Shown here: positions 1 to 64,000 of the stretch, one piece after another
How the letters are laid out: every line of letters begins with the position of its first letter
How positions within the stretch are numbered: position 1 is the stretch's first letter
Sequence record: OQ411014.1
Strand: one strand, 5' to 3'
Length of the DNA stretch: 64,000 bases
Position numbers and translations under genes: made by a program
Notes under the pieces: generated by a model
What the model saw: the letters and a program-made list of their open reading frames with translations, nothing else
Told to the model about the DNA's origin: nothing
The model's database searches: none

Positions 1-10
1 TGATTCTTAC

Positions 11-517
11 ATGGCTAAAGCAATGGCTAAATCACAGCGTTATAACAACATGCTGAATGGTCGTAAAGCTCCTTACGGTCAGAACCACCCACACAGCCAC
101 TACGTTGGTATGGTTGCTGAACACGCTACTTTAGTACTGATGGAAGAAATCGAACAGCTTCTGAACATTGATATGAAAATCGATGCAGTGTTCCTGGACG
201 ACAAGCGTGACAAAGAATGTGATATCGTTGTGAATGGTCTGCGTATTGAAGTAAAATGCATCAAGTACGGTTCATGGGTAAAATTCGGCCCTTGCATTAC
301 TGCCGCTCAACGTAAGAACATTGAACGCAAAGCTGATGTAGTACTGTGGGCTGTATACAACGAACGTAAACAATCCTTTACGTTTGAAGGTTTCAACCGT
401 GTAGAAGACATTGCTAACATCCCAACTGAAATGACTGGTGTCCAAGGTCGTGAGAAGATCGAAAACCATCCAGTAATGAGTATCATCAAACCTTTACAGG
501 AGATGCAATTTTGCTAA
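11..517 (+). CDS. Hypothetical protein, possible PD-(D/E)xK nuclease fold
   Basis: 168-aa ORF; motif CDIVVNGLRIEVK fits D...E-x-K; close to window edge. Confidence 0.45.
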   Translation: MAKAMAKSQRYNNMLNGRKAPYGQNHPHSHYVGMVAEHATLVLMEEIEQLLNIDMKIDAVFLDDKRDKECDIVVNGLRIEVKCIKYGSWVKFGPCITAAQRKNIERKADVVLWAVYNERKQSFTFEGFNRVEDIANIPTEMTGVQGREKIENHPVMSIIKPLQEMQFC

Positions 518-720
518 AATATTTCTTACACTTCGAAGATGATGATGAGTTTATTGTGGTACGTGAATTTACATTACCACATAAACCACAGAAAGGTGAT
601 TTCATTACAATTGGAACTGAATACCATTCAGTACAATATGTAGTTCAAGAAGTCGATACGTTCCTTGATATTGAAAGTGCAGCGTATAGTGTGAATGTTC
701 ATTTGGAAAAACGAAAATAA
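511..720 (+). CDS. Hypothetical protein
   Basis: 69 aa, overlaps upstream stop and abuts next start. Confidence 0.6.
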   Translation: MLKYFLHFEDDDEFIVVREFTLPHKPQKGDFITIGTEYHSVQYVVQEVDTFLDIESAAYSVNVHLEKRK

Positions 721-1067
721 TGAAAATTGTATCAGTACTGGCTGGGTTGATTTTATGTAGTACTCAAGTATTGGCTAGTACAGTCGATACTGATGTGAAT
801 TATAAGAAAGAGTACAAGACTGGTATTGCATCTGACCCATCATATTGTATTGGTTATGCGGATGCAAAGATGTTCCAGACAGGGAATCAGCAGTACTACG
901 AATGGATGAAACAATGGTACGAGGATCAAACTAGTAATACTGATTTGGTCATGAAGCCATTCAATCATCGTTCGTACGTTAACGGTACTGAAATGAATAA
1001 TAACGATTTGACCGTTGAATGTGTAATGGAATTTGATTTCATTATCACTGACGAGGTACAACAGTGA
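720..1067 (+). CDS. Exported hypothetical protein
   Basis: Signal-peptide-like N-terminus MKIVSVLAGLILCSTQVLA. Confidence 0.7.
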   Translation: MKIVSVLAGLILCSTQVLASTVDTDVNYKKEYKTGIASDPSYCIGYADAKMFQTGNQQYYEWMKQWYEDQTSNTDLVMKPFNHRSYVNGTEMNNNDLTVECVMEFDFIITDEVQQ

Positions 1068-1073
1068 GGCTCT

Positions 1074-1538
1074 ATGAGTGTATTTGATTTGGTATCTAGT
1101 ATTTCGTGGATTGAAGTAATAATCTTTATTGTACTTAGTGCAGTACTGTTCATGTTCATGTTCAACGATGATTACACGTACTGTAAAAAGATTCATAAAG
1201 CATGTGCAGAACCAGTATGGAAATCATTTTGGTATATGCAGTTCATCCCGAATAAGTTCATACGACCGTTTGAAAGCTGGTGTGATGTTTCAACCAGAAC
1301 AGTCCCCACGATTGAAACGATTTTATCTCTCTATGAAGATAATCGAGATTCGTTGATTATCAAACTTATACCTACATTAGATGATGATACAATCGAATTC
1401 ATATGCAAGAGATTACCATCCGTATCAATTAGGGTTAGTAACAAAATGGTTGTGAACTACAGGACTGAGCATGTGATTCCACCACGAGTTCTTGTGGGTT
1501 TGTTGAATATGTACGAAATAGAACGAAAGAAAATCTAG
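1074..1538 (+). CDS. Membrane-anchored hypothetical protein
   Basis: N-terminal hydrophobic helix; GAGG RBS. Confidence 0.7.
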   Translation: MSVFDLVSSISWIEVIIFIVLSAVLFMFMFNDDYTYCKKIHKACAEPVWKSFWYMQFIPNKFIRPFESWCDVSTRTVPTIETILSLYEDNRDSLIIKLIPTLDDDTIEFICKRLPSVSIRVSNKMVVNYRTEHVIPPRVLVGLLNMYEIERKKI

Positions 1539-1595
1539 ACATATACTTTGAGTGTGTTATAATACAGTCATCAAATAACAAGAAGAGAGGTTTAT

Positions 1596-2045
1596 ATGAA
1601 CGTACTAGGAACGAAGTTCAGTACTGCAATGGGTGCACGTAATGGTTGGTTTACTATCAATGAAGTACTGGACGATACTTTCAAACATTACACGTTCAAT
1701 CAGTGCCTAAAACTCAAAGTAACTCCAGAAACTAAAGATGACATGAACTTCATCGAGTGGGTTATGTATTGGGAAGGTTCACCCGTTGCAGTGCATTTAC
1801 ACGTTCTAACTACAGTATTGAGTACTGGTTATGTGAAAGCAACTGTCATCTCTAAGCGTCATGTATTCACTGATGAAATTGGTGAATTCCCAGGTAAACA
1901 AGCAATCATTGATGGTTACATGATTGATGGGAAATTCATGGATAAGAAGGGTGCAGAGGCATATCATACTCGTAAGCTAATGAACGGGAACTTCCGTCCA
2001 GCAGCTAAGATCCCTGATGCAGTCATTCAACCTAAACGTAAGTAA
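1596..2045 (+). CDS. Hypothetical protein
   Basis: 149 aa; GAGG RBS; upstream TAGACA-16-TATAAT promoter at 1536-1563. Confidence 0.8.
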   Translation: MNVLGTKFSTAMGARNGWFTINEVLDDTFKHYTFNQCLKLKVTPETKDDMNFIEWVMYWEGSPVAVHLHVLTTVLSTGYVKATVISKRHVFTDEIGEFPGKQAIIDGYMIDGKFMDKKGAEAYHTRKLMNGNFRPAAKIPDAVIQPKRK

Positions 2046-2094
2046 TGTAGTCCCTCCTTAACTGGGGGGATTTAAACACATAAGGACAAAATAA

Positions 2095-2520
2095 ATGTTC
2101 AAATATTGTTTCCGTACGTATGTAGTACTGTTCTTAGTACCAGCACTGTACTTGATTACTGCACAACTTAGTAAAATCTTCGAAAGTCTTAGCTTTTTGA
2201 ATTTTACTGCACCAGAACAGTACAAAATTCTATTGACAATAATGTACGTTTTTTCTTTCATATTGTCAGTACTGATCATTTTCAATTCAGGATGTGACTA
2301 CCGAGAGTTTCATATTTTCAGAAACTTCAAGAACGTAACGTACTCAAAGTTCTGGAGTTATATACTCGCAGTCCCTGTTGTATTGAATTTCCATATTGAG
2401 GGCTTCTCGTTCACAACTTTTATGCTCTTCATTGAACCAATTGCAATCTATATGTACATCCATCAACATAACCGATTCGTATTGAGTCATAATCTAGTCC
2501 ACGTAGAGGAACAACCATGA
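2095..2520 (+). CDS. Multi-pass membrane protein
   Basis: About 4 hydrophobic segments; AAGGA RBS. Confidence 0.7.
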   Translation: MFKYCFRTYVVLFLVPALYLITAQLSKIFESLSFLNFTAPEQYKILLTIMYVFSFILSVLIIFNSGCDYREFHIFRNFKNVTYSKFWSYILAVPVVLNFHIEGFSFTTFMLFIEPIAIYMYIHQHNRFVLSHNLVHVEEQP

Positions 2521-3014
2521 ATACGTATATCAGTGGGTTTTACAAGTACTACCTATCGTTCATAACTATATTTGCTATTCTGTTATTGAATGAAACAGAA
2601 CAATTTGGATCAAAATTCCTATCAGAAGGACTAGGAATCTTCCTTCAGGTTATCTTTGCACTGATGGCTGCTATATCAATGCCAGTACTGATCTATGGTA
2701 TTCATCTTGTTGCGAGCGATGACCAGGATAGTAAGGACTCGTGTATCCGTGAGTACTGCCAAGCAGCAAAATACAGTACTATAAGTTCTATGATACCGTT
2801 TAGTCTAATTATTGTGTCCATCGCTATGTTCCAATGGAATCTGTGGTTCTTGGGTACGTTTGGATTTATTATGGGTTGTAGTATGTACGTGTATACTAAA
2901 GTACTATACAGAGGTGAGAAACTATTCACTGAAATGGAAGCCCGTAAAGGAACCAAAGCACCAGTTCAACGAGAAGAGCGAGATTATTTCGCACCAGACG
3001 ATGAGTTACCTTGA
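2517..3014 (+). CDS. Multi-pass membrane protein
   Basis: About 4 hydrophobic segments; ATGA overlap with upstream gene. Confidence 0.75.
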   Translation: MNTYISGFYKYYLSFITIFAILLLNETEQFGSKFLSEGLGIFLQVIFALMAAISMPVLIYGIHLVASDDQDSKDSCIREYCQAAKYSTISSMIPFSLIIVSIAMFQWNLWFLGTFGFIMGCSMYVYTKVLYRGEKLFTEMEARKGTKAPVQREERDYFAPDDELP

Positions 3015-3074
3015 CACGTACCTGAAGAGTAGCTATAATACTTTCATTGAAGCGAAACTAACAAAGGAAACATA

Positions 3075-3329
3075 ATGGATACCGTACAGATTGAATCTTT
3101 GACTTCACTTGTTCTTGATAATGTAAAAGCTGAAGAAGAAATTTCAGTACAAATCAAAGCAGAGTATCAGTGCATTACTGAAAAGCTCCAAGATGCGAAG
3201 TACACTGTAACGAAAGAAATTGAAGAGCATTATAAGAACATTGAACGTCTGTTCCGTGTCAAGCAAGAACACATTGTTCGTCAGAATAACGCTAAGACTG
3301 CAATCAATAAACTTCTGGGAATCGCATAA
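3075..3329 (+). CDS. Coiled-coil hypothetical protein
   Basis: 84 aa, heptad-like charged pattern; AAGGA RBS. Confidence 0.75.
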   Translation: MDTVQIESLTSLVLDNVKAEEEISVQIKAEYQCITEKLQDAKYTVTKEIEEHYKNIERLFRVKQEHIVRQNNAKTAINKLLGIA

Positions 3330-3808
3330 TGAAAAACGTACAACAATACATTCAGAACTTCACCGCATATCCAGTATCAGTAATGTTCGGACATATCGAT
3401 ACACCTACTCCTAAGCAGAAGAAAGCGGAGAAACGTGTAGCAGAAATCTGTGAAGAACTGTATCGTTTTGATTGTACAGTACTATCAGATGTGCGAGCAG
3501 CATTCCGCGAGTTAGATGTTCTTATCTCCTTGAGTGATGATAAGTTCCGCATCAAGCAAGTGCGTCTAACTCGTATGACTGGTCGTTTGGCATATTTTGT
3601 TGACAAAGCGGTTGTAATGCTCGATAATATGCACAAGAAAGACCAGCAACTTCAGCAGTACTGGCAACCGCTGTCAATGAAAGCTAAAGTACTGAAGGAT
3701 GAAATCAAATCATTCCTTATCCAGTACGATACTTCAGTTGATAAGATTGTATTACTGTCTGAATTTGACAATGCATACAAAGAAGCCCAAGAGGAAGATA
3801 AGAAATGA
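3329..3808 (+). CDS. Hypothetical protein
   Basis: 159 aa, coupled start/stop. Confidence 0.75.
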   Translation: MKNVQQYIQNFTAYPVSVMFGHIDTPTPKQKKAEKRVAEICEELYRFDCTVLSDVRAAFRELDVLISLSDDKFRIKQVRLTRMTGRLAYFVDKAVVMLDNMHKKDQQLQQYWQPLSMKAKVLKDEIKSFLIQYDTSVDKIVLLSEFDNAYKEAQEEDKK

Positions 3809-4305
3809 CAACTGTTTTCGTGAGTAAAGAATTAGGAATTGCTATTACTGACTCACGAGCCACGTTTCAAGAGTCCAGGAAGTTTCTTGGGCTTTTTAAC
3901 TTGACTCCATTACCATCGTATAAAGTTGTGAATCAAAAGGCTTTGTATGTTCATGACCGTTTATTCTTAGCATGTGGAAGTGTAGATACTATTGATAAAG
4001 TATTGCAATATTTCATCGACGGTACTAAGTTCAAGATAAACAAGAAAACTCCAAGCTGTGAGTGTCTTCTTCTTGGTAAAGAATACGGTGTACACTTGTA
4101 CGTGTGGAATGGTAAGATTCATAAGAAGACTATCTTCTTGGCGTATAATTTTGTACACTTCATGGGGTCTGGTAGTTCTGCCCTACTCAGAAAGTACTAC
4201 AAGACTTTAGAACGTAATACACCAGATGAAGTTATTGATATTTTCAAGACTGTACATTTGGATGATAGCTTCACTGACGATAACGTAAATTTATACAGAA
4301 TCTAG
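3805..4305 (+). CDS. HslV/proteasome-beta-like Ntn hydrolase
   Basis: N-terminal MTT, then TDSRAT, ACGS and MGSGS motifs in HslV-like order. Confidence 0.55.
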   Translation: MTTVFVSKELGIAITDSRATFQESRKFLGLFNLTPLPSYKVVNQKALYVHDRLFLACGSVDTIDKVLQYFIDGTKFKINKKTPSCECLLLGKEYGVHLYVWNGKIHKKTIFLAYNFVHFMGSGSSALLRKYYKTLERNTPDEVIDIFKTVHLDDSFTDDNVNLYRI

Positions 4306-4334
4306 TTGACAGTCTAAAAGAGATATCATATAAT
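4306..4334 (+). promoter_or_regulatory. Sigma70 promoter
   Basis: TTGACA-17 bp-TATAAT, perfect consensus. Confidence 0.85.
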
Positions 4335-4364
4335 CATTGCATACCACAACGAGAGAGAAACAAA

Positions 4365-4511
4365 ATGAGTACATTCATCGTAGAATATGTTCTGACTGGT
4401 CAAAGCATCTGGCAGGTACAAATGGTAAAAGCATGTAATAAAGAGCAAGCCCAGAGCACGCTCAAGAAAATGATTTCTGGTGTAGTAACCACCAAAGCAT
4501 ACCCAGCATAA
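4365..4511 (+). CDS. Small hypothetical protein (48 aa; not in ORF track)
   Basis: MSTFIVEYVLTG...; between a consensus promoter and a terminator, with GAGAG RBS. Confidence 0.7.
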   Translation: MSTFIVEYVLTGQSIWQVQMVKACNKEQAQSTLKKMISGVVTTKAYPA

Positions 4512-4525
4512 TTTAGAGCTATAAT

Positions 4526-4554
4526 GAATCCGCTCTGTGCGGATTCTTTTTTTT
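4526..4554 (+). terminator. Rho-independent terminator
   Basis: GAATCCGC/GCGGATTC stem plus T8. Confidence 0.85.
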
Positions 4555-4573
4555 AATATCAAAGGAGAAAGTA

Positions 4574-5566
4574 ATGACTGTAAAACAACTCAATCTAGAA
4601 TCTATTCAAGACGATATCATGGATGAATGTTTTGTAAATGAAAACAATACGTTCGAGCGTATTAGTGAACAGTCACATGACAGTACTGAAGAAGTAGAAG
4701 AAAGTACTGATGACGTAGGTTCTTTCAAGACTTACAACACATCTAGCGTTTTACCAGAAGGTGAGACGAATGAATCTATTATTCGTTTAATCCGTGACGG
4801 TATCAATGTGAAGCGTAACATTGACCTTATCGTACGTAACAACGTAGGCTTAGTATATAGCCAAGCACGTCAGTGTACTTGTAATATCCCATTCCAAGAT
4901 AAAGCACAGTACGCTTTTGAAGGTCTAATGCGTGCAATCCATCGTTATGATGTGAATCAGAATATTCTTTTCAGTACTTACGCTACTGTGTCTATTCGCC
5001 AAACACTCTATAACTTTGGTAATGATGAAGTTCGTCTAATCAGTATTCCACGTCACTTGTCAGTGGATAACATCAAGATTCAGAACTACATTGAGAAGCA
5101 TCGTTCTAAGTTCGGTCGTACCCCAAGTGAAGATGAAATCAGTACTGCTACTGGCATCAAGTTATCCGCAGTGAAACGTGTAGTGCAGTACATGAACAGT
5201 AAGCCAATGAGTTTCGATACTCCAATGGGTTCTGACAGTACTGAAAACGATATGAGCTTAGTGGATGTAATCCCAGGAACTTCCAATGATTACACACTAA
5301 GTGCAGATACAGTTCAGAAAGCACCACTAGATGTAATTGCATTGGTCATGTCTGAACTACCAGAAGAAGAGCAGTTGCTGATCAATAAGATTCACGGCTT
5401 GAATGGACATGAAGAAAGTACTTTTATTGCTCTAGAGACTGCTGGATTGGTAGATGCGAAGGGTAAGAAGCTAACTAACCGTTGCACTATTCATCGTCGT
5501 TACAATGCAATACTGGATAAGATTCGTAATATTCTAAAAGCACGTGACATTTCATTCGATGACTGA
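4574..5566 (+). CDS. Phage-encoded sigma70-family RNA polymerase sigma factor
   Basis: Region 2 (NVGLV...EGLMRAIHRYD...FSTYATVSIRQ...ISIPRHL), region 3 (GRTPSEDEIS...SFDTPMG) and a divergent region 4. Confidence 0.88.
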   Translation: MTVKQLNLESIQDDIMDECFVNENNTFERISEQSHDSTEEVEESTDDVGSFKTYNTSSVLPEGETNESIIRLIRDGINVKRNIDLIVRNNVGLVYSQARQCTCNIPFQDKAQYAFEGLMRAIHRYDVNQNILFSTYATVSIRQTLYNFGNDEVRLISIPRHLSVDNIKIQNYIEKHRSKFGRTPSEDEISTATGIKLSAVKRVVQYMNSKPMSFDTPMGSDSTENDMSLVDVIPGTSNDYTLSADTVQKAPLDVIALVMSELPEEEQLLINKIHGLNGHEESTFIALETAGLVDAKGKKLTNRCTIHRRYNAILDKIRNILKARDISFDD

Positions 5567-5726
5567 TATGATTCGTTACAAGGCAAACAAAGTACAAGGA
5601 ACTGCTGTTGTAGTTTTCTTGTACTGGACTGAGAATCCGGTCTATGTTCTGGCAGAGAACAGTACTGTATCGCTGTCGGAGTTCATTGATATAGCAATTG
5701 AAGAATTCAAATCATTAGAGGAATAA
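5559..5726 (+). CDS. Small hypothetical protein
   Basis: ATG overlaps the sigma stop; start moved from 5544. Confidence 0.55.
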   Translation: MTDMIRYKANKVQGTAVVVFLYWTENPVYVLAENSTVSLSEFIDIAIEEFKSLEE

Positions 5727-5730
5727 TACT

Positions 5731-6102
5731 ATGTTGCACAAAGTTGAAGGTTCAAAGCACAATTGGATTGACGAATACGATATCTATGTTGGGTATGATA
5801 CTTCCCCGTGTTGTTGTGAATATGCGGATTACTTCTTGAGTTATGAGATTGAGAGGAATGGAGTACCAGACGAAGAACTAATTGATAAAAGTACTTTCAA
5901 ATGGGAAGAATACGACTTCTATCCATTCGCATCTGCACTGATCGAAAACGTCCCAGGACTTGATGAAGGTGCTATTGCGATGTTCCCAATGATCCACAAA
6001 ACGACTTCCCGTATGGTGTACTTGCACTTGTTTAACGCTCACAATGGTTATTACAGCCACGGGTTCGAAAGCAATACATTCATTGGTAACGGTTCTTTAT
6101 AA
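5731..6102 (+). CDS. Hypothetical acidic protein
   Basis: 123 aa; GAGG RBS; GYD...CCE motif. Confidence 0.75.
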   Translation: MLHKVEGSKHNWIDEYDIYVGYDTSPCCCEYADYFLSYEIERNGVPDEELIDKSTFKWEEYDFYPFASALIENVPGLDEGAIAMFPMIHKTTSRMVYLHLFNAHNGYYSHGFESNTFIGNGSL

Positions 6103-6111
6103 GGAATTTTT

Positions 6112-6285
6112 GTGAAAACTAAAAACTCAAAATCTTTAGGTACATATGTGAATGGTAATCGCTATGCGAAAATCAGTACATGTATTGATTGCAGTACTGG
6201 AAATACTTTATACTATTACTGTATTCCTGGTGAGCGGGTGTATATCAGTTCAGAAGAATTCAAGAATGAATGGGTAAAAAACTAA
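6112..6285 (+). CDS. Small hypothetical protein (57 aa, GTG start; not in ORF track)
   Basis: AAGGA RBS; fills the gap up to the terminator. Confidence 0.6.
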   Translation: MKTKNSKSLGTYVNGNRYAKISTCIDCSTGNTLYYYCIPGERVYISSEEFKNEWVKN

Positions 6286-6290
6286 AACAA

Positions 6291-6327
6291 AATGCTTGAC
6301 TTCGGTCGAGCATTCTTTTAATATAAT
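6291..6327 (+). promoter_or_regulatory. Fused terminator/promoter element
   Basis: AATGCTTGAC-TTCG-GTCGAGCATT stem and T-run; TTGACT with downstream -10-like hexamers. Confidence 0.7.
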
Positions 6328-6364
6328 TGCATCAACTACACTACTACACTTGAGGATAACAATC

Positions 6365-6805
6365 ATGGCTTGGATTCACAGCAATCATTCTGAACTGAAC
6401 AATTTCGATATCTTTGCATTCGTGAACATGCAAGAGAAGATCTTCATCAAAGGACGTCTCTGCACGCTCTCTGACGGCTCACGGGCCATCTGTAACATGA
6501 ACAACAAGGGTGAAGTACTGGATATCGTTGCTCTTCCTGCGTGGGCTACTGTGCAGCCTGAAGAGGCACTTATGCGTCTACTCTTTGAAGAGATTGGTAA
6601 ACTTCCAGGTACTGATGTGGAGAACAAACTCTTCAACATCAAACACTCCAAGTACAGTGCTGACCAATTATCTGGTTTAACTGATACAGTACTGAAAGAA
6701 GTTGTAAGTAATCAATGTAACGTAATTCTTAAGTACGTTCCTGAACTGGAACTGACTGAAGAAATGCTAGTGGAATTTGACATCAACGCTAAGGGTTCTC
6801 TATGA
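6365..6805 (+). CDS. Hypothetical protein
   Basis: True start MAWIHSNH after GAGGA RBS; ORF-track start 6296 lies inside the hairpin. Confidence 0.8.
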   Translation: MAWIHSNHSELNNFDIFAFVNMQEKIFIKGRLCTLSDGSRAICNMNNKGEVLDIVALPAWATVQPEEALMRLLFEEIGKLPGTDVENKLFNIKHSKYSADQLSGLTDTVLKEVVSNQCNVILKYVPELELTEEMLVEFDINAKGSL

Positions 6806-7164
6806 GACTAATCCTGTTACTGATTTTGTTAGTAACTGCACAGACGATACCATCTGATTCATATATCGATATAAATCCAGCACGTGAGTTCATTATTTGT
6901 ACAGACAGAGTAGACAGTACTAAAAAGATTGAAGTCCTCTTCGATTCAAGTACTCCAGAATATGTAGTGACGAACAAAGTACAGTACAAATTCATTTCTC
7001 ACGAAGTTATTGGGGATGTAGATGTACTTCAATATAAGTTCGGTTCAAAGACTATGAATTTTGAATTTATTATGCAAGGTGATAAAGTATCTTCTATTCG
7101 ATTGGAAGTACTTGGTGCTATCCCTGGTATGGAATTCATGGATGGGGAGTGTAAACTGCTATGA
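6802..7164 (+). CDS. Exported two-Cys protein
   Basis: Signal peptide; Cys near mature N-terminus and C-terminal GECKLL. Confidence 0.75.
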   Translation: MRLILLLILLVTAQTIPSDSYIDINPAREFIICTDRVDSTKKIEVLFDSSTPEYVVTNKVQYKFISHEVIGDVDVLQYKFGSKTMNFEFIMQGDKVSSIRLEVLGAIPGMEFMDGECKLL

Positions 7165-7505
7165 TTTCAGTACTGAATAGTATTAGTATTGTTGTTATGA
7201 TTTTAGCCTGTACCTACGCTATCCTAGCTGGGGTGCTCATCTTCTACAAGAAGACTAAGTTCTTGGGGTGGTTACAGATAAGTAAAACTGGCTATTGTTT
7301 TGTGTACGGAATAAGTGCCTTTTGTATATACAGGGATTTATTTTTAGGAGTACTTCCTCCTGATTTCAATGGGTACAACTTTAGTGCAGTGTTCTTATTG
7401 TTTTATATTGTACTTATTGTGCTTGGTCTTTGTATACCGTATGTACTTATAGTTGGTGTTTCAAAGGTACTTGAGTACCGTAAACGTATTCCTGATGAGG
7501 ATTGA
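7161..7505 (+). CDS. Three-TM membrane protein
   Basis: 3 hydrophobic segments; tail RKRIPDED. Confidence 0.75.
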   Translation: MISVLNSISIVVMILACTYAILAGVLIFYKKTKFLGWLQISKTGYCFVYGISAFCIYRDLFLGVLPPDFNGYNFSAVFLLFYIVLIVLGLCIPYVLIVGVSKVLEYRKRIPDED

Positions 7506-7508
7506 TAA

Positions 7509-7838
7509 ATGAAGATGGAAGACTTAGTAGAACTATTACAGCCGTACGCTACAGTACTATTTTTGATTGCTTCAATGTATACTGTTGTAACTCTAGTACT
7601 TGGATTCTTCAAGTATCGAACACTAGCTAAACGCTTAGACGAGAACTTATGGCTCTCTGTTCCTAGTATCTTTAGTGTAGCTATTAGTATTGCAAACTAT
7701 TTTATTGAAGATCGTATGTTCGCTGCTATTATGTTATTATTTGTTTTGGTTGGGGTAACATTTGTAGGTACTATCTATGCAATGTGTAAAGGATTTGTGT
7801 ACGTTCGTTCCAAGATACCAGATCCAGAACAAGAATAA
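7509..7838 (+). CDS. Three-TM membrane protein
   Basis: 3 hydrophobic segments; tail RSKIPDPEQE like the upstream gene. Confidence 0.75.
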   Translation: MKMEDLVELLQPYATVLFLIASMYTVVTLVLGFFKYRTLAKRLDENLWLSVPSIFSVAISIANYFIEDRMFAAIMLLFVLVGVTFVGTIYAMCKGFVYVRSKIPDPEQE

Positions 7839-7846
7839 TTCTAATT

Positions 7847-7874
7847 AATGCTCACTTCGGTGAGCATTTTTTTT
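7847..7874 (+). terminator. Rho-independent terminator with UUCG loop
   Basis: AATGCTCAC-TTCG-GTGAGCATT plus T-run; followed by extended -10 TGATATAAT at 7881-7889. Confidence 0.85.
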
Positions 7875-7895
7875 ATTTTGTGATATAATTAAGCT

Positions 7896-8447
7896 ATAAT
7901 CTCGATTAACCATTATGGTATAAAGAAACCTAATCCACTCGAAAATGTAGAGGGTAGATGAGTTGAGTAATCGCAACGAAGTGCAAATGAAACCCGTTAG
8001 GTGAAGGCATAGTTAGTACCTCCCACGGCGACGCGGCACTATAAATGAGCATGGTAAGATGATATTGCTCACTCGATAGACGTATAGGATGAACACCTAC
8101 CAAATATCTAAGGGAGTTCATCAAAAAGGCTGGCTATAGATCCGTCCAGAATTTGATGAACACAGTACTGAATTGACTGTATAGTTCAGTACTGAAGTGT
8201 AGTAAGACTACGACCGTTGCAGAACAGAGATAGGGAGAAACAGGGCAACCCGCTTCCGTATCGTAAGATAATTCTCTATACAGTACTCCGATGCTATCAG
8301 CGTCAGATTGTCGTCCCTCCCTTGTGGGGGGATGAAATTTCCTCAACAAATCTCGTCAGGATTGATTCAGTACTATTGATATTAAATGAATATTCAGTTA
8401 TGATACGAAGTATCTAACGAATACCAGACTTCTCATAAGAGAAGGAT
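7896..8447 (+). ncRNA. Candidate large structured non-coding RNA (~550 nt)
   Basis: No credible ORF; many stems, e.g. 8116-8125/8152-8161, 8046-8051/8066-8071, GG-GCAA-CC, TATC-GTAA-GATA, 8429-8444; own promoter. Confidence 0.6.
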
Positions 8448-8469
8448 GTGATGACCCAAAGGAGATATA

Positions 8470-8718
8470 ATGAAGATTTTCAAATTTATTGCTGCTTCAG
8501 TACTAGCACTTTCCCTAAGTGCGTGTGATCGCGTAACAGAAGAACGTTCGCATGAGTTCGCACTTCCTTCTGAGTTAGTTCAAGCAGGATGTAAGATTTA
8601 TCGTATGCGAGCTGAAAGTGGTGTAACTCTATATGCTTTGTATTGTCCTAATTCCACAACCACAACAAGCTACACCAGTGGTAAACAAACTCATCATGTC
8701 ACTACGTACAGTAACTAA
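8470..8718 (+). CDS. Lipoprotein
   Basis: Lipobox LSAC after hydrophobic leader; AAGGAG RBS. Confidence 0.8.
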   Translation: MKIFKFIAASVLALSLSACDRVTEERSHEFALPSELVQAGCKIYRMRAESGVTLYALYCPNSTTTTSYTSGKQTHHVTTYSN

Positions 8719-8720
8719 CT

Positions 8721-9491
8721 ATGTTCAAAATATCATACTACTCACCTAAGTGTATAACTGAGCTTACACAGTCAGAGATTGATGGTATTGACTGGACTGA
8801 AATAGATCCACCAACAATGGATTCTATCCCAGAGGATTATCTACATCACGTCAAGAATCTTCCGATTCTCTTTGAAAAGAGAACACCTGGTACGGTCAGT
8901 GATGCGTGTCTTCGTAAGTTACTTCTCAAAAGCATGAAAGGACGTAGTACGTACTATCGTGATAGTATTTGTGAAAGTCTCTGTGACTGGGCTGGGCCAG
9001 AATTTAGTGCTAGAAATGTGACAATGTTTGCACGTTTCATGCGAACTGGACCAATGTGGAGAACTAAACTCTACCTTATGAAACATAACATCATTAGCCT
9101 AAATGTTTACAGAAGTACCAAATCATTGAGTTCTGCAAACATGGAAGAAGTGCTGAGTTCTGTACATGTCCCAGTGCAGGAAAAGTTTGAGTACTTACTG
9201 CATTCGAATTACATTTTCGACAAGTACAATATCATTGACGAATCGTGCTTATTCGTTCATAATAAGTATCTCATAGATTTGGGCCTACCACCAATAGTGG
9301 TTAACCCTAACTCCATGAACGAATATGAAGTACAAGAATGGAGTAATCTCGGATGTCTACAATGGGATGTTCTCCTTGATGCGTACCTTCGTGGAGAAAT
9401 CGCTCCAGAATATCTGTATGACATTCATATGATGTTCTTTGATGAAAATAGCATGAAAGATAGAACCTTCTATTTTCGTGATAATGAATAG
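8721..9491 (+). CDS. Hypothetical protein
   Basis: 256-aa ORF in the operon run. Confidence 0.8.
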   Translation: MFKISYYSPKCITELTQSEIDGIDWTEIDPPTMDSIPEDYLHHVKNLPILFEKRTPGTVSDACLRKLLLKSMKGRSTYYRDSICESLCDWAGPEFSARNVTMFARFMRTGPMWRTKLYLMKHNIISLNVYRSTKSLSSANMEEVLSSVHVPVQEKFEYLLHSNYIFDKYNIIDESCLFVHNKYLIDLGLPPIVVNPNSMNEYEVQEWSNLGCLQWDVLLDAYLRGEIAPEYLYDIHMMFFDENSMKDRTFYFRDNE

Positions 9492-9616
9492 AATAATACA
9501 GTACAGAAACTTTTCTGTACTTTTTAAGAAAAAAGAGTTGACACAGATTTCAGTACTGATATAATTACTACATCAAGAACGAACTAACTAAAACACTCAA
9601 ACATAGGATTAAAAAT

Positions 9617-9775
9617 ATGCCATATCTTCTGATTATTATCATTTCTTTCGGTGCAGGTATCTACAGTGGTAAAGTGATGTTTGAAAAAGAAATCACTGCT
9701 GGTGCTTGTTTGGACAACAGTACTAAGTCCATCGGAGAGAAGTATGATGATATTATGAAAATCATCAAAGAATAA
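9617..9775 (+). CDS. Small membrane-anchored protein (52 aa; not in ORF track)
   Basis: MPYLLIIIISFGAG...; AGGA RBS; TTGACA-16-TATAAT promoter at 9538-9565. Confidence 0.65.
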   Translation: MPYLLIIIISFGAGIYSGKVMFEKEITAGACLDNSTKSIGEKYDDIMKIIKE

Positions 9776-9802
9776 TTCTACACTATACAAAAGGAAACAA
9801 CT

Positions 9803-10126
9803 ATGAAAGCTCTACGTAACATTATCGCTTATGCAGTAATCTCTATGGGTATGACCTTTGCAGCACATGCAAACAGTTCTATCCTATGTGAATCGGAAAA
9901 TGGCAAACAGCACGTTATGAAACATAACAGTACTGTTATGACTGTTCACGGTGAAAACTTCAACTTTGAACAAACTGGCACTCTCAAGAGCGGTGCGGAT
10001 GTATTTGTTTACTGGAACCAAGAGCGTACTAAACTATTGGCGGTAACTTCTGCTGATAAGCAAACTATTGTTTATCAAATCATGGATAAGCGTCAACGTG
10101 TACTTGACATGGGTACTTGTAACTAA
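9803..10126 (+). CDS. Exported two-Cys protein
   Basis: Signal peptide ending AHA; ILC near mature start; C-terminal GTCN. Confidence 0.8.
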   Translation: MKALRNIIAYAVISMGMTFAAHANSSILCESENGKQHVMKHNSTVMTVHGENFNFEQTGTLKSGADVFVYWNQERTKLLAVTSADKQTIVYQIMDKRQRVLDMGTCN

Positions 10127-10186
10127 TATACTTTATGGGTGCATTAATATTGATGCACCTAAAACAACTAGCTCTGGAGTTTAGAT

Positions 10187-10492
10187 ATGATTGGTGTAAA
10201 TTGGAATATCATTGTATTATGTGTACCGTTGTTATTCATGACTATTGCAATGCTTGTCCGAATGTGGAAGCCCAGCATCACTGAAAAGGATATCGGATTC
10301 AATCCGCTGATTCAGCTACTCGACAATGTTTTATGTATGTGGGTAGTACTGGCATTCGTTTGGCTCTATGTATTCAATGAAGATTATCTAAACGCCAGAG
10401 CAGCACTGTATTCAATGATTGCACTTGGGTGGTTGTGGTTGACGTGCTTCACTATTCAAACTACAGTAAAGTTCTTTCAAAATAAGGGTTGA
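10187..10492 (+). CDS. Three-TM membrane protein
   Basis: 3 hydrophobic segments; GGAG RBS. Confidence 0.75.
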   Translation: MIGVNWNIIVLCVPLLFMTIAMLVRMWKPSITEKDIGFNPLIQLLDNVLCMWVVLAFVWLYVFNEDYLNARAALYSMIALGWLWLTCFTIQTTVKFFQNKG

Positions 10493-10510
10493 CTTCGGTC
10501 AACCTTTTTT
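10484..10510 (+). terminator. TTGAC-TTCG-GTC hairpin terminator
   Basis: AAGGGTTGAC-TTCG-GTCAACCTTT plus T-run; no good -10 in this copy. Confidence 0.75.
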
Positions 10511-10557
10511 GAGCCTAATTTTGGGAACTTGATCTAGATCAATGTACAGGAGTAGTA

Positions 10558-10884
10558 ATGAAAAAGATATTTTTCAGCACTTTAGTAGTACTGAGTTTGT
10601 TGTCTTTCAATGTTAGTGCTTTAGAGTGCATAGATGATGCCGATAATCATTACATCATTGAGCCAGGAGAAGAAGATTCAGTACTGATCAATAACACAGA
10701 GTTTTATAAACTCAATACGGAGGAATTCAAAGATACAGAGACAACCATTCATGATACTTGGTTACAGGATGAATCTGGAACCATTGCATTACTATCAGTA
10801 ATAACAACAAAGAAATCAAAAGAAGTTCAAACTAAACTGCACTTCGTCCAGGGAGATGAAATGTATAAGGGGATTTGTAAGTGA
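10558..10884 (+). CDS. Exported two-Cys protein
   Basis: Signal peptide ending VSA; LEC near mature start; C-terminal GICK. Confidence 0.8.
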   Translation: MKKIFFSTLVVLSLLSFNVSALECIDDADNHYIIEPGEEDSVLINNTEFYKLNTEEFKDTETTIHDTWLQDESGTIALLSVITTKKSKEVQTKLHFVQGDEMYKGICK

Positions 10885-11186
10885 ATACAACACGCGTCAT
10901 AAACTATGTCATGGCAGACATGAAACAAGCGTACGAAGATGCATACGTACGTTACTTAGGGAAAGAGGAAGTTATTGCGACGCGAGTATACCTTGCATAT
11001 GAGATGAGTTGTTCTACACACCCTTCACTGAATAGCAAAGAAAACGCTAAGTTATTTCGTAAAGTAATTATTGACCACTACCGTAAAAACGGGTATCATA
11101 TCCCTAGTGTTATGAAACTCTTCATGAATGTGATTCCTTCTAAGTATTCAGTTCATGGGGACTACGAGCCATTAACCTTAGAGTGA
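10881..11186 (+). CDS. Hypothetical protein
   Basis: 101 aa, GTGA overlap. Confidence 0.7.
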   Translation: MNTTRVINYVMADMKQAYEDAYVRYLGKEEVIATRVYLAYEMSCSTHPSLNSKENAKLFRKVIIDHYRKNGYHIPSVMKLFMNVIPSKYSVHGDYEPLTLE

Positions 11187-11192
11187 TAAACC

Positions 11193-11525
11193 ATGCAACT
11201 AAGAGAAGTACCATTAGTCCTGCCAGTACTGGCAAATTGTGTAGTACTGTTGATATTTGTATACGCATTCTTTGAATGTTTGTGTCACTTATATGTAACA
11301 GGAAGATACAGAAACAAGTTCTTTGAGTACTCAAGAGTAGACGTAATTGCTTCAACATATTGTACGTTACTGTCGAGTACTTTGGTATGTGCTTTCTGTG
11401 TTTATATATTACCGGACACATATTTCGCATTGACTATGTGGGCTATGATATCTAATGGTGCTGCTTTGATGTACCTGATATACATCGTGGACTACTGGAA
11501 TCTAAAAAGAACTAAACGTATATGA
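11193..11525 (+). CDS. Three-TM membrane protein
   Basis: 3 hydrophobic segments, basic tail. Confidence 0.7.
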   Translation: MQLREVPLVLPVLANCVVLLIFVYAFFECLCHLYVTGRYRNKFFEYSRVDVIASTYCTLLSSTLVCAFCVYILPDTYFALTMWAMISNGAALMYLIYIVDYWNLKRTKRI

Positions 11526-11647
11526 TTTTATTCTTTATTTTATGTAGTACTGTAGTGTATACTCTCTTCGCTCCAAAGAAATCTACTATACAGATCTTGA
11601 GCGAAGAGATTAATAAATCCAAATCTAAATCCAATAAGGAGAAGTAA

Positions 11648-11899
11648 ATGTCACTACTTGCTTTTGTAGTACAAATGCTCATTGCAGTTTTAGTCGTACT
11701 TCCAGTACTGATCGCGTTATTCCGTGCTAAACAGGGTGTGTTCTTCGCAACAATGGGCTTGACATTTGTTATCCCAGTTGGACACCAAATCATCTTTGGT
11801 TCTTACGCAAACATGAGCAATACTGTACTAATTGTATATGGTGTATGTTATGTTACAGCACTAGCCCTCGCAATCTTCACTGAAGCAGATAAAGGATAA
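11648..11899 (+). CDS. Small membrane protein
   Basis: Almost wholly hydrophobic; AAGGAG RBS. Confidence 0.75.
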   Translation: MSLLAFVVQMLIAVLVVLPVLIALFRAKQGVFFATMGLTFVIPVGHQIIFGSYANMSNTVLIVYGVCYVTALALAIFTEADKG

Positions 11900-11903
11900 G
11901 AAC

Positions 11904-12407
11904 ATGCAACTAGAAAATTGGTTAGGATGGACTATCGTAGTAATATGTGTAGTACTGATGTATGCCCCACTAGTGCTGGTATTCGTCAAAACTAAAACAA
12001 TCTCAATGCTGCTTCTGTCAATGGCAATCATTGCTGGTGCAGTAGGTGCACTCTTCGGTCAAGCATCTCCTAAAATCAGTGCAGTATTGATGGTAATGAT
12101 TTGGGTAGTGATGTTGTTCGTTTCTCTCAAACTCATTTGGGCTGAGAAGGCTCCAATGTTTGAAGCTGATGAAAAGGGTAAGCGATGGTTCCTGTACTGC
12201 TTGAGTCATGATTTACGTGTACGCATTACTGACGGAAAGATTGAGTACTATCTAGGTGAAGTAGTAACGCTTGACGAAATTCTAAAAGTGTATAAACTAT
12301 CAGAACAGAATCATAATGCATTACTTGACCAGATTGAAGCTGAAGAGTTCGCAGAACATCGTGAACAAATCAAGAAGGACTTAGCTGATTTGCGTTGTGC
12401 AAACTAA
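11904..12407 (+). CDS. Membrane protein with soluble C-terminal domain
   Basis: 3 N-terminal TM segments, charged C-terminus. Confidence 0.8.
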   Translation: MQLENWLGWTIVVICVVLMYAPLVLVFVKTKTISMLLLSMAIIAGAVGALFGQASPKISAVLMVMIWVVMLFVSLKLIWAEKAPMFEADEKGKRWFLYCLSHDLRVRITDGKIEYYLGEVVTLDEILKVYKLSEQNHNALLDQIEAEEFAEHREQIKKDLADLRCAN

Positions 12408-12461
12408 ACACTAGGGAACCGATGGGTTCCCTTTATTAATCCAACACACATAGAGAACAAA

Positions 12462-12761
12462 ATGAATTACATCTTATCTGTCATCTTCTTCAGTACTCTA
12501 ATTGCGTATTCAGTCAATTCTTATAAAGAGAACATTGCACCAGATATGTATGAGTGTACAATAAATGTACAGTACGATACAGTACTGAAGACTAAGAAAG
12601 ATACGTTCACATCCACACGTCTGAACGAGATTGTAGACCACGGTGGTGCAATGCTGGGTGTTCATGTAGAAGATATGAAAGAAGATTCAGATTCATATAA
12701 AGGTGTAGTACTGAAATATGAAGACGTAGTTGGTGGTAGTGTAGTGTGTAACAGAATATAA
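12462..12761 (+). CDS. Exported or anchored two-Cys protein
   Basis: Hydrophobic leader; only two Cys (YEC...VVCNRI). Confidence 0.7.
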   Translation: MNYILSVIFFSTLIAYSVNSYKENIAPDMYECTINVQYDTVLKTKKDTFTSTRLNEIVDHGGAMLGVHVEDMKEDSDSYKGVVLKYEDVVGGSVVCNRI

Positions 12762-12964
12762 AAAGAGGTACGAGTGATGAAAAAATGTACACTTTATGTA
12801 TTGGCTTTTAGTATCTTTGCTGTACTGACATATTTTTCATTTTCTATCAAAGAAAGTTCTTCCCTTTGGGTATTCGTTGTGTTAGAATTCTTTTCGTTGG
12901 CAGTGACAATGTTGTTCATCGAACTATATTGTCGTTACATTAAAACTTAAATGAGATACTAACC

Positions 12965-13600
12965 ATGACTAAACAAGATATTTTCAAAACTGTAATCAAT
13001 GCTCTTCGGTCTGAAGAAGTTCGTTGTATGATGGAATACAACATCAATAAAGCCACTGACGCTATCGTTCCTGTTATTGAAGCTGCTGGCCTGGTGTTCG
13101 TTGGTATTGGTATGTATTCTGTCGTTGTGGAGCATCCTAAGTACCCTGGACGTGTGTTTAAGGTTAGTACTTCACGTTGGGATGGTTTCCGTGAGTACGC
13201 TAAGTACTGCAAAGATAACAGCAACAAACCATTTGTACCTGCTATCTATAGTGCTGAAGTTAAAGGTAACTTCGCATGGTATGAGATGGACAAATACTTC
13301 TCAATCATGAAGGCTGATGAATCTGATTTCGTAAGCAACAAAGCAGATGAAATGTATTCCTTTGCTAATGCTGGTCAGTACGGTTCATCTCTTCGTGAAG
13401 AGATGGATGTACAACAGGATCGTATGGATATCTACAACTTCGCTAAGGAGTTAGAAAGTGCATACGGTTCGCGTTTCACGCTGGACATTCACACTGGCAA
13501 TATCATGATGGATGTATTCGGTAACTTCTTTATCACTGACCCACTTGCTGGTGATTTACGCCGCGAGATTCCAGTACTGGAAGAAGATCCAGTATTCTAA
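12965..13600 (+). CDS. Protein kinase, T7 gp0.7-like
   Basis: GIGMYSVV loop, HPKYPGRVFKV (Lys), DIHTGNIMM catalytic loop and ITDP; same motif order as the T7 0.7 kinase domain (GNGHFS, HP..PNRVIKV, DMHSGNIM, ITDP). Confidence 0.85.
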   Translation: MTKQDIFKTVINALRSEEVRCMMEYNINKATDAIVPVIEAAGLVFVGIGMYSVVVEHPKYPGRVFKVSTSRWDGFREYAKYCKDNSNKPFVPAIYSAEVKGNFAWYEMDKYFSIMKADESDFVSNKADEMYSFANAGQYGSSLREEMDVQQDRMDIYNFAKELESAYGSRFTLDIHTGNIMMDVFGNFFITDPLAGDLRREIPVLEEDPVF

Positions 13601-13609
13601 GGAGATATA

Positions 13610-13903
13610 ATGAAAGGTGCATTATTAGTAATTTTTGGAATGATTTTGATTTATTTTAGTGTTGACAAGTACACACAAAAGTCTGTACAATCAGTACCAG
13701 AAGCCCAAGAGACTTCACCAGTTCAGGAGCCACCAGCACCGGAACCTAAGTCCCAAGAGCAAGTACAAAACGAATACTACGCACATCACGTGTATCGTTT
13801 TAAAGATGACAAGTACAAAGTTATTTGCTGGCGTATCATGAATATGAACCATGCAGGTTTATCTTGTCTCCCTGAACATTTGGTAAACGAAAGGACCGAA
13901 TAA
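13610..13903 (+). CDS. Membrane-anchored hypothetical protein
   Basis: N-terminal TM, Pro/Glu-rich linker, two-Cys C-terminal domain. Confidence 0.75.
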   Translation: MKGALLVIFGMILIYFSVDKYTQKSVQSVPEAQETSPVQEPPAPEPKSQEQVQNEYYAHHVYRFKDDKYKVICWRIMNMNHAGLSCLPEHLVNERTE

Positions 13904-14235
13904 TGAATATCATTTATCCTAACACAAGCACCAATTTTGATGACGTTGTAAGTGTTCTGAACAATAACAGTACTGTAACAATTCAGTTTCAGTTATCACC
14001 AAGTACTGGTCTTCTTGTGAAGAAAGAAGTATCCAAATACGTTGGCTATGAAAACCAAACTGTAATTGAAGTTTCGTTCTATGAAGATGATGCATCTGTG
14101 TTCGGTCGCATGTCATCTGGTACTGAAATTCATGCAGCAGATGAAGCACTATTAGTAGTGCGTGCACTAAAGGAACGCTTGGCTTCAACGTCACCAAGCG
14201 ATGTCAGTTCTATCTCTCTAGCTCGCGTGTGGTAA
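13903..14235 (+). CDS. Hypothetical protein
   Basis: 110 aa, coupled start. Confidence 0.7.
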   Translation: MNIIYPNTSTNFDDVVSVLNNNSTVTIQFQLSPSTGLLVKKEVSKYVGYENQTVIEVSFYEDDASVFGRMSSGTEIHAADEALLVVRALKERLASTSPSDVSSISLARVW

Positions 14236-14240
14236 ACGAA

Positions 14241-14543
14241 ATGAAACAGGTTATTATTGCAACGTTTGTATTTTTACTATTCACTCCAGTAACTTATGCT
14301 GGTATCAATCTGGATTGTGTACTCACTAATTCATCTGGTGCAAAGATGCAGATCAATACCAGACAGACCTTTGGTGAATCTTATATTGAGTCAGATGCTT
14401 ATATCAACTTCAAAGCAGTGGACTTTGTTGAAGGCTCGTTCATCAACTCCAACATGGTACTGGATAAGATTACTCTCAAGGGAGTGTTCAGTACTCAAAA
14501 GGATAACGGTAAAACCCATCACGCAATGGTAGATTGTAACTAA
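14241..14543 (+). CDS. Exported two-Cys protein
   Basis: Start moved to MKQVII; signal peptide ending TYA; LDC and C-terminal VDCN. Confidence 0.75.
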   Translation: MKQVIIATFVFLLFTPVTYAGINLDCVLTNSSGAKMQINTRQTFGESYIESDAYINFKAVDFVEGSFINSNMVLDKITLKGVFSTQKDNGKTHHAMVDCN

Positions 14544-14638
14544 GAGGAAAGCTAAGTTATGACGTACTTATCTATTGCAGTTGTTGTATTTTTAGTTTTA
14601 GTCGTTTGTGCATTTGGGTATCTCATGACTAAAGGTGA

Positions 14639-14833
14639 TTGAATGTGAAATACATATTAGTCCTACTAGTATTATTCACTACATGCACAAATGCTAGTGC
14701 ATTGAAGGAGCAGAAATTCTTTGTATCCTTCTTTGCACCAGTACAAACGAAGCACATTAAATGGACGTATAATTCAAATCTACTAGAGTTGAATGAGCAC
14801 AGGATTGGATTCGTTATCAATTACGTGTGGTGA
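14639..14833 (+). CDS. Small hypothetical protein
   Basis: 64 aa with hydrophobic leader. Confidence 0.45.
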   Translation: MNVKYILVLLVLFTTCTNASALKEQKFFVSFFAPVQTKHIKWTYNSNLLELNEHRIGFVINYVW

Positions 14834-14856
14834 ATAACAATTCAGTACTGAAGAAT

Positions 14857-14890
14857 GGGTTGACTTAGGTCAGCCCTTTTGTTATAAATA
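14857..14890 (+). promoter_or_regulatory. Terminator hairpin followed by T4-type late promoter TATAAATA
   Basis: GGGTTGAC-TTAG-GTCAGCCC-T4, then exact TATAAATA at 14883-14890. Confidence 0.75.
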
Positions 14891-14935
14891 ACGGTATAGA
14901 AAAACACTATATGAAATCTATGGAGAGAAATCAAA

Positions 14936-16456
14936 ATGCCAAATGATATGAAACACAAGAATGGTGCATTAGTACAACACTCTGACAAATGGAGTGAAGC
15001 TAATCGTCGTAAGAATTCACACAACGCAGGCCAAGGATCTCGTGGCTCTCGCAATCAGGGGACTGGTGAAGCTGGTAAAGCTAATACAGTTGCTTCTGGT
15101 GGTATGGACACTTCCAATATGTCTCAACATGAGAAACTAAAGTACTTCAACAGTTTAGGACTCCTAAACCCTACACAGAAGAAGCAATTACAAGACATGG
15201 ACGCTGCTGCATCTGCACCAAAAGAACAGCCACAGCAAGCTCCTAAAGCTGCTCCTGCTGGTAATCCTGTCAAAGAGCTATCTGATAACTTAGGTCGTAT
15301 CTTTGCACAGAAGCCTAATCTAATTCAAGGTATTGTAAAAGAACTACAAGCAGTACCGAAGGAAGAGCTAAAGAGTAAAGCACAAGCTGTACTTGATGCT
15401 ATGAAAGGCAATCGCAGTACTGAACCAACCGAAGTATTCAGTACTATCATGCGTGCACTTCAAGCTAAACCACAAGCTGCTCCAGCACAGAAAGCACCTA
15501 AGATGGACAGTGCACAGGACATGTCAGATTTGTTTGGTAAAGTTGGTGCTGAAGGTAAGAACAACGCACAACAAGTCAAGAACGTCCAAGCTAAGATTAT
15601 TGATCGTTTAGGTGATAATCAAGACAAGACTAAGCGGGCATTTGACGCATTGAACAAAGCACTTGAATCTTATGTTCCTGGTGAGAAAGACAAGTTCCAG
15701 ACCATCATGAACGCAGTCTTTGGTGAAATGAAGAAGTACGAAGCAGAGCACGGTGAGAAGGTATCATCTGATGGCTATATGATTCGTAAAGACGAAGAAG
15801 GTGCAGTAGACCAGAAAGATGCTCCTAAAGAGCAAGAAGACCTACCTGATACAGTTGATATGGATGGTTACATTTCTCGTCCAGATGAATATGACTTCGG
15901 TTCAGACAAAGAAGGTTATGAGTATGCTATGGACATTTATCGTTTCCTAGCTAAGAACTATGATTATGCTAACAAGTACGTAGATCAGTTTGTCAGTGCT
16001 TGGGATAATTACAAAGATAAAGGTTATGACTTCCCTGCGGAAGCTGCATTCTTTGAGTTAGGTAAACTACTCCAGAAAGATGGTGTAGAGATTGGCTCGA
16101 AAGAAGATACTTCTAGTCTAGATGCAGAATTGGCAAAAGACCGTCAAATGACACCAGGTTCTAAAGCTGAATTGAATAAGCTCCTATCATGGATTGTTGA
16201 CATTGGTAAAAATGCTGGTAAAGATAACAAGAGTATCAACCGCAGTATTTCTTGGATCAATAATAAAATTGATAACAACGGGCGTAAGCTACAGAAAGCA
16301 TGGAGTGATTTAGTCAATGGTGCAGATGAGATCGATATTGATTCTCCTGAAGCATATGAGTATGCGATGACGACTCTAGACAATTCCTTCCAGGACTATG
16401 AAAATGGTAATCTAACTGCTAGTGAACAAGACATCATGCGTTCACACGGAAAATAA
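14936..16456 (+). CDS. Large charged low-complexity protein, probably late-expressed (virion-internal candidate)
   Basis: 506 aa, K/E/D/Q/A-rich; GGAG RBS; follows TATAAATA. Confidence 0.75.
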   Translation: MPNDMKHKNGALVQHSDKWSEANRRKNSHNAGQGSRGSRNQGTGEAGKANTVASGGMDTSNMSQHEKLKYFNSLGLLNPTQKKQLQDMDAAASAPKEQPQQAPKAAPAGNPVKELSDNLGRIFAQKPNLIQGIVKELQAVPKEELKSKAQAVLDAMKGNRSTEPTEVFSTIMRALQAKPQAAPAQKAPKMDSAQDMSDLFGKVGAEGKNNAQQVKNVQAKIIDRLGDNQDKTKRAFDALNKALESYVPGEKDKFQTIMNAVFGEMKKYEAEHGEKVSSDGYMIRKDEEGAVDQKDAPKEQEDLPDTVDMDGYISRPDEYDFGSDKEGYEYAMDIYRFLAKNYDYANKYVDQFVSAWDNYKDKGYDFPAEAAFFELGKLLQKDGVEIGSKEDTSSLDAELAKDRQMTPGSKAELNKLLSWIVDIGKNAGKDNKSINRSISWINNKIDNNGRKLQKAWSDLVNGADEIDIDSPEAYEYAMTTLDNSFQDYENGNLTASEQDIMRSHGK

Positions 16457-16464
16457 GTAAAAAT

Positions 16465-16498
16465 AAGGGTTGACATATGTCATCCCTTTTTGTATCCT
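16465..16498 (+). promoter_or_regulatory. Fused terminator/promoter element
   Basis: GGGTTGACA-TA-TGTCATCCC-T5; TTGACA-17-TATCCT. Confidence 0.7.
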
Positions 16499-16535
16499 AT
16501 CAGTACTGAATTAATCCCAACTAAGGTGACAAAAC

Positions 16536-16856
16536 ATGGAACTCAAACAATACGACGCAGCAATCGAATTTATGGGTTATACTGAAGAGTACCCAAATGA
16601 CTTCATCTATAAGCACGATGTAGGGCGTGATCATTCAATTTATTTCATTCAGCATAAACAAACTGGTGTACGCATTGGTGTGAATGATACATATTCTGTA
16701 GCGAAGAACTTTTCTTCCTTCAATCATGTAAATTCAACTGTAGCAAAGAATGTTGTTGACACAGTACGCAAATTCATAGAGAATGAACGTCATCAGGAAT
16801 CAGTTTCCTCCGACAACGCAAGCCTTATGAAAGTGTTTGCTCACTATAAACTCTAA
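16536..16856 (+). CDS. Hypothetical protein
   Basis: 106 aa; AAGGT RBS. Confidence 0.75.
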   Translation: MELKQYDAAIEFMGYTEEYPNDFIYKHDVGRDHSIYFIQHKQTGVRIGVNDTYSVAKNFSSFNHVNSTVAKNVVDTVRKFIENERHQESVSSDNASLMKVFAHYKL

Positions 16857-17170
16857 TGCTGAGACTAATCATGACTAATCCACAATCTGATTTTGATATT
16901 GAAGTGTATGTAGGTTCTAATGTGTACCCTGAAATCTTGTCAGATGTACAGGAACTGAAAGGTACAAGTTCAGTACTGCACTTTGAAGAACTTTGCGTGA
17001 AGTACGGTTCTATGGGTGATAAAGAGTTTATTGCATTCTACATGGAAGCGAGAAACTTGAAGTTTTTAGATGGTTCATATTTCAAAGTACAAGAAACAGT
17101 CGCAGCAGACTATTCAAAGAAATATGAAAGTTCAATCATTGACTTGTATAAAAAGTACGGAATCTTATAA
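16856..17170 (+). CDS. Hypothetical protein
   Basis: 104 aa, coupled start. Confidence 0.75.
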   Translation: MLRLIMTNPQSDFDIEVYVGSNVYPEILSDVQELKGTSSVLHFEELCVKYGSMGDKEFIAFYMEARNLKFLDGSYFKVQETVAADYSKKYESSIIDLYKKYGIL

Positions 17171-17179
17171 GGAACTCCA

Positions 17180-17557
17180 ATGCGTGTATCATATAAAGTA
17201 ACTGAATTCAACAAAGATTTGTTAGTACGTTCTATGTTTGAAGATGCGAAATCATTCAAGTACTTCAAAATTGGATTAGATGCGTGTATTGAGATTCAGA
17301 AGTTGATAGATGCTGGATATATCATCATGGATAATGGTGAACCTATTCCACGGCATTATGAGTTCAAGATTGCATTTGACTCATTCGATTCAGTGCTTAG
17401 TATGCCGCGACTGGGACCAGATGGGGTTATGTGGTTAGGTTCAACTATGGGTAACATTGAAGATACTGTGTTTGTGTATAAGAAAGAACTCAACGAAGCA
17501 TTTGGTAAACTTTCTTACATCAAGCCAGAAGACCAATGTAAACTGAAATTTATTTGA
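17180..17557 (+). CDS. Hypothetical protein
   Basis: 125 aa; AAGGA RBS. Confidence 0.75.
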   Translation: MRVSYKVTEFNKDLLVRSMFEDAKSFKYFKIGLDACIEIQKLIDAGYIIMDNGEPIPRHYEFKIAFDSFDSVLSMPRLGPDGVMWLGSTMGNIEDTVFVYKKELNEAFGKLSYIKPEDQCKLKFI

Positions 17558-17564
17558 GGTATGT

Positions 17565-17897
17565 ATGTTAGTATATAATTACTTCAGTTTTATAATCTTC
17601 ATGATGTTTTCGCTTTATATCATCATGGGTAACGTTGCGTGTTTCTTGAAGCATTATAAACTCGCAAACAGATGGTTTATGATGACAAATCCTTGCTTCC
17701 CGAATTTCTGTGCATTTATATCTGGGATTTTAGTACTGGTAGATTTGTTCTTGGGTATCTCATCGGAACAACCATGCTTCTCTGCGGTAGCGATGACATT
17801 TTTGCTCGTTGCAACAGTCCTGGGTATTGTGTTTATCATCTGTACAGTACTGATAGAGTTGATTAGTGATTGGCGACGAAAGTGGCCTGAACAATAA
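17565..17897 (+). CDS. Three-TM membrane protein
   Basis: 3 hydrophobic segments; GAGGT RBS. Confidence 0.75.
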   Translation: MLVYNYFSFIIFMMFSLYIIMGNVACFLKHYKLANRWFMMTNPCFPNFCAFISGILVLVDLFLGISSEQPCFSAVAMTFLLVATVLGIVFIICTVLIELISDWRRKWPEQ

Positions 17898-17903
17898 CAT
17901 CAT

Positions 17904-17939
17904 AAAAGGGTTGACTTCGGTCAGCCCTTTCTGTATTAT
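17904..17939 (+). promoter_or_regulatory. Fused terminator/promoter element
   Basis: GGGTTGAC-TTCG-GTCAGCCC-TTT; TTGACT-17-TATTAT. Confidence 0.8.
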
Positions 17940-17966
17940 ACATACATCAACTGAGAGGATAATTAA

Positions 17967-18395
17967 ATGCGTGTATTTCGTTTTGAATTAAAATATTCTA
18001 TTCTTGAAGGTAAGTACAACTCTATCATTACTGGTATGGGACCATTCACATGGTACTACAAAGATTACAGTACTGAAGCTGGCTACCGTGCACTTGAAAT
18101 GAAAACGCTTGAAGAGTGTCAACCAGAGCCAGAGGATGATGGTATTCATGCTATTAAGAACGGATGGGCTTTTGGGTGTGACTCACTGGAATCGCTGTAT
18201 GAGTTCTTTAATGCTGATATCCAGGCTTTGAGTGCTGCTGGGTTTGCAGTGTCTGAATATGAAGTTCCTTATCAGCACGTAGACATTGGTCTACATCAAG
18301 TACAGTACTACAAAAAGAGTGCACAATTGCTAGCTATCCATGATGTGAATGAAATATTCAAATCAGTACTTGACAATTGTACTGTTCAGTACTAA
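17967..18395 (+). CDS. Hypothetical protein (possible ADP-ribosyltransferase-like fold)
   Basis: 142 aa; VFRFE...GPF...FGCDS...QV pattern; fold call is weak. Confidence 0.6.
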   Translation: MRVFRFELKYSILEGKYNSIITGMGPFTWYYKDYSTEAGYRALEMKTLEECQPEPEDDGIHAIKNGWAFGCDSLESLYEFFNADIQALSAAGFAVSEYEVPYQHVDIGLHQVQYYKKSAQLLAIHDVNEIFKSVLDNCTVQY

Positions 18396-18427
18396 ACTAT
18401 ATCTAACTTAACAGAGGAATCAAACAA

Positions 18428-19039
18428 ATGACTAAATGTGCTTACGGTCTGGACTATTCCATCAATGGTAAATTCACATCTCTCGGCACTTCTAACGATT
18501 GGCGTGCCATTTTTGAGACATTCATTAATGATGTTATTAGCACATCAGTTGAAAGTGTTGAATATGCAATCCTCACGTTCAACGATGAACCGATTGTAAA
18601 TTCAGTACTGGACGTTATTCTTTTTGGGATGGTAGAACACAAATATCGTGTAGTTCTTTTGAATAAAGAACGTGACACTATTATTTCATGTGCTTCTTAC
18701 AACGAAACATATAACATGCGTGAATGTAATTTATGCTCTGGTATTATTGAAGTAAAAGCAGTAAATCAAAACAACTTATGTTTTTCATTGGGTAAGGACT
18801 TTTCATTTAGTAGTGCTGATTTTGAAGTGTTCATGAATGATTGGAATACTATGCATCTCAAGACTAAAACTAAAATTTCTAGCTTACAACGCCCTACTGA
18901 AGTTGCAAAAAACGAGAATACTATTCAGTACCATGTCAGTACTGAATTAGAGAAAGCAATCAAAGTAATTGATTCTAATCCAGAAGAAGCAAAGCGTATT
19001 CTTAACGTAATGCAATATATGTTCACTAACAAAGGATAA
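18428..19039 (+). CDS. Hypothetical protein
   Basis: 203 aa; GAGGA RBS. Confidence 0.8.
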   Translation: MTKCAYGLDYSINGKFTSLGTSNDWRAIFETFINDVISTSVESVEYAILTFNDEPIVNSVLDVILFGMVEHKYRVVLLNKERDTIISCASYNETYNMRECNLCSGIIEVKAVNQNNLCFSLGKDFSFSSADFEVFMNDWNTMHLKTKTKISSLQRPTEVAKNENTIQYHVSTELEKAIKVIDSNPEEAKRILNVMQYMFTNKG

Positions 19040-19044
19040 TTGAA

Positions 19045-19641
19045 ATGCTATTCAATAAAAGTAATTATTTTTCAGTACCGAAGGTTTCTGGCAAACCGCT
19101 CCAAATGACTTTTGATATGAATATCAGTACTATATTCTATAATTTGCTTCGCATTCAAAATAATGATAAAGAGTTCGTCTTGGGTAAAGCAGCAATTTAC
19201 AATTCAGATGATATTCCTTTGATTTGTGATTTTGATAAAATTCTTGAAGCAGCACGTTCAGCCACCAGTAGAGTATATAAATTCACTGTTTGTGATTTGT
19301 CACAGAAGGTACTTGATTATAGTTTCTATATGGATGAAGAAAGTTTGAAGGTAAGTATCACAAATATCATCAATGCAGACATTACCCTTGATAAGAAACC
19401 GCACCTTTCGATCACAGATAATGAGACTGGGGAAACTCGAAGTGGTACTGTGAATGAAATTTATGATCATTACTTCCATGCACAGATTGCACCTAAAAAT
19501 GATTCTACTATGTCTGTAGTACTGGACATGGAAGAAGTACTGAATGAAATGCGTCCTATTATTCAGAATGGTACTGACGTAGAAAAGTCCAACGCAAAAG
19601 CAATCCTGGCGTATGTTGCAGCTAAATTGGCTAAACAATAA
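19045..19641 (+). CDS. Hypothetical protein sharing a C-terminal module with 24117-24779
   Basis: C-terminus ...EEVLNEMRPIIQNGTDVEKSNAKAILAYVAAKLAKQ. Confidence 0.8.
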   Translation: MLFNKSNYFSVPKVSGKPLQMTFDMNISTIFYNLLRIQNNDKEFVLGKAAIYNSDDIPLICDFDKILEAARSATSRVYKFTVCDLSQKVLDYSFYMDEESLKVSITNIINADITLDKKPHLSITDNETGETRSGTVNEIYDHYFHAQIAPKNDSTMSVVLDMEEVLNEMRPIIQNGTDVEKSNAKAILAYVAAKLAKQ

Positions 19642-19644
19642 AAG

Positions 19645-19677
19645 AAAAAAGGAGACTTTGTAGTCTCCTTTCTTTTT
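19645..19677. terminator. Bidirectional rho-independent terminator
   Basis: A6-GGAGACT/AGTCTCC-T-rich, between convergent genes. Confidence 0.8.
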
Positions 19678-20854
19678 ATGGTAAATCAAATTCCGTATAT
19701 GAATATTTGTATACACCATCTGGTCCACGACCTGAGTATCGTAATTTACCAGAAGTAGTTATATATGCTGAAGTAATATTACTAGTACTGAATATGTTAA
19801 ACACTGACTTCATATCATTCACTGTACCGTTACCGAATGGTATCAGGTTAAGTTCATTGCCGTTGACACCAGTACTCAATCTTCCTGAAGAATTTGCTCC
19901 ACAACCATATGCATTTGATGGGCTAAGAGCAACGTAACCAGTATTACTAGTATAATAACTTAGTAAACCAATAAAATTCTCTGTAGTGGCTATTTCAGTA
20001 AAGACTCTAATATTGACAGAACTATTCACTCCATTACCTAAGTTTCCAGCATTCTGGCTTCCCGCAGCATATAGATGTGTTTTACCAGTACCGTCACTGT
20101 ACAATATTGTGAATGCTGATTCAGTTAGACCAATATCAAAAACACTAAGACCTGGGTCTGGTAGTGGTACTTGTGTTAGCACATTTATTCTTGTATCTGG
20201 ATGACCAATACCGAGTTGACCAAATGAGTTTGAACCTGAAACCCAAACACTTAAATCATTTTTTAATATCAGTACTGATGAATTAACAAATTCAACTTTT
20301 TGAACATCTGATGTAAGTTTTGAGAAAGTAGTTAGTGCAAGATAATTACCAGTTGCTAGTTGGCCTTGGTTATTAAAACCGCTTCTATAAAGATCACCAT
20401 TGTTCATTAATATATATAATGCATATACACCAGCATGAACAGATGTTATTTGATTAAGATTCCCTGTACCTATACCAGCTTCAATAAATGGGGTACAATC
20501 AGTATATGATGTCACAACTTCAGTAGATGATGTATTGCCAGTTTGAAAGCTACGGCGACCAGTATATAATAATTTTCCATCCATAGTTTTAATGATAACA
20601 AAACTTGTGTTTGTACACCAAACATCTTGAACATCATCTCTGATTAAAGTCCACTCTAGCTTTTGTTCTGTTGGCTTTCCATCCCCATAGATATAATTAT
20701 CAACTGTTCCTCCACCGATACCATACAATCTGTTATCATCATATAATACCATAAATGCCGGACGAGACGATGCATAAGGTACTAATATTTTTGTAATTTC
20801 AGGTAATGAAGGTGCTTTATTACCATAATTAAGCATTCGTACAAAAGGTAACAT
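19676..20854 (-). CDS. RCC1/BLIP-II-like beta-propeller protein with MLPF tag (orphan copy)
   Basis: Starts MLPFVRMLNYGN; repeats such as GFNNQGQLATG and GSNSFGQLGIG; upstream GGTAAATA late-promoter-like motif. Confidence 0.85.
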   Translation of the reverse strand: MLPFVRMLNYGNKAPSLPEITKILVPYASSRPAFMVLYDDNRLYGIGGGTVDNYIYGDGKPTEQKLEWTLIRDDVQDVWCTNTSFVIIKTMDGKLLYTGRRSFQTGNTSSTEVVTSYTDCTPFIEAGIGTGNLNQITSVHAGVYALYILMNNGDLYRSGFNNQGQLATGNYLALTTFSKLTSDVQKVEFVNSSVLILKNDLSVWVSGSNSFGQLGIGHPDTRINVLTQVPLPDPGLSVFDIGLTESAFTILYSDGTGKTHLYAAGSQNAGNLGNGVNSSVNIRVFTEIATTENFIGLLSYYTSNTGYVALSPSNAYGCGANSSGRLSTGVNGNELNLIPFGNGTVNDMKSVFNIFSTSNITSAYITTSGKLRYSGRGPDGVYKYSYTEFDLP

Positions 20855-20963
20855 AATTAAATCTCCGTCTAATAATTATAATGTATTTACCAAAAAGGAC
20901 TTGACAGTACTGAACAGTACTAGTAGAATTGTATCCAAGATAACTCACTAAGGAATATCCAAA

Positions 20964-21254
20964 ATGACAACTGTTACTTATTATCAAACACGCCGCCTTT
21001 TTGACATGACTGAAGGGCGTGGCCCAATGATCAATGATTTGGCATTCACTGAGTACCGCCATGCTGAAGCATACATCAACTCCCAACCTGGTGTTATGGG
21101 TCGTCGCTGTAACTGGACACAAGAGCGTCATGCGTCTGACTGGGACATTCAAACAGTACACGCCAGGACTGAAGCCTATGATCCACAAGAAGAAGCACGT
21201 CAGCGTGCATTAGCTAAACTAACCAAAGAAGAACGTAAACTACTAGGACTCTAA
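20964..21254 (+). CDS. Hypothetical protein
   Basis: 96 aa; TTGACA-17-TAGAAT promoter at 20901-20929; AAGGA RBS. Confidence 0.8.
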   Translation: MTTVTYYQTRRLFDMTEGRGPMINDLAFTEYRHAEAYINSQPGVMGRRCNWTQERHASDWDIQTVHARTEAYDPQEEARQRALAKLTKEERKLLGL

Positions 21255-21255
21255 T

Positions 21256-21468
21256 ATGACAGTACAACTAAAAACTTATAAAGAAGATGATAAAACATAT
21301 GTAGCTACTGGTTTTATCAAAGACAATGGCTTCCATCGTGCACACGATCAACGTCAATACACAGCAGAACGTGCTGGCGGTGAAGTACTCAACACTGACA
21401 GCTATGATGATGCATTAGCTTTCATTGCTGCCGGACTAGGTAAACCAGAGCGGTTATATACGTTATGA
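21256..21468 (+). CDS. Hypothetical protein
   Basis: 70 aa, coupled. Confidence 0.7.
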   Translation: MTVQLKTYKEDDKTYVATGFIKDNGFHRAHDQRQYTAERAGGEVLNTDSYDDALAFIAAGLGKPERLYTL

Positions 21469-21731
21469 AATACATTCTAGTACTTCTAAGTATCTTCTTT
21501 CTTACGGCATGTGAACCGGAAGAAGAACGTGAAGAACGTATTGATGCGAAGTATCTGGTGGCGAATGATTGTAAGTACACTGGCGAATCCTTTATAAACG
21601 AAGAAACCATTATGGTGGGTCCAGCCCGTTTCTCTAGGCCAGAGGTCGTTGAGAAGCGTTATTACGTGTATAAATGCAGTCAAGAGCGGAAGGTTCTCGC
21701 TACAGTTCGATTTGAAATTGAAAAAGAATAG
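21465..21731 (+). CDS. Lipoprotein
   Basis: Lipobox LTAC. Confidence 0.75.
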   Translation: MKYILVLLSIFFLTACEPEEEREERIDAKYLVANDCKYTGESFINEETIMVGPARFSRPEVVEKRYYVYKCSQERKVLATVRFEIEKE

Positions 21732-21958
21732 TTGACACACAATGGGAGTACTGTATAATACTCCCATCTTAACGACAAAAGAGGAATTGAAATGGAACGT
21801 GTATACTTGAACGTAATCACTGGTGCTAAACGTAAGTTCATCGGCAAAGAAGGATATTTCTGGATGAACAATAAGCAGTGGGTTCCTAATGGTACATCAG
21901 AAGAACTCATCAAAGCATTACCATATTACAAAGTACTCTAACTATAGGAATCAATCCC

Positions 21959-22606
21959 ATGCTCAAAGATATATCAATTGATGTAGATGCACTGAATGAA
22001 GAGTACAAAGATAAAGGGATTGATTTTTTTGAAACCGTAAGGGAAAACCCAATTAATGGTTCAAAACTACAAGTTACAATGGGAGTTGTTAATCCATTAC
22101 ATCCAGCAATACAGGCAAAGAAACTACCTATTAGTACTAAACCAATACGCCTTATGCTCGCGGCACATTGTAGTACTGGTATCTATATGGGATTCCCATT
22201 ACATGAAACTATTCGCAAGTACAGCAAAAGCGAAGTTGTTTCTCGTATGGTTGAGTTTGATTTGAGTACTGGAATGTGGTATGATTCTCATGAAGTGGCA
22301 CAGTCCTTCAATGAGAAGGAATTACCTTCTGGAAAGGCTCCTGCCGATATTACTCGCTTGAGTAGTTCTTATGGTTTAGCTGATAACATCAAGCAAATCA
22401 TCAAGCACTACAGAAAAGTAATTAACAGGAGTGACTTCAATGTAGTGCTGCATATTACGTACAACAATGAAAAGCAACTGGCTGGATTGCGTTGGCATAA
22501 ATGCGGGAAGTACTTGGGTAAGCATAAACAGAAGCACGAATACTTAGAAGAAGATAATATAAAGAGTATTCTACAATTCCACCTTTATGTACTGAAGGAG
22601 GACTAA
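21959..22606 (+). CDS. Conserved phage hypothetical protein
   Basis: 215 aa; RWHKCGKYLG...HEYL motif recalled from other phage proteins. Confidence 0.8.
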   Translation: MLKDISIDVDALNEEYKDKGIDFFETVRENPINGSKLQVTMGVVNPLHPAIQAKKLPISTKPIRLMLAAHCSTGIYMGFPLHETIRKYSKSEVVSRMVEFDLSTGMWYDSHEVAQSFNEKELPSGKAPADITRLSSSYGLADNIKQIIKHYRKVINRSDFNVVLHITYNNEKQLAGLRWHKCGKYLGKHKQKHEYLEEDNIKSILQFHLYVLKED

Positions 22607-22831
22607 ATGAATCATGATAAGATTCAAGAAATTGAAGAGAAGCGTAATCACTTAAACGCACTCACGTATGAAATGACACAGACTGCTGATGTGGTGATGG
22701 GAGTATTATCAACATCCGCAGTTCTTTCAGTACTGATAGCGATTTATATATTTTTCTTGTCATGAAGTGTTTGACAATCTTAGTATCATCTAGTATGATG
22801 TTTGTACTATAATGATATAAGGAAATACAAA

Positions 22832-23077
22832 ATGAAATTTATTAGTGCAATTATTCTTTCGATGACTTTATTGGTTGGATGTTCAACTGATTTCATGAAA
22901 GAAGCATACGTTGGTGAAGTGAATGGACGTACAATCGTCTTCTTCAAAGATATCCAACGTAACGGTATGCAGTACTACACTCCGCAGTTTGCATCTGTAT
23001 GCCGTGATATGTTCGGGGTAAGTTCACCATGTAGGATAAAAGAAACTGCAATCAAAAACATTCGTCCATACAAATAA
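22832..23077 (+). CDS. Lipoprotein
   Basis: Start moved to MKFISA after AAGGA; lipobox LVGC. Confidence 0.75.
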   Translation: MKFISAIILSMTLLVGCSTDFMKEAYVGEVNGRTIVFFKDIQRNGMQYYTPQFASVCRDMFGVSSPCRIKETAIKNIRPYK

Positions 23078-23088
23078 GGAAACACAAT

Positions 23089-23412
23089 ATGTTTATTCTT
23101 TCTTTCCCACTGTTCGTTCTGCTTATCTGTTATATTGCAGTAGTAGCAGTAGGTTCTAAGTACAAAGATCTCCCTGAATATCTGAACATTGGTGACGGTC
23201 AAACAAATTCGCTACGCTTTGTTCTGGGTGCAACGTTTGTATCATTAGGGTTCCAAATTCTTGGTCTGTTCTTTGCGTTTGCAATTAGTCTAGGACTGTT
23301 GTTTTCAACTATTGCTTCAGTCCTTGCGTGGTGGTGGTTGTTTGAAACATTCCAGTCTGGTAAGATCAAGATCTGGTACAAAGATGCTAAAGCATATTTC
23401 GATCAGGACTAA
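23089..23412 (+). CDS. Three-TM membrane protein
   Basis: 3 hydrophobic segments; AAGGA RBS. Confidence 0.75.
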   Translation: MFILSFPLFVLLICYIAVVAVGSKYKDLPEYLNIGDGQTNSLRFVLGATFVSLGFQILGLFFAFAISLGLLFSTIASVLAWWWLFETFQSGKIKIWYKDAKAYFDQD

Positions 23413-23467
23413 TTGATTCATTGTTTCATCGGGGTTAACATGTGTTAGCCCTTTTTTGTAGGTAATA

Positions 23468-23851
23468 ATGCGAGCGATGATTAGTATAGATAAGAAAGGT
23501 GCAACTCGGATTGTATTCTTGACGAAGAGATACGCAATCAAGATACCATCTTTCTATTCGTGGAAAATGTTCTTACATGGATTGATTGCTAATCTAAATG
23601 AAAGAGCATTCAAAGAGTACTCATGTTCTCCTGGTTCTGGATTATGCCCTACTGTATATGCGTCAGGAACGGGTCTAATAAGCATTCAGAAGAGATGTTT
23701 ACCAGTACAGCACAGAGGTATGTTCTGGGTGGAATTGGCTCACCTAGCGTGCAGTACTGTACTACATGAGGACTTCTTTTATTCGGATGCGAAGCCTGAG
23801 AACTTCGGGTATATAGATGGGAAGTTAGTAAAATTGGATTACGGAGATTGA
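23468..23851 (+). CDS. Minimal protein-kinase-like protein
   Basis: KGATRIVF, YAIKIP (Lys), ANLNE (Glu), DAKPENFG catalytic loop; ends at KLDYGD. Confidence 0.7.
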   Translation: MRAMISIDKKGATRIVFLTKRYAIKIPSFYSWKMFLHGLIANLNERAFKEYSCSPGSGLCPTVYASGTGLISIQKRCLPVQHRGMFWVELAHLACSTVLHEDFFYSDAKPENFGYIDGKLVKLDYGD

Positions 23852-23852
23852 T

Positions 23853-24041
23853 ATGCTAATTTACAATAACAATGGTATTAGAGTACTTCAGCATGAATAC
23901 TTACAAGTGTTTCATGTACAGAAGTTCATGGAGGGTGATAATCCTCGGAGCTATGGTCGTACGATGGATTACTTCACTGTAAAGGAATGCTATAGTATTC
24001 AAGAAGTTCGTGAAGTTGTATCTGAATTACTTGAAGAATAA
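23853..24041 (+). CDS. Small hypothetical protein
   Basis: 62 aa; GGAG RBS. Confidence 0.65.
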   Translation: MLIYNNNGIRVLQHEYLQVFHVQKFMEGDNPRSYGRTMDYFTVKECYSIQEVREVVSELLEE

Positions 24042-24047
24042 TATTAG

Positions 24048-24084
24048 AAAGGGGTTGACTTCGGTCGGCCCTTTTTGTTATAAT
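24048..24084 (+). promoter_or_regulatory. Fused terminator/promoter element
   Basis: GGGGTTGAC-TTCG-GTCGGCCC-T5; TTGACT-18-TATAAT. Confidence 0.8.
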
Positions 24085-24116
24085 CATTACATCGACAACC
24101 AATAGGAAATCTAAAA

Positions 24117-24779
24117 ATGCCAATTCCATTGTTTCATGAAAGTAATACATTCACTATCTACAAAAATAATGGCGAACTGAAGACTATTCACTTCACTGGT
24201 CACAAAGTAGGTTTGTATTACAAGTTGTATTCAATCCTACGTAAGAGTCACAACTTCAATATGCCTTCAGTAACTGTACGTGATATTACAGGGCGGGTAT
24301 TATCCAATGGAAACTTCTTGGATATCTATTTTGAGTTGATTGATGTATTGAAAGCAGAACACAAGTACTCAATCATGACGACCAATAGTGTTGGTGAAGA
24401 TCTATATCACTTCCGTGATGAACCTGAAGGTGTACTGCAACAACTGAAGCATCTGAGAGATACATATACTAAAAATGGTGATCCGCGTCGTTTTGAATAT
24501 CACACAGTAGTACGAAGAGATGACTCATCGTTTATTCGTAACAAGTTGGATTATTTGATTATAGAATACCAGAAAATTGCTGATGCAGAGAACTCAGAGA
24601 AAGCTGGCGAAACCGACTGCATTGGTGAAACTGGCGAAATGGGGTTAGGTGTGTACCTGGAGTTCGATGAAGTAGTGAACGATATGCGTGAGCAAATCAA
24701 ATCAGGTACTGACAAAGAGAAGATTGAAGCTAAAGCAGTACTGTCATATATCGCTACTAAAATAGCACTGAAACAGTAA
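24117..24779 (+). CDS. Hypothetical protein sharing a C-terminal module with 19045-19641
   Basis: C-terminus ...DEVVNDMREQIKSGTDKEKIEAKAVLSYIATKIALKQ. Confidence 0.8.
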   Translation: MPIPLFHESNTFTIYKNNGELKTIHFTGHKVGLYYKLYSILRKSHNFNMPSVTVRDITGRVLSNGNFLDIYFELIDVLKAEHKYSIMTTNSVGEDLYHFRDEPEGVLQQLKHLRDTYTKNGDPRRFEYHTVVRRDDSSFIRNKLDYLIIEYQKIADAENSEKAGETDCIGETGEMGLGVYLEFDEVVNDMREQIKSGTDKEKIEAKAVLSYIATKIALKQ

Positions 24780-24782
24780 AAT

Positions 24783-24819
24783 AAAAGGGTTGACTTCGGT
24801 CGGCCCTTTTTGCTATAAT
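24783..24819 (+). promoter_or_regulatory. Fused terminator/promoter element
   Basis: GGGTTGAC-TTCG-GTCGGCCC-T5; TTGACT-18-TATAAT. Confidence 0.8.
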
Positions 24820-24849
24820 CATTTCAACTTCTGATGAAAGGAAAATTAT

Positions 24850-25098
24850 ATGTTCGCACTACGCCACAAAGAAACAAAGAACTTCATGTGTATTGATACA
24901 CAGTGGGATTGCTTTGGTAGTACTGAAGTATTGGAAGAACACGCTGAGAACGTCTTTGTTGTTAGTGAACGTTCATTGTTGGAAGCACTAATTGAGGACT
25001 TCAATGCTGGTACTAATGCATTCTCTCTGAACTTTCCGGTTGTTGCAGATCCAGAAGCATTTGTTATGTACGAAATTGTAGAACTTACTGTGAAATAG
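24850..25098 (+). CDS. Hypothetical protein
   Basis: 82 aa; AAGGA RBS. Confidence 0.75.
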   Translation: MFALRHKETKNFMCIDTQWDCFGSTEVLEEHAENVFVVSERSLLEALIEDFNAGTNAFSLNFPVVADPEAFVMYEIVELTVK

Positions 25099-25115
25099 TA
25101 TCATTGGAGATAACC

Positions 25116-25412
25116 ATGAAAGCACTGACCGCCGTAGAAATCAAAGAGCAATACAAAGATTTATTCGAGTTTAAACACAACGGTGAAGAATTCAAACGTA
25201 GTAGTACTGTACGTGACTTCTTGAACAAACTCTTCTGTACTAAGTTCAAAGCTGCGTACATTACTATGCCTGAGCGTACTTCAAGTGCAGAAGATATCAA
25301 GAAGTTCGGTTTAGGTTGGGATGCACAATCAATCATCCTGGTGAATGCAGATGAAGAGCTAGTGTACTTGACTAACTCCGAGTGGGCTTCTTTCATGTAT
25401 CTTCGTAAATAA
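25116..25412 (+). CDS. Hypothetical protein
   Basis: Start moved to MKALT after GGAGA. Confidence 0.75.
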   Translation: MKALTAVEIKEQYKDLFEFKHNGEEFKRSSTVRDFLNKLFCTKFKAAYITMPERTSSAEDIKKFGLGWDAQSIILVNADEELVYLTNSEWASFMYLRK

Positions 25413-25421
25413 GGAACTATA

Positions 25422-25604
25422 ATGAAACTGAAACGTTATGACCGCAATCGTATTATGGATGCTTTGTATCGTGAAGAAATTTCACTCAATAAGGTGAAAG
25501 TGTACTTTATGTTAGAAGGACGGCTTCCAGCACGTAAAGCTAAACAGTTAGCTATTGAACTGTTGAACGAAGGTATTGAGTACTGGCATTATGACGGATA
25601 TTGA
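25422..25604 (+). CDS. Small hypothetical protein
   Basis: 60 aa; AAGGA RBS. Confidence 0.7.
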   Translation: MKLKRYDRNRIMDALYREEISLNKVKVYFMLEGRLPARKAKQLAIELLNEGIEYWHYDGY

Positions 25605-25618
25605 TTTGTGAAATAAAA

Positions 25619-25666
25619 GGTTGACTTCGGTCAGCCTTTTTCGTATTATGTACTCATCGAAACGAA
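25619..25666 (+). repeat. 48-bp direct repeat containing the terminator/promoter element (copy 1 of 3)
   Basis: GGTTGACTTCGGTCAGCCTTTTTCGTATTATGTACTCATCGAAACGAA is identical at 25619, 27458 and 27752. Confidence 0.9.
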
Positions 25667-25680
25667 GGAGATATAAAAAA

Positions 25681-25917
25681 ATGAAACTATCTTTTATACG
25701 ATTGGGTCAATTCTTCGGTACTAATGTTATAACTTTACAACAAATTGCAGATAATACATCTCTAACGATTCAAGAAGTACTTGACTTGGATGACATAAAT
25801 TACGATACTACATGTATCGAGTACAAAGAAGGTCTTATCGAAAAGGATAAGATTCAGGCTAAAATTAATGGTGCTGGAAAAGTTCAGTACTGGAAGGGAG
25901 TGTTAAGTAATGTGTAA
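25681..25917 (+). CDS. Hypothetical protein
   Basis: True start MKLSFI after AAGGAG; ORF-track start lies in the hairpin. Confidence 0.65.
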   Translation: MKLSFIRLGQFFGTNVITLQQIADNTSLTIQEVLDLDDINYDTTCIEYKEGLIEKDKIQAKINGAGKVQYWKGVLSNV

Positions 25918-27007
25918 CTTTGATGTTTTAGATTGTTTTTCTGTAGATGAAATTATTTATGAACCCAAATCACATAATTCAGTATCCCCAGGGCAATATG
26001 AAAAGAAAATAACAGAGTTATTTTCATTAAATGATCATAATGTTGTTTTTATCGGATTCAATATGAAAACCGCCAATGAATGGCAAGCGGGTGATACTAA
26101 AGTACATTTTAAACTCGTCAACAAATATTACGAGGATATTTTTTCTGATGTGACAATAGAAAAGATTATCAAAAAATTTAAGAAAAAAACCTACAAACCT
26201 AAACATAAAAAATTAACAATGGAAATTATTGAATATCAGGCCAAGGCTGTATCTTACTTAAAAGGCCATCGGATTATATCATTTGGTCCATTTGATGGTG
26301 CACTCACTAAAATTGAGATGGAATGTCTAATGGATTCACATACGTGGTCTACCAGTTACAATTCATATGTGACAAATGACAAAGGTTGTGTTAAATGTGG
26401 AATTGTAGTGACCTCTGAGTTTCACCGGACAAATCACGATGATGTGAACTTGTTCTTAAAAGAAAATGGAGATATTAACAATTATGATTTATATGAAGAA
26501 TTCATATATTCTAATAATTTAACAATAATAAAAAGAATTTGCAAAATATGTAATCATGGTAAATGTGGAGAATGGAAAACGTCTTATGAATGCATTAAGA
26601 ATCGTGATCATCAGTGTCCAGTATGTAAGACAACTGAAGCTCGGTGCATCAAACGTGATCTAGATCCGATTTTTAGTGGGTTCGGTGTGGTAGAATGTGA
26701 AAAAAAATATGATGATTGTAGGATGATTAATCATTTACGCTACGACCGCTTCATCCCGAAACTCAACATGTTATTTGAATATGATGGAGAGCAACATTTC
26801 AATAAGAGGAACATTCGTTGGCATGGTGAAAGTGGTGAAAAACGTGATCAAATAAAAACAGAGTTCGCAATCAACAACGGTTACAACTTCATTAGGATTG
26901 CATACTATGAAGACCACGTTGCAGTACTGGAATCTTTCCTTAAACTCATAGAAGAGAACCCAGGAAAGCAAATCGTACAGATCTATGGTGATGTGAAAAT
27001 TATCTAA
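25910..27007 (+). CDS. Putative homing endonuclease (Zn-binding CxxC motifs plus C-terminal Vsr/DUF559-like nuclease)
   Basis: CVKC, CKIC and CPVC motifs; YDRFIP..LFEYDGEQHF...RD..K..FA..NGYNFIRI. Confidence 0.75.
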   Translation: MCNFDVLDCFSVDEIIYEPKSHNSVSPGQYEKKITELFSLNDHNVVFIGFNMKTANEWQAGDTKVHFKLVNKYYEDIFSDVTIEKIIKKFKKKTYKPKHKKLTMEIIEYQAKAVSYLKGHRIISFGPFDGALTKIEMECLMDSHTWSTSYNSYVTNDKGCVKCGIVVTSEFHRTNHDDVNLFLKENGDINNYDLYEEFIYSNNLTIIKRICKICNHGKCGEWKTSYECIKNRDHQCPVCKTTEARCIKRDLDPIFSGFGVVECEKKYDDCRMINHLRYDRFIPKLNMLFEYDGEQHFNKRNIRWHGESGEKRDQIKTEFAINNGYNFIRIAYYEDHVAVLESFLKLIEENPGKQIVQIYGDVKII

Positions 27008-27010
27008 AAT

Positions 27011-27045
27011 AAAAGGTTGACTTCGGTCAGCCTTTTTGCTATTAT
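27011..27045 (+). promoter_or_regulatory. Fused terminator/promoter element
   Basis: AAAAGGTTGAC-TTCG-GTCAGCCTTTTT; TTGACT-17-TATTAT. Confidence 0.8.
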
Positions 27046-27181
27046 ATCAGTACTATCAATGTGAAAGAGTTCGATAAACATCTGAAGAAGAATGGCTTCG
27101 ATACGAACAACTTTGCTATCAGTAGTATTACTGAAATCATGATTCAATACAACATTATTGTAGATACATTACGAGGGTAAA

Positions 27182-27448
27182 ATGAAACCAATCACAACAA
27201 CACAGAGTACTAACCTAACGGTTTTACATGATGGTTTAAAAGGTACAGTACGTGATCTTCTGAACTTCATTGATAGTATTCAAGGTGATACCGGATACTG
27301 CATTTATACTACTATCATTCCTGGTGGTACAGAACTGTACTTCACCAATATGGAAGTATCGGAATCGGGTGAAACTGATGATTCATTCCAAGAAGCCATC
27401 CAACAATTTCAGGAATCCTTAGAGGATTTAGGTTTTACGGTACAATGA
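27182..27448 (+). CDS. Hypothetical acidic protein
   Basis: 88 aa; GAGG RBS. Confidence 0.7.
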   Translation: MKPITTTQSTNLTVLHDGLKGTVRDLLNFIDSIQGDTGYCIYTTIIPGGTELYFTNMEVSESGETDDSFQEAIQQFQESLEDLGFTVQ

Positions 27449-27457
27449 CGAAAAAAA

Positions 27458-27505
27458 GGTTGACTTCGGTCAGCCTTTTTCGTATTATGTACTCATCGAA
27501 ACGAA
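27458..27505 (+). repeat. 48-bp direct repeat, copy 2
   Basis: Identical to 25619-25666. Confidence 0.9.
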
Positions 27506-27751
27506 GGAGATTATTATGTATATTTTAATAGTGGAGTACTGCTTCTATACTCTATGGATTTACTTAGGTTGTCGATATGGCTTACCTTTATTTGGTAAGT
27601 ACTTCTTAGATTCTGGTTCAGACAAATATGGCGAGAGAAATGACTAAAGGAATGCAGAAGTTAAACTGTTCGTGAAAACTCAAGACTGGCCTGAAGTTGT
27701 ACAGCAAGTAATATGTTCATTCACTAAGACTGAACTAATATAAGAAAAAAT

Positions 27752-27799
27752 GGTTGACTTCGGTCAGCCTTTTTCGTATTATGTACTCATCGAAACGAA
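27752..27799 (+). repeat. 48-bp direct repeat, copy 3
   Basis: Identical to 25619-25666. Confidence 0.9.
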
Positions 27800-27819
27800 A
27801 CGTACTAAGGATTAAGAAA

Positions 27820-28590
27820 ATGAACCGCACAGAAAAAGCAATGCAAATCGAAAAGAACTTCAACTCCATGATGGCTGCTCTTGAATGTCTTCTGGATACC
27901 CAAGCTAACTCAATCAACTCTCTGATTGTTTCTGGTAAAGGTGGTGTTGGTAAAACTTATAACGTAGACAAACGTCTGCAACAAGCAGATAACAACTACG
28001 AAATCGACTACAAAAAGATTTCTGGTAAAGTAACTACTATGGGTCTGTACGAAGCACTGTATCACTCTCGCCACGCTGCTTCAGTACTGTTACTCGATGA
28101 CGTTGATATCTTCGGTGACGAAACTAATATCGACCTCCTTAAAGCAGTACTGGATACTTCCGATAAGCGTGTTGTTTCTTATGCAACTTCCGGTAAGCAC
28201 TTGGACGCGATGGGTATTCCTAAGCAGTTCGAGTTCCGTGGTAAAGTGATCTTCCTGACGAACAAAAACCTGTCACAGATTGCTAAAGGTAAAAGCAGTT
28301 TAGCACCACACATCGATGCTCTGATTACTCGTAGTATCTTCGTGGACCTGCAACTGTTCAGCAACGAAGAAGTAATGATTCACATCGAAAACGTTATGTC
28401 CAAAACTAACATTCTGGAAAACCAGTTCGTTAGTCCAGAAGGTGCAGGTCACATTCTGAACTTCATGCTCAAGAATGAAGATCGTCTGCGTAGTCCTTCT
28501 CTGCGTATGCCAGTACTGATCGCTGGCTTGTATAATAAGTTCCCGTTTGATTGGGAATCAATGGCTGAAAACATGTTCCTGGAGAAATAA
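27820..28590 (+). CDS. AAA+/P-loop ATPase
   Basis: Walker A GKGGVGKT, Walker B LLLDDVD, sensor-like FLTN; true start MNRTEK. Confidence 0.85.
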   Translation: MNRTEKAMQIEKNFNSMMAALECLLDTQANSINSLIVSGKGGVGKTYNVDKRLQQADNNYEIDYKKISGKVTTMGLYEALYHSRHAASVLLLDDVDIFGDETNIDLLKAVLDTSDKRVVSYATSGKHLDAMGIPKQFEFRGKVIFLTNKNLSQIAKGKSSLAPHIDALITRSIFVDLQLFSNEEVMIHIENVMSKTNILENQFVSPEGAGHILNFMLKNEDRLRSPSLRMPVLIAGLYNKFPFDWESMAENMFLEK

Positions 28591-28591
28591 T

Positions 28592-28969
28592 ATGCAAATG
28601 TTCTTGACACCTTTTGGTTCAATCTGTTTAGTACTGGAAACTTTCCTATCTGTTGCAGTACTATGTATGCTGATTGGGAAGTTCTTTAATGCTCGCCCAT
28701 TCAATAAGTACTATGATGCAATTTATGATCAAAGTGAAAGTGAAGGCGTAGCTATCTTTCAATTGCTGGTGGCTATCGTAATCGCTACTATCCTTGCATG
28801 GATTGGTATCATCGGGGAATTCGAACTCCTAACAGAATTTTCAGTTGTAGCAGCTTCTGTGTGTACTGCCTTTACAATTCTGTACTTTACAATCTGTGCA
28901 GTGGATGCTATTATTCCTTATATCAAAAACGTGCACCACAAAATCGTAAAGAAAACCAACGGGGAATAA
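28592..28969 (+). CDS. Three-TM membrane protein (array member)
   Basis: Start moved to MQMFLT; 3 hydrophobic segments, basic tail. Confidence 0.75.
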   Translation: MQMFLTPFGSICLVLETFLSVAVLCMLIGKFFNARPFNKYYDAIYDQSESEGVAIFQLLVAIVIATILAWIGIIGEFELLTEFSVVAASVCTAFTILYFTICAVDAIIPYIKNVHHKIVKKTNGE

Positions 28970-29101
28970 AATGAAACCTGAGCAGTGGATTATTGATGAC
29001 ATGCGTTCTATGCGAGCAATTAAAGAACGCACATACGTACAAGAACAATATCTCGAACTCTTGATGTGGTACGTAAAAGTACTGAACTCTAAGGAATAAT
29101 T

Positions 29102-29449
29102 ATGTCTGCATATACTATGATTACATGTTCTAATCTTGTTAGTATTGCGTACTTTATGTACGTCGCACTTATGGTTGTATGTTGGTACTTTCGCTTGTCA
29201 AAGGTTTATTGTGCAATTGTCCCAAGTTCTGAATTTGGGATGTTCTTTATAAAATTCATGTTCATTGTTACATCAGTAACGAACTTCCTACAACTTATGG
29301 ACTCCTTCTTCCCAGGTACTGGTGAGCCAGTAGCGTTTGCATTCTATATGAACGTTGCAATTGCCGGAGCTTTATTAGGTTGGTTCTTACTGTGTAAAGT
29401 AGTGAATTACCTTTTGTACATCCGAGCAGAACATATTCCACGGAGATAA
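29102..29449 (+). CDS. Three-TM membrane protein (array member)
   Basis: 115 aa, 3 hydrophobic segments. Confidence 0.75.
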   Translation: MSAYTMITCSNLVSIAYFMYVALMVVCWYFRLSKVYCAIVPSSEFGMFFIKFMFIVTSVTNFLQLMDSFFPGTGEPVAFAFYMNVAIAGALLGWFLLCKVVNYLLYIRAEHIPRR

Positions 29450-29452
29450 TAA

Positions 29453-29800
29453 ATGAATTCGTTCTTTTCTTCATTAGCAGCATTAGCAACAGAAAACACA
29501 CTATACACCATCTTCATTTGTACTCTATCATTATGTTATGGTGCAATGTGGTTCACTAATCATCGCTGGTTCCATGTTATTGATAAGAAGTTCGGTATAG
29601 TAGTATTTGCAATACATTTAGCAACACTAGTAGCAGTACTGACGTGGGTGATTGATACTCTAGCTCCAGGAAAGCCCGTTGGGATGGTTATCAACTTCAT
29701 GTATTGGGTTGTGATGGGTGTATTTGTTGGTGGTGTATTCATCTTTGAATATATGTCAAAGATTCGTAAAAAATATTTTATTGATAAAGGAAACTACTAA
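29453..29800 (+). CDS. Three-TM membrane protein (array member)
   Basis: 115 aa, 3 hydrophobic segments, basic tail. Confidence 0.75.
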   Translation: MNSFFSSLAALATENTLYTIFICTLSLCYGAMWFTNHRWFHVIDKKFGIVVFAIHLATLVAVLTWVIDTLAPGKPVGMVINFMYWVVMGVFVGGVFIFEYMSKIRKKYFIDKGNY

Positions 29801-30138
29801 TGTTTTATTTCTGTTCAGCAGTAATGCTATTGTGGATCTTCACATGGGTTAGTTGGATCTTCTGTCTAGATATCGCCAAATGGTTCGACAAACAACTCAA
29901 ATACACTACATATGACTTTGATGGTAAGATCTTTATCATAATCGTTTCGGTTTTTGCTGTCATCGCTGAAGTTCTTGCGTGTCTTGGTATCTTTGTGATG
30001 CACGGTAAGGACTCAACGGTACTATTGGTAATTGCTACACTAATTACTAGTACTACCTTGATATCTTATGTAGTTTCGTTTATAATCTTTTGTGTCGTCC
30101 CCTGGAGGGATAAACTAGCACGTAAGAAAGGATATTAG
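29800..30138 (+). CDS. Three-TM membrane protein (array member)
   Basis: 112 aa, basic tail. Confidence 0.75.
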   Translation: MFYFCSAVMLLWIFTWVSWIFCLDIAKWFDKQLKYTTYDFDGKIFIIIVSVFAVIAEVLACLGIFVMHGKDSTVLLVIATLITSTTLISYVVSFIIFCVVPWRDKLARKKGY

Positions 30139-30139
30139 T

Positions 30140-30496
30140 ATGGAATCATTATCACCGTTCGGGTTAGGTATTTGGTACATGAACGTAGTCATTTCAGTAC
30201 TGATAGTGTTGTTGTTCGTACTGAAGTTCTTCCATGTATCACCGTTTTATAAGTTCTATGACTCAATGATAGAAACTGCTGTTATTGTTCCTATTCTGTC
30301 TGTGGTATATGTAATATGCACATTGATTCTAGTGCCATCAAATATCAATACGTTCTGGACTATTTTTGGGATGATGATCCCAACGTTGTATGATATTTGT
30401 TTAGTAGTTTTCTTATTCATTTTAGGACTACTCGGTGCATATCAAGGCTTAGAGAATCTTCACAAGAAAATCGTTGATAAAAAGGTAAATCGATAA
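30140..30496 (+). CDS. Three-TM membrane protein (array member)
   Basis: 118 aa; tail LHKKIVDKK resembles that of 28592. Confidence 0.75.
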   Translation: MESLSPFGLGIWYMNVVISVLIVLLFVLKFFHVSPFYKFYDSMIETAVIVPILSVVYVICTLILVPSNINTFWTIFGMMIPTLYDICLVVFLFILGLLGAYQGLENLHKKIVDKKVNR

Positions 30497-30834
30497 TGAA
30501 TATTTCACCTGACTTCATCGTACTAGTGAACTGCATGAGTATCTTTGTATGTGCATGTTCACTGTTCCTTGCTGTTATCTGGTTCTTTGACACTCCATTA
30601 TGGAACCATTTTACCAGTACTGATGGATGTACCTTCATTGTTATTCCAGTGCAATTGTTCCTTACTGTTCTAGTACTTACAGGTCAGTACGCAACAACTG
30701 GTGGTAATATGAAGCCATACGAAATATTATTCCTAGGTATTCTTCTCGGAATGGCAGTAAACATCGGTTCAGTACTAGTAGCTTTAGTAATGTACTGGAG
30801 AACAAAGATGCTAGAACGTCGTGATAGACGATAA
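30496..30834 (+). CDS. Three-TM membrane protein (array member)
   Basis: 112 aa, basic tail. Confidence 0.75.
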   Translation: MNISPDFIVLVNCMSIFVCACSLFLAVIWFFDTPLWNHFTSTDGCTFIVIPVQLFLTVLVLTGQYATTGGNMKPYEILFLGILLGMAVNIGSVLVALVMYWRTKMLERRDRR

Positions 30835-30989
30835 AAAATAGTTTCAAATAACCCAGTCCTAATGGCTGGGTTTTGCTCTTGAATGTATTAAATACATTTT
30901 TAGACAATATCTTTCTTGTCTAATGCTTAAAAAAACAAGAGGAAATAAATGATAAATTTTGACTTCTATTTGATTGTTGAGGACTGTAT

Positions 30990-31292
30990 ATGCTAATTTA
31001 TATATTGACCTCGATTGTTGTGTATTATCACGTATGTATACTATTAGGTACTTCGCTGTTGTTGCTAGACTATGCTTTGGATGTAAACTATCTCGAAGGT
31101 TATAGATGGATTGCGGACGAGCCTCTCTTTATAATGTTGTGGTTCGTTGAGATCCCAATGATTATAGGATATGCATTGTCTTTCTACATGAACAGTACTT
31201 TAATATTAAGCATCTTATGGGTTAGTACTTTCATAGTACTAATAACTATCTTATTAACGTTAATTGGATATTATATACATAAAAATGTATAA
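30990..31292 (+). CDS. Three-TM membrane protein
   Basis: 100 aa; GAGGA RBS; followed by hairpin AAAGCCCCTC/GAGGGGCTTT-T. Confidence 0.75.
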   Translation: MLIYILTSIVVYYHVCILLGTSLLLLDYALDVNYLEGYRWIADEPLFIMLWFVEIPMIIGYALSFYMNSTLILSILWVSTFIVLITILLTLIGYYIHKNV

Positions 31293-31380
31293 CATAAAGC
31301 CCCTCAATCGAGGGGCTTTTTTTATTGACACAATCCCTTAGACTATGCTATGATGTATCAAATTCATTGGAGACGCAACG

Positions 31381-32058
31381 ATGCATAAGAAGACACAAAA
31401 GAAGAAATCCCGTACATTCAAACATTACTTACACAGTTTTAAGTTCTGGCGGTACAGGTCTAAGTTATATGAGAAGATGTATGATGTTGGGCGTGAACCT
31501 TGGCAGTACTATTCGACTTACTCATTGGCAGTTCGAGAAAACGATTATGGCATTTCTAAGAAAGTACATAAGCTATTAGAAGCCTGTAATGTACGTTTGG
31601 ACTATGCAGAAGTACTACATGACTTTGTGTACATGTACATGGCAAAACCAAATGACCAAATGCACTACACAAGTGGTGAATTTATACACAGCAATACACA
31701 GTACGAATTCAATATCATGGGGGATAAATCCTTTATGATCCGTGAGTACAATCGTGCTGATCCACAGGTGTATATTTCGTACAAGAAAGGTTCAGTAAAG
31801 GTAGAACTAAAGTACGCATACAGTGCTAGACCTAAAAATAATGATGAGCTACAAGAAGCTCTCACTAAGCACGTACAATCTGAACTAACCGAAGCGGAGT
31901 TATTTCAGTACACAATTATGTACGAACAGTTCGAGAGACTCATTTTCATGTTGAATCTGCTTAAACCTTTATGTATATTCAAAGATACTAAAGTAAATGC
32001 CTATTCGTTGTACACACTATTCAGTACTCACGAGACTTACAAAGGACAATTACAATGA
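31381..32058 (+). CDS. Hypothetical protein, LTEAELF family
   Basis: Basic N-terminus; C-terminal ELQEALTKHVQSELTEAELFQY; upstream TTGACA promoter at 31325. Confidence 0.8.
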   Translation: MHKKTQKKKSRTFKHYLHSFKFWRYRSKLYEKMYDVGREPWQYYSTYSLAVRENDYGISKKVHKLLEACNVRLDYAEVLHDFVYMYMAKPNDQMHYTSGEFIHSNTQYEFNIMGDKSFMIREYNRADPQVYISYKKGSVKVELKYAYSARPKNNDELQEALTKHVQSELTEAELFQYTIMYEQFERLIFMLNLLKPLCIFKDTKVNAYSLYTLFSTHETYKGQLQ

Positions 32059-32675
32059 AGCTAACAGCCTTACAGAAGCACTATCAACAAACGTTCAATT
32101 TCTACCGAACTCGATATCATCGCACACACGGAGCAACAATCTATCGCCCTCGTAGATTGGGACGTGTACGTAAAGGAGGTAAGTTCTTCAAAAAGATCTG
32201 TAACGAACTGAACATCAAATGTCATGGACTGTACGGTTCTAATTCTAATGGCAAAGTAAACGTAAATGAAAACCTTCGCAGTGGTACACGTATTGATACG
32301 GTTGCTGGGAATATCTACACATCCGAAAGCCGGATGTATTTCCCTAAAGGTAAGTCCGAAGATTCTCGCTATGTATTGTGTTATGATTCTTGTGAGTCAC
32401 CGCTTAGTATCGAAGATATCATGGTACTTGATTATAAGTTCGAATACCAGGATGATTCGGTCACTAGTGAAGAACTAACCGACATCGTTCAGAAGCACCT
32501 AAAAGGTACTCTAACGGAGGCAGAACTATTTGTAGCCCTACTATACCATGAAGAGGTAATGCAGCTTCTGGCTGGTGCTGAGATGCTTTATAAGCTATTT
32601 GGATACGTACACAAAGAGCAAGTATCACTCATTGACATTTATGTTTCAGTACTGAAGAGTGAGCAATCTAAATGA
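32055..32675 (+). CDS. Hypothetical protein, LTEAELF family
   Basis: MKLTALQKHY...ELTDIVQKHLKGTLTEAELF. Confidence 0.8.
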   Translation: MKLTALQKHYQQTFNFYRTRYHRTHGATIYRPRRLGRVRKGGKFFKKICNELNIKCHGLYGSNSNGKVNVNENLRSGTRIDTVAGNIYTSESRMYFPKGKSEDSRYVLCYDSCESPLSIEDIMVLDYKFEYQDDSVTSEELTDIVQKHLKGTLTEAELFVALLYHEEVMQLLAGAEMLYKLFGYVHKEQVSLIDIYVSVLKSEQSK

Positions 32676-33346
32676 AGATGAACCGTTTTGGGAATCACTA
32701 CAACAAGTACTTCAAACATATGCACTACGTACAAGCAGAATCTACTACTTCTGCGTATGTATATAACCGTAATGCAACCAGACGGACTCATATGCGTAGG
32801 TCGTTTTCTGCTGTACTGAAGAAGTTCATGCGAGCTAAAGGATTTATGTTCAAAAAAGATACACGGTCTGGATGGTCTTGGGAGAACCATAACACATCAC
32901 CATCATCTGTGTATAATATAGGTCTAACATATTTCAGTTTTATGATTGATGATATTCCTTGTTTGGTTTCGTATTATACATATCCATATACCTACAATGT
33001 CACTGTATATGTGAATTATATATCAGTCGATGATGATGAAAAATTACTGAAACAAAACGTTATTCAAGTTGGTATATCAAATGAAGTATACGCCGCCCAG
33101 GATAAAGAGTTGGAGGATATTCTTAGGAAAAAGTTACCAAAGTACCATGAAGTACTGACGGATGAAAAGATGTTTCAGTACAGTACAATGATACCGAATG
33201 CAGATGTATATTGGAAAGCTAACAATATATATCATAATATTACACAAATGATAATGAGTAGTTATCATGAGAACATACATCACCCATACAATAAAAAGAA
33301 TAAAACAATCATTCATTTATTGAATTGTATCTTGAAGGAATTATAA
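32672..33346 (+). CDS. Hypothetical protein, LTEAELF family
   Basis: KELEDILRKKLPKYHEVLTDEKMFQYSTMIPNADVY. Confidence 0.8.
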   Translation: MKMNRFGNHYNKYFKHMHYVQAESTTSAYVYNRNATRRTHMRRSFSAVLKKFMRAKGFMFKKDTRSGWSWENHNTSPSSVYNIGLTYFSFMIDDIPCLVSYYTYPYTYNVTVYVNYISVDDDEKLLKQNVIQVGISNEVYAAQDKELEDILRKKLPKYHEVLTDEKMFQYSTMIPNADVYWKANNIYHNITQMIMSSYHENIHHPYNKKNKTIIHLLNCILKEL

Positions 33347-33350
33347 AAGA

Positions 33351-33384
33351 AAAATGCCAGTACATATTTTAGTACTGGCATTTT
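33351..33384. terminator. Bidirectional terminator built on GTAC arms
   Basis: AAAATGCCAGTAC/GTACTGGCATTTT inverted repeat between convergent genes. Confidence 0.8.
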
Positions 33385-33385
33385 G

Positions 33386-34516
33386 TTAAAATGGTAAATC
33401 TATTTGTTTGGTAATCGTCATACCTAAAGGTATTGAACACATTGACATATTTTTCCCATTTAGATTGGAAGGCGGCTGTCCGTTCATCCATATATTGGTA
33501 TCGTCATAGAATGTACTCCACCACGTAGAACCACCTTCTATGTGAATATTTTGATTAAAATCAGCGAATTGGCATTCTTGAAAAACTTCAAAAAACGGAA
33601 TAGATGATAAACTACTACTAGTAAATGGTGTATATCCTGTTGCCATTAACTTATTCGTATCTGAATTTACTAAAAAGATAACATTACCTGCATTGTATGG
33701 TACATATTTGGGATATAAATTACTCATATCACCAATAGGGAAGTTAATATTAAATATTTTACTATGCGTACCCGTTCCTGAAAGTGTAGTACCAGTTACG
33801 TATATTTTATTATCAGTTGTACCCATAATAAACCCAATACCAAACCCAGAACAAAATGTAATGTCGTATGAAACATTATCAAATAGTTGAACAAACGTAG
33901 TTACATCACCTGCTGGACTTTGTATTTGTAAACTATTGTTTGCACCTGCTCCCCAAACAGTTCCGTTACTTTTCACTTTGAATAAAGTATCTCCTATATA
34001 GTGACCATATATGCTATCAACTTCAGTATCAAGTTCTGTCCATTGTGACACAAAGTTTTTATGCCCTAAACCTAAACACCCATTACGATTAAGCCCTCTA
34101 CCGTACAATGTACCATCATTCATCAATACAAATACTGTATATCCACATAACATTTTTTTAATTTGTGTAACGTCGATACCATTAAAATACCCACTCCAAT
34201 CTGCATAACCTTGTTGCATTGTCGAAGAATTTGTAAATGCTTGTGTTGGCCCTGAACCATATATTTTACCACCTTTAATAATGACTGAAAACGATCCCAA
34301 CCACACATCTTGAACATCCTGAGCAATTGTTTTCAATTCACCATATGCAGTTAAGGGAGTACTTTGCCCTGAACTATATGTTGAATCTTCTCCGTGTGCA
34401 TATAATGTTCCATCTTGTGTTAGAATCATTTCTAAGTAAACAGCACTTACACTTTTCTTTATTTTATTAACTTCTATTTTATTTCCGTACTTCAACATCC
34501 TTGCAAAAGGTAACAT
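33386..34516 (-). CDS. RCC1/BLIP-II-like beta-propeller, MLPF tag (array gene 14)
   Basis: MLPFARMLKYGN; DGTLYGRGLNRNGCLGLG repeat. Confidence 0.85.
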   Translation of the reverse strand: MLPFARMLKYGNKIEVNKIKKSVSAVYLEMILTQDGTLYAHGEDSTYSSGQSTPLTAYGELKTIAQDVQDVWLGSFSVIIKGGKIYGSGPTQAFTNSSTMQQGYADWSGYFNGIDVTQIKKMLCGYTVFVLMNDGTLYGRGLNRNGCLGLGHKNFVSQWTELDTEVDSIYGHYIGDTLFKVKSNGTVWGAGANNSLQIQSPAGDVTTFVQLFDNVSYDITFCSGFGIGFIMGTTDNKIYVTGTTLSGTGTHSKIFNINFPIGDMSNLYPKYVPYNAGNVIFLVNSDTNKLMATGYTPFTSSSLSSIPFFEVFQECQFADFNQNIHIEGGSTWWSTFYDDTNIWMNGQPPSNLNGKNMSMCSIPLGMTITKQIDLPF

Positions 34517-34525
34517 GATAATCTC

Positions 34526-35704
34526 CTATCGATCAAATTTAAAATCTGTTATGTGTGTCCAAACATGTGGTAATGGTGTACTCAATGGTGTAAATCCAGC
34601 AGGGTCTGACAAAGTACTACCACATGCGTACATAAATTGATTACCAGTACAATCCATTATAGCATAAGAACGTGTAGCTGTACCACATTTGAATCCAACT
34701 GCACTGCTTGGTGTTGGTAATACTTCAAATGTTAGTGCATTTGATGAACCACCACCATCCTTTGTACCTGCGATGTATAGTACTCCATTATTATCAATGA
34801 TTAAGTTGGTCCAATATGCTTGTTCTCTCCCAGCAAGGAAATATGATAAATCACCTGGTACAAATGGTAATGTTCCTTTATACATGGTAGTATTAACATT
34901 CACTGGTGCTCCAGATACACCCCAAGCACTCATGAAGTTTCTTCCACTTGCGTAGAATGTAGTTCCTTTACCGTAAAGTATTAACGTCGCTTGACTTGTA
35001 CGCATTGCATTGTATTCAAACTCAGGATCATCAGTTGCGTTCTTAAAAATCTGTGTCCATGATGTGATATTTCCAGCAGTTGTTACGCCCATTTGATAAT
35101 AATAATTATCACCAGTAGCATAGAATTCTTTTGGTCCAGTTTGCACAACTGCATTACTATTAGTGAGCCAAAAATTCAAAGTTCCAGTTCTTACTATAGT
35201 TGGTGTAAAATTACCGACTGTGTTTCCTTTACCGAAATAACCATTCGCGTTATCCCCATGACCCCACACATCACCATTTGTTGTACGTATGAATAATGTA
35301 CCAGTATTGAAAGCAACTTTTTCTATAGTACTGATATCAATACCAGCCGAAGTGTACTTCGATGTGAAATCTTGAAAAGTACCCCAATAATTAGATGAAC
35401 CATTAAACATTGCTTGTCTACCAGTGTACTTCACTTTATTATCATTAGTTATAAGTAACGTCCCCCACACTGACGCGAACATCAACTTAACATTTTCCAT
35501 AACGAAATATGGTTTACCATATGCCGCAGCGGTAGAGTTCCTCCCTAAAAGTTGACCATTATTACTACAACCCCATACTTCGCCATTATCCAATAGCATT
35601 AACATTGTAGGCTTACCCGATGACACATCCAAGAAGAAATCCACGGGTGTTGCACCTTTCGGTATCACATTTCCATATTCTAACATCCTTACAAAAGGTA
35701 ACAT
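34526..35704 (-). CDS. RCC1/BLIP-II-like beta-propeller, MLPF tag (13)
   Basis: MLPFVRMLEYGN; GDVWGHGDNANGYFGKG. Confidence 0.85.
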   Translation of the reverse strand: MLPFVRMLEYGNVIPKGATPVDFFLDVSSGKPTMLMLLDNGEVWGCSNNGQLLGRNSTAAAYGKPYFVMENVKLMFASVWGTLLITNDNKVKYTGRQAMFNGSSNYWGTFQDFTSKYTSAGIDISTIEKVAFNTGTLFIRTTNGDVWGHGDNANGYFGKGNTVGNFTPTIVRTGTLNFWLTNSNAVVQTGPKEFYATGDNYYYQMGVTTAGNITSWTQIFKNATDDPEFEYNAMRTSQATLILYGKGTTFYASGRNFMSAWGVSGAPVNVNTTMYKGTLPFVPGDLSYFLAGREQAYWTNLIIDNNGVLYIAGTKDGGGSSNALTFEVLPTPSSAVGFKCGTATRSYAIMDCTGNQFMYACGSTLSDPAGFTPLSTPLPHVWTHITDFKFDR

Positions 35705-35775
35705 AATCAAATCTCCGTAATTAAATCATACAGTATTTACAAAAAAAATGCCAGTACATATTTCAGTACTATATA

Positions 35776-36942
35776 TTATTGGGGAAAGCGTGGATCGTCA
35801 AGAATAAATTCAGTACTGCTAGTTCCACCATCTGTGATATATGTTCCAGTACTATAGATGTAGTTTCCATCAGTTAGATACGTTCTGAAATTCGTACCAA
35901 TAACCTTAACATTAGGCATATCAGTTACTTCAGATGGTAAAATACATTTTGTATAGAATAGTTTATTTCCACTTGAACCTACACCTAAACAAACATAGTT
36001 GCTGGTATTATAACCACTACCATATACACCATCGGTTGTAACAACAAATGATTTATAATATTCGTATCCCAAATTGACACTTAAACGTTCACCTGCGGGT
36101 TGTTGTCCAGCCGAAATAGTACTATAAGCCTTATAAGTACCAGCCGAATCCTGACCATTACCAAGTGCACCAAATCGAGCAGCACCACCATTATATACGT
36201 TTTTAACTAATGAAGAATTTTGGTTTATACCAATAGCAACAAATTCGTTATTACTATACGCTATATTTGGACTTCCAACAGAAGTTGAATTTAACGTATA
36301 AATGGTTACTCTAGCACTAACATCATTATTATTATACCCAACAATTGTTCCAGTGTAATATAATTTACCGTCTTCTGTATTAAATCCATGCATGGTGCTA
36401 TTTGCGAATATTTTATGTGGGATAATACCATCTGGTATGGTGGCTTTAACAAAAGAACCAGTAATATTCGCTGTAGTATTATTTCCTAATTCACCATAGC
36501 TGCCGTACCCAGTTGACCATATAGTATCATTGGATAATAAAACACTTAGAGAGAATTTTGATGTTACGATATCTTTAATATCTGCCTCTAACAACGCAAA
36601 CAATGAAGAACAATCTGTCCATTGATTAACTGAACCACCAGGAACGCCAATATATGAGTTATTACCACTGAACCAGAACTCCCCATTGAACTTTTGAACT
36701 AATATAGTTTCCGCAGTAACCCATACCTTTTGTACGGAATCCAACGTCGGTGTCCATACAGTAACTTTAGTACCACTGGCATTACCCATACCAAACGCAC
36801 CCGATTGGTCACGCCCACGAACAAATAACTCACCAGATGTCATTAGAACAACCGTGAAATACATAGAGCATTTAATATCTTTTATTGGTGCTGGTGTTGG
36901 GGCTTTATTCCCATAATTTATCATCCTCACAAAAGGTAACAT
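35776..36942 (-). CDS. RCC1/BLIP-II-like beta-propeller, MLPF tag (12)
   Basis: MLPFVRMINYGN; IWSTGYGSYGELGN. Confidence 0.85.
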   Translation of the reverse strand: MLPFVRMINYGNKAPTPAPIKDIKCSMYFTVVLMTSGELFVRGRDQSGAFGMGNASGTKVTVWTPTLDSVQKVWVTAETILVQKFNGEFWFSGNNSYIGVPGGSVNQWTDCSSLFALLEADIKDIVTSKFSLSVLLSNDTIWSTGYGSYGELGNNTTANITGSFVKATIPDGIIPHKIFANSTMHGFNTEDGKLYYTGTIVGYNNNDVSARVTIYTLNSTSVGSPNIAYSNNEFVAIGINQNSSLVKNVYNGGAARFGALGNGQDSAGTYKAYSTISAGQQPAGERLSVNLGYEYYKSFVVTTDGVYGSGYNTSNYVCLGVGSSGNKLFYTKCILPSEVTDMPNVKVIGTNFRTYLTDGNYIYSTGTYITDGGTSSTEFILDDPRFPQ

Positions 36943-37019
36943 AATTAATTCTCCAAAATTAAAATAATTATAAGGTATTTAATAAAAAAATACCAGCACC
37001 TTTCAGTACTGGTATTATA

Positions 37020-38402
37020 TTACATACTAGTTAATTGTATTTCTGTTAATGTCGCATAAGTTACGCCTTTGTAAATCCCACGCCAATAAATTTTCCCATC
37101 AGTTCCCATAACTACTAATCCATAGGACAAATGAGCACCAGCATCGTTATAGAGTGTTCCACCAACGTACATAGCATCATATACATCAATGCCAATATCT
37201 TCTGGTGTGAAATTCGCCACCGCCCCAGTAGACCATGTTGGACTTGCAAAATAATCACTATATACACCATGTGCTACTGTTATAACACTTGATCCTCGTT
37301 CATACAACACAGTACCACAAAAACTCATGTGGATACGCGTCGTCTGCGTCGTCGGTATATCAACCAATCCAGCACCTGGGTAAGACCCTGTAGTAATCTT
37401 CTTGTAATCACCACCAGTTGTGTTCAAGCTATTGACAGATGTACTACTCATACCAACGTTGTAGTTCTGGTAGTAATAGAAATTACCACTTATATATACT
37501 GAATACCCACCACCAGTACCATTACGTAATAATTTACCACCGGAAGTGAATAATATACCCTCATTACATGAATCAAAATGATATGTATCAGTTGTTGGAG
37601 CAACAATCTCAGTCCATGCTGTTAGGTTCTGATACGCCCCAGGTGTGTTCGTTAAGCATCTATTACTGTTTGTTCCTTTACCAACCAACGAGCCATCTTC
37701 TAATTGTGCATAAATTGCTTGATAACCATCAGTGTAATAAGTTGAGTTGTGAGCGAAACCAAGAATACCACTTATCTTTTTGACTTTTTGTGTTAATTTG
37801 GTATCTTTAACAAAACCAACAGTCCATTGACCATATGATACAATCTCGTTTATCATACCTAACCCATATGGGCCATTGTACCATATCTCACCCGCATCGT
37901 TAAGTACTACAACTAATCCTTCGTACTTACTTGTAAATGTCCCACTATTCCATGTTACTGGTCCGTTATTATATGCACTTACAACAATCGCATCAACTAT
38001 AGTCCCAACTTTGGTCAAAAATGCACTTACATCAACCCATTGGTAATCAGTCGTGAAAGGTGCACTAGTAGTACTCGCGTTAGTGAACAAACCAGTACTG
38101 TACTGTCCACAGAAGAAATATTTTCCGTTATTATCCAGTACTAAACATCCAATGTTTAATAACCAGAAATCCTTTACATTAGTACGGATAGCTTCTAAAC
38201 CAGAATCAACTGGAGTTTGTACACCAAAGGCAACCTTCTTCGTGTTACCCATTCCATAAAGAGTACCATCATTTCCTAAAATAGCACCCGCCCAGTTCCC
38301 ACCGCCATTTGAGTTTCGTCCTCTACCTACAGTTTGCATCTTTGTACCTTTAGGCACTTCAACTGTATTTCCATAATTTAACATCCTCACAAAAGGTAAC
38401 AT
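37020..38402 (-). CDS. Beta-propeller protein, MLPF tag (11, longest)
   Basis: MLPFVRMLNYGN; DGTLYGMGN and DGSLVGKGTN repeats; start moved from 38417. Confidence 0.8.
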   Translation of the reverse strand: MLPFVRMLNYGNTVEVPKGTKMQTVGRGRNSNGGGNWAGAILGNDGTLYGMGNTKKVAFGVQTPVDSGLEAIRTNVKDFWLLNIGCLVLDNNGKYFFCGQYSTGLFTNASTTSAPFTTDYQWVDVSAFLTKVGTIVDAIVVSAYNNGPVTWNSGTFTSKYEGLVVVLNDAGEIWYNGPYGLGMINEIVSYGQWTVGFVKDTKLTQKVKKISGILGFAHNSTYYTDGYQAIYAQLEDGSLVGKGTNSNRCLTNTPGAYQNLTAWTEIVAPTTDTYHFDSCNEGILFTSGGKLLRNGTGGGYSVYISGNFYYYQNYNVGMSSTSVNSLNTTGGDYKKITTGSYPGAGLVDIPTTQTTRIHMSFCGTVLYERGSSVITVAHGVYSDYFASPTWSTGAVANFTPEDIGIDVYDAMYVGGTLYNDAGAHLSYGLVVMGTDGKIYWRGIYKGVTYATLTEIQLTSM

Positions 38403-38474
38403 AACTAAATTCTCCAAAATTAAAATAATTATAATGTATTTACAAAAAAATACCAGTACGTATTTCAGTACTGG
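38379..38474 (-). repeat. Repeated terminator/late-promoter/RBS/tag cassette of the propeller array (representative copy)
   Basis: 96 bp identical to 39629-39724; 85 bp shared with 43394-43478; degenerate copies at most junctions. Minus strand reads hairpin CCAGTAC..GTACTGG, T-run, GTAAATA, GGAG, ATGTTACCTTTTG. Confidence 0.9.
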
Positions 38475-38482
38475 CTTTTTAA

Positions 38483-39652
38483 TTAAGAAGGTAATAGAAA
38501 ATTAGCAAATCCACCCATCCCCAATGTGGGTACTAATCCAGCTACAGTTGGTGCTCTATTTGATGGTGAGCTAACAGCAATTCGACCATCTTTATATACC
38601 AATGAATTAGAACTGCCTGTGCATAAGTATCCACCTGAATATGGTACTGTACTTTGTTTACATTTGGTGAAAATTCCAATGGAAGACGATGCATTTATTA
38701 AATTTACACCATCATATCCACAACTATATATCCACCCATCTTCCCCTATGTATAAAGAAGAACTTGCATTTGCCGAACTAACGAACTTTCTGAATATTCG
38801 CTGATCCATAGGAGCAACTGACAATGTACCGGAATAGAATTTATTATTAATACCACTAGTAACACCGTCACCAAATACACCATAAGAACCTGAACCAGTT
38901 GCATAGTATCGTTTATCTCCCAAGAAAATCATACAGTTGTTATTGCATATTTTATATTGATATATTAAAGTAGTATCAATTCCTGGGAAAGATTCAGTAA
39001 ATGATAGAACATTAGCAATTGTACTTGCGTTGCATTGATGACTTGCATTTTGTCCTGATGATAAAATTGTTCCATCTTGTAGTAATATTCGAGATGTACC
39101 AGTACCACTAAAAACTCTTAATGCTGGTTTTGTATTATATATTTGTTTAAATGAAAAGAAACCAACAGACATTATTCCCTGACCACTCCATCCAGTATTG
39201 TCAGTTCCAATAGCCCATACTGAATCGTCTTCAGCGATAACCATAACACCATAGCGGTCAATGCTAATATCTTTAATTTTGGACATATCAATTGCATTGA
39301 ACCTTGAACTAATATCCTTCCATGTTGTTGTGCTTGCAGTAGGACTTACAGTTATATCATTCCCTGCTATATAAACACTCCCACTTATTGTAACATAAAT
39401 CGTTTGGGAATACCCAGTACTGCATAATAATACATTTTCTGAACTTGGAACCTTAATCCATTCGTTGTAAACTCCAGTTTGGGGCGTAATACCTAACTGA
39501 TAAAAATCATTTGACCCAGTAAGATATAGTTTTCCATCCTTAACAAAACTGAAATTAGAACTGTAATCACTGGATGTAAGTCTTGGTTCAATTGGTACTG
39601 GTGGTACTGGTGCATTATTCCCATATTCTAACATCCTCACAAAAGGTAACAT
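38483..39652 (-). CDS. RCC1/BLIP-II-like beta-propeller, MLPF tag (10)
   Basis: GKLYLTGSNDFYQLG; close paralog of 43486-44658. Confidence 0.85.
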   Translation of the reverse strand: MLPFVRMLEYGNNAPVPPVPIEPRLTSSDYSSNFSFVKDGKLYLTGSNDFYQLGITPQTGVYNEWIKVPSSENVLLCSTGYSQTIYVTISGSVYIAGNDITVSPTASTTTWKDISSRFNAIDMSKIKDISIDRYGVMVIAEDDSVWAIGTDNTGWSGQGIMSVGFFSFKQIYNTKPALRVFSGTGTSRILLQDGTILSSGQNASHQCNASTIANVLSFTESFPGIDTTLIYQYKICNNNCMIFLGDKRYYATGSGSYGVFGDGVTSGINNKFYSGTLSVAPMDQRIFRKFVSSANASSSLYIGEDGWIYSCGYDGVNLINASSSIGIFTKCKQSTVPYSGGYLCTGSSNSLVYKDGRIAVSSPSNRAPTVAGLVPTLGMGGFANFLLPS

Positions 39653-39739
39653 AACTAAATTCTCCAAAATTAAAATAATTATAATGTATTTACAAAAAAA
39701 TACCAGTACGTATTTCAGTACTGGTATTGTGGTATTGTA

Positions 39740-40846
39740 TCATTTCGGCATTGTAATTGCAGACCATGAATTTGAAGTAATTGGACCTGGTACGAACACT
39801 GTTGAACCACATGCATAAATTTGTCTATCCCCATCATACACAACACTAAAGCTAGTACAAGTAAACAATGACGAATTTAATGGATTGTAAGTATCTAATG
39901 TTAGTGTATTCTCCCACTGACTTGAACCTAGACCACCTGACCTACCAAATGCACCAGTACTGTATATCTTACCTTCAGTTGTTGCATATATATTAACATA
40001 TGAAGTTGAACTGGATTTAGATATTTTATGTATCTTATTATCAATTGCACTAGGGTTAAATGTAAATGGATATATTTGTACGTTAGTTCTTGAACCATTA
40101 CCAAGTTGACCATCATACTGCCAGCCAGCAACGTATGTACTACTACCTGAATATGCTATAGTACTAGTACTGTTACCGCCCAGTATTTTAACACTAGTTA
40201 AACGACTTACTAAAGTAATGTACTGCCCTTGACTCACACCCAGTGAACCATAACTACTAGTCCCACATCCAATAAGGTCACCGTTGGATGTTAAGATTAA
40301 TGTGTTGTTTTGCGTACCATATATATCAGCAACTTCATTTGTACCAGTATTCAGTACTAACACAAAAGCACTCTGTGAACTTGGATATCCACCACCGAGT
40401 GAATAGTTACCGTTCATGCCTCTTCCATAAACCTTTGTACCACTAGCATCTACGTAGTGCATCGTATCTGAACCAATTGATATCATTTTAATATTAGATA
40501 TGTGTGGGAATGAAGAAGTAACATCTAAACCACCCAAGGGGATTGCAGTATTACCCGTACCTAACTGAGAAGTAACTCCGTGTATTCTGAACTCTTCTCC
40601 TTTGAGATACAGAAGACTGTACCCACCAGCCCATGCATCAGAAACACCCTCTGCAACTAATATCCAAGTATTTTTTGCTGCTGTACCAAAGACATTCAAC
40701 TGCAAATATGAATTATCTCCACATCCATATAATGTCCCATCACTATATAGTACGTACAAATTATTGGTTCCACAAAATACTTTCTTGATCGTTATACCTT
40801 CTGGGGCTATATTTCCATAGGTCATTATTCTTGCAAAAGGTAACAT
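39740..40846 (-). CDS. RCC1/BLIP-II-like beta-propeller, MLPF tag (9)
   Basis: DGTLYGCGDNSYLQL, GCGTSSYGSLG, GWQYDGQLGNG. Confidence 0.85.
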   Translation of the reverse strand: MLPFARIMTYGNIAPEGITIKKVFCGTNNLYVLYSDGTLYGCGDNSYLQLNVFGTAAKNTWILVAEGVSDAWAGGYSLLYLKGEEFRIHGVTSQLGTGNTAIPLGGLDVTSSFPHISNIKMISIGSDTMHYVDASGTKVYGRGMNGNYSLGGGYPSSQSAFVLVLNTGTNEVADIYGTQNNTLILTSNGDLIGCGTSSYGSLGVSQGQYITLVSRLTSVKILGGNSTSTIAYSGSSTYVAGWQYDGQLGNGSRTNVQIYPFTFNPSAIDNKIHKISKSSSTSYVNIYATTEGKIYSTGAFGRSGGLGSSQWENTLTLDTYNPLNSSLFTCTSFSVVYDGDRQIYACGSTVFVPGPITSNSWSAITMPK

Positions 40847-40937
40847 AATTAAATCTCCATATAATAATTATAATGTATTTACAAAAAAAGCCAGTACGTA
40901 TTTCAGTACTGGTATTGTGGTATTGTGGTATTGTGAT

Positions 40938-42128
40938 TTAAGGCTTCGGCACTGGCGGTGTTACCAGTTGATATGTGTTCTGAATTGTATTGTTCGAGAA
41001 TGAACGTCCAGTGTAGTATACGTCACCAGCTTTCGTCAAATAAGCAACGCCGAAATCAGCACCAACATATGTTTCCATGCTGCTAATATTAGGTGGATTC
41101 ACTGGCGGCGTAAATCTAGCCTTGTTACTATTAGTACCATTACCAAACCGACCATAAGTACCATTACCTGTAGTATATAATGTACCATTAGTACTAATAA
41201 CGCAACCAATGTCTGAACCATCACCATTGGTGTTAAGTGTTACTGGAGAAGTTATTACAGTACTGCTATCAGTAAGGAATAGTAAGTTATTATTAATACT
41301 TACAGCATTACTTAAACTACCTGTTCCTAAGTTTCCATTAATACTGTTACCACTTACAATTAAGTACCAAGCGTCAGTTGTTGTATTGTTTATCAATATG
41401 AATGAACCATCTGTGTTCATTGCAACATCATGTGGAATTAGGTTAGTAGCTAAATTGTACTTAGTCCATGAATATATGTTATTCGTTGTTGCCGTAATAC
41501 CCAAGATCCCAGAACTATTCTGACCAGTTCTCCAGAGTGAATTATCATTCTTGATAATCCACGTGGTATTAATGCGATGTGTTAATTTTTTTACATCAGT
41601 ATTCAATTTAGTAAAAGTACTAACCATAGTGTTACTACCAAGTCCTAATGTCCCTCCTAGGTTTCTACCCATACCATATAGATCACCATTTTCTAAGTGC
41701 ACTAAAATATGACTCCACGAAACCTGAATATCAATTATACTGTCTATTTGTGTAGGTGTAAAAACACTCGTAAACAAAGTCGTTATATCAGTCCACGTGG
41801 TACTAAACCCAGTACCAGCAACAATATCATTTGCTCCGGTGTAATAAAATTTATTATCAATAGTCTGAATCAATGCGAACTCAACAAGTGAACATGCAAA
41901 TCTTTTAACATCATGATGTACTAAAACCCAATTCGGATAATTTGTACCACCTGAATCACCTTGTCCGAAGCAGTAGTTCCTTGAAGTTCCACCACCAATC
42001 CCATATAGTGTGTTGTCCTTGTACAATATAAACAAACAACCACTATTACCCGATGGCATATAAATTGTTTCTATTGGTGAAGTAGGTAACTTATTCCCGT
42101 ACTCCAAAATTCTTGCAAAAGGTAACAT
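40938..42128 (-). CDS. RCC1/BLIP-II-like beta-propeller, MLPF tag (8)
   Basis: GDLYGMGRNLGGTLGLG; N-terminal LYGIGGGT shared with the orphan copy; start moved from 42188. Confidence 0.85.
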   Translation of the reverse strand: MLPFARILEYGNKLPTSPIETIYMPSGNSGCLFILYKDNTLYGIGGGTSRNYCFGQGDSGGTNYPNWVLVHHDVKRFACSLVEFALIQTIDNKFYYTGANDIVAGTGFSTTWTDITTLFTSVFTPTQIDSIIDIQVSWSHILVHLENGDLYGMGRNLGGTLGLGSNTMVSTFTKLNTDVKKLTHRINTTWIIKNDNSLWRTGQNSSGILGITATTNNIYSWTKYNLATNLIPHDVAMNTDGSFILINNTTTDAWYLIVSGNSINGNLGTGSLSNAVSINNNLLFLTDSSTVITSPVTLNTNGDGSDIGCVISTNGTLYTTGNGTYGRFGNGTNSNKARFTPPVNPPNISSMETYVGADFGVAYLTKAGDVYYTGRSFSNNTIQNTYQLVTPPVPKP

Positions 42129-42215
42129 AACTAAATTCTCCAAAATTAAAATAATTATATTGTATTTACAAAAAAAATACCAGCACATATTTCAGTACTG
42201 GTATTGTTTCTTATT

Positions 42216-43406
42216 TTATTGCCATAACTGTGTTGGCATTAGGGTTAGTGTAGTAACAACAGACGCACCATTAGGTAAGTTACCACCAGAACCATTAAAA
42301 CCACCACACGCATATAATTTATAATCTTTAGTAACAATTAATGTCCTGGACCAGTCTTTAGATGCCATAAGAACATTGTCATATCCACCAGGTATAGCAG
42401 TTAATTTAAACAACGCCCACGAATTAACTAGAGTTGTATTTCCTGTTCCTTGTTGACCATATGAATTGACACCACCACTCCTAACATATGATGGGTATTG
42501 AGCCATAGGTGTACCAATTGATGCGTTACCCATAGAACTAGGACATAAGAAAGCATCACTAATATTCACTGTAACTTGTGAATTTTTAACTGGAGTGAGT
42601 TGGTTTGTAGATGAAGTAGTACCATTCCCAGCTTGTCCAGTATTGTTGTAACCACTCCAATACACACTACCAGCAGTGAACCACCAAGTAACATCATAGG
42701 TAGCACTTATATAATCGACGTTCGTTCGTATTAATTTATTAGTATAAACGAATGAGCTAGTCCCACCCCCACTTTCACCAAAGTTATCCTTACCACAAAA
42801 CCATGCTTCTTTATTTGTTTTGAGATAGTGTGTACCCTGTAATGAACATGCGAGTTGAGAAACTTCACCCATATTAGTCATAACTGTTAGTACTGGAATA
42901 GCATTTTTATTCCCTGAACCACATTCAGCATTTGTATTGTTACCACAAGCAATGACTCTTCCATCGTGTAGTAATATTCTAGTACTTTCACCTATATGTA
43001 CACTCTTGATTAAATTAGCGTGCACATTAATTTTGTCAAAGGAAGCAGTAACATCAGTCCATGTTAAGAAATATCCATTAACAGGAGTTGCGGCTCCATA
43101 ATCAGGAAATGCACCTATCGACCCAGTGTAGTATATTCTATTATCCAGATCAATCATCAATGATCCATGAACACCTACCCAAAACGCCGCACAGTGCATT
43201 GCGAGTACAGTAAAAGTAGAAACTGTTGATCTATTCCCTAGACCTAATTGGCCCAAGTTATTACTACCATATCCGTATAATGTATTCGTGGGCTTATGTA
43301 GATACATAGCATTGGTGTATTGTTGCTGTAAAACATCAGTAAACTCTACTGGATCAGGAGGGGCAATCGTATTCCCATAAGTCATTATTCTTGCAAAAGG
43401 TAACAT
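42216..43406 (-). CDS. RCC1/BLIP-II-like beta-propeller, MLPF tag (7)
   Basis: LYGYGSNNLGQLGLG, WSGYNNTGQAGNG. Confidence 0.85.
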   Translation of the reverse strand: MLPFARIMTYGNTIAPPDPVEFTDVLQQQYTNAMYLHKPTNTLYGYGSNNLGQLGLGNRSTVSTFTVLAMHCAAFWVGVHGSLMIDLDNRIYYTGSIGAFPDYGAATPVNGYFLTWTDVTASFDKINVHANLIKSVHIGESTRILLHDGRVIACGNNTNAECGSGNKNAIPVLTVMTNMGEVSQLACSLQGTHYLKTNKEAWFCGKDNFGESGGGTSSFVYTNKLIRTNVDYISATYDVTWWFTAGSVYWSGYNNTGQAGNGTTSSTNQLTPVKNSQVTVNISDAFLCPSSMGNASIGTPMAQYPSYVRSGGVNSYGQQGTGNTTLVNSWALFKLTAIPGGYDNVLMASKDWSRTLIVTKDYKLYACGGFNGSGGNLPNGASVVTTLTLMPTQLWQ

Positions 43407-43485
43407 AACTAAATTCTCCAAAATTAAAATAATTATAATGTATTTACAAAAAAATACCAGTACGTATTTCAGTACTGGTATAATG

Positions 43486-44658
43486 TTATGGTAAAATAAT
43501 AGCTTGTAACGAACTCATACCCAATTCTGGAACACTCGCCTGTGGTGCTGGTGCATTCACTTTTGGTGATGAAACCGCATAAGTCATTCCTGTACCCAAA
43601 TCTGGATCAAAAACTACAGAACAATAATCCCCATTGTATATAAGTCCATTAGTATATCCTTGTGCACTTTGAATGCATTTCGTGAACGTACCAATGTCAG
43701 TAGTGGCATTTATTAAGTTCCTCCCACGGTAGCCACAGGTGTATATGAAATTATCAACACCTATGTACATACTCGCATTCCCAGAAGAACTACATAGATA
43801 AGACATATAAGCACGCATGTTTTTAGGAGCAACTGACAATGTACCAGCATAGAATTTATTATTCGAACCCGAAATATCACCATCACCCAAAGCACCAAAA
43901 CTCCCCCAACCAGTACCATAATATCTCTTATCACTCAAGAATATAATACAGTTGTTATTACACATCTTGATTTGATATATCAATGAAGGATCAACCCCAG
44001 GGAATGATTCAGTGTATGTTAGAACAGCCAGATCAGTACTAGCATTACATTGATGATATGTATTAGTACCAGCGGACAATATTGTACCATTAGCTAATAG
44101 AATCCTCGAAGTGCCAGTACCAGCAGTACAAGCAACAGCATTACCTGTATATATTTGTCTGAAAGTAAAGAAACCAACAGTTTTACTCCCCTGTCCACTC
44201 CAACCAGTATTATCAACACCACATGCCCATACTGAACCATCTTGCATGATCATCATTACACCATAGCGTTCTATCGAAATATAGACAATCTTCGTAGTAT
44301 CAACTGCACTAAATCTAGAAGTTATATCAGTCCAAACCTTTACACTCACCGCCGTCGCACCGAAAGTAGGATCTTCCCCTGCTATCATTATCCTACCATT
44401 GTTAGTCAGATACATTGTCTGACCATAACCAGTACTACAAAACTTAACACTATCAGTCTCTGGAACTTTTAACCACTCGTTGTAACGTGTTACGTTAGTG
44501 TTATTACCTAACTGATAATAGTTATTCATCCCAGATACATATAACACACCATCCTTTATTAAACTATAAGTCGCACTATAGTCACTACAGGTATAACGTG
44601 TACCCACAGGCCGCTCAACGACGTTCCCATATTCTAACATCCTTACAAAAGGTAACAT
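43486..44658 (-). CDS. RCC1/BLIP-II-like beta-propeller, MLPF tag (6)
   Basis: GVLYVSGMNNYYQLGN; close paralog of 38483-39652. Confidence 0.85.
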   Translation of the reverse strand: MLPFVRMLEYGNVVERPVGTRYTCSDYSATYSLIKDGVLYVSGMNNYYQLGNNTNVTRYNEWLKVPETDSVKFCSTGYGQTMYLTNNGRIMIAGEDPTFGATAVSVKVWTDITSRFSAVDTTKIVYISIERYGVMMIMQDGSVWACGVDNTGWSGQGSKTVGFFTFRQIYTGNAVACTAGTGTSRILLANGTILSAGTNTYHQCNASTDLAVLTYTESFPGVDPSLIYQIKMCNNNCIIFLSDKRYYGTGWGSFGALGDGDISGSNNKFYAGTLSVAPKNMRAYMSYLCSSSGNASMYIGVDNFIYTCGYRGRNLINATTDIGTFTKCIQSAQGYTNGLIYNGDYCSVVFDPDLGTGMTYAVSSPKVNAPAPQASVPELGMSSLQAIILP

Positions 44659-44732
44659 AATCAAATCTCCGTAATTAAATCATACAGTATTTACAAAAAA
44701 ATACCAGTACATATTCCAGTACTGGCCTATTA

Positions 44733-45854
44733 TTAAAAGGGCAACGGTAACTCAGTAAAAGTACTTACGTTCGGTAAACCATACATTAAATTAGCATCAC
44801 CACAGTAATACCACTTCGTAGAATCATGTACCACCGATAAACGCTGTGCACATAACACTTCCTGTATGTCATTAAACACCATCGGGACTAACTCATATGT
44901 ATCCGCATATGAAGATTCACCACCACTCGCATGAAAAGTATTCATCCCAGCATAAAATAACTGATTAGTGTTCTTACCCACAGCAAATGTCATCAATATC
45001 CCATCATTCTCCCATAAAGAAGAAAACTTATCAACACTACCAGAAAGCTCTGTGTAAGTACTCGTAATGGCACTCGCAGCCGCCGCATTACCCATCTGTT
45101 TATTCAAGTTCTGTCCAGCAATAAAATATCTCGTGCGTGCACTAGAATCAGTATATAATAACCCAGTGTTCGTAGTCATCATTCCAATGTCCTTAATCGT
45201 CATACCAGTCTGTGAATAACTTAGATACGAAGTTAAACTACCATTATTACCCAACGAACCGTTATCACTCATGCCACAACGATGTAATATACCACTTGTA
45301 TCAACGTAGATAGTACTAACTAAACTCGTATACAACTCTTGTACATTATTCGCAATAAACACAGCAGTCGCCTTATTAGTAACCCCACCAAATGATAGGT
45401 TATTATCAAATCCCTTAGCGTATAATTGATTATTAGTAGTAACTAACCCAATCGCGTAATAAGATATTTTCATATCCCTTACAGTACTCAAATCTACTAC
45501 CCCAAATTGATGCGTAACATCTGTCCATGTGAAAATCTGTGCACTACCAACACCACCCGTTTCAAACCATTTGTCACCACAGTACAATATGCGATTATCC
45601 TTAGTAAAGATAACTGTTACCAATCCACTACCACACGCAAACTTTACATCACTTCTAACCTTCGTCCAATCAAGTACATAGGTAGTGGTGTTATTACCTA
45701 TACCTAACTTACCATAACGGTTATAACCACGCACCCACAAATCACCACTCTCAGTAATTAATAGTAATGCGTCTCCTGTACTTATTATTCGAAATCCCGA
45801 ACTAGGATCGGGTGCTATATTCCCATAAGTCATCATTCTTGCAAAAGGCAACAT
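44733..45854 (-). CDS. RCC1/BLIP-II-like beta-propeller, MLPF tag (5)
   Basis: GDLWVRGYNRYGKLGIG. Confidence 0.85.
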   Translation of the reverse strand: MLPFARMMTYGNIAPDPSSGFRIISTGDALLLITESGDLWVRGYNRYGKLGIGNNTTTYVLDWTKVRSDVKFACGSGLVTVIFTKDNRILYCGDKWFETGGVGSAQIFTWTDVTHQFGVVDLSTVRDMKISYYAIGLVTTNNQLYAKGFDNNLSFGGVTNKATAVFIANNVQELYTSLVSTIYVDTSGILHRCGMSDNGSLGNNGSLTSYLSYSQTGMTIKDIGMMTTNTGLLYTDSSARTRYFIAGQNLNKQMGNAAAASAITSTYTELSGSVDKFSSLWENDGILMTFAVGKNTNQLFYAGMNTFHASGGESSYADTYELVPMVFNDIQEVLCAQRLSVVHDSTKWYYCGDANLMYGLPNVSTFTELPLPF

Positions 45855-45935
45855 AATAAAATCTCCGTAATTAAATCATACAGTATTTACAAAATACCAG
45901 CACATATTTCAGTACTGGTATAGTGGTATATTAAA

Positions 45936-47084
45936 TCACTGCACAAATGACATATCAACTTCTGTGTAACTAGGCACGCTCTGTGTAGAAAGACCACCCA
46001 TTGCTACCATCGCAATTCCACAATAATATAACTTCCCTTTGTCATCGAGTAACAATGTCCCAGATGGTGTTGTTACTAAATTACACGAAGTATTAAAAGA
46101 AGTATATGAAGGAGTATAGTAGTACTGATTAATGGTATTACCTACACCTAATTTTCCATACCCATTGCCGCCAGATGCGTAAAGTACTTCATCTGCTTTG
46201 ACAATATGTGATGCCATGTTACTAACACACGTATATACAGCACTAACTCCTGTACTCAATAATGTAGGAGTCTTGTATTGGAGATCAGTACTGGAAGATG
46301 TTCCACCTGTACCAAATTCATTACCGTATTGTGCACCGTATTGTTTACCACATCCGTACAAATTACCATCACTCTTAATAAAAAACGTACTCTGGTAACT
46401 TACATTAAAATCAATAACATCTGATGCAATCTGCTTTACTCCAGTGATAGAAACCTGATCCCCTGTACCTAACTGATAGTAATAGTTAAATCCACATCCC
46501 CATAAGGTATTGTCTGTACGCAAATAAATGTTACCAACAGCCTTTTTAACAGACGTTATAGTACTGACCTTCTTGAATGTATTAAATGAACTAATGTTTG
46601 TACCATCTCCAAAGGATGTTATATTAGATATGTTATTAGCACCACAACAATATAATGTACCGTCATTTGTTACCAAATTCACCTTCATATTATTAAAACT
46701 ACTCATGTACGCAATATCCGAAACAGTAATACCACTGGATGTTATCCACGTAGTACAATCCGTCCATAACGTCTTTCTATCAGTTACACCAGTGAATGCA
46801 TTTGTGTTTCCAGTCATAAACACTTTCCCTGTGCCCTCTTCTTCATACAACTGACAATCACTGCTGTTATCTTCCAATAGAACTCTTTTAACGTTCTCTG
46901 CACATAGAATAAATTTACTCGCAGCTACTCCAGTTCCCGTACCATAAATGCTTCCAGATGATGCATACAACTTTTTAGTGAAAGTATCATGTAAGTATAC
47001 AGACATACTAGAATATATTTTAAAACGATCATCGTTAGTAGGAGCAACATTACTGTACTCCAATATCCTCGCAAAAGGTAACAT
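45936..47084 (-). CDS. RCC1/BLIP-II-like beta-propeller, MLPF tag (4)
   Basis: LWGCGFNYYYQLGTG, ASGGNGYGKLGVG. Confidence 0.85.
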   Translation of the reverse strand: MLPFARILEYSNVAPTNDDRFKIYSSMSVYLHDTFTKKLYASSGSIYGTGTGVAASKFILCAENVKRVLLEDNSSDCQLYEEEGTGKVFMTGNTNAFTGVTDRKTLWTDCTTWITSSGITVSDIAYMSSFNNMKVNLVTNDGTLYCCGANNISNITSFGDGTNISSFNTFKKVSTITSVKKAVGNIYLRTDNTLWGCGFNYYYQLGTGDQVSITGVKQIASDVIDFNVSYQSTFFIKSDGNLYGCGKQYGAQYGNEFGTGGTSSSTDLQYKTPTLLSTGVSAVYTCVSNMASHIVKADEVLYASGGNGYGKLGVGNTINQYYYTPSYTSFNTSCNLVTTPSGTLLLDDKGKLYYCGIAMVAMGGLSTQSVPSYTEVDMSFVQ

Positions 47085-47162
47085 AACTAAATTCTCCATA
47101 CAATAATTATAATGTATTTAACCAAAAAAAGCCAGCACCTTTCAGTACTGGTATCTATAATC

Positions 47163-48059
47163 CTATGTAAAAACATACTGCGTGTTAACACGTGTACCAT
47201 TGTCAAAACCAAGCACATAAAATATCTCAGGACTATTATTAGAACCAAATAACGCTCCAGTACTACTACTCAAAGTACTATTAACCGCTAACGCAATCCA
47301 TTCGTTTTGTTCTTGGTCGTATCTCAATAAATTTAATGCACCAAATGATACTGCATATATTTGTTTATCATATGTATTGTAAATTATTTTACTAGGGTTA
47401 GAACCACCAACACCAGCAATGTTAGACCACACAGCACTCTGTATATGATATTTTTGTGCAGTACTCACACCTTGGCCTGTAATATATATGTAAGTACCAT
47501 CTGTACACATATCACCACCACCATTGTTATTTGTACCATCACTCGTACCTAATGATGCCCAGGTATTAGTACTAGGAGTATAACTGTATAACGAATTATT
47601 AGTAGGAGATCCCCACAAATATATCTTATCACCAGCAGTAATCATCTTACTATACGCCAGTTGATTAGGCTTCCCAATACTGTTAGTGTTCAGAATCCAG
47701 GTATTTGTACTTATATTATATACATAAAAATTATTAGCACCATTACCAGTACCACCAAACAAATATATTTTCCCCTCATAAAAACATAACGCACTACCAA
47801 ATGTAGATACAGGTGCATTGGCTAATTGTAACCACGTTCTAGTACTTAAATTAAAACTCCATAACTGATTATCCCCCATCACCGCATTCTGTATACCACC
47901 AAATATATAAGCAGTATTACTTTTCGCATCATACGTATAACCAAAGTTATTTTTAGCAGGAGGTACAGGTGATGTCGTAAATGCAGAACGTATTCCCCTA
48001 TTGGTAGCAAACACCTCTGCAACATTCCCGTACTCCAACATCCTTACAAAAGGTAACAT
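47163..48059 (-). CDS. Kelch-repeat beta-propeller, MLPF tag (3)
   Basis: AYIFGG...LWSFNLSTRTW, KIYLFGG...YNISTNTW, KIYLWG...YTPSTNTW Kelch pattern. Confidence 0.85.
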   Translation of the reverse strand: MLPFVRMLEYGNVAEVFATNRGIRSAFTTSPVPPAKNNFGYTYDAKSNTAYIFGGIQNAVMGDNQLWSFNLSTRTWLQLANAPVSTFGSALCFYEGKIYLFGGTGNGANNFYVYNISTNTWILNTNSIGKPNQLAYSKMITAGDKIYLWGSPTNNSLYSYTPSTNTWASLGTSDGTNNNGGGDMCTDGTYIYITGQGVSTAQKYHIQSAVWSNIAGVGGSNPSKIIYNTYDKQIYAVSFGALNLLRYDQEQNEWIALAVNSTLSSSTGALFGSNNSPEIFYVLGFDNGTRVNTQYVFT

Positions 48060-48136
48060 AACTAATTCTCCAAAATTAAAATAATTATAATGTATTTACA
48101 AAAATACCAGCACCTTTCAGTACTGGTATAGTAGTA

Positions 48137-49246
48137 TTATATCGGTAAATCTATCTTAGTGAAAATACCAACATCTTCACTCGCTCCAGGTATTGCATAA
48201 TATGTCCCAGTACTGTACACTTCACCATCTTTTGTTAATATAGATGTTAAACCATCACTATAAAGAACATCCCTGATATCACTAACTCCAACTGGTAACT
48301 GCAAATTCGTTGCACTATAAACCGCTCCAGTCTGAGAATTGTTTAATCCTAAACCACGGTTTGAACCTACACCCTTCTGATATGTACTAGTAATTATAAT
48401 TTGTGTAGCAGTATTTAATGCAGGTGAATTCGTCATAAACAACGGAGAACTATTAGGCAAAGAACTTGCAGGAACTGCACGAAATGTAGTTGCATCTGAA
48501 CTAAGAAAGTTTGGCGTTTGACCACATACGAAATATGATGTACCATTATAGTAATTAAATGCATTACCACCTATAGCTGCATCTATTACTCCAGTACTAC
48601 GTAATCCCCACGTGTTAATTTGTGTTCGGTTCCCCGTACCATGCTGACCCCTGTCATTCCACCCAGAACTATATAACTTATTATCTAATGTAATATACAT
48701 ACTGTCATTTGCATTCGTCATTACTTTACGCACATTAGTAGCACATTGAGTTAATGTGTAAATTGATGATGAACCAATACCTAAAGCACCACGATATCCA
48801 TTAGCCCCTGCACCATAGAGTACTGAACTAGTGCTAAGTACAAATATTAAACCATACGAACATACTATATCAGCAATTTCATTTACCGATAGTACACTAG
48901 TAAACCACGCAGTCCTATCAACTAATACAGTACTGTAAGAAGTCCCAGTAGAAGACGAAAACCAATAAGTCTCACCAGTAGTCCATATAGTATTGTCACT
49001 CTTAATAACAACAACTGTACGATCACCAGCAAAAAAATTAGTAACTCCTGTACTCACTAATGTCCATGAAGATACAGTGTTCGTATTGTTATTACCCGAT
49101 TCCCCACCCTGATTCCTACCTATGTAATATAATTCATTCGTGTCAGTCAACACATACTGCCCCTGCGTCGATGCCCCAACCTTAATTATATTTTTAGGAC
49201 CGGGTGCAACATTCCCGTACTCCAACATCCTTACAAAAGGTAACAT
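48137..49246 (-). CDS. RCC1/BLIP-II-like beta-propeller, MLPF tag (2)
   Basis: KLYSSGWNDRGQHGTG. Confidence 0.85.
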   Translation of the reverse strand: MLPFVRMLEYGNVAPGPKNIIKVGASTQGQYVLTDTNELYYIGRNQGGESGNNNTNTVSSWTLVSTGVTNFFAGDRTVVVIKSDNTIWTTGETYWFSSSTGTSYSTVLVDRTAWFTSVLSVNEIADIVCSYGLIFVLSTSSVLYGAGANGYRGALGIGSSSIYTLTQCATNVRKVMTNANDSMYITLDNKLYSSGWNDRGQHGTGNRTQINTWGLRSTGVIDAAIGGNAFNYYNGTSYFVCGQTPNFLSSDATTFRAVPASSLPNSSPLFMTNSPALNTATQIIITSTYQKGVGSNRGLGLNNSQTGAVYSATNLQLPVGVSDIRDVLYSDGLTSILTKDGEVYSTGTYYAIPGASEDVGIFTKIDLPI

Positions 49247-49256
49247 ATTTCTCTCC

Positions 49257-50387
49257 TTAATTTAATAATGCCCCTGGCAAATCCACTTTGACGAATTGTG
49301 CATATGCTGTGGAATTTTGATCAAAGTTTGGTCCCAATCCATAAAATGAGCTAATGCCGTCTTCATTTGTGTATATGATATAAACGTTCTTTACATCATT
49401 TCCGCATATAAATCGAATGTCTTTCGTTTGTGTTCCCGCTGGAACATTACGAAGGCTCACAACGCCATTACTTGCATTGTTATCAGCCGACGCAATTGGT
49501 AATTGATTTTGACCATATTGACCACGCATATTTTTTGCATCTAAACCAAACACAGTATTTGATACCGCACCAACTTTCAAAAATGAACCAAAACTATCAT
49601 TGAATGACTTTGGAAATGTACCACTATAAACACTTCTCCCATCTGATAATACCGCTGAACTGAATTTCCCGCTATTCGATATGGCAAATTCATTGTAAGG
49701 AAGTGTACCCATTTTGGTATATACAGAATATGAATTAGTGGAAGTATTATCAATAATCTTATTACCATTATATCCAATACCATACTGGTATCCGTCTGCA
49801 TCTTGAACTATACACAAAGGACCACTTGGGGTTTGTGTCAACGAAACAACACGTTCAACTTGTATATCACCAAATGTATTTCTTCGCCATGTTCTATCTA
49901 TTATAGTACTAGTATTACCCAAAGATAATGCCACACTATATAATAGATTGTTTTCAGTAAAAATGGCAACATAATATGCGTGGTTAATAACTTGCTTCAT
50001 CCCAGCATCAATAACTTCCTGTGGAATATGATCAGTAACATCCAACCAATCAAGGTTAGATGATGCAATATCTGGAGTACTGAATTTGTCAAATCTAGTT
50101 GAGCCACAAACTAGCACTCTATCATCATTTGTCAAAGCCACTGTGCTAGTCTGCATATTAGAACTGAATGATTTAACATTACTAATGTTAGACTTGTACC
50201 AACCCTTATCAGCAGCACCCACCGTGAATCCGGTTCCCATTGATCCACTTGTACTTGTACCATAAGCCCACATCTCACCACTATATGTTAGTGCCATACA
50301 GTGGCTTCCATTTGCTTGGAAATCCTTTATACCAGTGGGAGCAGCCACTGTATTCCCATAATTAAACATTCTAACAAAAGGTAACAT
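49257..50387 (-). CDS. Beta-propeller protein, MLPF tag (1)
   Basis: MLPFVRMFNYGN; GEMWAYGTSTSGSMGTG. Confidence 0.8.
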   Translation of the reverse strand: MLPFVRMFNYGNTVAAPTGIKDFQANGSHCMALTYSGEMWAYGTSTSGSMGTGFTVGAADKGWYKSNISNVKSFSSNMQTSTVALTNDDRVLVCGSTRFDKFSTPDIASSNLDWLDVTDHIPQEVIDAGMKQVINHAYYVAIFTENNLLYSVALSLGNTSTIIDRTWRRNTFGDIQVERVVSLTQTPSGPLCIVQDADGYQYGIGYNGNKIIDNTSTNSYSVYTKMGTLPYNEFAISNSGKFSSAVLSDGRSVYSGTFPKSFNDSFGSFLKVGAVSNTVFGLDAKNMRGQYGQNQLPIASADNNASNGVVSLRNVPAGTQTKDIRFICGNDVKNVYIIYTNEDGISSFYGLGPNFDQNSTAYAQFVKVDLPGALLN

Positions 50388-50501
50388 AATAATCATCCCT
50401 ATACAATAAAATTATATAGTATTTACCAAAACAACTATTGACAACACAATAGCAGTACTGTATAGTATAGCAATAAAATTCCCACATAAAGGCCCAACAA
50501 C

Positions 50502-51194
50502 ATGAAACTCTCTAAACTACAAAAGCACTACAATTCAGTACTGAAAGCTACTAAAGCAGCTAATACACTACTATTCAATGAACCCCCAAAAAATATATTC
50601 AAACATATACCCAAAATGTATATAACAAAATCCCCAAATAAAATCCTTAAAAAGATTTCACAAAAATATAACATAACAATTGCTCACGTAGGTAAGTCCA
50701 AATCAAACCATAAACTATCATTCAGTACTAAAGCTAATGAAAGAACTACATTCATAGAATTTTCACTGTACAATATCCCGTGCGTTCTTTGGATCTCACC
50801 AGCAGTATACTTCGATGCTACATCTAAAGTGCATATAAACAATTCGTACAAAAACTTATTCTCATTCAATAATATCGACGACACACAACAACCAAGAGTC
50901 TCACTAGCAAATTCCGGCGATTCATACTTATCAGATAAAATACAAAACTCTAAACTAATCGTAACTACACCTAATAAAGAACTACAAAAAGTACTAGCTA
51001 AAAATCTGCACACAACCTATAAGAACTATACAGAAGAAGAAATCTTCCAACAATCTCTAGTACTACCTAATGCAGAACTCTATATAGCAGCACAAAACAT
51101 AAACATAAAAATAGCAGAACTAATCTCTAATAACAACTGTACTATAAAAGATATTATATACACTATAGCTAATGAAACTATTCATAACATATAA
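50502..51194 (+). CDS. Hypothetical protein, LTEAELF family
   Basis: MKLSKLQKHY like 32055; KELQKVLAKNL...YTEEEIFQQSLVLPNAELY like 32672; TTGACA-17-TATAGT promoter at 50438-50466. Confidence 0.8.
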   Translation: MKLSKLQKHYNSVLKATKAANTLLFNEPPKNIFKHIPKMYITKSPNKILKKISQKYNITIAHVGKSKSNHKLSFSTKANERTTFIEFSLYNIPCVLWISPAVYFDATSKVHINNSYKNLFSFNNIDDTQQPRVSLANSGDSYLSDKIQNSKLIVTTPNKELQKVLAKNLHTTYKNYTEEEIFQQSLVLPNAELYIAAQNINIKIAELISNNNCTIKDIIYTIANETIHNI

Positions 51195-51410
51195 AAGTAT
51201 ATAGGAAGAGAATACTATATAGATATCTATACTATTACTATAGGGAGAGAAAACTATATAGGCTATACTTCAGTACTATACTATATAGGAACAGAAAACA
51301 CAGTAAGAACAGTAAGAACAGTAAGCACTATTACAGTACTATAAGCACTAAGGGTGTTTGCTCCGTAGAGAGAACGTTCTCCTATATAGGGGGATGGCCT
51401 TTAGATAATC

Positions 51411-51457
51411 CCCCTGGACAAAACGTTATCGAACGGATTCAACACCCCGTCCAGGGG
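51411..51457. repeat. Inverted repeat
   Basis: CCCCTGGAC ... GTCCAGGGG, 9-bp arms. Confidence 0.7.
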
Positions 51458-51756
51458 GCATTTATTAATATACAGTCCTAGATGAATTAATATAAAAAGT
51501 ACGATATAACATTACATACACGATGGCAGTACTAGAGTTCATGGGACGATTGTGTATAAGACTTCAGTACTATAGACAATACTTCAGTACTGACCCCCTT
51601 GCACTATATCTTCTTAGTACGTAAGAGTACAAGAAGTATTTTTCAGAGCCTGTACTTTTTTGTCAAAGCCTTTCCCTTCCCCAGCGTAAAAGTACTTTTC
51701 AGTACTGTCAAAATTACCTTCCACCCTCCAGCAAAAAGTTGGTTAGTACTCCATCC

Positions 51757-51847
51757 TAAATCCCGATCCTAAAAATTTTGGAGTACCAACGAAATTAAAT
51801 CCCGATCCTAAAAATTTTGGAGTACCAACGAAATTAAATCCCGATCA
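51757..51847. repeat. Tandem direct repeat, 39-bp unit x ~2.3
   Basis: TCCCGATC recurs at 51761, 51800 and 51839; unit AAATCCCGATCCTAAAAATTTTGGAGTACCAACGAAATT. Confidence 0.9.
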
Positions 51848-51971
51848 TCAAAAGTTCAAATTTACCTTGACGTGTTCATGATTTCTCTCTATAGTACTGG
51901 CTAATGTTCAGTACTGAATGATGTTTTTCACTATAGGGTAAATTAATCTCCTATATAGTAGAAATTAGGGC

Positions 51972-51999
51972 TTGACTAAATCTTTCAGTACTGTATAAT
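51972..51999 (+). promoter_or_regulatory. Sigma70 promoter with no ORF downstream
   Basis: TTGACT-16-TATAAT, AGTACT in the spacer. Confidence 0.75.
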
Positions 52000-52004
52000 G
52001 ATTT

Positions 52005-52210
52005 GCATAGGGAGAGAAATCACCGCAAAAGATTTTGAACCTTATGCCTCCTGTCGTGAGACAGTACCGAAGAGATTGACCCTCCTATGCTGGTGGTCAT
52101 CTTGGACAACTAGTTTTCTCTATTCATCCTAAACAGTACTGTTACATCCCTCTGAGCAATCAGGTGACAGTACTGATATTAATCCACCAGCGTCGTTCTA
52201 ACGATGCTAA
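52005..52210 (+). ncRNA. Candidate structured ncRNA
   Basis: CTGTC-GTGA-GACAG, AGAT-GACC/GGTC-ATCT and GCGTCGT-TCTA-ACGATGC stems behind the promoter. Confidence 0.4.
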
Positions 52211-52364
52211 TGATAAACAACGTATATAGTACTACATGATAGTCTTTGTATCTTCTGGGTGAGTTATGAGGGTTATGATGGCAGTACTGTATACACTCCT
52301 ATTAAGAAGTTACAGATACACTAAGGGCGTACTATGGGTAAATTTTGGGCGTACTTGTGCTAGG

Positions 52365-52576
52365 AAGGATTTAGCCGTAGAGACACCTAGACCTCCAGAC
52401 TCCTGGATGGATAGATGGATTTCCATCTAGACGGCTAAACGGCTAGATTGCTGGATGGATAGATGGCTAGCCATTTAGACGGCTAAACGGCTAAACGTCC
52501 GAACGTCTAGAAGTCTGGCGGTATGGATGGCTAAACGTCTGGACTGATAAACGTCTAACCATCTGGACGGCTAAAA
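52365..52576. repeat. Degenerate short-unit repeat tract
   Basis: Interspersed GACGGCTAA, AACGGCTAA, AACGTCTAG and GGATGGATAG units; CTGGATGGATAGATGG...TAGACGGCTAAACGGCTA occurs twice. Confidence 0.8.
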
Positions 52577-52739
52577 ATCATTAGTGTCATTTTCAAGCAT
52601 TGGCTAGCCTACCGCGTCGGGGTAAATTCCCCAGCAGTATCGAACGTTAGATTTTTCTGAATCTGGAATCATTATCTTATAAACTGGGGGCAATGTCAAC
52701 GGCCTGGACGGATATTTTTAAAATTTTTTTCAGTACTGA

Positions 52740-52824
52740 ATTTTGGGCGTAACTATGCACCCGGTGGGCTTGAGTCTTTCTCGACTTGATGGAACTATTA
52801 TACAGTACTGAATTTTTAAAGCAA
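52740..52824 (-). ncRNA. Two-hairpin sRNA family, copy with promoter
   Basis: TTGCTT-16-TATAAT; GUC-GAGAAA-GAC hairpin; CCCACCGGGUGCAU core at 52755-52768. Confidence 0.55.
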
Positions 52825-52969
52825 TACCATAAACGCAAAAAGTTTTAATTAATTTGCTTGCTATCCTGGGCCGGACTATGGTACTATATTTCAGTACTGA
52901 GAAAGTGCGTTTACCTGCTAGGGTGCGGGAGTGTATCCTTTTTTTATATCTTGAATTTTGGGCGTAATT

Positions 52970-53039
52970 CCGCACCCTCTGGGGTTTCCGCTTTCTCGCG
53001 TCTATGTAGTAATTATACGCTTTTTCAGGATCAAGTCAA
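52970..53039 (-). ncRNA. Two-hairpin sRNA family, variant copy with promoter
   Basis: TTGACT-16-TATAAT; CGC-GAGAAA-GCG hairpin; ACCC-CAGA-GGGUGC. Confidence 0.55.
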
Positions 53040-53381
53040 TACCTAAAAACAAAATAATTGAAAATAATTTAACGCGTTTAAACGACCCGTAAAGCCCTGG
53101 AATGGTTGGAATGGTGCAAATGTATAGCTTAGGGGTAATAATGCGTTAGAATGCGTCTGAGGCCGTTTTACGGGGTATAGGGATGATTTAGTGGATTGAT
53201 TCAGTACTGAATGATAGTTCCCCTGGATGGTTGCAGTACTGAATAATAGTTCCCCTATATAGAAAGAAAACTATTTTAAAAGTATTTGTAGAAAGTACTT
53301 GCACCGTACTGATAAAAGCGTATAATGTTTTACATCGAGAGCGGGAACACTTCCCGCTACACTTTAAAAGAGATTAAAACG

Positions 53382-53744
53382 ATGGCAACTCAAATCACCA
53401 AAATTATTGCTAACCTGGTTAACTTCCGCGACGAGATGAAAGATCTTCCGGCGGCGACGGTTAAAACTCACATTGACGCATACCGCGAACTGATTAAAAT
53501 GCTGCCGCTTAAGCGTGAACAATACGCCGCCACCGTGATGCTTGATGCGATGATCCATAAGATGATCGCCAGTGATTTGACGATGGTTTATCAGTACATG
53601 GGCGAAAAATTCTCGGTGTATAGTAAACCAGTCCCAGGCATGGCAACAACTGAGGAATTGCACTGCCTTAACTTAAAGCAAGATGCATGGGATAATATGC
53701 CGCGTTTCATGGTATGGGTAGAAAGTGGTAAAATTTACGAATAA
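53382..53744 (+). CDS. Early hypothetical protein
   Basis: True start MATQIT; the MFYIESGN extension is promoter sequence. Confidence 0.8.
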   Translation: MATQITKIIANLVNFRDEMKDLPAATVKTHIDAYRELIKMLPLKREQYAATVMLDAMIHKMIASDLTMVYQYMGEKFSVYSKPVPGMATTEELHCLNLKQDAWDNMPRFMVWVESGKIYE

Positions 53745-53839
53745 GTTAAAAATTAGTTTGACAGTACTGAATAAAAGCGTATAATGTTTTATATCGAGAG
53801 CGGGAAGAGTTCCCGCCTCCATTAAAGAGGAATTAAAAA

Positions 53840-54064
53840 ATGACTACTAAAACTTTCAACGGCCATAAAAACTACAACCATTGGAATGTTAGCCTTTGGA
53901 TCAATAACGATGAATCACTGTACCAATTGGCCCTGGAATGTATTAAAAGCACCAACACGCGAGATAAAGCGGTTGAGCGGATGTTACGCCTTTTAGGTAC
54001 TCACACGCCTGATGGGGCACGTTATAGCAAATCAAGCGTTCGTGCGGCAATGGTTGGAATGTAA
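53840..54064 (+). CDS. Early protein, paralog of 56336-56575
   Basis: NGHKNYNHWNVSLWINNDESLY...TPDG..YS...RAAMVGM. Confidence 0.85.
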   Translation: MTTKTFNGHKNYNHWNVSLWINNDESLYQLALECIKSTNTRDKAVERMLRLLGTHTPDGARYSKSSVRAAMVGM

Positions 54065-54157
54065 TAGAATATATTTAAAGTACTATCATTCTATGCGATA
54101 GTACTTTATAATAGTGTTCTAACATACAGTACTCACTTAACTAATAGGATGTATACC

Positions 54158-54535
54158 ATGATCATTAAATTCTACGCTACCCGTGAAATCGCTCGCATCG
54201 TTGCCCGTACCGAAGGAGAAACCTTTAAAGATATGGGAACGAGTGCTGAGAAGGGTAAACGCTGGGCGGTACAGTTCAAAGAATTATCAGATATTATTAA
54301 TTCACCTGAGCCAGTACTGACAGCGGCAGAACAAGCGAAAGCCAATGAGCTGGCGGATCTTCTGAATGGTGTCAATGTGAACGTTAAAGTTAATGCGGCG
54401 GCCTGGTCACATGCTGATGCACTGGCAGCTTTAAAAAGTCCTGATAGTGTATCTCGTCGAGTGGTAGAAATAAAGCACGACCGCAAGGGCAACCGCGTTA
54501 CAGTATACAGTAAGCGTAAAATTGCAGTACTGTAA
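54158..54535 (+). CDS. Early hypothetical protein
   Basis: Start at MIIKF after AGGAT RBS. Confidence 0.75.
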   Translation: MIIKFYATREIARIVARTEGETFKDMGTSAEKGKRWAVQFKELSDIINSPEPVLTAAEQAKANELADLLNGVNVNVKVNAAAWSHADALAALKSPDSVSRRVVEIKHDRKGNRVTVYSKRKIAVL

Positions 54536-54633
54536 TAATTCAAAAAAGTACTTGCACAGTACTGAATAAAGCGTATAATGTTTTATATCGAGAGCGGGAA
54601 GAGTTCCCGCCTCCACTTAAGAGGAATTAAAAA

Positions 54634-54864
54634 ATGACTACTATGTATATGATCGAAGTTAAAACCGTAAAAGATACGACCACGAATAAAACTACTTACT
54701 TACAGCGGATCTGCGGTGTCTGGCAACGTATCAGCAAATCAAAGTACTTTAAATTAACATCATATGCAAATCGTTCGGATTCATTCAGTACTGAAATAAA
54801 AGGTAATAAAGTACACCAATACGGCACTTATTATTATTACAGCCTGGACGCGATTGCAGTATAA
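54634..54864 (+). CDS. Early hypothetical protein
   Basis: Own promoter, stem and GAGGA RBS. Confidence 0.8.
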   Translation: MTTMYMIEVKTVKDTTTNKTTYLQRICGVWQRISKSKYFKLTSYANRSDSFSTEIKGNKVHQYGTYYYYSLDAIAV

Positions 54865-54897
54865 TCATATTTTTTGAAAAATTTACAATTGCCGGTA

Positions 54898-54976
54898 TTG
54901 ACTTATTTTGTCAGTACTGGCATAATGTATTCATTGGCAGATAAGCCGTAGCCCATAGGGTGCGGAGATGTATCTA
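54898..54976 (+). ncRNA. Two-hairpin sRNA family, variant copy with promoter
   Basis: TTGACT-17-CATAAT; GGC-AGAUAA-GCC hairpin; GCCC-AUA-GGGUGC; converges on the next copy. Confidence 0.55.
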
Positions 54977-54994
54977 TAGAAAAAGTAGTTTAGT

Positions 54995-55077
54995 ATAGTT
55001 ACAGTTATGCACCCGGTGGGTTAGTGACTTTCTCGTCTTTATGTAGCTATTATGCCAGTACTGGATAGTGCTGTCAA
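54995..55077 (-). ncRNA. Two-hairpin sRNA family, copy with promoter
   Basis: TTGACA-17-CATAAT; GAC-GAGAAA-GUC hairpin; core at 55007-55020. Confidence 0.6.
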
Positions 55078-55156
55078 TACTTTTTTCTATTCAGTACTGA
55101 AAAAGTATTTGTAGAAAGTACTTGCATAGTACTGAATAAAGCGTATAATGTTTTAT

Positions 55157-55223
55157 ATCAGGACGGGGAAGAGATTCACTGTTAAGTAGTCTAGGTGTAA
55201 GACGTATGAAAAACACCCCTGAT
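55157..55223 (+). ncRNA. Pseudoknot sRNA family, copy B
   Basis: Own promoter 55122-55149; AUCAGG/CCUGAU closing stem; GGUG/CACC pairing. Confidence 0.65.
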
Positions 55224-55324
55224 AAAAGAATTAAAAAGTACTAGACAGTAAGAAATAAAAAGCGTATAATGTTTTACATCGAGTAGGGGGAATGGTTCTC
55301 CTACCTAAATTAAGGAATTACAAA

Positions 55325-55924
55325 ATGAATACTATCGTTAAATCTTTCGCAGACCTGGACGCAGAACAGAAGATCGCAGCGGTTGAAATGTATACAGACC
55401 GTGAAAAAGATAGCTCGGAAGATTTCTTTTCCGAAGGTGTAGTGGAATATTACCGTGAAACGGTACTACCTGAATACGGCATAGATGAAGCTGAATTGCA
55501 ATACAGTGGTTTTTGGTCGCAAGGTGACGGTGCATCAATCAGTACTGACAGCGTGGACGCGGAGAAGTTTTTACGCAAGATTAAAGCGTTAACGAAATAT
55601 CGTTCTATCCGTCACTTGTTGAATGAAGATGATTTGGCAATGAGTGTAGAACGTTCACACTCTCGCTACGCACACGAAAACACGGTAAGCGGATACATTG
55701 AAACGGCGTACACTGATTTAACTGTAAAACAAGCGGCACTTGCTGATGACCTGGAAAACGTACTGACCGAAACTATCCGCGAATTGTCTTGTGAACTGTA
55801 CCGTGAACTTGAGAAGGCTTATGATGATTATTACAGTACTGAAAGCATGGTTAATCAAATCGAGGGTAATGGTTACCAGTTTGAAGTAAACGAAGATGGC
55901 GACGTGGTAGGGATTGAATACTAA
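55325..55924 (+). CDS. Acidic early protein with YSGFWSQGDGAS motif
   Basis: True start MNTIVK; D/E-rich; motif recalled from phage and plasmid proteins of unclear function. Confidence 0.8.
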   Translation: MNTIVKSFADLDAEQKIAAVEMYTDREKDSSEDFFSEGVVEYYRETVLPEYGIDEAELQYSGFWSQGDGASISTDSVDAEKFLRKIKALTKYRSIRHLLNEDDLAMSVERSHSRYAHENTVSGYIETAYTDLTVKQAALADDLENVLTETIRELSCELYRELEKAYDDYYSTESMVNQIEGNGYQFEVNEDGDVVGIEY

Positions 55925-56017
55925 AAAAGTACTTGCATAGTACTGAATAAGGCGTATAATGTTTTATATCGAGAGCGGGAACACTTCCCGCCTCACATTA
56001 AGAGGAATTAAAAAAAA

Positions 56018-56251
56018 ATGAGTACTATCTTAACCGTTTCTCAATCTGTTGCCCTGGCTGACTTGTTGAACGCTTTAAGCCGTTGTACTGAGGTTGGCTT
56101 GTTTGATGTGGTTGACGTTGCCCCTGATGTTATCAATCATTTTTGTGATGCAATGGCTGAATGCCAGGAAGATGATCGCCGTATGATGGCGGTAAACTTT
56201 GCGGAAGTCCAGCCGGGAGAGTTAAAAGGTTTACCGGAAGTTAAAAATTAG
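56018..56251 (+). CDS. Early hypothetical protein
   Basis: Own promoter and GAGGA RBS. Confidence 0.8.
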   Translation: MSTILTVSQSVALADLLNALSRCTEVGLFDVVDVAPDVINHFCDAMAECQEDDRRMMAVNFAEVQPGELKGLPEVKN

Positions 56252-56335
56252 TTTGACAGTACTATCAAATAGTGTATAATGTTTTATATCGAGAGCGGGA
56301 ATGGTTCCCGCCTCCAATTAAGAGAGATTAATATC

Positions 56336-56575
56336 ATGGCAACTACTAAAACTTACAACGGTTACAAAAACAAAACTCATTGGAACGTTTCTTTGTGGAT
56401 CAATAACGATGAATCATTGTACCGCCTGGCGAAAGAGTTTATCGACGATAACGCTAATCGTGAAGATGCAGCCCGTCAGATGATGCTCTTTCTGGAACAA
56501 ACTGGACAAGATAAAACACCGGACGGCTTTAAGTATAGTACTACTGCGATCCGTGCGGCAATGGTTGGAATGTAA
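56336..56575 (+). CDS. Early protein, paralog of 53840-54064
   Basis: NGYKNKTHWNVSLWINNDESLY...RAAMVGM. Confidence 0.85.
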   Translation: MATTKTYNGYKNKTHWNVSLWINNDESLYRLAKEFIDDNANREDAARQMMLFLEQTGQDKTPDGFKYSTTAIRAAMVGM

Positions 56576-56664
56576 AAAAAAGAGTAGACAGTACTGAATA
56601 AAAGCGTATAATGTTTTATATCGAGAGCGGGAATGGTTCCCGCTACTAACCTGGAGTAATTGCA

Positions 56665-56850
56665 ATGCTGAATATTTTAATCGTTGATGAACATGGTAAA
56701 GAACTGGAATCATTTGAGTCTATGATCAATCCAATTGGTTCAAAGACTATCACTACTAATCTGGCTGTTTATGAATGTAATGAGTTTTCTGTTGACTTTA
56801 AACGCAATGAGATTGTAGTACACGTTCAAAATGATTTTATGAAATTTTAA
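56665..56850 (+). CDS. Early hypothetical protein
   Basis: Own promoter; GGAG RBS. Confidence 0.75.
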   Translation: MLNILIVDEHGKELESFESMINPIGSKTITTNLAVYECNEFSVDFKRNEIVVHVQNDFMKF

Positions 56851-56939
56851 AATAGTACTTGCATAGTACTGAATAAGGCGTATAATGTTTTATATCGAGA
56901 GCGGGAATGGTTCCCGCCTCACTATTAAGGAATACTACA

Positions 56940-57161
56940 ATGGCTAATATCACTACTCTTTCCCAACTTGAAGCACTGGTTAAATCTATGCGTGACCATG
57001 CCAATAGTATTGGTGTACAAGATCCGGCGGTATGTTTTTGTGACGAATTGAATGATGATACTTTAATCATTGCAGAAGTCCAGGACGTTTCCAACTATTC
57101 ATCGCGTTACACTGGCGACGTAGCAAATAAAGGTGACTTCTGTTTATACCTTACAAAATAA
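56940..57161 (+). CDS. Early hypothetical protein
   Basis: True start MANITT after AAGGA. Confidence 0.8.
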   Translation: MANITTLSQLEALVKSMRDHANSIGVQDPAVCFCDELNDDTLIIAEVQDVSNYSSRYTGDVANKGDFCLYLTK

Positions 57162-57211
57162 TAACAACGGGGATAATAACTCCCCGTTACTTTTTCAGTA
57201 CTGAATCATTT

Positions 57212-57295
57212 AATAGACGGATCTATGCACCCGGTGGGTTAGTGACTTTCTCGTCTTTATGTAGCTATTATGCCAGTACTGGATTGTATTGTCAA
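57212..57295 (-). ncRNA. Two-hairpin sRNA family, copy with promoter
   Basis: About 60 bp identical to the 55007 copy; TTGACA-17-CATAAT; core at 57225-57238. Confidence 0.6.
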
Positions 57296-57418
57296 GCATT
57301 TAAAGTACATTTATTTTAAAAAGAATATGAAGAAAGTACTATACACGGCTGAATAAAAGCGTATAATGTTTTGCATAGGGGGAAACAACTTCCCCCACTA
57401 ATTAAGAGAGAAATAAAA

Positions 57419-57625
57419 ATGGCTAAATGTACTATTTGTAATAAAGCAATTGTGCTAGTTCCTTCCGCTAGTGAACGTGCTAAACGTTATGGTGGCAAAG
57501 CGTCAGACTATACAAAAATGTTCACTACTCATACTGAATGTGCTATTAAAAAACGTTCAGAAGAAAGCACTGAATTAATGCGTCGAATTGTCGCGGAATC
57601 AAAAGCTAAAAAAGTACTTGCATAA
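57419..57625 (+). CDS. Early protein with possible Zn site (CxxC...HxxC)
   Basis: True start MAKCTIC; later HTEC. Confidence 0.75.
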   Translation: MAKCTICNKAIVLVPSASERAKRYGGKASDYTKMFTTHTECAIKKRSEESTELMRRIVAESKAKKVLA

Positions 57626-57693
57626 CTTATTCAGTACTGTACAATGTTTTTCAAAGGGGGAACAACTTCCCCCGCTAATTAAGGAATAAGAAA

Positions 57694-57930
57694 ATGGCTG
57701 AACAAATTAAATCAACGTCTTCGAATGTGACGGGTACTGTAGCTCACTTTATCGGTGATGAATCGCGTGGTGTTCCCTATTGTGCGGTGCATGTAAACAC
57801 TGAGGGTAACTACTGGTTTACAGTTTACGGATCATATTCATTTGGACGACCTGGACACCAAAAAATCCTGGATAAAGTACAACCAACGGGTAAAAATATC
57901 ACTGCTGAAATGTTTTATAAAAAATCATAA
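57694..57930 (+). CDS. Early hypothetical protein
   Basis: Own promoter; AAGGA RBS. Confidence 0.8.
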   Translation: MAEQIKSTSSNVTGTVAHFIGDESRGVPYCAVHVNTEGNYWFTVYGSYSFGRPGHQKILDKVQPTGKNITAEMFYKKS

Positions 57931-58018
57931 AAGTACTTGCATAACTTATTCAGTACTGTACAATGTTTTATATCGAGAGCGGGGAATACTTCCTCGCCTT
58001 AACTAAAAGGATATACTA

Positions 58019-58318
58019 ATGAAAATTGCACTAATCGCCCTGGCCTTGTCTGTTTCCTCTTTCGCCGCTACTGCATCGCGTGATGTACCAACTGAAAAAT
58101 TTATTCAGTGCCAGGTTATCATGACAGACGAAAACACGGGCGGCATGTTTACCAAACCGCTTGAATTAAATCCGGCGATGTTTAAGGCGGGGATGTTCCA
58201 CGAAGAAGACGAAAAAGGCAGTACTACAATCTATTACGACGAACAACGTAAACGCGGCACTGTTACGGTAATGGATGAATCATCAGTTACCTTTACGGGG
58301 ATCATTACCTGTAAGTAA
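58019..58318 (+). CDS. Early exported two-Cys protein
   Basis: Signal peptide MKIALIALALSVSSFA; IQC and C-terminal ITCK. Confidence 0.8.
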   Translation: MKIALIALALSVSSFAATASRDVPTEKFIQCQVIMTDENTGGMFTKPLELNPAMFKAGMFHEEDEKGSTTIYYDEQRKRGTVTVMDESSVTFTGIITCK

Positions 58319-58420
58319 TAAGGGGAATTATCATCATAACTTTCACTGGCGGTTAACAGTACTGAATCATAGGGGGAATAGTTCCCCCTTACTATATTAA
58401 ACATCAAAGGAGTAAAGGCA

Positions 58421-58690
58421 ATGGCTATCATCACGGCAAAGACTATCTATACTATTCAACATGGTAATCAGTCCTACCAGGTGGAAGGCGTGGAAGGTTT
58501 AAAACAGTACTGCGACGATATTATGGGCGGCCTGGTTGACCGTATGACGGCGGGGAATGTAGGCCATCATTTAACTGATAAGATGAATCAGCACGCTTTC
58601 TTGATGAAATCATTCGACGAGCTTGATCTAATCGTCGATACCGTTCGCAGTGTAAAACAGTATATTGATGATATAACCAAAGATGATTGA
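58421..58690 (+). CDS. Early hypothetical protein
   Basis: 89 aa; AAGGAG RBS. Confidence 0.8.
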   Translation: MAIITAKTIYTIQHGNQSYQVEGVEGLKQYCDDIMGGLVDRMTAGNVGHHLTDKMNQHAFLMKSFDELDLIVDTVRSVKQYIDDITKDD

Positions 58691-58872
58691 TAGTACTGTA
58701 AACGTGTATAAGCCTGTAGAATCAATTCTACGGGCTTTTTTGTTTTATATGATGTGTTAGCCTGGCTGGTGGCGTTAAGGCCGTTAGAATGCGATTGAGA
58801 GCGTCGAAAGTATTTTAAAAGTATTTTTAGAAAGTACTTGCACAGTACTGATAAAAGCGTATAATGTTTTAC

Positions 58873-58945
58873 ATCAGGACGGGGAAGCAAACTAGCTCAA
58901 CCGTTAAGTAGTCCAGGAGTAAGACATACGAAAACCTCCCCTGAT
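58873..58945 (+). ncRNA. Pseudoknot sRNA family, copy A
   Basis: Own promoter 58838-58865; AUCAGG/CCUGAU, ACGG/CCGU, GUAGUC/GAC-UAC and GGAG/CUCC pairings. Confidence 0.65.
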
Positions 58946-59024
58946 AAAGTACTAAAAAGTAGTTTGACAATAGAAAGTAAACGAGTATAATACTCACATC
59001 AACTTAACGAAAGGAATAAAAAAA

Positions 59025-59252
59025 ATGGCTATCATCATCACTCGCGTATCTGGTACAGTTGGCAATGCGGTAGTAGTAGCGGTTATCACTAACAAGAAAG
59101 GTGCGGAACTGCATTTTGCAATGAATAACTGGTCAGTGAATGAGTTCGGGCAGTTCGCTAGTGTAGAATACATTGAAACCTATCAAGTACCGACTATTAG
59201 CTTAACTGATTTAGGTGTCGAGCGTATCCTTTGCCTGGATGAATTAAACTGA
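59025..59252 (+). CDS. Early hypothetical protein
   Basis: Own promoter at 58964; AAGGA RBS. Confidence 0.8.
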   Translation: MAIIITRVSGTVGNAVVVAVITNKKGAELHFAMNNWSVNEFGQFASVEYIETYQVPTISLTDLGVERILCLDELN

Positions 59253-59339
59253 TAAAAAGTACTTGCACAGTACTGAAAAAAGCGTATAATGTTTTATATA
59301 GGGGGAAACAACTTCCCCCGCTAATTAAGGAATAAGAAA

Positions 59340-59552
59340 ATGGCTAATATCTGCACTGTACTGAAAAATGCAAAACAAGTTTTATTTTCTGACCATGAAA
59401 ATTTTAATAAAGATATTACAGGCGTTAAGAATATCAAAGATGTAAAAAGTGCAATAGGTATCTATTGCAATATGAAACGTGTTGGAACGTTCGGTGACAA
59501 GGTACTATATCAGGCAGGGGATTACAATTTTACACTGACTATCATTAACTAA
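59340..59552 (+). CDS. Early hypothetical protein
   Basis: Own promoter; AAGGA RBS. Confidence 0.8.
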   Translation: MANICTVLKNAKQVLFSDHENFNKDITGVKNIKDVKSAIGIYCNMKRVGTFGDKVLYQAGDYNFTLTIIN

Positions 59553-59638
59553 AAATATTATCACAGTACTATTGACATAATTTGATAGTACTGACATAAT
59601 AACTTTTATCAAGTACATACTATTAAGGAATTTAAAAA

Positions 59639-59818
59639 ATGGCTATCATCGCAAAAACTGAGATTCAAGGCTTAGATTCTATCCTCCTGGCTTATGAGTC
59701 CGAGAAAGGTTTATATGTTGTTTCCTATGGTGATTATATTCGTGACTTTGAAGAAATTGATCAAGCCTTTGAATGCTACATTCGCCAGGTGAATAAAGCA
59801 TACGACGATTACCGGTAA
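59639..59818 (+). CDS. Early acidic protein (59 aa; not in ORF track)
   Basis: MAIIAKTEIQG...; TTGACA-17-CATAAT promoter at 59572; AAGGA RBS. Confidence 0.75.
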   Translation: MAIIAKTEIQGLDSILLAYESEKGLYVVSYGDYIRDFEEIDQAFECYIRQVNKAYDDYR

Positions 59819-59901
59819 AATATTATCACAGTACTATTGACATAGTTTGATAGTACTGACATAATAACTTTTATCGAGTGCAACTATTAAGGAATACTAA
59901 A

Positions 59902-60153
59902 ATGCAATCTATCAGTACTTTAATCGATGCAGGTTATGATGTTCGTCGTTCCATGATCGCGGTTAGTTCTTCCCAGGTCGTTCAAAGTGGTTATGTATGT
60001 TTTGTTGTTCGTGGTACATTACAGGAGCGAGCAATAAACCACGATGTAAAGAATAATTGCTCTTACATTGTATTCCGAAAAGTCAAATATAAACTTGATG
60101 TTCCCGTAAAGCCTATTAGCGGGGCGTACAACGTAGAATCATTAAAAGCGTAA
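59902..60153 (+). CDS. Early hypothetical protein
   Basis: True start MQSIST; promoter at 59837. Confidence 0.75.
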   Translation: MQSISTLIDAGYDVRRSMIAVSSSQVVQSGYVCFVVRGTLQERAINHDVKNNCSYIVFRKVKYKLDVPVKPISGAYNVESLKA

Positions 60154-60221
60154 CAGCATAGCAGTACTGACCATTAACGCCGTAGCGGTCGATTTAGGCC
60201 GCTTATATTGAGGATTTAACT

Positions 60222-60611
60222 ATGAATACTAATCAAGTACTGAACGAAATCGAAAGCATCATTAAGCCGATGAAACGTGTTGATGCAATGCTAACACCGG
60301 AAGAAAGTCGCTTGTATGAGCGATACAGCGTCGAACAAGCCCAGGCGATGGCACGTATTCGCCCCGTTGCCAGTACTGACAAGGAAGATCCAACGTTAGC
60401 CATCCAAAAGAAGATCGACATCTTAGCGGCGAATATGTATATGATTGATGCGTCGCCAGGTAAAGTATTTGCGTATGATGATACAACTGAAAGCGATTTC
60501 TACTATAGCCTGGACGTGGGGGATCTTCCTATCGAGTCAGTGATTGAACATGTTGTAACTGTTGCTTATGATCATTTAGTTAAAAACAATGTTGACAGTA
60601 CTATCAAATAG
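60222..60611 (+). CDS. Early hypothetical protein
   Basis: 129 aa; GAGGA RBS. Confidence 0.8.
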   Translation: MNTNQVLNEIESIIKPMKRVDAMLTPEESRLYERYSVEQAQAMARIRPVASTDKEDPTLAIQKKIDILAANMYMIDASPGKVFAYDDTTESDFYYSLDVGDLPIESVIEHVVTVAYDHLVKNNVDSTIK

Positions 60612-60674
60612 CGTATAATGTTTTACATCGAGAGCGGGAATACTTCCCGCCTCACTAATTAAGGAATTAAAATT

Positions 60675-60908
60675 ATGATGCACATCCTTACTCTTACTCT
60701 GAATCACAAAACTTATGAAACTATCCTCGTCATCTCTGAGTCGCAGGAAAAGGTACGTGATCACGCGGCGAAAGTAATGCAGGCATTCAGTGAACGTTAT
60801 CCTACATGGGATCGTGATTATAGTATGTTACACATTGCCGATGGCAACGCGATAATGGTCCAGGACGTGCCAAATCACGGGGCTGAATCAGTACTAGTTT
60901 TATTTTAA
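60675..60908 (+). CDS. Early hypothetical protein
   Basis: Own promoter; AAGGA RBS. Confidence 0.8.
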   Translation: MMHILTLTLNHKTYETILVISESQEKVRDHAAKVMQAFSERYPTWDRDYSMLHIADGNAIMVQDVPNHGAESVLVLF

Positions 60909-60996
60909 AATAGTACTTGCATAGTACTGAAAAAAGCGTATAATGTTTTATATCGAGAGCGGGAATAGTTCCCGCCTTAACTAAAAGGGTAACATC

Positions 60997-61209
60997 ATGC
61001 AAGGTCAACTAATCGTTCGTAAATGGTCTGATACTAACGCTAAACCGTGGGATGTACAATACATCGCCCCAAATGGTGAATCCAGATATCAACCAGGTGT
61101 AACGCATAGTACTGAGCAATTCGCCGCCGCTCATCGCGAACGTCTGTTACAATCAATTCAGCAAGGTTCCGGTGAAAAATTCATTCAGGATCATTGGCTG
61201 AAAGATTAA
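60997..61209 (+). CDS. Early hypothetical protein
   Basis: Own promoter and RBS. Confidence 0.75.
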   Translation: MQGQLIVRKWSDTNAKPWDVQYIAPNGESRYQPGVTHSTEQFAAAHRERLLQSIQQGSGEKFIQDHWLKD

Positions 61210-61221
61210 CAAAAAAAGATT

Positions 61222-61313
61222 AAAAAAGGGATTGACTCCGGTCAGTCCTTTTTGCTATTATATACGCATCGAAACAATCTAGCCCACCGGGTGCATAAAT
61301 GTATCTTTTTTTT
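61222..61313 (+). ncRNA. Two-hairpin sRNA family, copy driven by a fused terminator/promoter
   Basis: TTGACT-18-TATTAT; core CCCACCGGGTGCAT at 61283-61296; ends in T8. Confidence 0.6.
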
Positions 61314-61386
61314 GCTGGTGGCTAGTACTGAAAACTATTTTTAAAAAGTACTTGCATTGTACTTAGAATAAAGTATAATGTTTTAC

Positions 61387-61459
61387 ATCAGGACGGGGAA
61401 CGAAACAAGTAACCCCGTTAAGTAGTCCAGGAGTAAGACATACGAAAACCTCCCCTGAT
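61387..61459 (+). ncRNA. Pseudoknot sRNA family, copy C
   Basis: Own promoter 61352-61379; ACGGGG/CCCCGU stem; 3' part identical to copy A. Confidence 0.65.
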
Positions 61460-61527
61460 AAAATAGTTTGACAATAGAAATTAAACGAGTATAATACTTA
61501 CATCAACTACTGTTAAGGAAACATAAA

Positions 61528-61803
61528 ATGCGGATTCTACTGACAGCTAACGAAATCGAACAAGTACTGACTACTAACCTGGAAGACTGGAAACGTGAAG
61601 CAGATATCCAGGCGGTTCAATTGCTTAACGATAAGTTAACGCCGGATGACTTAAGCAAAATTGTAGATCCTCAATTCTACGAAGATATCCACGACACCGC
61701 GTTAAGCGTCGAGGATGTACTTGATAAGCATTTTATTGATATTGATTTGCAGGTTTACGGTCGTAAAAACTTTATCACTATCCACGACATTTACAATAAT
61801 TAA
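61528..61803 (+). CDS. Early acidic protein
   Basis: Own promoter at 61468; AAGGA RBS. Confidence 0.8.
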   Translation: MRILLTANEIEQVLTTNLEDWKREADIQAVQLLNDKLTPDDLSKIVDPQFYEDIHDTALSVEDVLDKHFIDIDLQVYGRKNFITIHDIYNN

Positions 61804-61883
61804 GTATTGACAAAGTATCTTAGTACTGTATAATAGTTTACATCAAGGGGGGAATGGTTCCCCTCAAGTCCAGGAGATACACC

Positions 61884-62147
61884 ATGAACGCTATTGAAAT
61901 CACTATTAATGCACACGTATACGACAACGTAGTACTGCAAACTACTATGACCGCCAATGATAGCAGTACTTTGCGAAATACTGTTATCAGTGCCGTTTGT
62001 GCTGCTGTTGGTGATGTAGCACTGGAGAACGCACAACATATTAACCAGGCCTTTACTATGTGCAAGCGTGATAACTCAAAACATATTATCGTCGAAGGTG
62101 TAGGCGGTGTTGAATTTAACGTATACATGAAAAAGGTAACAGCATGA
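61884..62147 (+). CDS. Early hypothetical protein
   Basis: True start MNAIEI after AGGAG. Confidence 0.8.
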   Translation: MNAIEITINAHVYDNVVLQTTMTANDSSTLRNTVISAVCAAVGDVALENAQHINQAFTMCKRDNSKHIIVEGVGGVEFNVYMKKVTA

Positions 62148-62335
62148 CCGTCGATGAAGTCCGCAAAGTACTGGCAGCGTTACGCTATCATAATCATAGC
62201 AAGGTCATAAATGATCCTGATTATGTTGATTCAAGCCTGGAGGAAGACACCTTGAACGCGATTAGCTATATGCAAACGTTACTGAAGCGTATGACTGAGA
62301 AGAATAGATCTGATTTCATCGGTGATAAAATTTAA
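62144..62335 (+). CDS. Early hypothetical protein
   Basis: ATGA overlap. Confidence 0.7.
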   Translation: MTVDEVRKVLAALRYHNHSKVINDPDYVDSSLEEDTLNAISYMQTLLKRMTEKNRSDFIGDKI

Positions 62336-62423
62336 AAAGTACTTGCACAGTACTGATAAAAGCGTATAATGTTTTATATCGAGAGCGGGAATACTTCCCG
62401 CCTCACTATTAAGGGATAACAAA

Positions 62424-62642
62424 ATGAATTTAAATAAAGTCGAAACGAAAACTATGGTTGAAGCTATTAAACACGGTTTCACATTTAGAAATGATTCACA
62501 TTTTATTAATTTTCAACAAGGCCATAGAACTATTAAAAAACTAACAGACAAAGGTTTATTAGTAGAAGTGAATGAAGGGAACGGCGTGGAATATCGCCCT
62601 ACCCATGACGGTATTACATTTATGAAATACAGTGTAAAATAA
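62424..62642 (+). CDS. Early protein, winged-helix-like
   Basis: RTIKKLTDKGLLVEV...YRPTHDG pattern. Confidence 0.65.
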   Translation: MNLNKVETKTMVEAIKHGFTFRNDSHFINFQQGHRTIKKLTDKGLLVEVNEGNGVEYRPTHDGITFMKYSVK

Positions 62643-62735
62643 TTCAAAAAGTACTTGCACAGTACTGAGATTCAGGTATAATGTTTTACATAGAGCGGGG
62701 GAATGGTTCTCCCGCCTACATTAAGGAATAGAATC

Positions 62736-62960
62736 ATGACTACATACGCAGCACTCGAATCAGTAGTATCAGACCTGGCATTTGAATCTAAGCCGTTTGA
62801 TGCGATCTATAGTACTGATTACCGTGATGCCGTCCTGAATAGTACGCAGGAAGAAAAAGATAAACTTATCGCAACATACCATGAAGCATGGAAGTACTAC
62901 CGCCAATGGGAAAAAGAAGAAAGTGAGTCTACCATCGACGGCCTGAATAATTTAATTTAA
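62736..62960 (+). CDS. Early acidic protein
   Basis: True start MTTYAA after AAGGA. Confidence 0.8.
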   Translation: MTTYAALESVVSDLAFESKPFDAIYSTDYRDAVLNSTQEEKDKLIATYHEAWKYYRQWEKEESESTIDGLNNLI

Positions 62961-63046
62961 AAAGTTTTATTTCAGTACTATTGACATAGCTTGATAGTAC
63001 TGACATAATAACTTTTATCAAGTACATACTATTAAGGAAACAAATC

Positions 63047-63460
63047 ATGACTTCTCAAGCTCAAAACGTCCTGGCCCAAAATATTCAAGCTGACAAAAAT
63101 CATGCCGCTATGGTTGTTGGTTATATTCAAGCTATGCAATTCAGTACTGTACACAATGAGAACGGCGATTACCTGGAAGATTATGAGCTATCTGATGAAG
63201 CACGTCAAGCGGCGGTGATTGCATGTTCTCGTTTCCTTGAGAAACACGGTAATGATCTGGAAGTAGTTCGCGGCATGTTTATTGACTATAGTTATGAGAA
63301 AGCAGGTAATGATCTGTTTCTTACCCGCGAAGGTCACGGAACTGGTTTTTGGGATCGTGATTTAGGTCACTACAGCGATGTATTCACGAAGTACTGCGAA
63401 AGTATTAATGTTTGTGATCCGTACCTGGGCGATGATAACTTGATCTATATGGGTGAGTAA
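63047..63460 (+). CDS. Conserved phage hypothetical protein
   Basis: AGNDLFLTREGHGTGFWDR motif recalled from a widespread phage family; promoter at 62981. Confidence 0.8.
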   Translation: MTSQAQNVLAQNIQADKNHAAMVVGYIQAMQFSTVHNENGDYLEDYELSDEARQAAVIACSRFLEKHGNDLEVVRGMFIDYSYEKAGNDLFLTREGHGTGFWDRDLGHYSDVFTKYCESINVCDPYLGDDNLIYMGE

Positions 63461-63721
63461 ATGGCTGTAGGATTTGCAAAGGACGGAGCGGAGCAATTAG
63501 AGATTCTGGCGGTCGTGGAGGCCGCTGTACAGCACGCAAGAAATCAGCTAGGGGATAGTACTACTGAATCACTTAAACACTGTCAGGACTGTTTTAAGCC
63601 TATTCCTGAACGTCGTAGAGAACTGGTTAAAGGTTGCAAATATTGTATTGACTGTCAAACGGAATATGATACTATATTTAAACGAGATCCGCGTAATTGC
63701 TGGCATAGGTCGATGAGATAG
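63461..63721 (+). CDS. DksA/TraR-family C4 zinc-finger protein (YbiI-like)
   Basis: MAVGFAKDGA...ESLKHCQDCFKPIPERRRELVKGCKYCIDCQ follows the YbiI pattern (MASGWANDDA...ESL..CEECGAPIP.ARREA.PGV..CI.CQ). Confidence 0.85.
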   Translation: MAVGFAKDGAEQLEILAVVEAAVQHARNQLGDSTTESLKHCQDCFKPIPERRRELVKGCKYCIDCQTEYDTIFKRDPRNCWHRSMR

Positions 63722-63759
63722 GGGATCACTCCCCTGTTTTATTATTTCAGTACTGTAAC

Positions 63760-63837
63760 CTATAGATACATTTATGCACCCGGTGGGTTAGTTGTTGTCA
63801 TGGGATATATTATGCCAGTACTGGATAAGGTTGTCAA
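63760..63837 (-). ncRNA. Two-hairpin sRNA family, copy with promoter
   Basis: TTGACA-17-CATAAT; core at 63774-63787 followed by AAAUGUAUC, as in the 61283 copy. Confidence 0.6.
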
Positions 63838-63951
63838 CAATTATTTTGATGTAATTATTTTAAAAAAGTACTTGCACAGTACTGAAAAAGGCGTATAATG
63901 TTTTACATCGAGAGGGGGAATACTTCTCCCTGGTACATTAAGGAATAAAAA

Positions 63952-64000
63952 ATGAAAGCATCAAAAAAACGTAATACCAAGAAATCATCTTCAACGTTCG
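63952..64000 (+). CDS. Partial early gene (runs off the window)
   Basis: ATG after promoter 63872, stem and AAGGA RBS. Confidence 0.65.
   Translation, partial: MKASKKRNTKKSSSTF

Follow-up and report, generated by a model that had tools for sequence, protein, structure and literature searches.

A palindromic AGTACT signature of RaK2-like jumbo phage genomes and its placement in early promoters

The DNA analyzed here (the window) comprises the last 64 kb of the 349-kb genome of Escherichia jumbo phage EJP2, and it raises the question of why one short palindrome, AGTACT, recurs throughout it, in genes and promoters alike. A first-pass annotation had proposed a saturating, HIP1-like signature that is maintained by a DNA-binding, modifying, or packaging protein of the phage and that could also shut off early transcription. 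The coordinates that it gave, including those of the AGTACT sites in the first kilobase (133, 340, 734, 759, and 892), were all correct.

Density and independence from codon usage

The saturation is very strong. AGTACT occurs 294 times in the window, compared to 23.7 ± 4.9 times in dinucleotide-preserving shuffles (maximum, 35), and CAGTACTG occurs 104 times, compared to 1.1 ± 1.2 in such shuffles. In the full genome, there are 1,312 AGTACT sites (11-fold enrichment; 3.8 per kb, or one per ~270 bases) and 425 copies of CAGTACTG (102-fold). AGTACT ranks first among hexamers, and GTAC ranks first among tetramers.

1..64000, strand (.): AGTACT field of 294 sites, including 104 copies of CAGTACTG; extended symmetric consensus, tTtCAGTACTGaAa

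As had been claimed, the sites lie in both coding and noncoding DNA, with 3.7 per kb of annotated coding DNA (frames 94:31:78) versus 9.6 per kb of intergenic DNA. The density is 4.1 per kb in positions 1 to 33000, 3.2 per kb in an array of propeller genes described below, and 7.6 per kb in positions 50501 to 64000.

The enrichment survived when synonymous codons were shuffled within genes (203 AGTACT sites versus 61.5 ± 6.1, and 59 copies of CAGTACTG versus 7.8 ± 2.4), and it outlasts amino acid- and codon-preserving as well as codon-order shuffles (z = 23 to 52). Among 838 Ser-Thr dipeptides, 64% are spelled AGT-ACT (expectation, 13 to 17%); Val-Leu is spelled GTA-CTN in 61% of cases versus 25% expected, and [KQE]-Tyr contexts use AG-TAC in 58% versus 13% expected. 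The dipeptides ST, VL, and QY are themselves 1.5- to 1.6-fold enriched, while the reversed TS, LV, and YQ are not. These results support AGTACT as a DNA-level signature over all 349 kb that is independent of codon and amino acid usage, and the likeness to HIP1 holds in that sense. An origin as a by-product of codon or amino acid usage, as a dispersed repeat element, or as a sequencing artifact retains next to no probability. The phage uses AGT, ACT, and GTA often as codons and carries tRNA-Ser(GCU), tRNA-Ser(ACU), and tRNA-Thr(UGU), but the motif is more plausibly the cause of these features than their result; the by-product origin is already refuted by the shuffle controls, and noncoding DNA and all three frames are affected. 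A repeat element is at odds with the flanks, which show no conservation past about ±4 nt from the core, and an artifact is at odds with the occurrence of the trait in seven independently sequenced genomes.

Symmetry, occupancy, and clade distribution

Selection acts on the complete dyad together with its symmetric flanks. CAGTA followed by a base other than C is enriched 1.2- to 1.7-fold, CAGTAC 12.8-fold, CAGTACT 30-fold, and CAGTACTG 102-fold, whereas half-sites alone are near background (1.7- to 1.8-fold once full sites are masked). Flank symmetry exceeds the expectation for independent halves (576 versus 472), and the flanking profile is mirror symmetric even though nearly all genes share one strand. 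Positions able to carry the word are occupied at ~0.6 genome-wide (0.52 to 0.76 across all 25-kb bins), uniformly and without dependence on gene class, strand, or neighbors; adjacent contexts are independent of each other (r = 0.04). The force per site is weak (log odds, 1.6 to 2.5). Individual coding sites turn over between lineages, and only the density is maintained, at an equilibrium occupancy near 0.6.

Uniformity, a weak force, and turnover would also be expected of biased repair or gene conversion, in which a phage enzyme turns near-cognate words into AGTACT during recombination-dependent replication, much like very-short-patch repair and along the lines of a proposal made for HIP1, so that the word accumulates unused and promoters tolerate it. 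Such a drive is improbable. It should deplete single-mismatch neighbors as a conversion sink, but none of the nine neighbor classes is depleted (0.97- to 2.6-fold); graded enrichment of near-cognate words with undepleted neighbors instead fits an affinity landscape. The shift in amino acid dipeptides calls for a stronger or selective force, and a drive would neither shun middle and late promoters nor hold the fixed early-promoter registers described below. A strand-specific replication signal, read by primase or another monomeric protein, or an RNA-level transcript signal could give a phage-encoded, genome-uniform benefit that is additive per site, and the clade encodes a primase and a helicase of its own. 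Either is very improbable, given that half-sites alone are not enriched and the flanks are symmetric; the trait is missing from outgroups that share those replication genes, and with almost all genes on a single strand, a perfect palindrome is unmotivated for RNA.

The trait is restricted to a clade and independent of the host. It is common to seven RaK2-like jumbo phages from five host genera (Escherichia, Erwinia, Klebsiella, Cronobacter, and Xanthomonas). Besides EJP2, these are Hallingskeid, A4, 121Q, RaK2, GAP32, and Xanthomonas phage XaC1, in which AGTACT is enriched 4- to 9-fold; Erwinia phage Hallingskeid has 275 sites in 70 kb, an enrichment like that of EJP2. No enrichment was found in five outgroup phages (0- to 1.2-fold), namely, Vibrio phage 2.275.O, a syntenic sister, PA5oct, XacN1, SCTP-2, and T4 (0.5-fold). 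An Escherichia coli sample has 3 AGTACT sites in 50 kb (0.3-fold, ~0.06 per kb). The base at the -1 flank shifts along the clade from C (0.52) to A (0.40). Because the trait tracks the clade over five host genera, is missing from the host sample and the outgroups, and drifts in its flank, the agent behind it is very probably phage encoded. No earlier description of the AGTACT signature was found in the literature.

In all seven clade genomes, GCGC is absent and ~20 further palindromes are purged. The retention of AGTACT while most other palindromes were deleted suggests a phage protein that recognizes it both across the genome and in early promoters. The dyad might instead be a mark of self-identity, labeling phage DNA so that a phage factor spares or favors it during the destruction or silencing of host DNA, perhaps coupled to GCGC absence through, for example, a phage nuclease directed at GCGC-rich host DNA; use in promoters would then be secondary. 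The contrast between the E. coli sample (342 GCGC sites) and the phage (1,312 AGTACT, 0 GCGC) fits this, as do the pairing of both traits in 7/7 clade genomes and 0/5 outgroups, the additive, uniform per-site force, which resembles that of Chi-type words, and the composition of clade DNA, which has ordinary bases with Dam/Dcm-type methylation only. However, pairing within one clade may be no more than shared descent, a nuclease specific for GCGC was not found, and a mark alone leaves the fixed early-promoter registers and the avoidance of middle and late promoters unexplained. It is thus a doubtful possibility, and one that overlaps the preferred explanation, since a reader is needed there too; the difference concerns the role of intragenic sites.

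A modifying enzyme, as had also been suggested, is decidedly improbable. Palindromic 6- to 8-mers are typical methyltransferase targets, and an enzyme of ScaI/RsaI-type specificity might modify the sites for protection or strand discrimination, with the Dam-family and C5 methyltransferases of EJP2 as candidates. However, EJP2 encodes only these two, and in Hallingskeid, the nearest relative, which shares the enrichment, native-versus-amplified nanopore data show only GATC and CCWGG modification, fitting its two methyltransferases (PMC11780129). Bisulfite data for RaK2 indicate a CpG-type site (PMC3622015). Protective modification would account for tolerance of the sites and not for 100-fold enrichment.

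Promoter classes, terminators, and an endonuclease gene

The placement of the dyad differs between promoter classes.

4574..5566, +: sigma-70-family phage protein; regions 2 and 3 detected, region 4 not
9538..9565, +: promoter TTGACA-N-CAGTACTG-a-TATAAT, in which the motif lies within the spacer, adjoining the -10 box
20901..20929, +: promoter with TTGACA overlapping AGTACT (TTGACAGTACTG) and a second spacer AGTACT 10 bp further down
51972..51999, +: promoter TTGACT-N16-TATAAT, in which CAGTACTG abuts the -10 box
53745..63900, +: early cassette array of ~30 genes, with a sigma-70-type promoter per cassette carrying one or two AGTACT sites
54547..54579, +: bipartite early promoter in which AGTACT runs into the -35 box TTGCAC and the 17-nt spacer opens with another AGTACTG (11 bp between both dyads), ahead of TATAAT
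54547, 55117, 55928, 56854, 58833, 59258, 60912, 62338, 62650, and 63867, +: bipartite AGTACTTGCAYAGTACT promoters

With classes defined by simple consensus patterns rather than mapped transcription starts, the motif overlaps the core (-35 box or spacer) in 32 of 56 host-type early promoters (57%) compared with just 2 of 36 in the middle and late classes (Fisher P = 1.8e-7). Relative to intergenic background, its frequency is raised 3.5-fold in early promoters and lowered in middle and late ones (P = 0.008). The sites first listed at 9538, 20901, and 51972 belong to promoters of the sigma-70 type, where the motif falls within or next to the -35 box or spacer. Early-promoter dyads stand at fixed registers, -27 and -16 from the -10 box, 11 bp apart. 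The window has 10 copies of the bipartite form, all on the + strand and with TATAAT 16 to 17 nt downstream. The cassettes also share a conserved 5'-UTR hairpin of the GCGGGAA-N4-TTCCCGC type and the ribosome-binding site TAAGGA. Middle (TGTGnTATAAT) and late (TATAAATA) promoters both avoid AGTACT. The sigma-70-family protein, which is confined to the motif-bearing clade, likely reads the motif-free middle promoters and not the dyad. Hallingskeid has the same early-promoter and cassette architecture. The idea of an operator for early shutoff thus has real support in promoter placement, with repression itself a candidate function.

T4 likewise has three promoter classes, with TATAAATA as the late one and strong sigma-70 early promoters. 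However, its early shutoff proceeds via AsiA/MotA with no dyad, and the RaK2-like clade has a sigma-70-family protein of its own.

Use of AGTACT as a terminator arm, also noted at first, is limited to a single paralogous gene array.

33351..48129, -: ten predicted intrinsic terminators between paralogous RCC1/beta-propeller genes
25910..27007, +: HNH/homing-endonuclease-like gene (PHROGs match, E = 8e-26), with its sole AGTACT at 26923

In these terminators, a T run comes after the stem (ATA)CCAGTAC...GTACTGG(TAT) (e.g., 36989 to 37016, 39699 to 39728, and 43454 to 43481), and the CCAGTAC/GTACTGG arm is found in two more intergenic regions of the array. Terminator-like sites number 23 versus 8.8 ± 3.4 in shuffles, but the limitation of this terminator use to one array makes it essentially a single ancestral event that was copied. 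The near absence of AGTACT from the endonuclease gene is correct as a count, but the low density is not significant, because the gene offers three usable amino acid contexts and uses one; a reading in terms of gene age is not sustained.

A candidate reader of the dyad

We consider it about an even bet (probability, roughly 0.5) that an abundant, phage-encoded homodimeric protein reads the dyad genome-wide and represses early promoters. AGTACT (optimum, TTCAGTACTGAA) would be a dyad-symmetric word in double-stranded DNA throughout the RaK2-like clade, held by the weak uniform force at ~60% of the positions able to carry it, and the protein would sit every ~270 bp along the phage chromosome. Where it overlies the -35 box or the spacer in host-sigma-70 early promoters, the dyad would serve as the operator for turning off early transcription, while middle and late promoters would stay dyad free. 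The intragenic sites may serve chromosome coating or compaction or mark DNA as phage; a repressor alone needs no ~1,100 intragenic sites, and the explanation therefore has to assume a further role across the genome. Tightly bound intragenic sites could hinder elongating polymerases, which counts against such a protein, and an activator or virion-delivered factor may act at early promoters through the dyad instead. Among the protein types first proposed, a DNA-binding phage protein is the most likely, and a packaging role is unsupported. The search for the reader found no such protein: Pfam and NCBIfam gave no DNA-binding domain in 99 window proteins, and nothing was obtained from core candidates for a dyad reader, one of which is also present in motif-negative phages.

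Known systems offer partial parallels. HIP1 (GCGATCGC, cyanobacteria) is also a palindromic octamer present at ~1 per kb or more in coding and noncoding DNA and not due to codon usage. It belongs to a cellular lineage rather than a virus clade and differs in sequence (CGATCG is absent from EJP2); unlike HIP1, AGTACT has no visible link to a cognate methyltransferase, has undepleted one-off variants, and is built into one temporal promoter class. Neisseria DUS, Haemophilus USS, and Chi are likewise short, dense words with weak per-site force that are spelled into genes by way of synonymous codons; such words sometimes form inverted pairs in terminators and mark own versus foreign DNA. However, they are asymmetric (Chi is also orientation skewed) and are read by ComP or RecBCD, whereas AGTACT is a perfect dyad several-fold denser than Chi. 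SlmA (GTGAGTACTCAC) and Noc sites are palindromic, chromosome scattered, and read by dimeric helix-turn-helix proteins, but they number only tens per bacterial genome.

As SlmA sites also have AGTACT as their core, the phage sites could be decoys that bind this nucleoid occlusion protein, blocking division or titrating SlmA. The six central bases are identical (PMC3020112), and the clade's hosts are mostly Enterobacterales. This is nevertheless extremely unlikely. SlmA requires G1, T2, a purine at position 3, A4, and G5 (PMC3020112), flanks that are disfavored in the phage: position 3 is C in 52% of half-sites, and G is the base most avoided there (3 to 12%) in every phage. The strict site GTRAGYRCTYAC occurs once in 349 kb, and the trait is equally strong in the Xanthomonas phage.

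A functional model is provided by p6 of Bacillus phage phi29. This abundant DNA-binding protein covers the entire phi29 chromosome and is also a repressor of an early promoter, thereby combining genome coating with a part in the early-to-late switch. It recognizes bendability rather than a defined word, and the phi29 genome is not known to carry an iterated palindrome. If a reader of AGTACT exists, one short palindrome would link genome-wide occupancy with early-promoter control in a clade of giant phages.

Abundance of AGTACT and the unit under selection

The window is identical to positions 285186 to 349185 of Escherichia jumbo phage EJP2 (OQ411014.1; 349,185 bp), a jumbo myovirus that is RaK2-like and is listed under Asteriusvirus, and the remainder of the genome was added to it as a test of genome-wide extent. 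Shuffles of the window that preserve dinucleotides give 23.7 ± 4.9 copies of AGTACT and 1.1 of the favored octamer CAGTACTG; the actual counts are 294 and 104. AGTACT is the top hexamer and GTAC the top tetramer. The whole genome holds 1,312 copies of AGTACT (11-fold), with 17 to 67 in every 10-kb bin against about 3 expected, and 425 copies of CAGTACTG in 349 kb against 4.2 expected (102-fold). The flanks extend mirror-symmetrically to tTtCAGTACTGaAa, and the longer dyad form TTCAGTACTGAA has 35 copies genome-wide, an excess of about 900-fold. Density is 3.7 per kb within annotated genes and 9.6 per kb in intergenic DNA, and all three reading frames are used in genes (94:31:78).

Window gene tests used the deposited annotation, and genome-wide gene tests used a simple open reading frame (ORF) rule (493 genes, 89% coding). 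A synonymous-codon shuffle within genes leaves the excess standing (203 AGTACT observed versus 61.5 ± 6.1; z = 23), and codon-order permutation of the window genes leaves 29.6. These two shuffles, together with dipeptide-conditioned tests, rule out codon or amino acid usage as the cause. CAGTACTG thus has the properties of a highly iterated palindrome, namely, an octamer excess, an excess beyond codon and amino acid usage, and occurrence in all frames and in noncoding DNA. The coordinates and structures listed in the first-pass annotation were all correct, and its view of the word as a HIP1-like genome-wide signature is borne out by this EJP2-wide, codon-independent excess.

Genome-wide, Ser-Thr is written AGT-ACT in 539 of 838 cases (64% versus 13 to 17% expected), Val-Leu is written GTA-CTN in 61% (25% expected), and [KQE]-Tyr-(T..) contexts are written AG-TAC in 58% (13% expected). 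ST, VL, and QY are also over-used as dipeptides, by 1.45- to 1.64-fold, and the reversed dipeptides TS, LV, and YQ show no over-use genome-wide; the pressure therefore extends to protein sequence. Six phage tRNAs are encoded at EJP2 256.7 to 268.8 kb, outside the window (locus L008, 6682 to 18769), and include tRNA-Ser(GCU), an unusual tRNA-Ser(ACU) with A34, and tRNA-Thr(UGU). With these three the phage has the means to decode AGU and ACU, the codons that the motif puts in 64% of Ser-Thr pairs, and we read the three tRNAs as a consequence of the motif.

The word is present at 61% of the 1,782 EJP2 positions at which the amino acids permit it. Occupancy is 0.52 to 0.76 in each 25-kb bin, regardless of module or strand, and no gene of EJP2 is a significant outlier. 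The near absence of the word from a homing-endonuclease-like gene (25910 to 27007) was counted correctly in the first-pass annotation and is explained by the presence of only three usable contexts; the deficit is not significant, and it was rejected as a mark of recent acquisition or of gene age. Neighboring usable contexts are independent in motif use (r = 0.04), and spacing in EJP2 cannot be told apart from random. Selection for one site per interval was rejected on the coefficient of variation (0.98 versus 1.03 ± 0.03) and on that neighbor correlation (0.04). The implied log-odds per site is 1.6 to 2.5; the force on each site is weak.

Flanking bases grade the excess from 102-fold (C..G) through 20-fold (T/C mixtures) and 8- to 15-fold (A) to 3-fold (G..C). 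The nine classes of single-mismatch neighbors stand at 0.97- to 2.6-fold and none is depleted, which rejects a sink created by very-short-patch-type repair; graded flanks with undepleted neighbors look like an affinity landscape rather than a repair sink. CAGTA followed by a base other than C is at background level, and enrichment climbs from 12.8- to 30- to 102-fold as the palindrome is completed. Half-sites are 1.7- to 1.8-fold enriched once full sites are masked, and symmetric flank pairs are more frequent than the product of their halves. The dyad is the unit of selection, and this favors a reader that is symmetric and acts on double-stranded DNA over one that is monomeric, strand specific, or at the RNA level.

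Origins that involve no reader were also considered. A dispersed repeat or mobile element was rejected since conservation ends about 4 nt into the flank, and an artifact or repeat element is excluded by the seven independent genomes that carry the motif and by the absence of extended similarity. Generation of GTAC by double deamination of methylated GCGC would draw on about 440 expected GCGC sites, against an excess of about 2,150 GTAC, and it also fails on flank specificity and on the ongoing equilibrium. None of the 39 listed natural variant positions falls inside the motif (1.7 expected; P = 0.18).

Distribution among jumbo phages and loss of other palindromes

Relatives were sampled at 20 to 70 kb each, as syntenic core samples for the RaK2-like clade. 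Pooled with EJP2, the RaK2-like samples have a 9.5-fold excess of AGTACT.

Table. AGTACT and GCGC in sampled phages and a host
RaK2-like clade (Erwinia Hallingskeid, Escherichia A4 and 121Q, Klebsiella RaK2, Cronobacter GAP32, Xanthomonas XaC1): AGTACT 4.4- to 8.9-fold; GCGC none
Outgroups (Vibrio 2.275.O, the syntenic sister; Pseudomonas PA5oct; Xanthomonas XacN1; Salicola SCTP-2; T4): AGTACT 0- to 1.2-fold; GCGC present
Host (E. coli K-12, 50 kb): AGTACT 3 sites (0.3-fold); GCGC 342

From this distribution, the trait is that of the phage clade and not of a host. At the position adjoining the core, EJP2 and Hallingskeid favor C (0.52) and XaC1 favors A (0.40), and G is disfavored there in every clade phage. 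A drift from C to A is the outcome expected from a coevolving phage-encoded reader.

In the conserved usable contexts of 37 orthologous genes, the word is used at 50 to 70% in each phage. A site in EJP2 predicts the orthologous site only at short distance, with odds ratios of 5.8 for Hallingskeid and 1.1 for XaC1, although fourfold sites come close to saturation in each pair. Site-by-site conservation within genes was thus rejected, as it falls to independence with growing distance. Turnover of positions at a steady 50 to 70% use indicates that density, not position, is kept inside genes.

GCGC is missing from the 349 kb of EJP2, where about 440 copies are expected, and from all sampled RaK2-like genomes (including loci L009 to L014 and L018). 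About 20 palindromic hexamers occur at 0 to 2 copies in about 650 kb of clade DNA, among them CAGCTG, CTCGAG, GAGCTC, GCATGC, TCCGGA, CTGCAG, and all that contain GCGC; AAGCTT is missing in EJP2 only. EJP2 has no copy of CGATCG, and its GATC stands at 0.47-fold. Palindrome avoidance is known for phage genomes. An absolute ban on GCGC over five host genera suggests that the cause is carried by the phages, for example, as a putative GCGC-specific nuclease. Separately, a stand-alone T5orf172/GIY-YIG-type domain protein of 101 amino acids, small and nuclease-like, is encoded at EJP2 182.3 kb, outside the window (locus L006, 32277 to 32582). Its gene follows the major capsid gene at a short distance, and A4 and GAP32 annotate counterparts in the same place.

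Promoter classes and other features of the window

Features of the window
4574-5566: sigma-70-family protein
7926-8366 (+): unannotated stretch with no ORF
19676-20854 (-) and 33386-50396 (-): RCC1/beta-propeller proteins, 17 tandem paralogues and one outlier
51195-53381: 2.2-kb region whose sole annotated gene is a 37-codon ORF
51757-51873: 39-bp tandem repeat, three copies
52381-52575: array of roughly 200 bp with 8-bp periodicity
53745-63900 (+): about 30 early cassettes
54158-54535: basic early protein
63461-63721 (+): DksA/TraR-type zinc-finger protein

Small early genes are arrayed over the right end of the window (53.7 to 63.9 kb) and the left end of the genome. Every gene has its own cassette, in which aAGTACTTGCAyAGTACTGaataaaagcgTATAAT is combined with a 5'-UTR hairpin that is conserved and with TAAGGA as the ribosome-binding site; in variants, the word overlies TTGACA or abuts the -10 box. 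All 16 genomic copies of the bipartite promoter form are on the coding strand and lie in the two end regions. Dyad pairs 11 bp apart number 26 (4.9 expected), the single sharp peak of the spacing spectrum. Relative to the -10 box, dyad registers peak at -27 and -16 in EJP2 and at -27 and -7 in Hallingskeid, which shares this layout except that its second dyad has moved next to the -10 box in 12 of 19 TATAAT boxes. Replication genes have TGTGnTATAAT promoters (extended -10, no -35), a middle class, and structural genes have T4-like TATAAATA promoters, a late class.

Table. AGTACT in promoter classes (classes are matches to consensus patterns, not mapped starts)
Early type (sigma-70 type): word in core 32/56; 0.84 sites per promoter
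Middle type: word in core 1/26; 0.04 sites per promoter
Late type: word in core 1/10; 0.10 sites per promoter
Intergenic background: 0.24 sites per 45 nt

Between these consensus-defined classes, the difference of 32/56 early versus 2/36 middle and late promoters is significant (Fisher P = 1.8e-7), and the middle and late promoters are depleted of the word (P = 0.008). The motif has three features expected of an operator for a dimeric regulator at sigma-70 promoters: dyad symmetry, fixed registers over core promoter elements, and association with one (consensus-defined) promoter class. Four weak CTGT-N8-ACAG sites are the only LexA boxes and are not relevant.

The sigma-70-family protein has regions 2 and 3, and region 4 was not detected with Pfam. 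Full-length orthologues occur in 72 records, and the matches listed are all from RaK2-like phages and none from a PA5oct-type phage. Judged from its domains, such a protein would fit the middle promoters, which lack a -35 element.

The hairpin shared by the early cassettes lies a few nucleotides past the -10 box (for example, GAGAGCGGGAA-N4-TTCCCGCCTC, with a variant GGGGGAA..TTCCCCC). It is also found in Hallingskeid and may be an mRNA-stabilizing or processing element. The stretch from 53000 to 58999 has relatives in compost, bird-gut, and chicken-gut metagenomes, with about 70% of 31-letter words in common. In the metagenome contigs, the repeated promoter cassettes are where breaks or joins fall, with skips and back-joins of 0.3 to 4 kb, which suggests either cassette recombination that shuffles early genes or assembly ambiguity. 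Among the early proteins of the region, the DksA/TraR-type protein (Pfam E = 2e-8) is the most conserved, at 71% identity to its Hallingskeid counterpart. Proteins of this type bind the secondary channel of RNA polymerase.

The first-pass annotation also took the motif to form a terminator arm. Ten predicted intrinsic terminators do have a CCAGTAC/GTACTGG stem followed by a T run, so the arm is real; it is limited to the paralogous propeller array, and those other terminators that were read by eye are without a motif stem. Each RCC1/beta-propeller paralogue has its own TATAAT promoter and terminator. This is the sole long minus-strand block of the window, and the GC skew flips across it.

Two noncoding regions of the window were also noted. 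The stretch at 7926 to 8366 shares 87% identity with Hallingskeid and about 78% with 121Q and about 20 other genomes, in a neighborhood with barely any gene conservation, and a terminator and a promoter-like TGTGATATAAT lie upstream of it. Its predicted fold (-129 kcal/mol; z = -3.3; no Rfam match) contains a 13-bp stem from two CAGTACTG sites, and we regard the stretch as a candidate RNA, about 440 nt long and conserved in the clade. The 2.2-kb region contains many TTCAGTACTGAA sites, promoters in both directions, and the tandem repeat; its periodic array (GGCTAAAC/GGCTAGAT/GGATGGAT...) is without AGTACT. It may serve as an origin, in packaging, or as an RNA region.

Candidate readers and possible roles of the dyad

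A modifying protein, one of the maintainers put forward in the first-pass annotation, is unlikely to account for the motif. The EJP2 record has two methyltransferases, one of the Dam family (PF05869) and one C5 enzyme (PF00145), and no dedicated third methyltransferase is annotated in it. Comparison of native and amplified Hallingskeid DNA by nanopore sequencing gave modified GATC and CCWGG only (PMC11780129), and bisulfite data for RaK2 point to a CpG-type site (PMC3622015). The Hallingskeid DNA sequenced normally (PMC11780129), which also argues against dense nicks at motif sites.

The host protein SlmA has a half-site that requires G1, T2, purine 3, A4, and G5, with a core in common with the motif (PMC3020112), and the phage sites could be decoys for it. 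The strict site GTRAGYRCTYAC occurs once in 349 kb, and position 3 of the phage half-sites is C in 52% and G in 7%. The decoy explanation was rejected because these flank requirements are unmet and because the trait is present in a phage with a Xanthomonas host.

No DNA-binding domain was found with Pfam, PHROGs, and NCBIfam in the 99 window proteins and 10 core candidates. The single-sequence fold of the basic early protein was uninformative (pLDDT of 48), and EJP02_285 is excluded as the reader since it is also encoded by the motif-negative PA5oct.

The phenomenon belongs with iterated genomic words such as HIP1, uptake sequences, and Chi. HIP1 (GCGATCGC) is cyanobacterial and linked to CGATCG/GATC methyltransferases, whereas the EJP2 word is different and CGATCG has 0 copies. 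Uptake and Chi words are asymmetric and orientation biased and have a known reader, unlike AGTACT, which is its own reverse complement and so can have no orientation. Full-text literature searches found no earlier description of the motif in phages, and the genome papers for EJP2, RaK2, and PA5oct do not mention it. What is new is that the word belongs to viruses, is a perfect dyad in genomes otherwise purged of palindromes, and is tied to one temporal promoter class.

We propose that an abundant, symmetric, phage-encoded DNA-binding protein would recognize the dyad and, at early promoters, compete with the sigma-70 holoenzyme and so turn the early genes off. This part of the proposal is based on the symmetry of the dyad, the fixed registers, and the class specificity, and these also support the earlier suggestion of an early shutoff operator. 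Occupancy across the chromosome would have a second, additive role, which we infer to be coating or compaction, or the marking of DNA as phage. Marking is attractive because there is a gap of about 60-fold between phage and host in AGTACT density and an absolute one in GCGC.

A further reading is that RaK2-like phages carry an identity code of ~1,300 dyads and no GCGC, read by a dimer, that would replace base hypermodification or a protein "nucleus." The phage-encoded dimer would mark or coat phage DNA and time early shutoff, phage functions would target the GCGC-rich, AGTACT-poor host DNA, and the code would reshape the proteome (the ST, VL, and QY excess) and the phage tRNA set. Taken jointly, these claims are speculative, with a probability of roughly 0.2.

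In this clade about 20 palindromic hexamers are completely purged and a single other one is amplified about 10-fold (the octamer 100-fold) over five host genera, with effects that extend to protein sequences and tRNA content. In practice, the motif is a one-line diagnostic of the clade in metagenomes and it constrains how these phages, which are therapeutic candidates, can be engineered, because functional sites may be lost on recoding. It is also an entry point to what maintains highly iterated palindromes, as is also asked for HIP1, to how early promoters that use host sigma-70 are switched off without the AsiA/MotA system of T4, and to how jumbo phages with ordinary DNA and no nucleus organize, protect, or recognize a 350-kb chromosome.

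Follow-up and report, generated by a model that had tools for sequence, protein, structure and literature searches.

The giant Escherichia coli phage EJP2 carries a family of genes whose products share a 12-residue N-terminal tag in front of strongly divergent bodies; throughout the Rak2-like jumbo phages, this tag recurs in conserved form in front of five or more kinds of body. The array in which 14 of the 15 genes lie is shuffled between isolates, with breakpoints at the tag and with the tags changing in concert. Both observations are new, and the clade-wide occurrence of the tag on unrelated folds, which was absent from an earlier note on this DNA, gives the best hint of what the tag does. 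With moderate confidence, we lean towards the view that the tagged proteins are late-made virion binding modules, docked via the short N-terminal peptide that they have in common, in the way known from branched receptor-binding proteins.

Array of tagged genes in EJP2

The window analysed here comprises the final 64 kb of Escherichia phage EJP2 (OQ411014.1), an Asteriusvirus with a genome of 349 kb. Positions 33386-50387 hold a tandem array of 14 intact ORFs, all on the minus strand, of which 13 are RCC1-like and one is a Kelch propeller (Table 1). This confirms the fourteen tandem beta-propeller genes of the earlier note, whose gene set nevertheless missed a solitary 15th copy at 19676-20854 (minus strand). 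This copy has the same promoter and RBS as the array genes and is the sole further tagged gene in the whole 349-kb EJP2 genome. The closest pair in the array, genes 6 and 10, had been taken for recent duplicates; this proved wrong, since the two share only 55.6% of their amino acids and 62% of their nucleotides, with a pS of 0.62. At two junctions, 34516/34526 and 49246/49257, which the earlier note had seen to lack the cassette, the genes are separated by 9 and 10 nt that hold an RBS alone, and genes 1 and 2, which meet at the second of these, are therefore probably co-transcribed.

Table 1. Tagged genes and their regulatory elements in the 64-kb window, from high to low coordinates.
Feature	Coordinates	Strand	Details
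First-gene promoter-like motif and RBS	50388..50440	-	No terminator upstream; divergent plus-strand gene from 50502
Gene 1, EJP02_510	49257..50387	-	RCC1-like, 376 aa; RCC1_2 29.2 bits (Pfam, above cut-off); Turkey3 orthologue 98%
Gene 2, EJP02_509	48137..49246	-	RCC1-like, 369 aa; orthologues 84-85% in phAPEC6, 121Q
Full cassette	48060..48136	-	Hairpin with T-run (-17.2 kcal/mol), TAAATAC/TATAAT motif, GGAG
Gene 3, EJP02_508	47163..48059	-	Kelch propeller, 298 aa; PF24681 79.6 bits, Kelch_6 65 bits; phrog_12615
Full cassette	47085..47162	-	TTAAATAC variant
Gene 4, EJP02_507	45936..47084	-	RCC1-like, 382 aa; Pfam RCC1 35.3 bits; Turkey3 orthologue 80%
Full cassette	45855..45935	-	Short T-run; TGTATGAT variant
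Gene 5, EJP02_506	44733..45854	-	RCC1-like, 373 aa; Pfam RCC1-like domain 6e-18, under cut-off
Full cassette	44659..44732	-	75 bp identical to 35705-35775 cassette
Gene 6, EJP02_505	43486..44658	-	RCC1-like, 390 aa; old paralogue of gene 10; Turkey3 orthologue 93%
Full cassette	43407..43485	-	
Gene 7, EJP02_504	42216..43406	-	RCC1-like, 396 aa; Pfam RCC1 36.4 bits; orthologues 84% Turkey3, 71% phAPEC6
Full cassette	42129..42215	-	
Gene 8, EJP02_503	40938..42128	-	RCC1-like, 396 aa; Pfam RCC1 25.5 bits
Full cassette	40847..40937	-	Short CACAATAC micro-repeat ahead of cassette
Gene 9, EJP02_502	39740..40846	-	RCC1-like, 368 aa; RCC1_2 47.8 bits; 75% orthologue of phAPEC6 gp009
Full cassette	39653..39739	-	96 bp identical to next cassette (38403..38482), reaching into codon 8
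Gene 10, EJP02_501	38483..39652	-	RCC1-like, 389 aa; Pfam RCC1-like domain 2.6e-19, under cut-off; 55.6% to gene 6
Full cassette	38403..38482	-	
Gene 11, EJP02_500	37020..38402	-	Divergent RCC1-like with insertions, 460 aa; phrog_4219 9e-13; hhalign 98.8%
Full cassette	36943..37019	-	TTAAATAC variant
Gene 12, EJP02_499	35776..36942	-	RCC1-like, 388 aa; Pfam RCC1 26.5, RCC1_2 25.6 bits
Full cassette	35705..35775	-	Weaker hairpin
Gene 13, EJP02_498	34526..35704	-	RCC1-like, 392 aa; RCC1_2 24.2 bits; Turkey3 orthologue 86%
Gene 14, EJP02_497	33386..34516	-	RCC1-like, 376 aa; RCC1_2 24.7 bits; 9 nt past gene 13, RBS alone
Array-closing terminator hairpin	33351..33384	-	13 pairs, -19.2 kcal/mol
Solitary-gene promoter-like motif and RBS	20855..20900	-	GTAAATAC, then TATAAT
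Solitary tagged gene 15	19676..20854	-	RCC1-like via array similarity (<=31% identity), 392 aa; plus-strand genes around

One tag on unrelated folds

The constant 12-residue start and the highly divergent bodies described in the earlier note are borne out by a median identity of 83% among the EJP2 tags, against a median of 24% and a maximum of 55% among the bodies. Ten of the 13 RCC1-like array members pass the curated Pfam cut-off for RCC1 or RCC1_2, genes 5 and 10 match the RCC1-like domain only, under the cut-off, and gene 11, which has no Pfam match, is RCC1-like according to PHROG (9e-13) and to hhalign against the paralogue profile (98.8%). The Kelch assignment of gene 3 exceeds its cut-off clearly (PF24681, 79.6 bits against 50), with five Kelch repeat models above cut-off. 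In the AF2 model of the gene 9 product (pLDDT 90.6), the propeller starts at residue 20 and resembles UVR8, HERC2, RPGR and RCC1 (Foldseek, TM 0.65-0.80); residues 1-19 are unstructured (pLDDT 48-70), and the tag is thus located outside the propeller. The model of the gene 11 product is all-beta at low confidence (pTM 0.71, pLDDT 62.9). A proline lies within residues 13-20 in 13 of the 15 EJP2 copies, and the first four codons are nearly invariant in DNA among the EJP2 tagged genes.

On a wider scale, 17 Rak2-like genomes yielded 118 tagged ORFs, whose bodies are 168-688 aa long and comprise RCC1, Kelch, RCC1+Kelch, two classes of ConA-like lectin, a glycine-rich domain and bodies of unknown fold; in phage CBB, none of the 11 tagged proteins is RCC1-like. 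The conserved tag residues are encoded by freely varying synonymous codons (P3, CCT 59 and CCA 52; Y10, TAT 59 and TAC 58), and the invariant residues survive across genera despite this codon turnover. Homologous bodies stand behind another shared N-terminal peptide in Vequintavirinae, and the tailspikes of K64-1 share an N-terminus of yet another kind. Judged by these sequence comparisons, the tag peptide is specific to the phage group.

As for the bodies themselves, their nearest cellular relatives carry signal peptides, PHROG profiles show them as C-terminal parts of longer virion proteins, and the RCC1 proteins of phiCD211 and SP-15 sit within tail-fibre modules. In these respects, they resemble outward-facing binders. 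All 15 tagged EJP2 proteins have a pI of 5.2-7.0 and a net charge of -7 to 0 and are devoid of a basic tail. This composition does not support the label "DNA condensation", and members of the array family are already named "RCC1/DNA condensation" proteins in annotated relatives.

Cassettes and putative late promoters

A full cassette of hairpin terminator, TAAATA-type late motif and RBS is present at 11 junctions, as the earlier note had proposed, and the first gene has a promoter-only version. The longest exact repeat measures 96 bp, the upper limit given before, and reaches from -72 to +23 relative to the start codons at 38402 and 39652, while the cassettes at 44659-44732 and 35705-35775 share an identical stretch of 75 bp in front of unrelated gene bodies. 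Terminator-like sites number 22, compared to 7.3 +/- 2.8 in shuffles, and 10 of them mark gene ends on the coding strand; the terminator hairpins range from -10 to -20 kcal/mol.

One claim about the promoters has to be corrected: the exact 8-base T4 late motif, TATAAATA, occurs in none of the 13 cassettes, which contain a one-mismatch variant with the core TAAATA instead. All 13 occurrences of the composite motif belong to tagged genes. The TAAATA core also precedes many structural genes of EJP2, among them those for capsid and sheath, at a distance of 30-60 nt. The tailspike genes of K64-1 have the same layout and this core in common with the EJP2 cassettes, EJP02_240 encodes a gp55-type sigma (phrog_12791, 6e-148; phrog_234, 3e-18), and sigma-70-type sites show no enrichment. 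These findings support the late expression suggested earlier, and from motif and sigma together we infer late timing of the tagged genes.

Variation between isolates

The earlier note had named an array that is invariant among isolates as the observation that would speak against a recombination-driven repertoire. We found that gene content and order vary between isolates instead, and that homology blocks between isolates stop at the tag or the cassette. Furthermore, tags track the genome and not the orthologue, indicating concerted evolution within a genome: gene 5 has a Turkey3 orthologue of 94% identity, but the tags of the two differ. Taken together, these patterns support the proposed repertoire. 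Gene conversion alone could explain the genome-following tag variants.

Orthologues and tagged relatives in virions

Published mass spectrometry places orthologues and tagged relatives of the EJP2 proteins in virions, in line with the paralogous virion proteins mentioned in the earlier note. In phAPEC6, gp003, 5, 6, 7, 9 and 10 were found, and gp009 is the 75% orthologue of gene 9. GAP32_001 and three tagged proteins of JP4 were likewise detected in virions, as were CBB_549, 551, 552 and 553, all of which are tagged, with a coverage of up to 50.7% (CBB_549). The relatives yielded few peptides (1-7 per protein), and the fENko-Kae01 proteome derives from an unpurified lysate. By analogy with these published proteomes, the tagged proteins of EJP2 are probably virion-associated.

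The hair-like fibres mentioned for this phage group have indeed been published. In 121Q and phAPEC6, fibres are seen on both the head and the sheath, and the centre of each hexamer is occupied by a protein. A link of the propellers to these hairs is circumstantial, since globular 40-kDa propellers are not fibres themselves. Among nine large structural proteins of EJP2, none gave a Pfam match to a branching domain of the gp10 kind, for which Pfam may have no suitable model.

Proposed function and alternatives

In the docked-module reading that we favour, each module follows the flexible N-terminal peptide of 12 residues after a short linker that often contains proline, and this peptide most likely plugs any module into one common particle site in the manner of a "conserved" docking peptide. 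The likeliest docking sites would be the hair-like fibres or decoration sites on capsid and sheath. Each gene would usually form its own transcription unit, with an intrinsic terminator, a TAAATA-type late promoter for the gp55-type sigma and an RBS. Cassette and tag together provide about 130 bp of homology common to the copies, through which these may convert one another and be shuffled, gained and lost, so that each isolate ends up with a different set. Docking, external location and ligand binding are the steps that we infer. It is tempting to go further and to speculate, more tentatively, that the tag is a universal plug with which Rak2-like jumbo phages place up to 15 lectin-like heads (RCC1, Kelch, ConA-like and others) on one socket of the hair-like head and sheath fibres, and that other large myoviruses, Vequintavirinae among them, use the system with a different plug. 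With many heads on a single socket, each particle would be a mosaic of binders; if true, the long-unassigned "hairs" would gain an identity, and the tag would be an address for display that can be moved between bodies.

Alternatively, though we regard this as unlikely, the tag may be a capsid-targeting sequence that brings the modules into the prohead core; they would then remain within the head and might pass into the cell together with the DNA, for instance to act against host defences. The internal proteins ipI-III of T4 and other T-even phages provide a precedent, having a polymorphic locus and diverse bodies with only the N-terminal targeting sequence, a constant address of ~10 residues, in common (PMC3012670). 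Like the T4 system with its gp21-type protease, EJP2 encodes a gp21-like head maturation protease (phrog_207, 7e-57); moreover, phAPEC6 contains an inner body with no assigned components, and inside and outside are indistinguishable by virion mass spectrometry. In T4, the targeting peptide ends at a protease site with a conserved Glu. The tag has no such conserved cleavage residue: among the 118 tags, residue 9 is Glu in 17%, Asp in 8% and Lys in 35%, and no other acidic position is conserved. Instead of being small and highly charged, the EJP2 proteins are large (30-50 kDa) and neutral to acidic, with few charged residues. The folds behind the tag are those of lectin-like or propeller binders, which have secreted relatives in cells and relatives in fibre modules among phages.

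It is less probable still that the proteins are late intracellular binders of host or phage proteins, found in virions by carry-over, with a tag that acts in translation, stability or regulation. Propellers are widely used as scaffolds for protein binding, several proteomes have low peptide counts, and the near-invariance of the first four codons in EJP2 DNA would fit such a role. However, four independent virion preparations were positive, with half of CBB_549 covered, the promoter class is common with structural genes, and across genera the tag is kept as a peptide while synonymous change is free. This last point, together with the survival of invariant residues through codon turnover, also makes it very improbable that the tag is functionless and uniform only by riding with the promoter cassette in gene conversion. 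The 75-96 bp of identity that span cassette and tag on unrelated bodies, and tags that track the genome, would be expected under such hitchhiking, but operonic copies that lack a cassette keep the tag as well (34516 and 49246 in EJP2, and the majority of copies in phages of Yersinia, Xanthomonas and Klebsiella). Finally, a role as DNA-condensation or inner-body proteins, proposed by the phAPEC6 authors under a name carried over from eukaryotic RCC1, is hardly credible given the pI and net charge of all 15 proteins, the generic RCC1-like propellers among the fold matches (UVR8, HERC2), the occurrence of the tag on bodies unconnected with DNA (Kelch, lectin-like), and the lack of any RCC1-like protein among the 11 tagged proteins of CBB.

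Comparison with known systems

The EJP2 array belongs to the same family, at the same locus, as the RCC1-like "DNA condensation" paralogues of phAPEC6, 121Q, PBECO4 and GAP32; 121Q has 13 copies and phAPEC6 has 11, of which six were detected in its virions. The literature searched on these phages makes no mention of a shared tag, a cassette, tagged bodies other than RCC1 or a shuffled array, and the paralogues have so far gone under a misleading name. The hairs or whiskers of CBB, phAPEC6 and 121Q have lacked a gene assignment since 2017, and the tag system offers a concrete, testable candidate. T4 Hoc-type and other Ig-like decorations are likewise dispensable-looking surface-binding modules on large myovirus particles, a likeness that presupposes the predicted surface location in EJP2; they are, however, single-copy Ig-fold genes, whereas EJP2 has a multi-paralogue set with one common plug. 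A 12-residue address on many binding folds is a candidate for how decorations are built and diversified, and an address common to all copies would account for a locus that is shuffled cassette by cassette from one isolate to the next.

The closest parallel to our docked-module reading are the secondary receptor-binding proteins of the KP32, KP34, Menlow, K64-1 and K1-5/SP6 types, in which a short, portable, group-specific N-terminal peptide precedes unrelated modules. Such docking peptides measure 7-29 aa and are specific to each phage group, and in KP32 the N-terminal peptide is needed for virion incorporation (PMC6872550, PMC13352976; Latka et al. 2019, 2026). In K64-1, a relative of EJP2, the tailspike genes also combine terminator, late promoter, RBS and a common N-terminus. 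In contrast to these systems, the phages with the tag have up to 15 modules per genome, no branching-domain partner was found by Pfam in EJP2, docking is predicted, and the bodies are small non-enzymatic propellers or lectin-like domains and not trimeric beta-helix depolymerases. The principle of the "conserved docking peptide", which comes from two-spike podoviruses, would thereby extend to a much larger, non-enzymatic repertoire in jumbo phages.

Tagged propeller array of EJP2

Window bases 33000 to 51000 are 100% identical to Escherichia phage EJP2 (OQ411014.1, Asteriusvirus), and the window forms the final 64 kb of that 349,185-bp record (window base 1 corresponds to record base 285186). 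The array genes, EJP02_497 to EJP02_510, are annotated as "GTPase regulator," "BNR repeat domain protein," or hypothetical. As the earlier note had read it, the locus is a tandem set of 14 genes; all are intact minus-strand ORFs, and all 14 begin with the common start motif, here called the tag; with the conserved Met taken as the start, the proteins are 298 to 460 aa long. The description of a conserved start on divergent bodies was likewise accurate, since median identity between paralogues is 83% over the first 12 residues versus 24% over the remainder, and ATG-anchored column conservation is 0.88 for codons 1 to 12 and 0.47 for codons 13 to 30. The gene set itself was incomplete, as a fifteenth tagged gene stands alone outside the array behind the same promoter and RBS; no tagged genes beyond these 15 were found in the EJP2 genome. 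Array genes 10 and 6 (g38483 and g43486), which had been taken for recent duplicates, turned out to be an old pair (55.6% amino acid identity, pS of 0.62), and Turkey3 has a 93% orthologue of a single member. Coordinates are collected in the table.

Coordinates of the tagged genes and of associated features in EJP2 and other phage records
Feature	Sequence	Position	Strand	Remarks
EJP02_431	window	4574-5566		annotated RpoD-like sigma, distinct from EJP02_240
Fifteenth tagged gene	window	19676-20854		solitary
Tagged array	window	33386-50387	minus	14 genes
96-bp identity	window	38402 and 39652		positions -72 to +23
CACAATAC micro-repeats	window	39729-39739 and 40913-40937		2-3 units, directly upstream of two terminator hairpins
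CAGTACTG in array terminator stems	window	33351-48129		core AGTACT
CAGTACTG around -35 of early promoters	window	53280-63960		core AGTACT
Gene-poor repeat region	window	51750-52480		just past array; 39-nt tandem repeat (three copies, two identical) and 48-nt tandem repeat
G+C rise	window	52-54 kb bin		reaches 0.41 immediately downstream of the repeats
Early-type cassettes	window	53280-63960	plus	at least 15 copies before small genes
Long gene run (~40 genes)	EJP2 record (L002)	9373-32000	plus	outside window; genes of 150-210 codons, many with overlaps of a few bases
EJP02_240	EJP2 record	165669-166532		gp55-type late sigma
EJP02_419	EJP2 record (L007 33787-34929)	283787-284929	minus	solitary, just outside window; phrog_10468; without tag
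Terminal repeat start near first tagged gene	CBB (L077)	4141-4601
Terminal repeat start near first tagged gene	fENko-Kae01 (L011)	6253-6585
Tailspike and depolymerase genes	K64-1 (L082)	21594-46472		cassettes with terminator, TATAAATA motif, RBS
ConA-like / RCC1-like virion proteins	PBES 02 (L080)	5995-6645		Vequintavirinae
ConA-like / RCC1-like virion proteins	EspYZU15 (L081)	1252-1974 and 5004-6167		Vequintavirinae

Regarding the bodies, 10 array members pass the curated Pfam RCC1 repeat cut-offs and two match only the Pfam RCC1-like domain model, below its cut-off; g37020 (gene 11) gives no Pfam hit, but PHROG (9e-13) and a profile comparison (98.8%) place it in the family, and g47163 (gene 3) is a Kelch propeller. 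The evidence for the fold is one confident AlphaFold2 model, that of g39740 (gene 9; 25 aligned relatives), a propeller with a pLDDT of 90.6 and a pTM of 0.89 whose top structural matches are the RCC1-like domains of UVR8, HERC2, RPGR, and RCC1 (TM 0.65 to 0.80); the g37020 model is weak (pLDDT 62.9). No phage relatives of the tagged proteins were found in the PDB by sequence. In the g39740 model, strands begin only at residue 20, residues 1 to 19 being of low confidence and lacking secondary structure, and 13 of the 15 tagged proteins have a proline within residues 13 to 20; the proteins are thus built as tag, short linker, and domain. A role of the tag as the closing strand of the propeller was ruled out, since the model gives it no structure and it is found on non-propeller bodies too. 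The tagged EJP2 proteins are rich in Ser, Thr, Asn, and Gly, and at the N-terminus the closest cellular relatives have signal peptides or lipoprotein signals in place of the tag.

Promoter cassettes and expression timing

A cassette had been proposed for each gene; it was recovered at 11 junctions (71 to 91 nt) and, as had also been noticed, is missing from two; these are spaced by 9 to 10 nt with an RBS alone. The cassette consists, in this order, of a hairpin built on CCAGTACTG...CTGG, a T-run, (G/T)TAAATAC with TAT(A/G)AT 1 to 3 bases on, and GGAG 7 to 9 nt upstream of the ATG. Folding energies of the hairpins are -10 to -20 kcal/mol, and terminator-like sites are threefold more frequent than in shuffles (22 observed vs 7.3 +/- 2.8). 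The 96-bp identity reported between copies is real. Within 19 to 64 kb, no known RNA families were detected; a search for tRNAs also found none.

The exact T4 eight-base late motif is absent from every cassette, contrary to the first reading. The TAAATA core of the cassette variant is common to the structural-gene motif of this phage: many structural genes of EJP2, among them those of the capsid, the sheath, and the protease region, have (A/T)TAAATA 30 to 60 nt before the ATG, in agreement with the late motif that has been put forward for CBB and GAP32. The composite TAAATAC-N(1-3)-TAT(A/G)AT occurs 13 times genome-wide, each time upstream of a tagged gene, and the GTAAATAC promoter variant is also found upstream of EJP02_419 (PHROG "virion structural protein"). 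EJP2 encodes a gp55-type late sigma, EJP02_240 (phrog_12791 6e-148; phrog_234 3e-18), and a gp21-like protease, EJP02_252. A consensus scan of the array revealed no enrichment of sigma-70-type sites (80 vs 85 expected); with neither enrichment nor a -35 partner at the cassettes, a sigma-70 reading of the TATAAT-like box was ruled out. Given the core shared with structural genes, the layout of the K64-1 tailspike genes, the encoded gp55-type sigma, and the lack of sigma-70 enrichment, late timing of the tagged genes is a well-supported prediction.

Downstream of the array, the plus-strand genes at 53.2 to 64 kb carry a repeated cassette of quite another type, made up of a sigma-70-like promoter with good -35 and -10 boxes (TTGCAC or TTGACA, 17 nt, TATAAT), a conserved leader hairpin (GAGCGGGAA...TTCCCGC), and an RBS, which looks like an early-gene counterpart of the late cassette of the array. 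The palindrome CAGTACTG recurs at both loci and could either mark a binding site for the same protein or be a quirk of composition.

Distribution of the tag across phages

Matches of the tagged proteins to distant jumbo phages begin at residue 1. By scanning IMG/VR with a degenerate DNA pattern and adding individual phage loci, we collected 118 tagged ORFs (>=150 aa) in 17 genomes of ~350 to 380 kb, a census in which lone matches on small contigs, being short ORFs, were treated as chance and which more divergent tags escape, because the IMG/VR pattern fixes several positions (e.g., some Yersinia copies, which are without the Tyr-Gly-Asn end). The tag is found on genes 001 and 002 of GAP32, on five tandem RCC1 genes of Yersinia fHe-Yen9-04, on an RCC1+Kelch fusion, a Kelch protein, and a "structural protein" of Xanthomonas XbC2, and on about a dozen genes of Klebsiella fENko-Kae01. 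Its bodies comprise RCC1-like (~365 to 400 aa), Kelch (~300 aa), and RCC1+Kelch (667 to 688 aa) propellers, two ConA-like lectin classes (~200 to 260 aa; Laminin_G_3 at 33.2 bits, above cut-off), a glycine-rich domain, and a 168-aa family without a recognised fold; several align to the C-terminal part of far longer PHROG virion-protein families. Position 2 of the tag is occupied by Leu in 74% of the 118 ORFs and by Ile in 26%; Arg is found at position 6 in 79% and Gly at position 11 in 95%, and positions 5 and 7 to 9 are variable; shares at positions 1, 3, 4, 10, and 12 are uninformative, as the search pattern fixes or restricts them.

In the Vequintavirinae (~145 to 150 kb), homologous RCC1-like and ConA-like bodies open with another, mutually shared peptide of ~14 residues, so the label is lineage-specific and the cargo families are common. 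In CBB and fENko-Kae01, only a few hundred bases separate the start of the annotated direct terminal repeat from the first tagged gene downstream, so that the tagged array abuts the genome repeat boundary. In phAPEC6, the tag is carried by 12 ORFs of at least 150 aa, several of them in stretches without an annotated gene, and one array member of 121Q, a broken copy, is open for 68 codons from the tag versus 391 in its phAPEC6 counterpart.

Turnover of the array

Orthologues with at least 75% identity exist in Turkey3 for 7 of the 15 tagged genes, in permuted order, and only three genes reach 70% identity in phAPEC6 and two in 121Q. Array content thus varies between isolates, invariance being one outcome that the earlier note had set against its own proposal. 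Nucleotide homology between EJP2 and Turkey3 comes in blocks of one or two genes, which end in the cassette or 37 to 43 nt into the next gene, i.e., at the tag end. Orthologous bodies are under purifying selection (dN/dS of 0.13 to 0.23 where divergence is measurable), and the first 14 codons of orthologues diverge more than the bodies do, as in g44733 (gene 5), with a pS of 0.49 in the tag versus 0.036 in the body. The variable tag positions track the genome rather than the orthologue, each isolate having its own commonest variant of residues 5 to 9, and cassettes on unrelated bodies are identical over up to 75 to 96 bp. Judged from these alignments, cassette and tag are subject to concerted evolution and the bodies to shuffling; permuted order, block ends at tag or cassette, and tags that follow the genome all speak for the recombination-driven repertoire originally suggested.

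Virion association and possible role of the tag

Paralogous virion proteins and hair-like fibres, both mentioned in the earlier note for this phage group, are indeed on record. The structural proteome of phAPEC6 includes gp003, 005, 006, 007, 009, and 010 (PMC7247149), of which gp009 is a 75% orthologue of g39740, and GAP32_001 was detected by mass spectrometry (PMC5259590). CBB has eleven tagged proteins, none of them RCC1-like, and its virion proteins include CBB_549, 551, 552, and 553 with 6, 4, 2, and 7 peptides, respectively (coverage up to 50.7%); three tagged proteins appear in the JP4 virion table. The proteome of fENko-Kae01 was too impure to be used as evidence. Hair-like fibres are reported on the capsid and sheath of phAPEC6, 121Q, and CBB, and 121Q and phAPEC6 have one protein at each hexamer centre. 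Beyond this clade, the tail-fibre modules of Clostridium phage phiCD211 and Bacillus phage SP-15 include RCC1-domain proteins. Published work already covers the array and the association of its products with virions. The literature searched did not describe the tag that the genes have in common, the unrelated folds and the genera over which it is spread, the promoter cassette private to tagged genes, or the shuffling in blocks.

On balance, we lean toward the tag being a docking peptide of outward-facing virion modules. The main rival, which we regard as unlikely, is that the tagged proteins are internal proteins with an N-terminal targeting sequence, for which that of T4 internal proteins is the analogue (PMC3012670). 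The protein character of the tagged proteins does not fit this explanation. Moreover, under the T4 protease-site rule, the tag is mismatched at the cleavage residue. It is still less probable that they are non-structural late proteins, and a tag that is a functionless hitch-hiker seems very improbable: codons vary freely at its conserved residues (Pro3, CCT 59 / CCA 52; Tyr10, TAT 59 / TAC 58; Gly11, GGG 53 / GGA 34 / GGT 23), so that it is the peptide, rather than the DNA, that is under selection. DNA condensation, a label transferred from eukaryotic RCC1, is barely credible, since all 15 tagged proteins are neutral to acidic (pI 5.2 to 7.0, net charge -7 to 0).

A docking role of the tag can be compared with two known systems. 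As in the EJP2 cassettes, terminator, late motif, RBS, and ATG follow one another at the tailspike genes of K64-1; in that cluster, one N-terminal peptide is common to five genes and another to three on the opposite strand. Synteny between the two was ruled out: the K64-1 cluster follows anaerobic reductase genes, a place taken in EJP2 by EJP02_152-154, and the propeller array therefore lies at a different locus. The nearest parallel is offered by secondary receptor-binding proteins, in which short, group-specific N-terminal conserved peptides, from seven residues upward, dock the module to a virion partner (PMC6872550); those of KP32 are necessary for incorporation and portable between bodies (PMC13352976). 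A search of nine large EJP2 structural proteins for such a branching-domain partner, or socket, found none by Pfam; at the sequence level, the EJP2 tag itself shows the features of this class of conserved-peptide secondary receptor-binding proteins.

Follow-up and report, generated by a model that had tools for sequence, protein, structure and literature searches.

In HK022 and lambda, the put and nut sites are RNA elements that lie shortly after early promoters and render RNA polymerase resistant to terminators. The units described here, carried by Escherichia phage EJP2 (Asteriusvirus, 349 kb), resemble them in being short structured RNAs with a purine-rich hairpin loop beside a conserved sequence, located near strong early phage promoters that are read by the host polymerase. 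In contrast to put and nut, however, they lack boxA and boxB, occur in ~11 copies per terminal repeat and in both orientations, and many of them lie directly before terminators, with no long operon downstream. A further likeness is to the promoter-early stem-loop (PeSL) cassettes of T4-type phages, which also repeat a sigma70 promoter and a 5' stem-loop within a variable early region of tiny genes. Whereas PeSL cassettes precede ORFs, the EJP2 units carry the sequence CCCAYAGGGUGC and a second hairpin in place of a ribosome-binding site and ORF; the promoter plus 5' stem-loop layout is that of the ordinary early genes nearby (gtataat...CAUCGAGAGCGGGAAnnnUUCCCGC). Many copies, one short conserved segment and dosage via multiplicity also resemble the CsrB/RsmY-type sponges, Qrr1-5 and OmrA/B, but no GGA-loop repeats are common to all units, since GGA is found in no more than about one in two hairpin-2 loops. 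Phage RNA decoys, such as RNA anti-CRISPRs, which imitate CRISPR repeats, and pseudo-ToxI, which imitates the antitoxin, are promoter-driven small phage RNAs as well and act by mimicry. Comparing the units with CRISPR repeats, ToxI, boxA/boxB and ops revealed no resemblance, and alignments to E. coli I-E/I-F repeats and ToxI were no better than shuffled. The related jumbo phage PA5oct of Pseudomonas depends on host polymerase, and its terminal repeat is a host-polymerase early region with abundant ncRNAs, two of them highly expressed (PMC7318152). Like our units, ncRNA001 and ncRNA002 belong to a long direct terminal repeat and are ORF-less, and they are highly expressed, but they measure 236 and 451 nt and are single copy (PMC7318152). 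Our covariance model gave no match in the PA5oct ncRNA001 region.

We analysed the right end of the EJP2 genome, a stretch of 64 kb referred to as the window, in which a first-pass annotation had singled out eight promoter-driven, ORF-less units as a multicopy, immediate-early small RNA family, plausibly decoys titrating a host RNA-binding protein. These ORF-less units are genuine copies of a structured RNA module that is previously undescribed; an Rfam search returned no family matching it, and a literature search found no paper describing it. Each unit consists of a sigma70 promoter that is close to consensus and in most cases has an extended -10, a 5' hairpin whose stem varies freely in sequence and whose loop is purine-rich, a (C)UAA linker, the nearly invariant block CCCAYAGGGUGC and the second hairpin, GGGUGC-N6-GYRUCY (Table 1). 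The exact 14-mer CCCACCGGGTGCAT was located at all five annotated positions, 52755(-), 55007(-), 57225(-), 61283(+) and 63774(-), with 0 expected from 100 shuffles, as were the three variants near 52911(+), 54950(+) and 52970(-), which read CCTGCTAGGGTGC in U2, CCCATAGGGTGC in U4 and CCCAGAGGGTGC in U3. When run on the window with filters off, the family covariance model returned exactly eight units (E 4e-12 to 1e-5), the next-best match having E=0.09. The count of eight thus holds for the window, whereas the EJP2 genome contains 11 units, three of them just beyond the window end, at the start of the EJP2 record. Altogether we gathered 109 distinct copies from at least 8 phage lineages, drawn from Asteriusvirus, Alcyoneusvirus, GAP32, the Munch/fENko-Kae01 group, a Yersinia phage contig and metagenomic contigs; besides these metagenomic relatives, the host genera are Escherichia, Klebsiella, Salmonella, Cronobacter and Yersinia. 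The carriers are RaK2-like jumbo phages, in whose terminal repeat ~10 copies occur, all preceded by a near-consensus host promoter, and a 19-base family pattern matched in IMG/VR only jumbo contigs of 345-378 kb and one 109 kb fragment. Copies occur only in the direct terminal repeat of roughly 21 kb; because this repeat is present at both genome ends with ~11 copies each, a packaged genome should carry ~22. For U6, the other Asteriusviruses show 87-93% identity across 80% or more of the unit (36 related records), as compared to ~84% identity at 30-50% coverage for the region around it, so that, judged by sequence identity, U6 is better conserved than its surroundings.

Table 1. Units of the EJP2 module. 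U1 to U8 are in window coordinates, the last three rows in record coordinates; sense and antisense refer to the early genes.
Unit	Span (strand)	Promoter	Inferred start	Hairpin 1 or leader	Block	Hairpin 2	Score	Orientation
U1	52745..52824 (-)	TTGCTT-16-TATAAT, 52824-52797	52790	AGUC-GAGAAA-GACU	CCCACCGGGUGC, 52768-52757	GGGUG/CGCCC, end 52745	40 bits, E 2.6e-7	
U2	52858..52946 (+)	TTGCTA-18-TACTAT, 52858-52887		GUAC-UGAGAAA-GUGC	CCUGCUAGGGUGC, 52914-52926	AGGGUGCG-GGAG-UGUAUCCU	33.7 bits, weakest copy	
U3	52960..53039 (-)	TTGACT-16-TATAAT, 53039-53012	53005	CGC-GAGAAA-GCG	CCCAGAGGGUGC, 52983-52972	end 52960	34.9 bits	
U4	54898..54975 (+)	TTGACT-17-TGgCATAAT, 54898-54926	54933	UGGC-AGAUAA-GCCG	CCCAUAGGGUGC, 54952-54963	GGGUGC-GGAGAU-GUAUCU, end 54975	51.3 bits	sense
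U5	54997..55077 (-)	TTGACA-17-TGgCATAAT, 55077-55049	55042	GAC-GAGAAA-GUC	CCCACCGGGUGC, 55020-55009	end 54997	54.7 bits	
U6	57155..57295 (-)	TTGACA-17-TGgCATAAT, 57295-57267	57260	GAC-GAGAAA-GUC	57238-57227	end 57215	59 bits, window's best	antisense
U7	61224..61314 (+)	-35 TTGACT, 61232-61237; -10 TGcTATTAT, to 61261	61268	absent; leader AUCGAAACAAUCUAG	61283-61294	GGUGCA-UAAA-UGUAUC, end 61306	43.6 bits	sense
U8	63720..63837 (-)	TTGACA-17-TGgCATAAT, 63837-63809	63801	absent; leader AUGACAACAACUAA	63787-63776	end 63764	44.5 bits	antisense
Additional	1783-1839 (-)							
Additional	3946-4001 (+)							
Additional	7478-7532 (+)							

A correctly placed sigma70-like promoter precedes every one of the 109 units, with a match at 10 or more of 12 positions in 96, a 17 bp spacer in 89 and TG before the -10 in 71. 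Within the window, an independent promoter scan recovered six of the eight promoters, those of U3 to U8, at the positions listed in Table 1; TG precedes the -10 in all of these except U3. The remaining two, U1 and U2, have weaker promoters; the annotation had marked that of the 52911 copy (U2) as weak. Taking the A of 'CAT' as the inferred transcription start, the block begins 21-28 nt after the -10, at about +15 to +22, in rough agreement with the 15-25 nt past the promoter proposed earlier. As had also been proposed, no ORF led by a ribosome-binding site lies inside any predicted transcript of the eight units. The fixed distance between block and promoter would also suit an element that works on the polymerase during transcription.

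Comparison across the related phages revealed that both hairpins covary well above shuffled and slid controls. In set A2, 75 cells were changed on both sides, as compared to 31.7+/-4.1 in shuffled (0/500) and 15-28 in slid controls, and 83.6% of the cells were paired versus 26.6-48.6% after sliding; a second set, A3, replicated this result (66 versus 23.5+/-3.7; 84.2% paired). The pairs with the highest mutual information were the stem columns of hairpin 1. For hairpin 2, a structure-independent MAFFT alignment gave 89.9% pairing versus 32-65% when slid, and its closing pair is seen as C-G, G-C, U-A and U-G. Because half of the hairpin-2 consensus pairs (3/6) are G.U, the complementary strand cannot fold in the same way, making the fold specific for the transcribed strand and RNA-like. 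The CCC/GGG mini-helix, with at least two CCU...AGG compensations, corresponds to the thermodynamic consensus. The block can adopt two mutually exclusive folds of about equal stability, the mini-hairpin R-CCC-AYA-GGG-U and hairpin 2, with median energies of -4.0 vs -4.1 kcal/mol. These short helices are of marginal stability (RNAalifold -0.96 kcal/mol; single-sequence z-scores -0.8 to -3). Regarding the individual units, the stems read earlier as GUC/GAC (U1), GAC/GUC (U5 and U6), CGC/GCG (U3) and GGC/GCC (U4) are present, but hairpin 1 does not extend to every copy, as U7 and U8 have only an A/C-rich stretch there, and that of U2 differs.

The copies occur in several settings, as stand-alone RNAs with an intrinsic terminator, as convergent pairs and as leaders that restart transcription right after a terminator. 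In the 109-unit set, a U-run directly follows hairpin 2 in 10 units, a strict hairpin-plus-U terminator starts a median of 27 nt later in 16, and 27 units belong to convergent pairs; the terminated RNAs have a predicted length of about 45-105 nt. For 56 of the 109, strict criteria yielded no terminator; the unterminated copies whose context was read are leaders ahead of the next early gene. With sense copies running toward that gene, a role as cis leader is therefore possible. Promoters, covariation and terminal-repeat location agree with the proposed immediate-early family, while the term "sRNA gene" fits only part of it, about half of the units being without a strict terminator. Likewise, a mostly antisense orientation holds for the window (five of eight units) but not family-wide, where roughly half or more of the copies are sense. 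The two convergent pairs annotated in the window, U2/U3 and U4/U5, are both present. U3 reads on into the complement of U2, and since U5 does the same with U4, the latter pair forms a large inverted repeat. Hairpin 2 of U2 is followed by a run of 7 U and is thus terminator-like, with a terminator scan match at 52920-52939. U1 has no terminator by strict criteria. U6 is predicted to be a stand-alone antisense RNA of ~105 nt, in which a CAGUACUG spacer leads to a bidirectional intrinsic terminator (57191-57163, found on both strands) and a U-rich tail. The -35 of U7 sits inside the hairpin that terminates the upstream gene (61224-61253), and the run of 8 U after its hairpin 2 predicts an RNA of ~45 nt. 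U8 continues into the terminator hairpin of a convergent zinc-finger gene (~63736-63721), whose U tail is no more than weak in the U8 direction.

Having established a family with its promoters, RNA-type covariation, terminators and confinement to the terminal repeat, we tentatively read the units as genes or leaders for a small structured RNA family whose block is read by a protein and that acts by amount, an interpretation to which we give slightly less than an even chance. Upon entry of the terminal-repeat DNA, host sigma70 RNA polymerase would immediately transcribe the units from their near-consensus promoters. The RNA would begin at about the A of 'CAT', followed by the 5' hairpin of arbitrary stem, probably a stabiliser, whose design matches the 5' hairpins of EJP2 early mRNAs. 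CCCAYAGGGUGC would be the working part, recognised on the RNA by a protein, and our best guess is that an abundant RNA presents this bistable block to its partner, either soaking up a host factor or joining an abundant early phage protein. A copy number of ~22 per packaged genome and strong promoters make it probable that the RNA works through its abundance, and it is only this copy number and promoter strength that suggest titration, the decoy role proposed in the annotation. A Pfam search for RNA-binding domains among the 27 early proteins of the window found none. We consider it rather unlikely that the units are instead promoter-proximal cis elements like HK022 put, lambda nut or ops, in which the nascent RNA, or a small CCC-AYA-GGG hairpin in the non-template strand of the DNA, would act on its own polymerase by pausing it, loading a phage or host elongation factor or altering its response to downstream terminators. 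Sense copies would then cause read-through into later early genes, and antisense copies would yield long antisense RNAs silencing early genes. Such a role would suit a block that is always promoter-coupled at a near-fixed distance (about +15 to +34) and whose 12 nt can fold into a very small hairpin like that of ops, as well as sense copies that restart transcription right after a terminator, usually without one of their own. However, boxA, boxB and ops sequences, an Rfam match and, as read from the sequence, the consensus pause signal (G at -10) are absent, and the G.U pairs of hairpin 2 indicate RNA rather than non-template DNA. Moreover, copies are found only in the terminal repeat, a region in which nearly all small genes have promoters of their own and read-through is not obviously needed, and about a quarter of them meet a strong terminator or U-run within ~30 nt, which would be pointless for an antiterminator.

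Multicopy sRNAs sharing a single conserved segment are exemplified by Qrr and OmrA/B, and the stand-alone copies show the classic sRNA layout of a conserved 5' part, an AU-rich stretch and an intrinsic terminator. The units might thus be sibling base-pairing sRNAs, with single-stranded CUAACCCA, possibly extending into GGGUGC, as the seed for host or phage mRNAs, and with the AU-rich spacer, terminator and U tail of stand-alone copies binding Hfq. We regard this as less probable still, because no complementary site is enriched in the window, neither terminator nor U tail is present in half of the copies, and a CCC-GGG spacing of 3 or 4 nt with free middle bases suits a hairpin loop rather than a continuous seed; a host-target search, insensitive to short matches, gave no match. 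It is very improbable that the units are minigenes or ribosome traps, in which GGGUG and GGAG-type loops would serve as Shine-Dalgarno sequences for the three-codon ORF AUG UAU CUA UAG (M-Y-L), tying up ribosomes or a rare tRNA as lambda bar minigenes do. Although (A)UG UAU CUA UAG is present in U4 and U8, and AUG, GUG or UUG is found at that position in 49 of the 109 units (MYL*, VYL* or LYL* occurring 17 times), the other 60 lack a start codon there, the peptides show no conservation, the GGAG-to-start-codon spacing is zero, and in copies whose 3' arm is of the CCGUCU type the ORF is lost while the pairing is preserved. Also improbable, if less so, is a DNA-level role with the RNA as by-product, be it as transcription-primed R-loop replication origins (T4, ColE1), DNA-binding-protein sites or recombination and gene-shuffling cassettes like the PeSL of T4-type phages. 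At least ten origins within 20 kb would be implausible, a hairpin-1 stem of free sequence but conserved pairing is unneeded in a duplex DNA site, and the compensatory changes and G.U dependence reflect a single-strand fold of the transcribed strand only. In favour of a DNA-level role, the units mark gene-block borders within the highly variable early region, and many copies have G clusters after the block and AT-rich DNA downstream. In addition, convergent pairs in Klebsiella and Salmonella phages flank a palindrome resembling a protein-binding site, and phage Muenster has a block-like motif 17 nt from its annotated left end.

The eight ORF-less, promoter-driven units in the window (U1–U8) very probably belong to a family of expressed, structured RNAs. 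As the first-pass annotation had reported, the 14-mer CCCACCGGGTGCAT is present in five exact copies where none is expected, and three variant copies sit where they had been placed. The check that it had proposed, a covariance model across related phages, held as well: a model derived from an alignment of 63 units from several phages, run over the 64 kb window with filters off, returned exactly the eight units (E = 4e-12 to 1e-5; next match E = 0.09). An independent consensus scan bore out the promoters claimed for U3–U8, with TG preceding the -10 in five of these six, but those of U1 and U2 are weaker; the same scan placed terminators at U2, U6 and U7. The first hairpin, described as changing its stem from copy to copy, covaries in the family but is missing from U7 and U8. 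Three more units lie past the window, giving 11 per EJP2 repeat; with one repeat at either end, a packaged genome has about 22.

Pattern and model searches of fetched loci yielded 109 distinct units, originating from the phages G17, 121Q, Muenster, RaK2, Munch and fENko-Kae01, from several metagenomic contigs, and from two sources of putative identity, namely Cronobacter phage GAP32 and a Yersinia Eneladusvirus contig; the identities given to several IMG/VR contigs are putative. Within IMG/VR, the 19-base family pattern matched jumbo-sized contigs only. U6 had blastn matches in 53 phage records, with 87–93% identity in Asteriusviruses and 77–84% in Klebsiella RaK2-like and Salmonella phages. 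The early region around it is less well conserved, at ~84% identity with only 30–50% covered. Against 5,426 E. coli genomes, a blastn search with U6, insensitive to short matches, gave no match to a host homologue, and the literature on Asteriusvirus, RaK2, PBECO4/121Q, fENko-Kae01 and fEgEco12 yielded no description of the units. An element that hardly changes among phages infecting five enterobacterial genera, and is predicted to be among the earliest products, likely matters for host takeover.

All 109 units carry a correctly placed sigma70-type promoter, which matches at least 10 of 12 consensus positions in 96 units, has a 17 bp spacer in 89 and an extended -10 in 71. A conserved 'CAT' 5–7 nt downstream of the -10 is, judging by promoter geometry, likely the transcription start; ordinary early genes of EJP2 also carry 'CAT' after the -10. 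Hairpin 1 combines a stem of 3–5 bp of almost any sequence (GUC/GAC, GAC/GUC, CGC/GCG, GGC/GCC, GGAG/CUCC, UGAG/CUCA, GACG/CGUC, UCCA/UGGA, AGCA/UGCU, CCAC/GUGG and CAAA/UUUG among them) with a purine-rich loop of 6–8 nt (GAGAAA, GCGAAA, AGAUAA or AGAACAA). In about one-fifth of the copies, decay has left A/C-rich sequence in its place (AUGAAAACAAU, for instance). A (C)UAA or UAG linker leads to the block CCCAYAGGGUGC, which holds 1.4–2.0 bits at 10 of its 12 positions, the two middle positions being more variable. Hairpin 2 runs from GGGUGC through a 6-nt loop (RNARRU) into GYRUCY; variation of its 3' arm is limited to C/U opposite G and A/G opposite U, and its closing pair occurs as C-G, G-C, U-A or U-G. 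Behind it, A-U-W is conserved in the 3' flank.

In the unit alignment set A2 (68 distinct rows), which was fitted to the model and is biased towards its structure, 83.6% of cells were paired compared to 72.0% in column shuffles, and 75 cells had changed on both sides compared to 31.7 ± 4.1 after shuffling (0 of 500 shuffles reached 75) and 15–28 in slid controls. The result was replicated in a further set (45 distinct rows, mostly drawn from other genomes), fitted with the same bias, with 84.2% vs 70.1% of cells paired and 66 vs 23.5 ± 3.7 both-side changes. On an unfitted MAFFT alignment, hairpin 2 was 89.9% paired, as compared to 32–65% when slid. The top mutual-information pairs are the stem columns of hairpin 1, the only signal obtained by this measure, which detected no long-range or tertiary pair. 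Three of the six pairs in the hairpin 2 consensus are G·U and turn into C·A mismatches on the complementary strand, confining the fold to the strand transcribed from the adjacent promoter. Our chief reason for regarding the element as one that would act as RNA is this strand-limited fold, as predicted from the alignments. The block can also be folded in another way, with R-CCC-AYA-GGG-U forming a possible 4 bp mini-hairpin around a variable 3- or 4-base loop. As GGGU is common to both, the mini-hairpin and hairpin 2 are mutually exclusive. The thermodynamic consensus of RNAalifold is the mini-hairpin, weakly (-0.96 kcal/mol), and in the three copies in which the first G is replaced by A, the third C is U in each (CCU...AGG), reflecting at least two independent events. 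The computed median stabilities of the two folds are -4.0 and -4.1 kcal/mol, each winning in about half of the copies; the bistability of the block may be in use.

Positions 52500–64000 are identical to the final 11.5 kb of Escherichia phage EJP2 (OQ411014.1, 349,185 bp, genus Asteriusvirus), whose record the window thus closes on the right, and related records place the unit-bearing region within a long direct terminal repeat. For the Asteriusvirus fEgEco12, a direct terminal repeat of 20,993 bp was confirmed by restriction digests (PMC13070987). An alignment of the opening 1.5 kb of fEgEco12 with the window locates the left end of that phage at ~51,550. Between 52500 and 64000, the annotation lists 27 small genes on the plus strand and a single short ORF on the minus strand, one product being a zinc-finger protein and the remainder hypothetical, and the unit positions are without any annotation. 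A Pfam search of the 27 early proteins gave above-threshold matches for two DUF7249 paralogs and one DksA/TraR zinc finger, and a single sub-threshold one for HalOD1; it found no RNA-binding candidate among them, and no nuclease domain was found in the proteins neighbouring the units. Members of the DksA/TraR family bind RNA polymerase. Coordinates are collected in the table.

Coordinates of the units and of neighbouring features in EJP2 and related loci (L002, which includes Klebsiella phage Muenster, L004 and L005 are other phage or metagenomic loci)
Feature	Sequence	Position	Strand	Remark
U1–U8	window	52745–63837	U1, U3, U5, U6, U8 (-); U2, U4, U7 (+)	
Further unit	EJP2 record	1783–1839	-	past the window
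Further unit	EJP2 record	3946–4001	+	past the window
Further unit	EJP2 record	7478–7532	+	past the window
Predicted terminal repeat	EJP2	window ~51,550 to record ~8,500		if ends are as in relatives
Direct terminal repeat	Klebsiella phage Muenster			20,030 bp
Direct terminal repeat	fENko-Kae01			19,736 bp
Non-coding leader	window	~51550–53320		~1.7 kb, at predicted genome left end
Tandem repeat, ~41 bp	window	~51760–51850		in leader
Recurring 'ctaaacg/ctggac' motifs	window	52380–52560		in leader
ORF-less promoter	window	51972–51999	+	in leader
ORF-less promoter	window	52699–52671	-	in leader, then hairpin AGAUUCAGAAAAAUCU
Short ORF	window	53188–53304	-	
PeSL-like cassettes	window	53290–63950		ahead of nearly every small ORF
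DUF7249 paralog	window	53840–54064		
DUF7249 paralog	window	56336–56575		
Second ORF-less family	window	55157–55226	+	
Second ORF-less family	window	58873–58948	+	
Second ORF-less family	window	61387–61462	+	directly behind U7
Weak patAB match	window	61209–61264		U7 promoter and terminator hairpin only
Composite terminator-promoter	window	61224–61261		U7
Chi site GCTGGTGG	window	61314–61321	+	directly behind U7
Further Chi sites	window	52089, 58765, 28765	+	
DksA/TraR-type C4 zinc finger	window	63461–63721		early protein
Block-like motif GCCCACTGGGTGC	Muenster record	1–35 (L002 14030–14064)		no clear promoter; 17 nt from PhageTerm-defined left end
Block-like motif GCCCACTGGGTGC	L004	~19941		
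Fur-box-like palindrome	L004	~17800–17860		
Fur-box-like palindrome	L002	~11615–11675		
Fur-box-like palindrome	L005	~2120–2170		

The units lie where gene blocks border on each other, and four arrangements can be distinguished. Antisense units that stand singly (U6, U8 and several in RaK2, Muenster and Munch) are directed against the end of the gene before them and enter its strong bidirectional terminator. The terminator stem begins a median of 27 nt past hairpin 2, which predicts RNAs of ~95–105 nt; AGUACUG is usually present in their AU-rich spacer. In 10 of the 109 units, including U2 and U7, a U-run directly behind hairpin 2 predicts RNAs of ~45–50 nt. Convergent pairs (U2/U3 and U4/U5 in EJP2; 27 of the 109) have overlapping transcripts and form a large inverted repeat. 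Sense units, finally, restart transcription directly behind a terminator, with the -35 TTGACT lying inside the upstream terminator hairpin and the U tract of the latter providing the TG of the extended -10 (GGGGTTGACTTCGGTCGCCCC-TTTTGT-TATTAT). This composite is found at U7 and in the sense units of three other loci (L003, L004 and L005), and such a compact design, with the -35 embedded in a terminator hairpin, may be useful in synthetic biology. Those sense copies whose context was read have no terminator and head to the next early promoter or gene, and phage Munch has a unit that directly forms the 5' UTR of an HNH endonuclease gene. Sense and antisense copies number 3 and 5 in the EJP2 window, 4 and 4 in G17, 4 and 3 in Muenster, 7 and 3 in RaK2, and 5 and 2 in Munch.

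We file the units as phage-encoded small RNAs or leaders outside any named family. Rfam 15 gave no match at the gathering score in the whole window and, at E ≤ 10 between 52000 and 64000, nothing over the RNA body of any unit; a tRNA/tmRNA scan of the window returned none. A ToxI-like type III antitoxin was rejected, as the copies are scattered and have individual promoters, rather than being tandem repeats by a toxin gene, and similarity to ToxI was no better than in shuffled controls. Local alignment scores to I-E and I-F CRISPR repeats were within the shuffled range, speaking against an RNA anti-CRISPR that mimics repeats of these two types. T4-type PeSL cassettes share the promoter-plus-5'-hairpin design, but the units harbor no RBS or ORF, the block taking the place of the ORF. 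E. coli tmRNA carries GCGAAACCCAAGGUGCAUGCC, part of a long helix, which resembles GAAAC...CCCAnnGGGUGCAU; we rejected the likeness as chance, the family model scoring 2 bits (E ~8) on the real E. coli gene. Read backwards, the EJP2 block (CCGGTGGG) is reminiscent of Chi, but the middle bases are CA or UA in most other copies. The nearest experimental precedent is found in the related Pseudomonas jumbo phage PA5oct, whose terminal repeat is an early region transcribed by the host polymerase and holds two very abundant ORF-less RNAs (PMC7318152); PA5oct ncRNA001 is unrelated to the units in sequence.

The mixed orientation of the copies, the dedicated promoter of each and the terminator before sense copies, which shields the unit's own initiation, point to an RNA product that has a 5' end of its own. 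An invariant 12-nt block, set against free stems, loops and block spacing, is more in keeping with protein recognition than with an uninterrupted seed for base-pairing. Sibling small RNAs acting by base-pairing are a rather improbable alternative. Apart from chance 8-mers, the complements of the block in the window are the units themselves, leaving no target there. A terminator with U tail, or a U-run, is present in 26 of the 109 units. The copy number per repeat and per packaged genome, together with the near-consensus promoters, suggests that the RNA acts by amount. With a likelihood that we put somewhat short of even, the block would be presented by an abundant immediate-early RNA to a protein partner, which would then be either titrated or assembled into an RNA-protein complex. 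More speculatively, and with considerable doubt, the invariant, bistable CCCAYAGGGUGC may constitute a new kind of RNA device of phages, produced in large amounts within the first minutes of infection, that captures a conserved enterobacterial protein or reprograms the transcribing host RNA polymerase. The captured protein might be a defence sensor, RNA chaperone or nuclease; in the case of polymerase reprogramming, the antisense copies would be a delayed off-switch for early genes.

An element acting in cis in the manner of put, nut or ops would account for the fixed promoter-proximal position and for the leader-type copies. HK022 put consists of two adjacent stem-loops of ~70 nt acting in cis on RNA polymerase; the units have two hairpins near a promoter. 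We nevertheless consider this explanation unlikely, given that many copies have terminators directly behind them and that the known signals are absent. Between 52000 and 64000, boxA (CGCUCUUA or the rrn-type UGCUCUUUAACAA) was not found at 0–2 mismatches, nor was a boxB hairpin, defined by a 5 bp stem and a GAAAA-type pentaloop, at up to 3 mismatches; hairpin 1 differs from boxB in its stems of 3–5 bp and loops of 6–8 nt, both variable in sequence. The 12-nt ops site GGCGGTAGCGTG, through which RfaH is recruited in the leader of long operons, had no match at up to 2 mismatches, and no long operon lies downstream. A role at the DNA level, as origin, binding site or recombination cassette, conflicts with the strand-specific covariation and is very unlikely, and minigenes of the lambda bar type, with a start codon in only 49 of the 109 units and varying peptides, are hardly credible. 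In practical terms, the block offers a 12-nt target for mutagenesis, and the covariance model is ready for use in annotation. RaK2/121Q-group jumbo phages are widely isolated as therapy candidates, with ~20 kb terminal repeats annotated only as 'hypothetical proteins'; what is new here are about ten copies per repeat of a conserved structured RNA module with strong predicted promoters, present in no database or paper found.

Several further features of the region were observed. The PeSL-like cassettes follow the order (a)aagtaCTTGCA-N-cagtactga-N-GTATAAT, CAUCGAGAGCGGGAA-nnn-UUCCCGCC and RBS, so that each tiny early gene has one promoter and one 5' hairpin. AGTACT is the commonest hexamer of the window (294 seen vs ~16 expected, 1–64000), an excess of which no mention was found in the literature on these phages; it lies mostly within CAGTACTG, is scattered over coding and non-coding DNA, and also occurs in promoter spacers and directly behind many units. 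The Chi site behind U7 is kept at the same spot in G17 and 121Q, and Chi also adjoins or lies within units of Munch and fENko-Kae01. Between the members of convergent pairs, Klebsiella and Salmonella phages carry a Fur-box-like palindrome matching 16–17 of 19 consensus positions; two other loci (L009 and L030) match at 14–15, and the EJP2 pairs, at 8–10, are without it. A second predicted ORF-less RNA family, with no Rfam match, comprises three copies of 70–76 nt, each behind a standard early promoter and of the form AUCAGGACGGGGAA...GUUAAGUAGUCYAGGWGUAAGAC...CCCCUGAUAAA with a long-range closing stem; the placement of one copy directly behind U7 is kept in G17.
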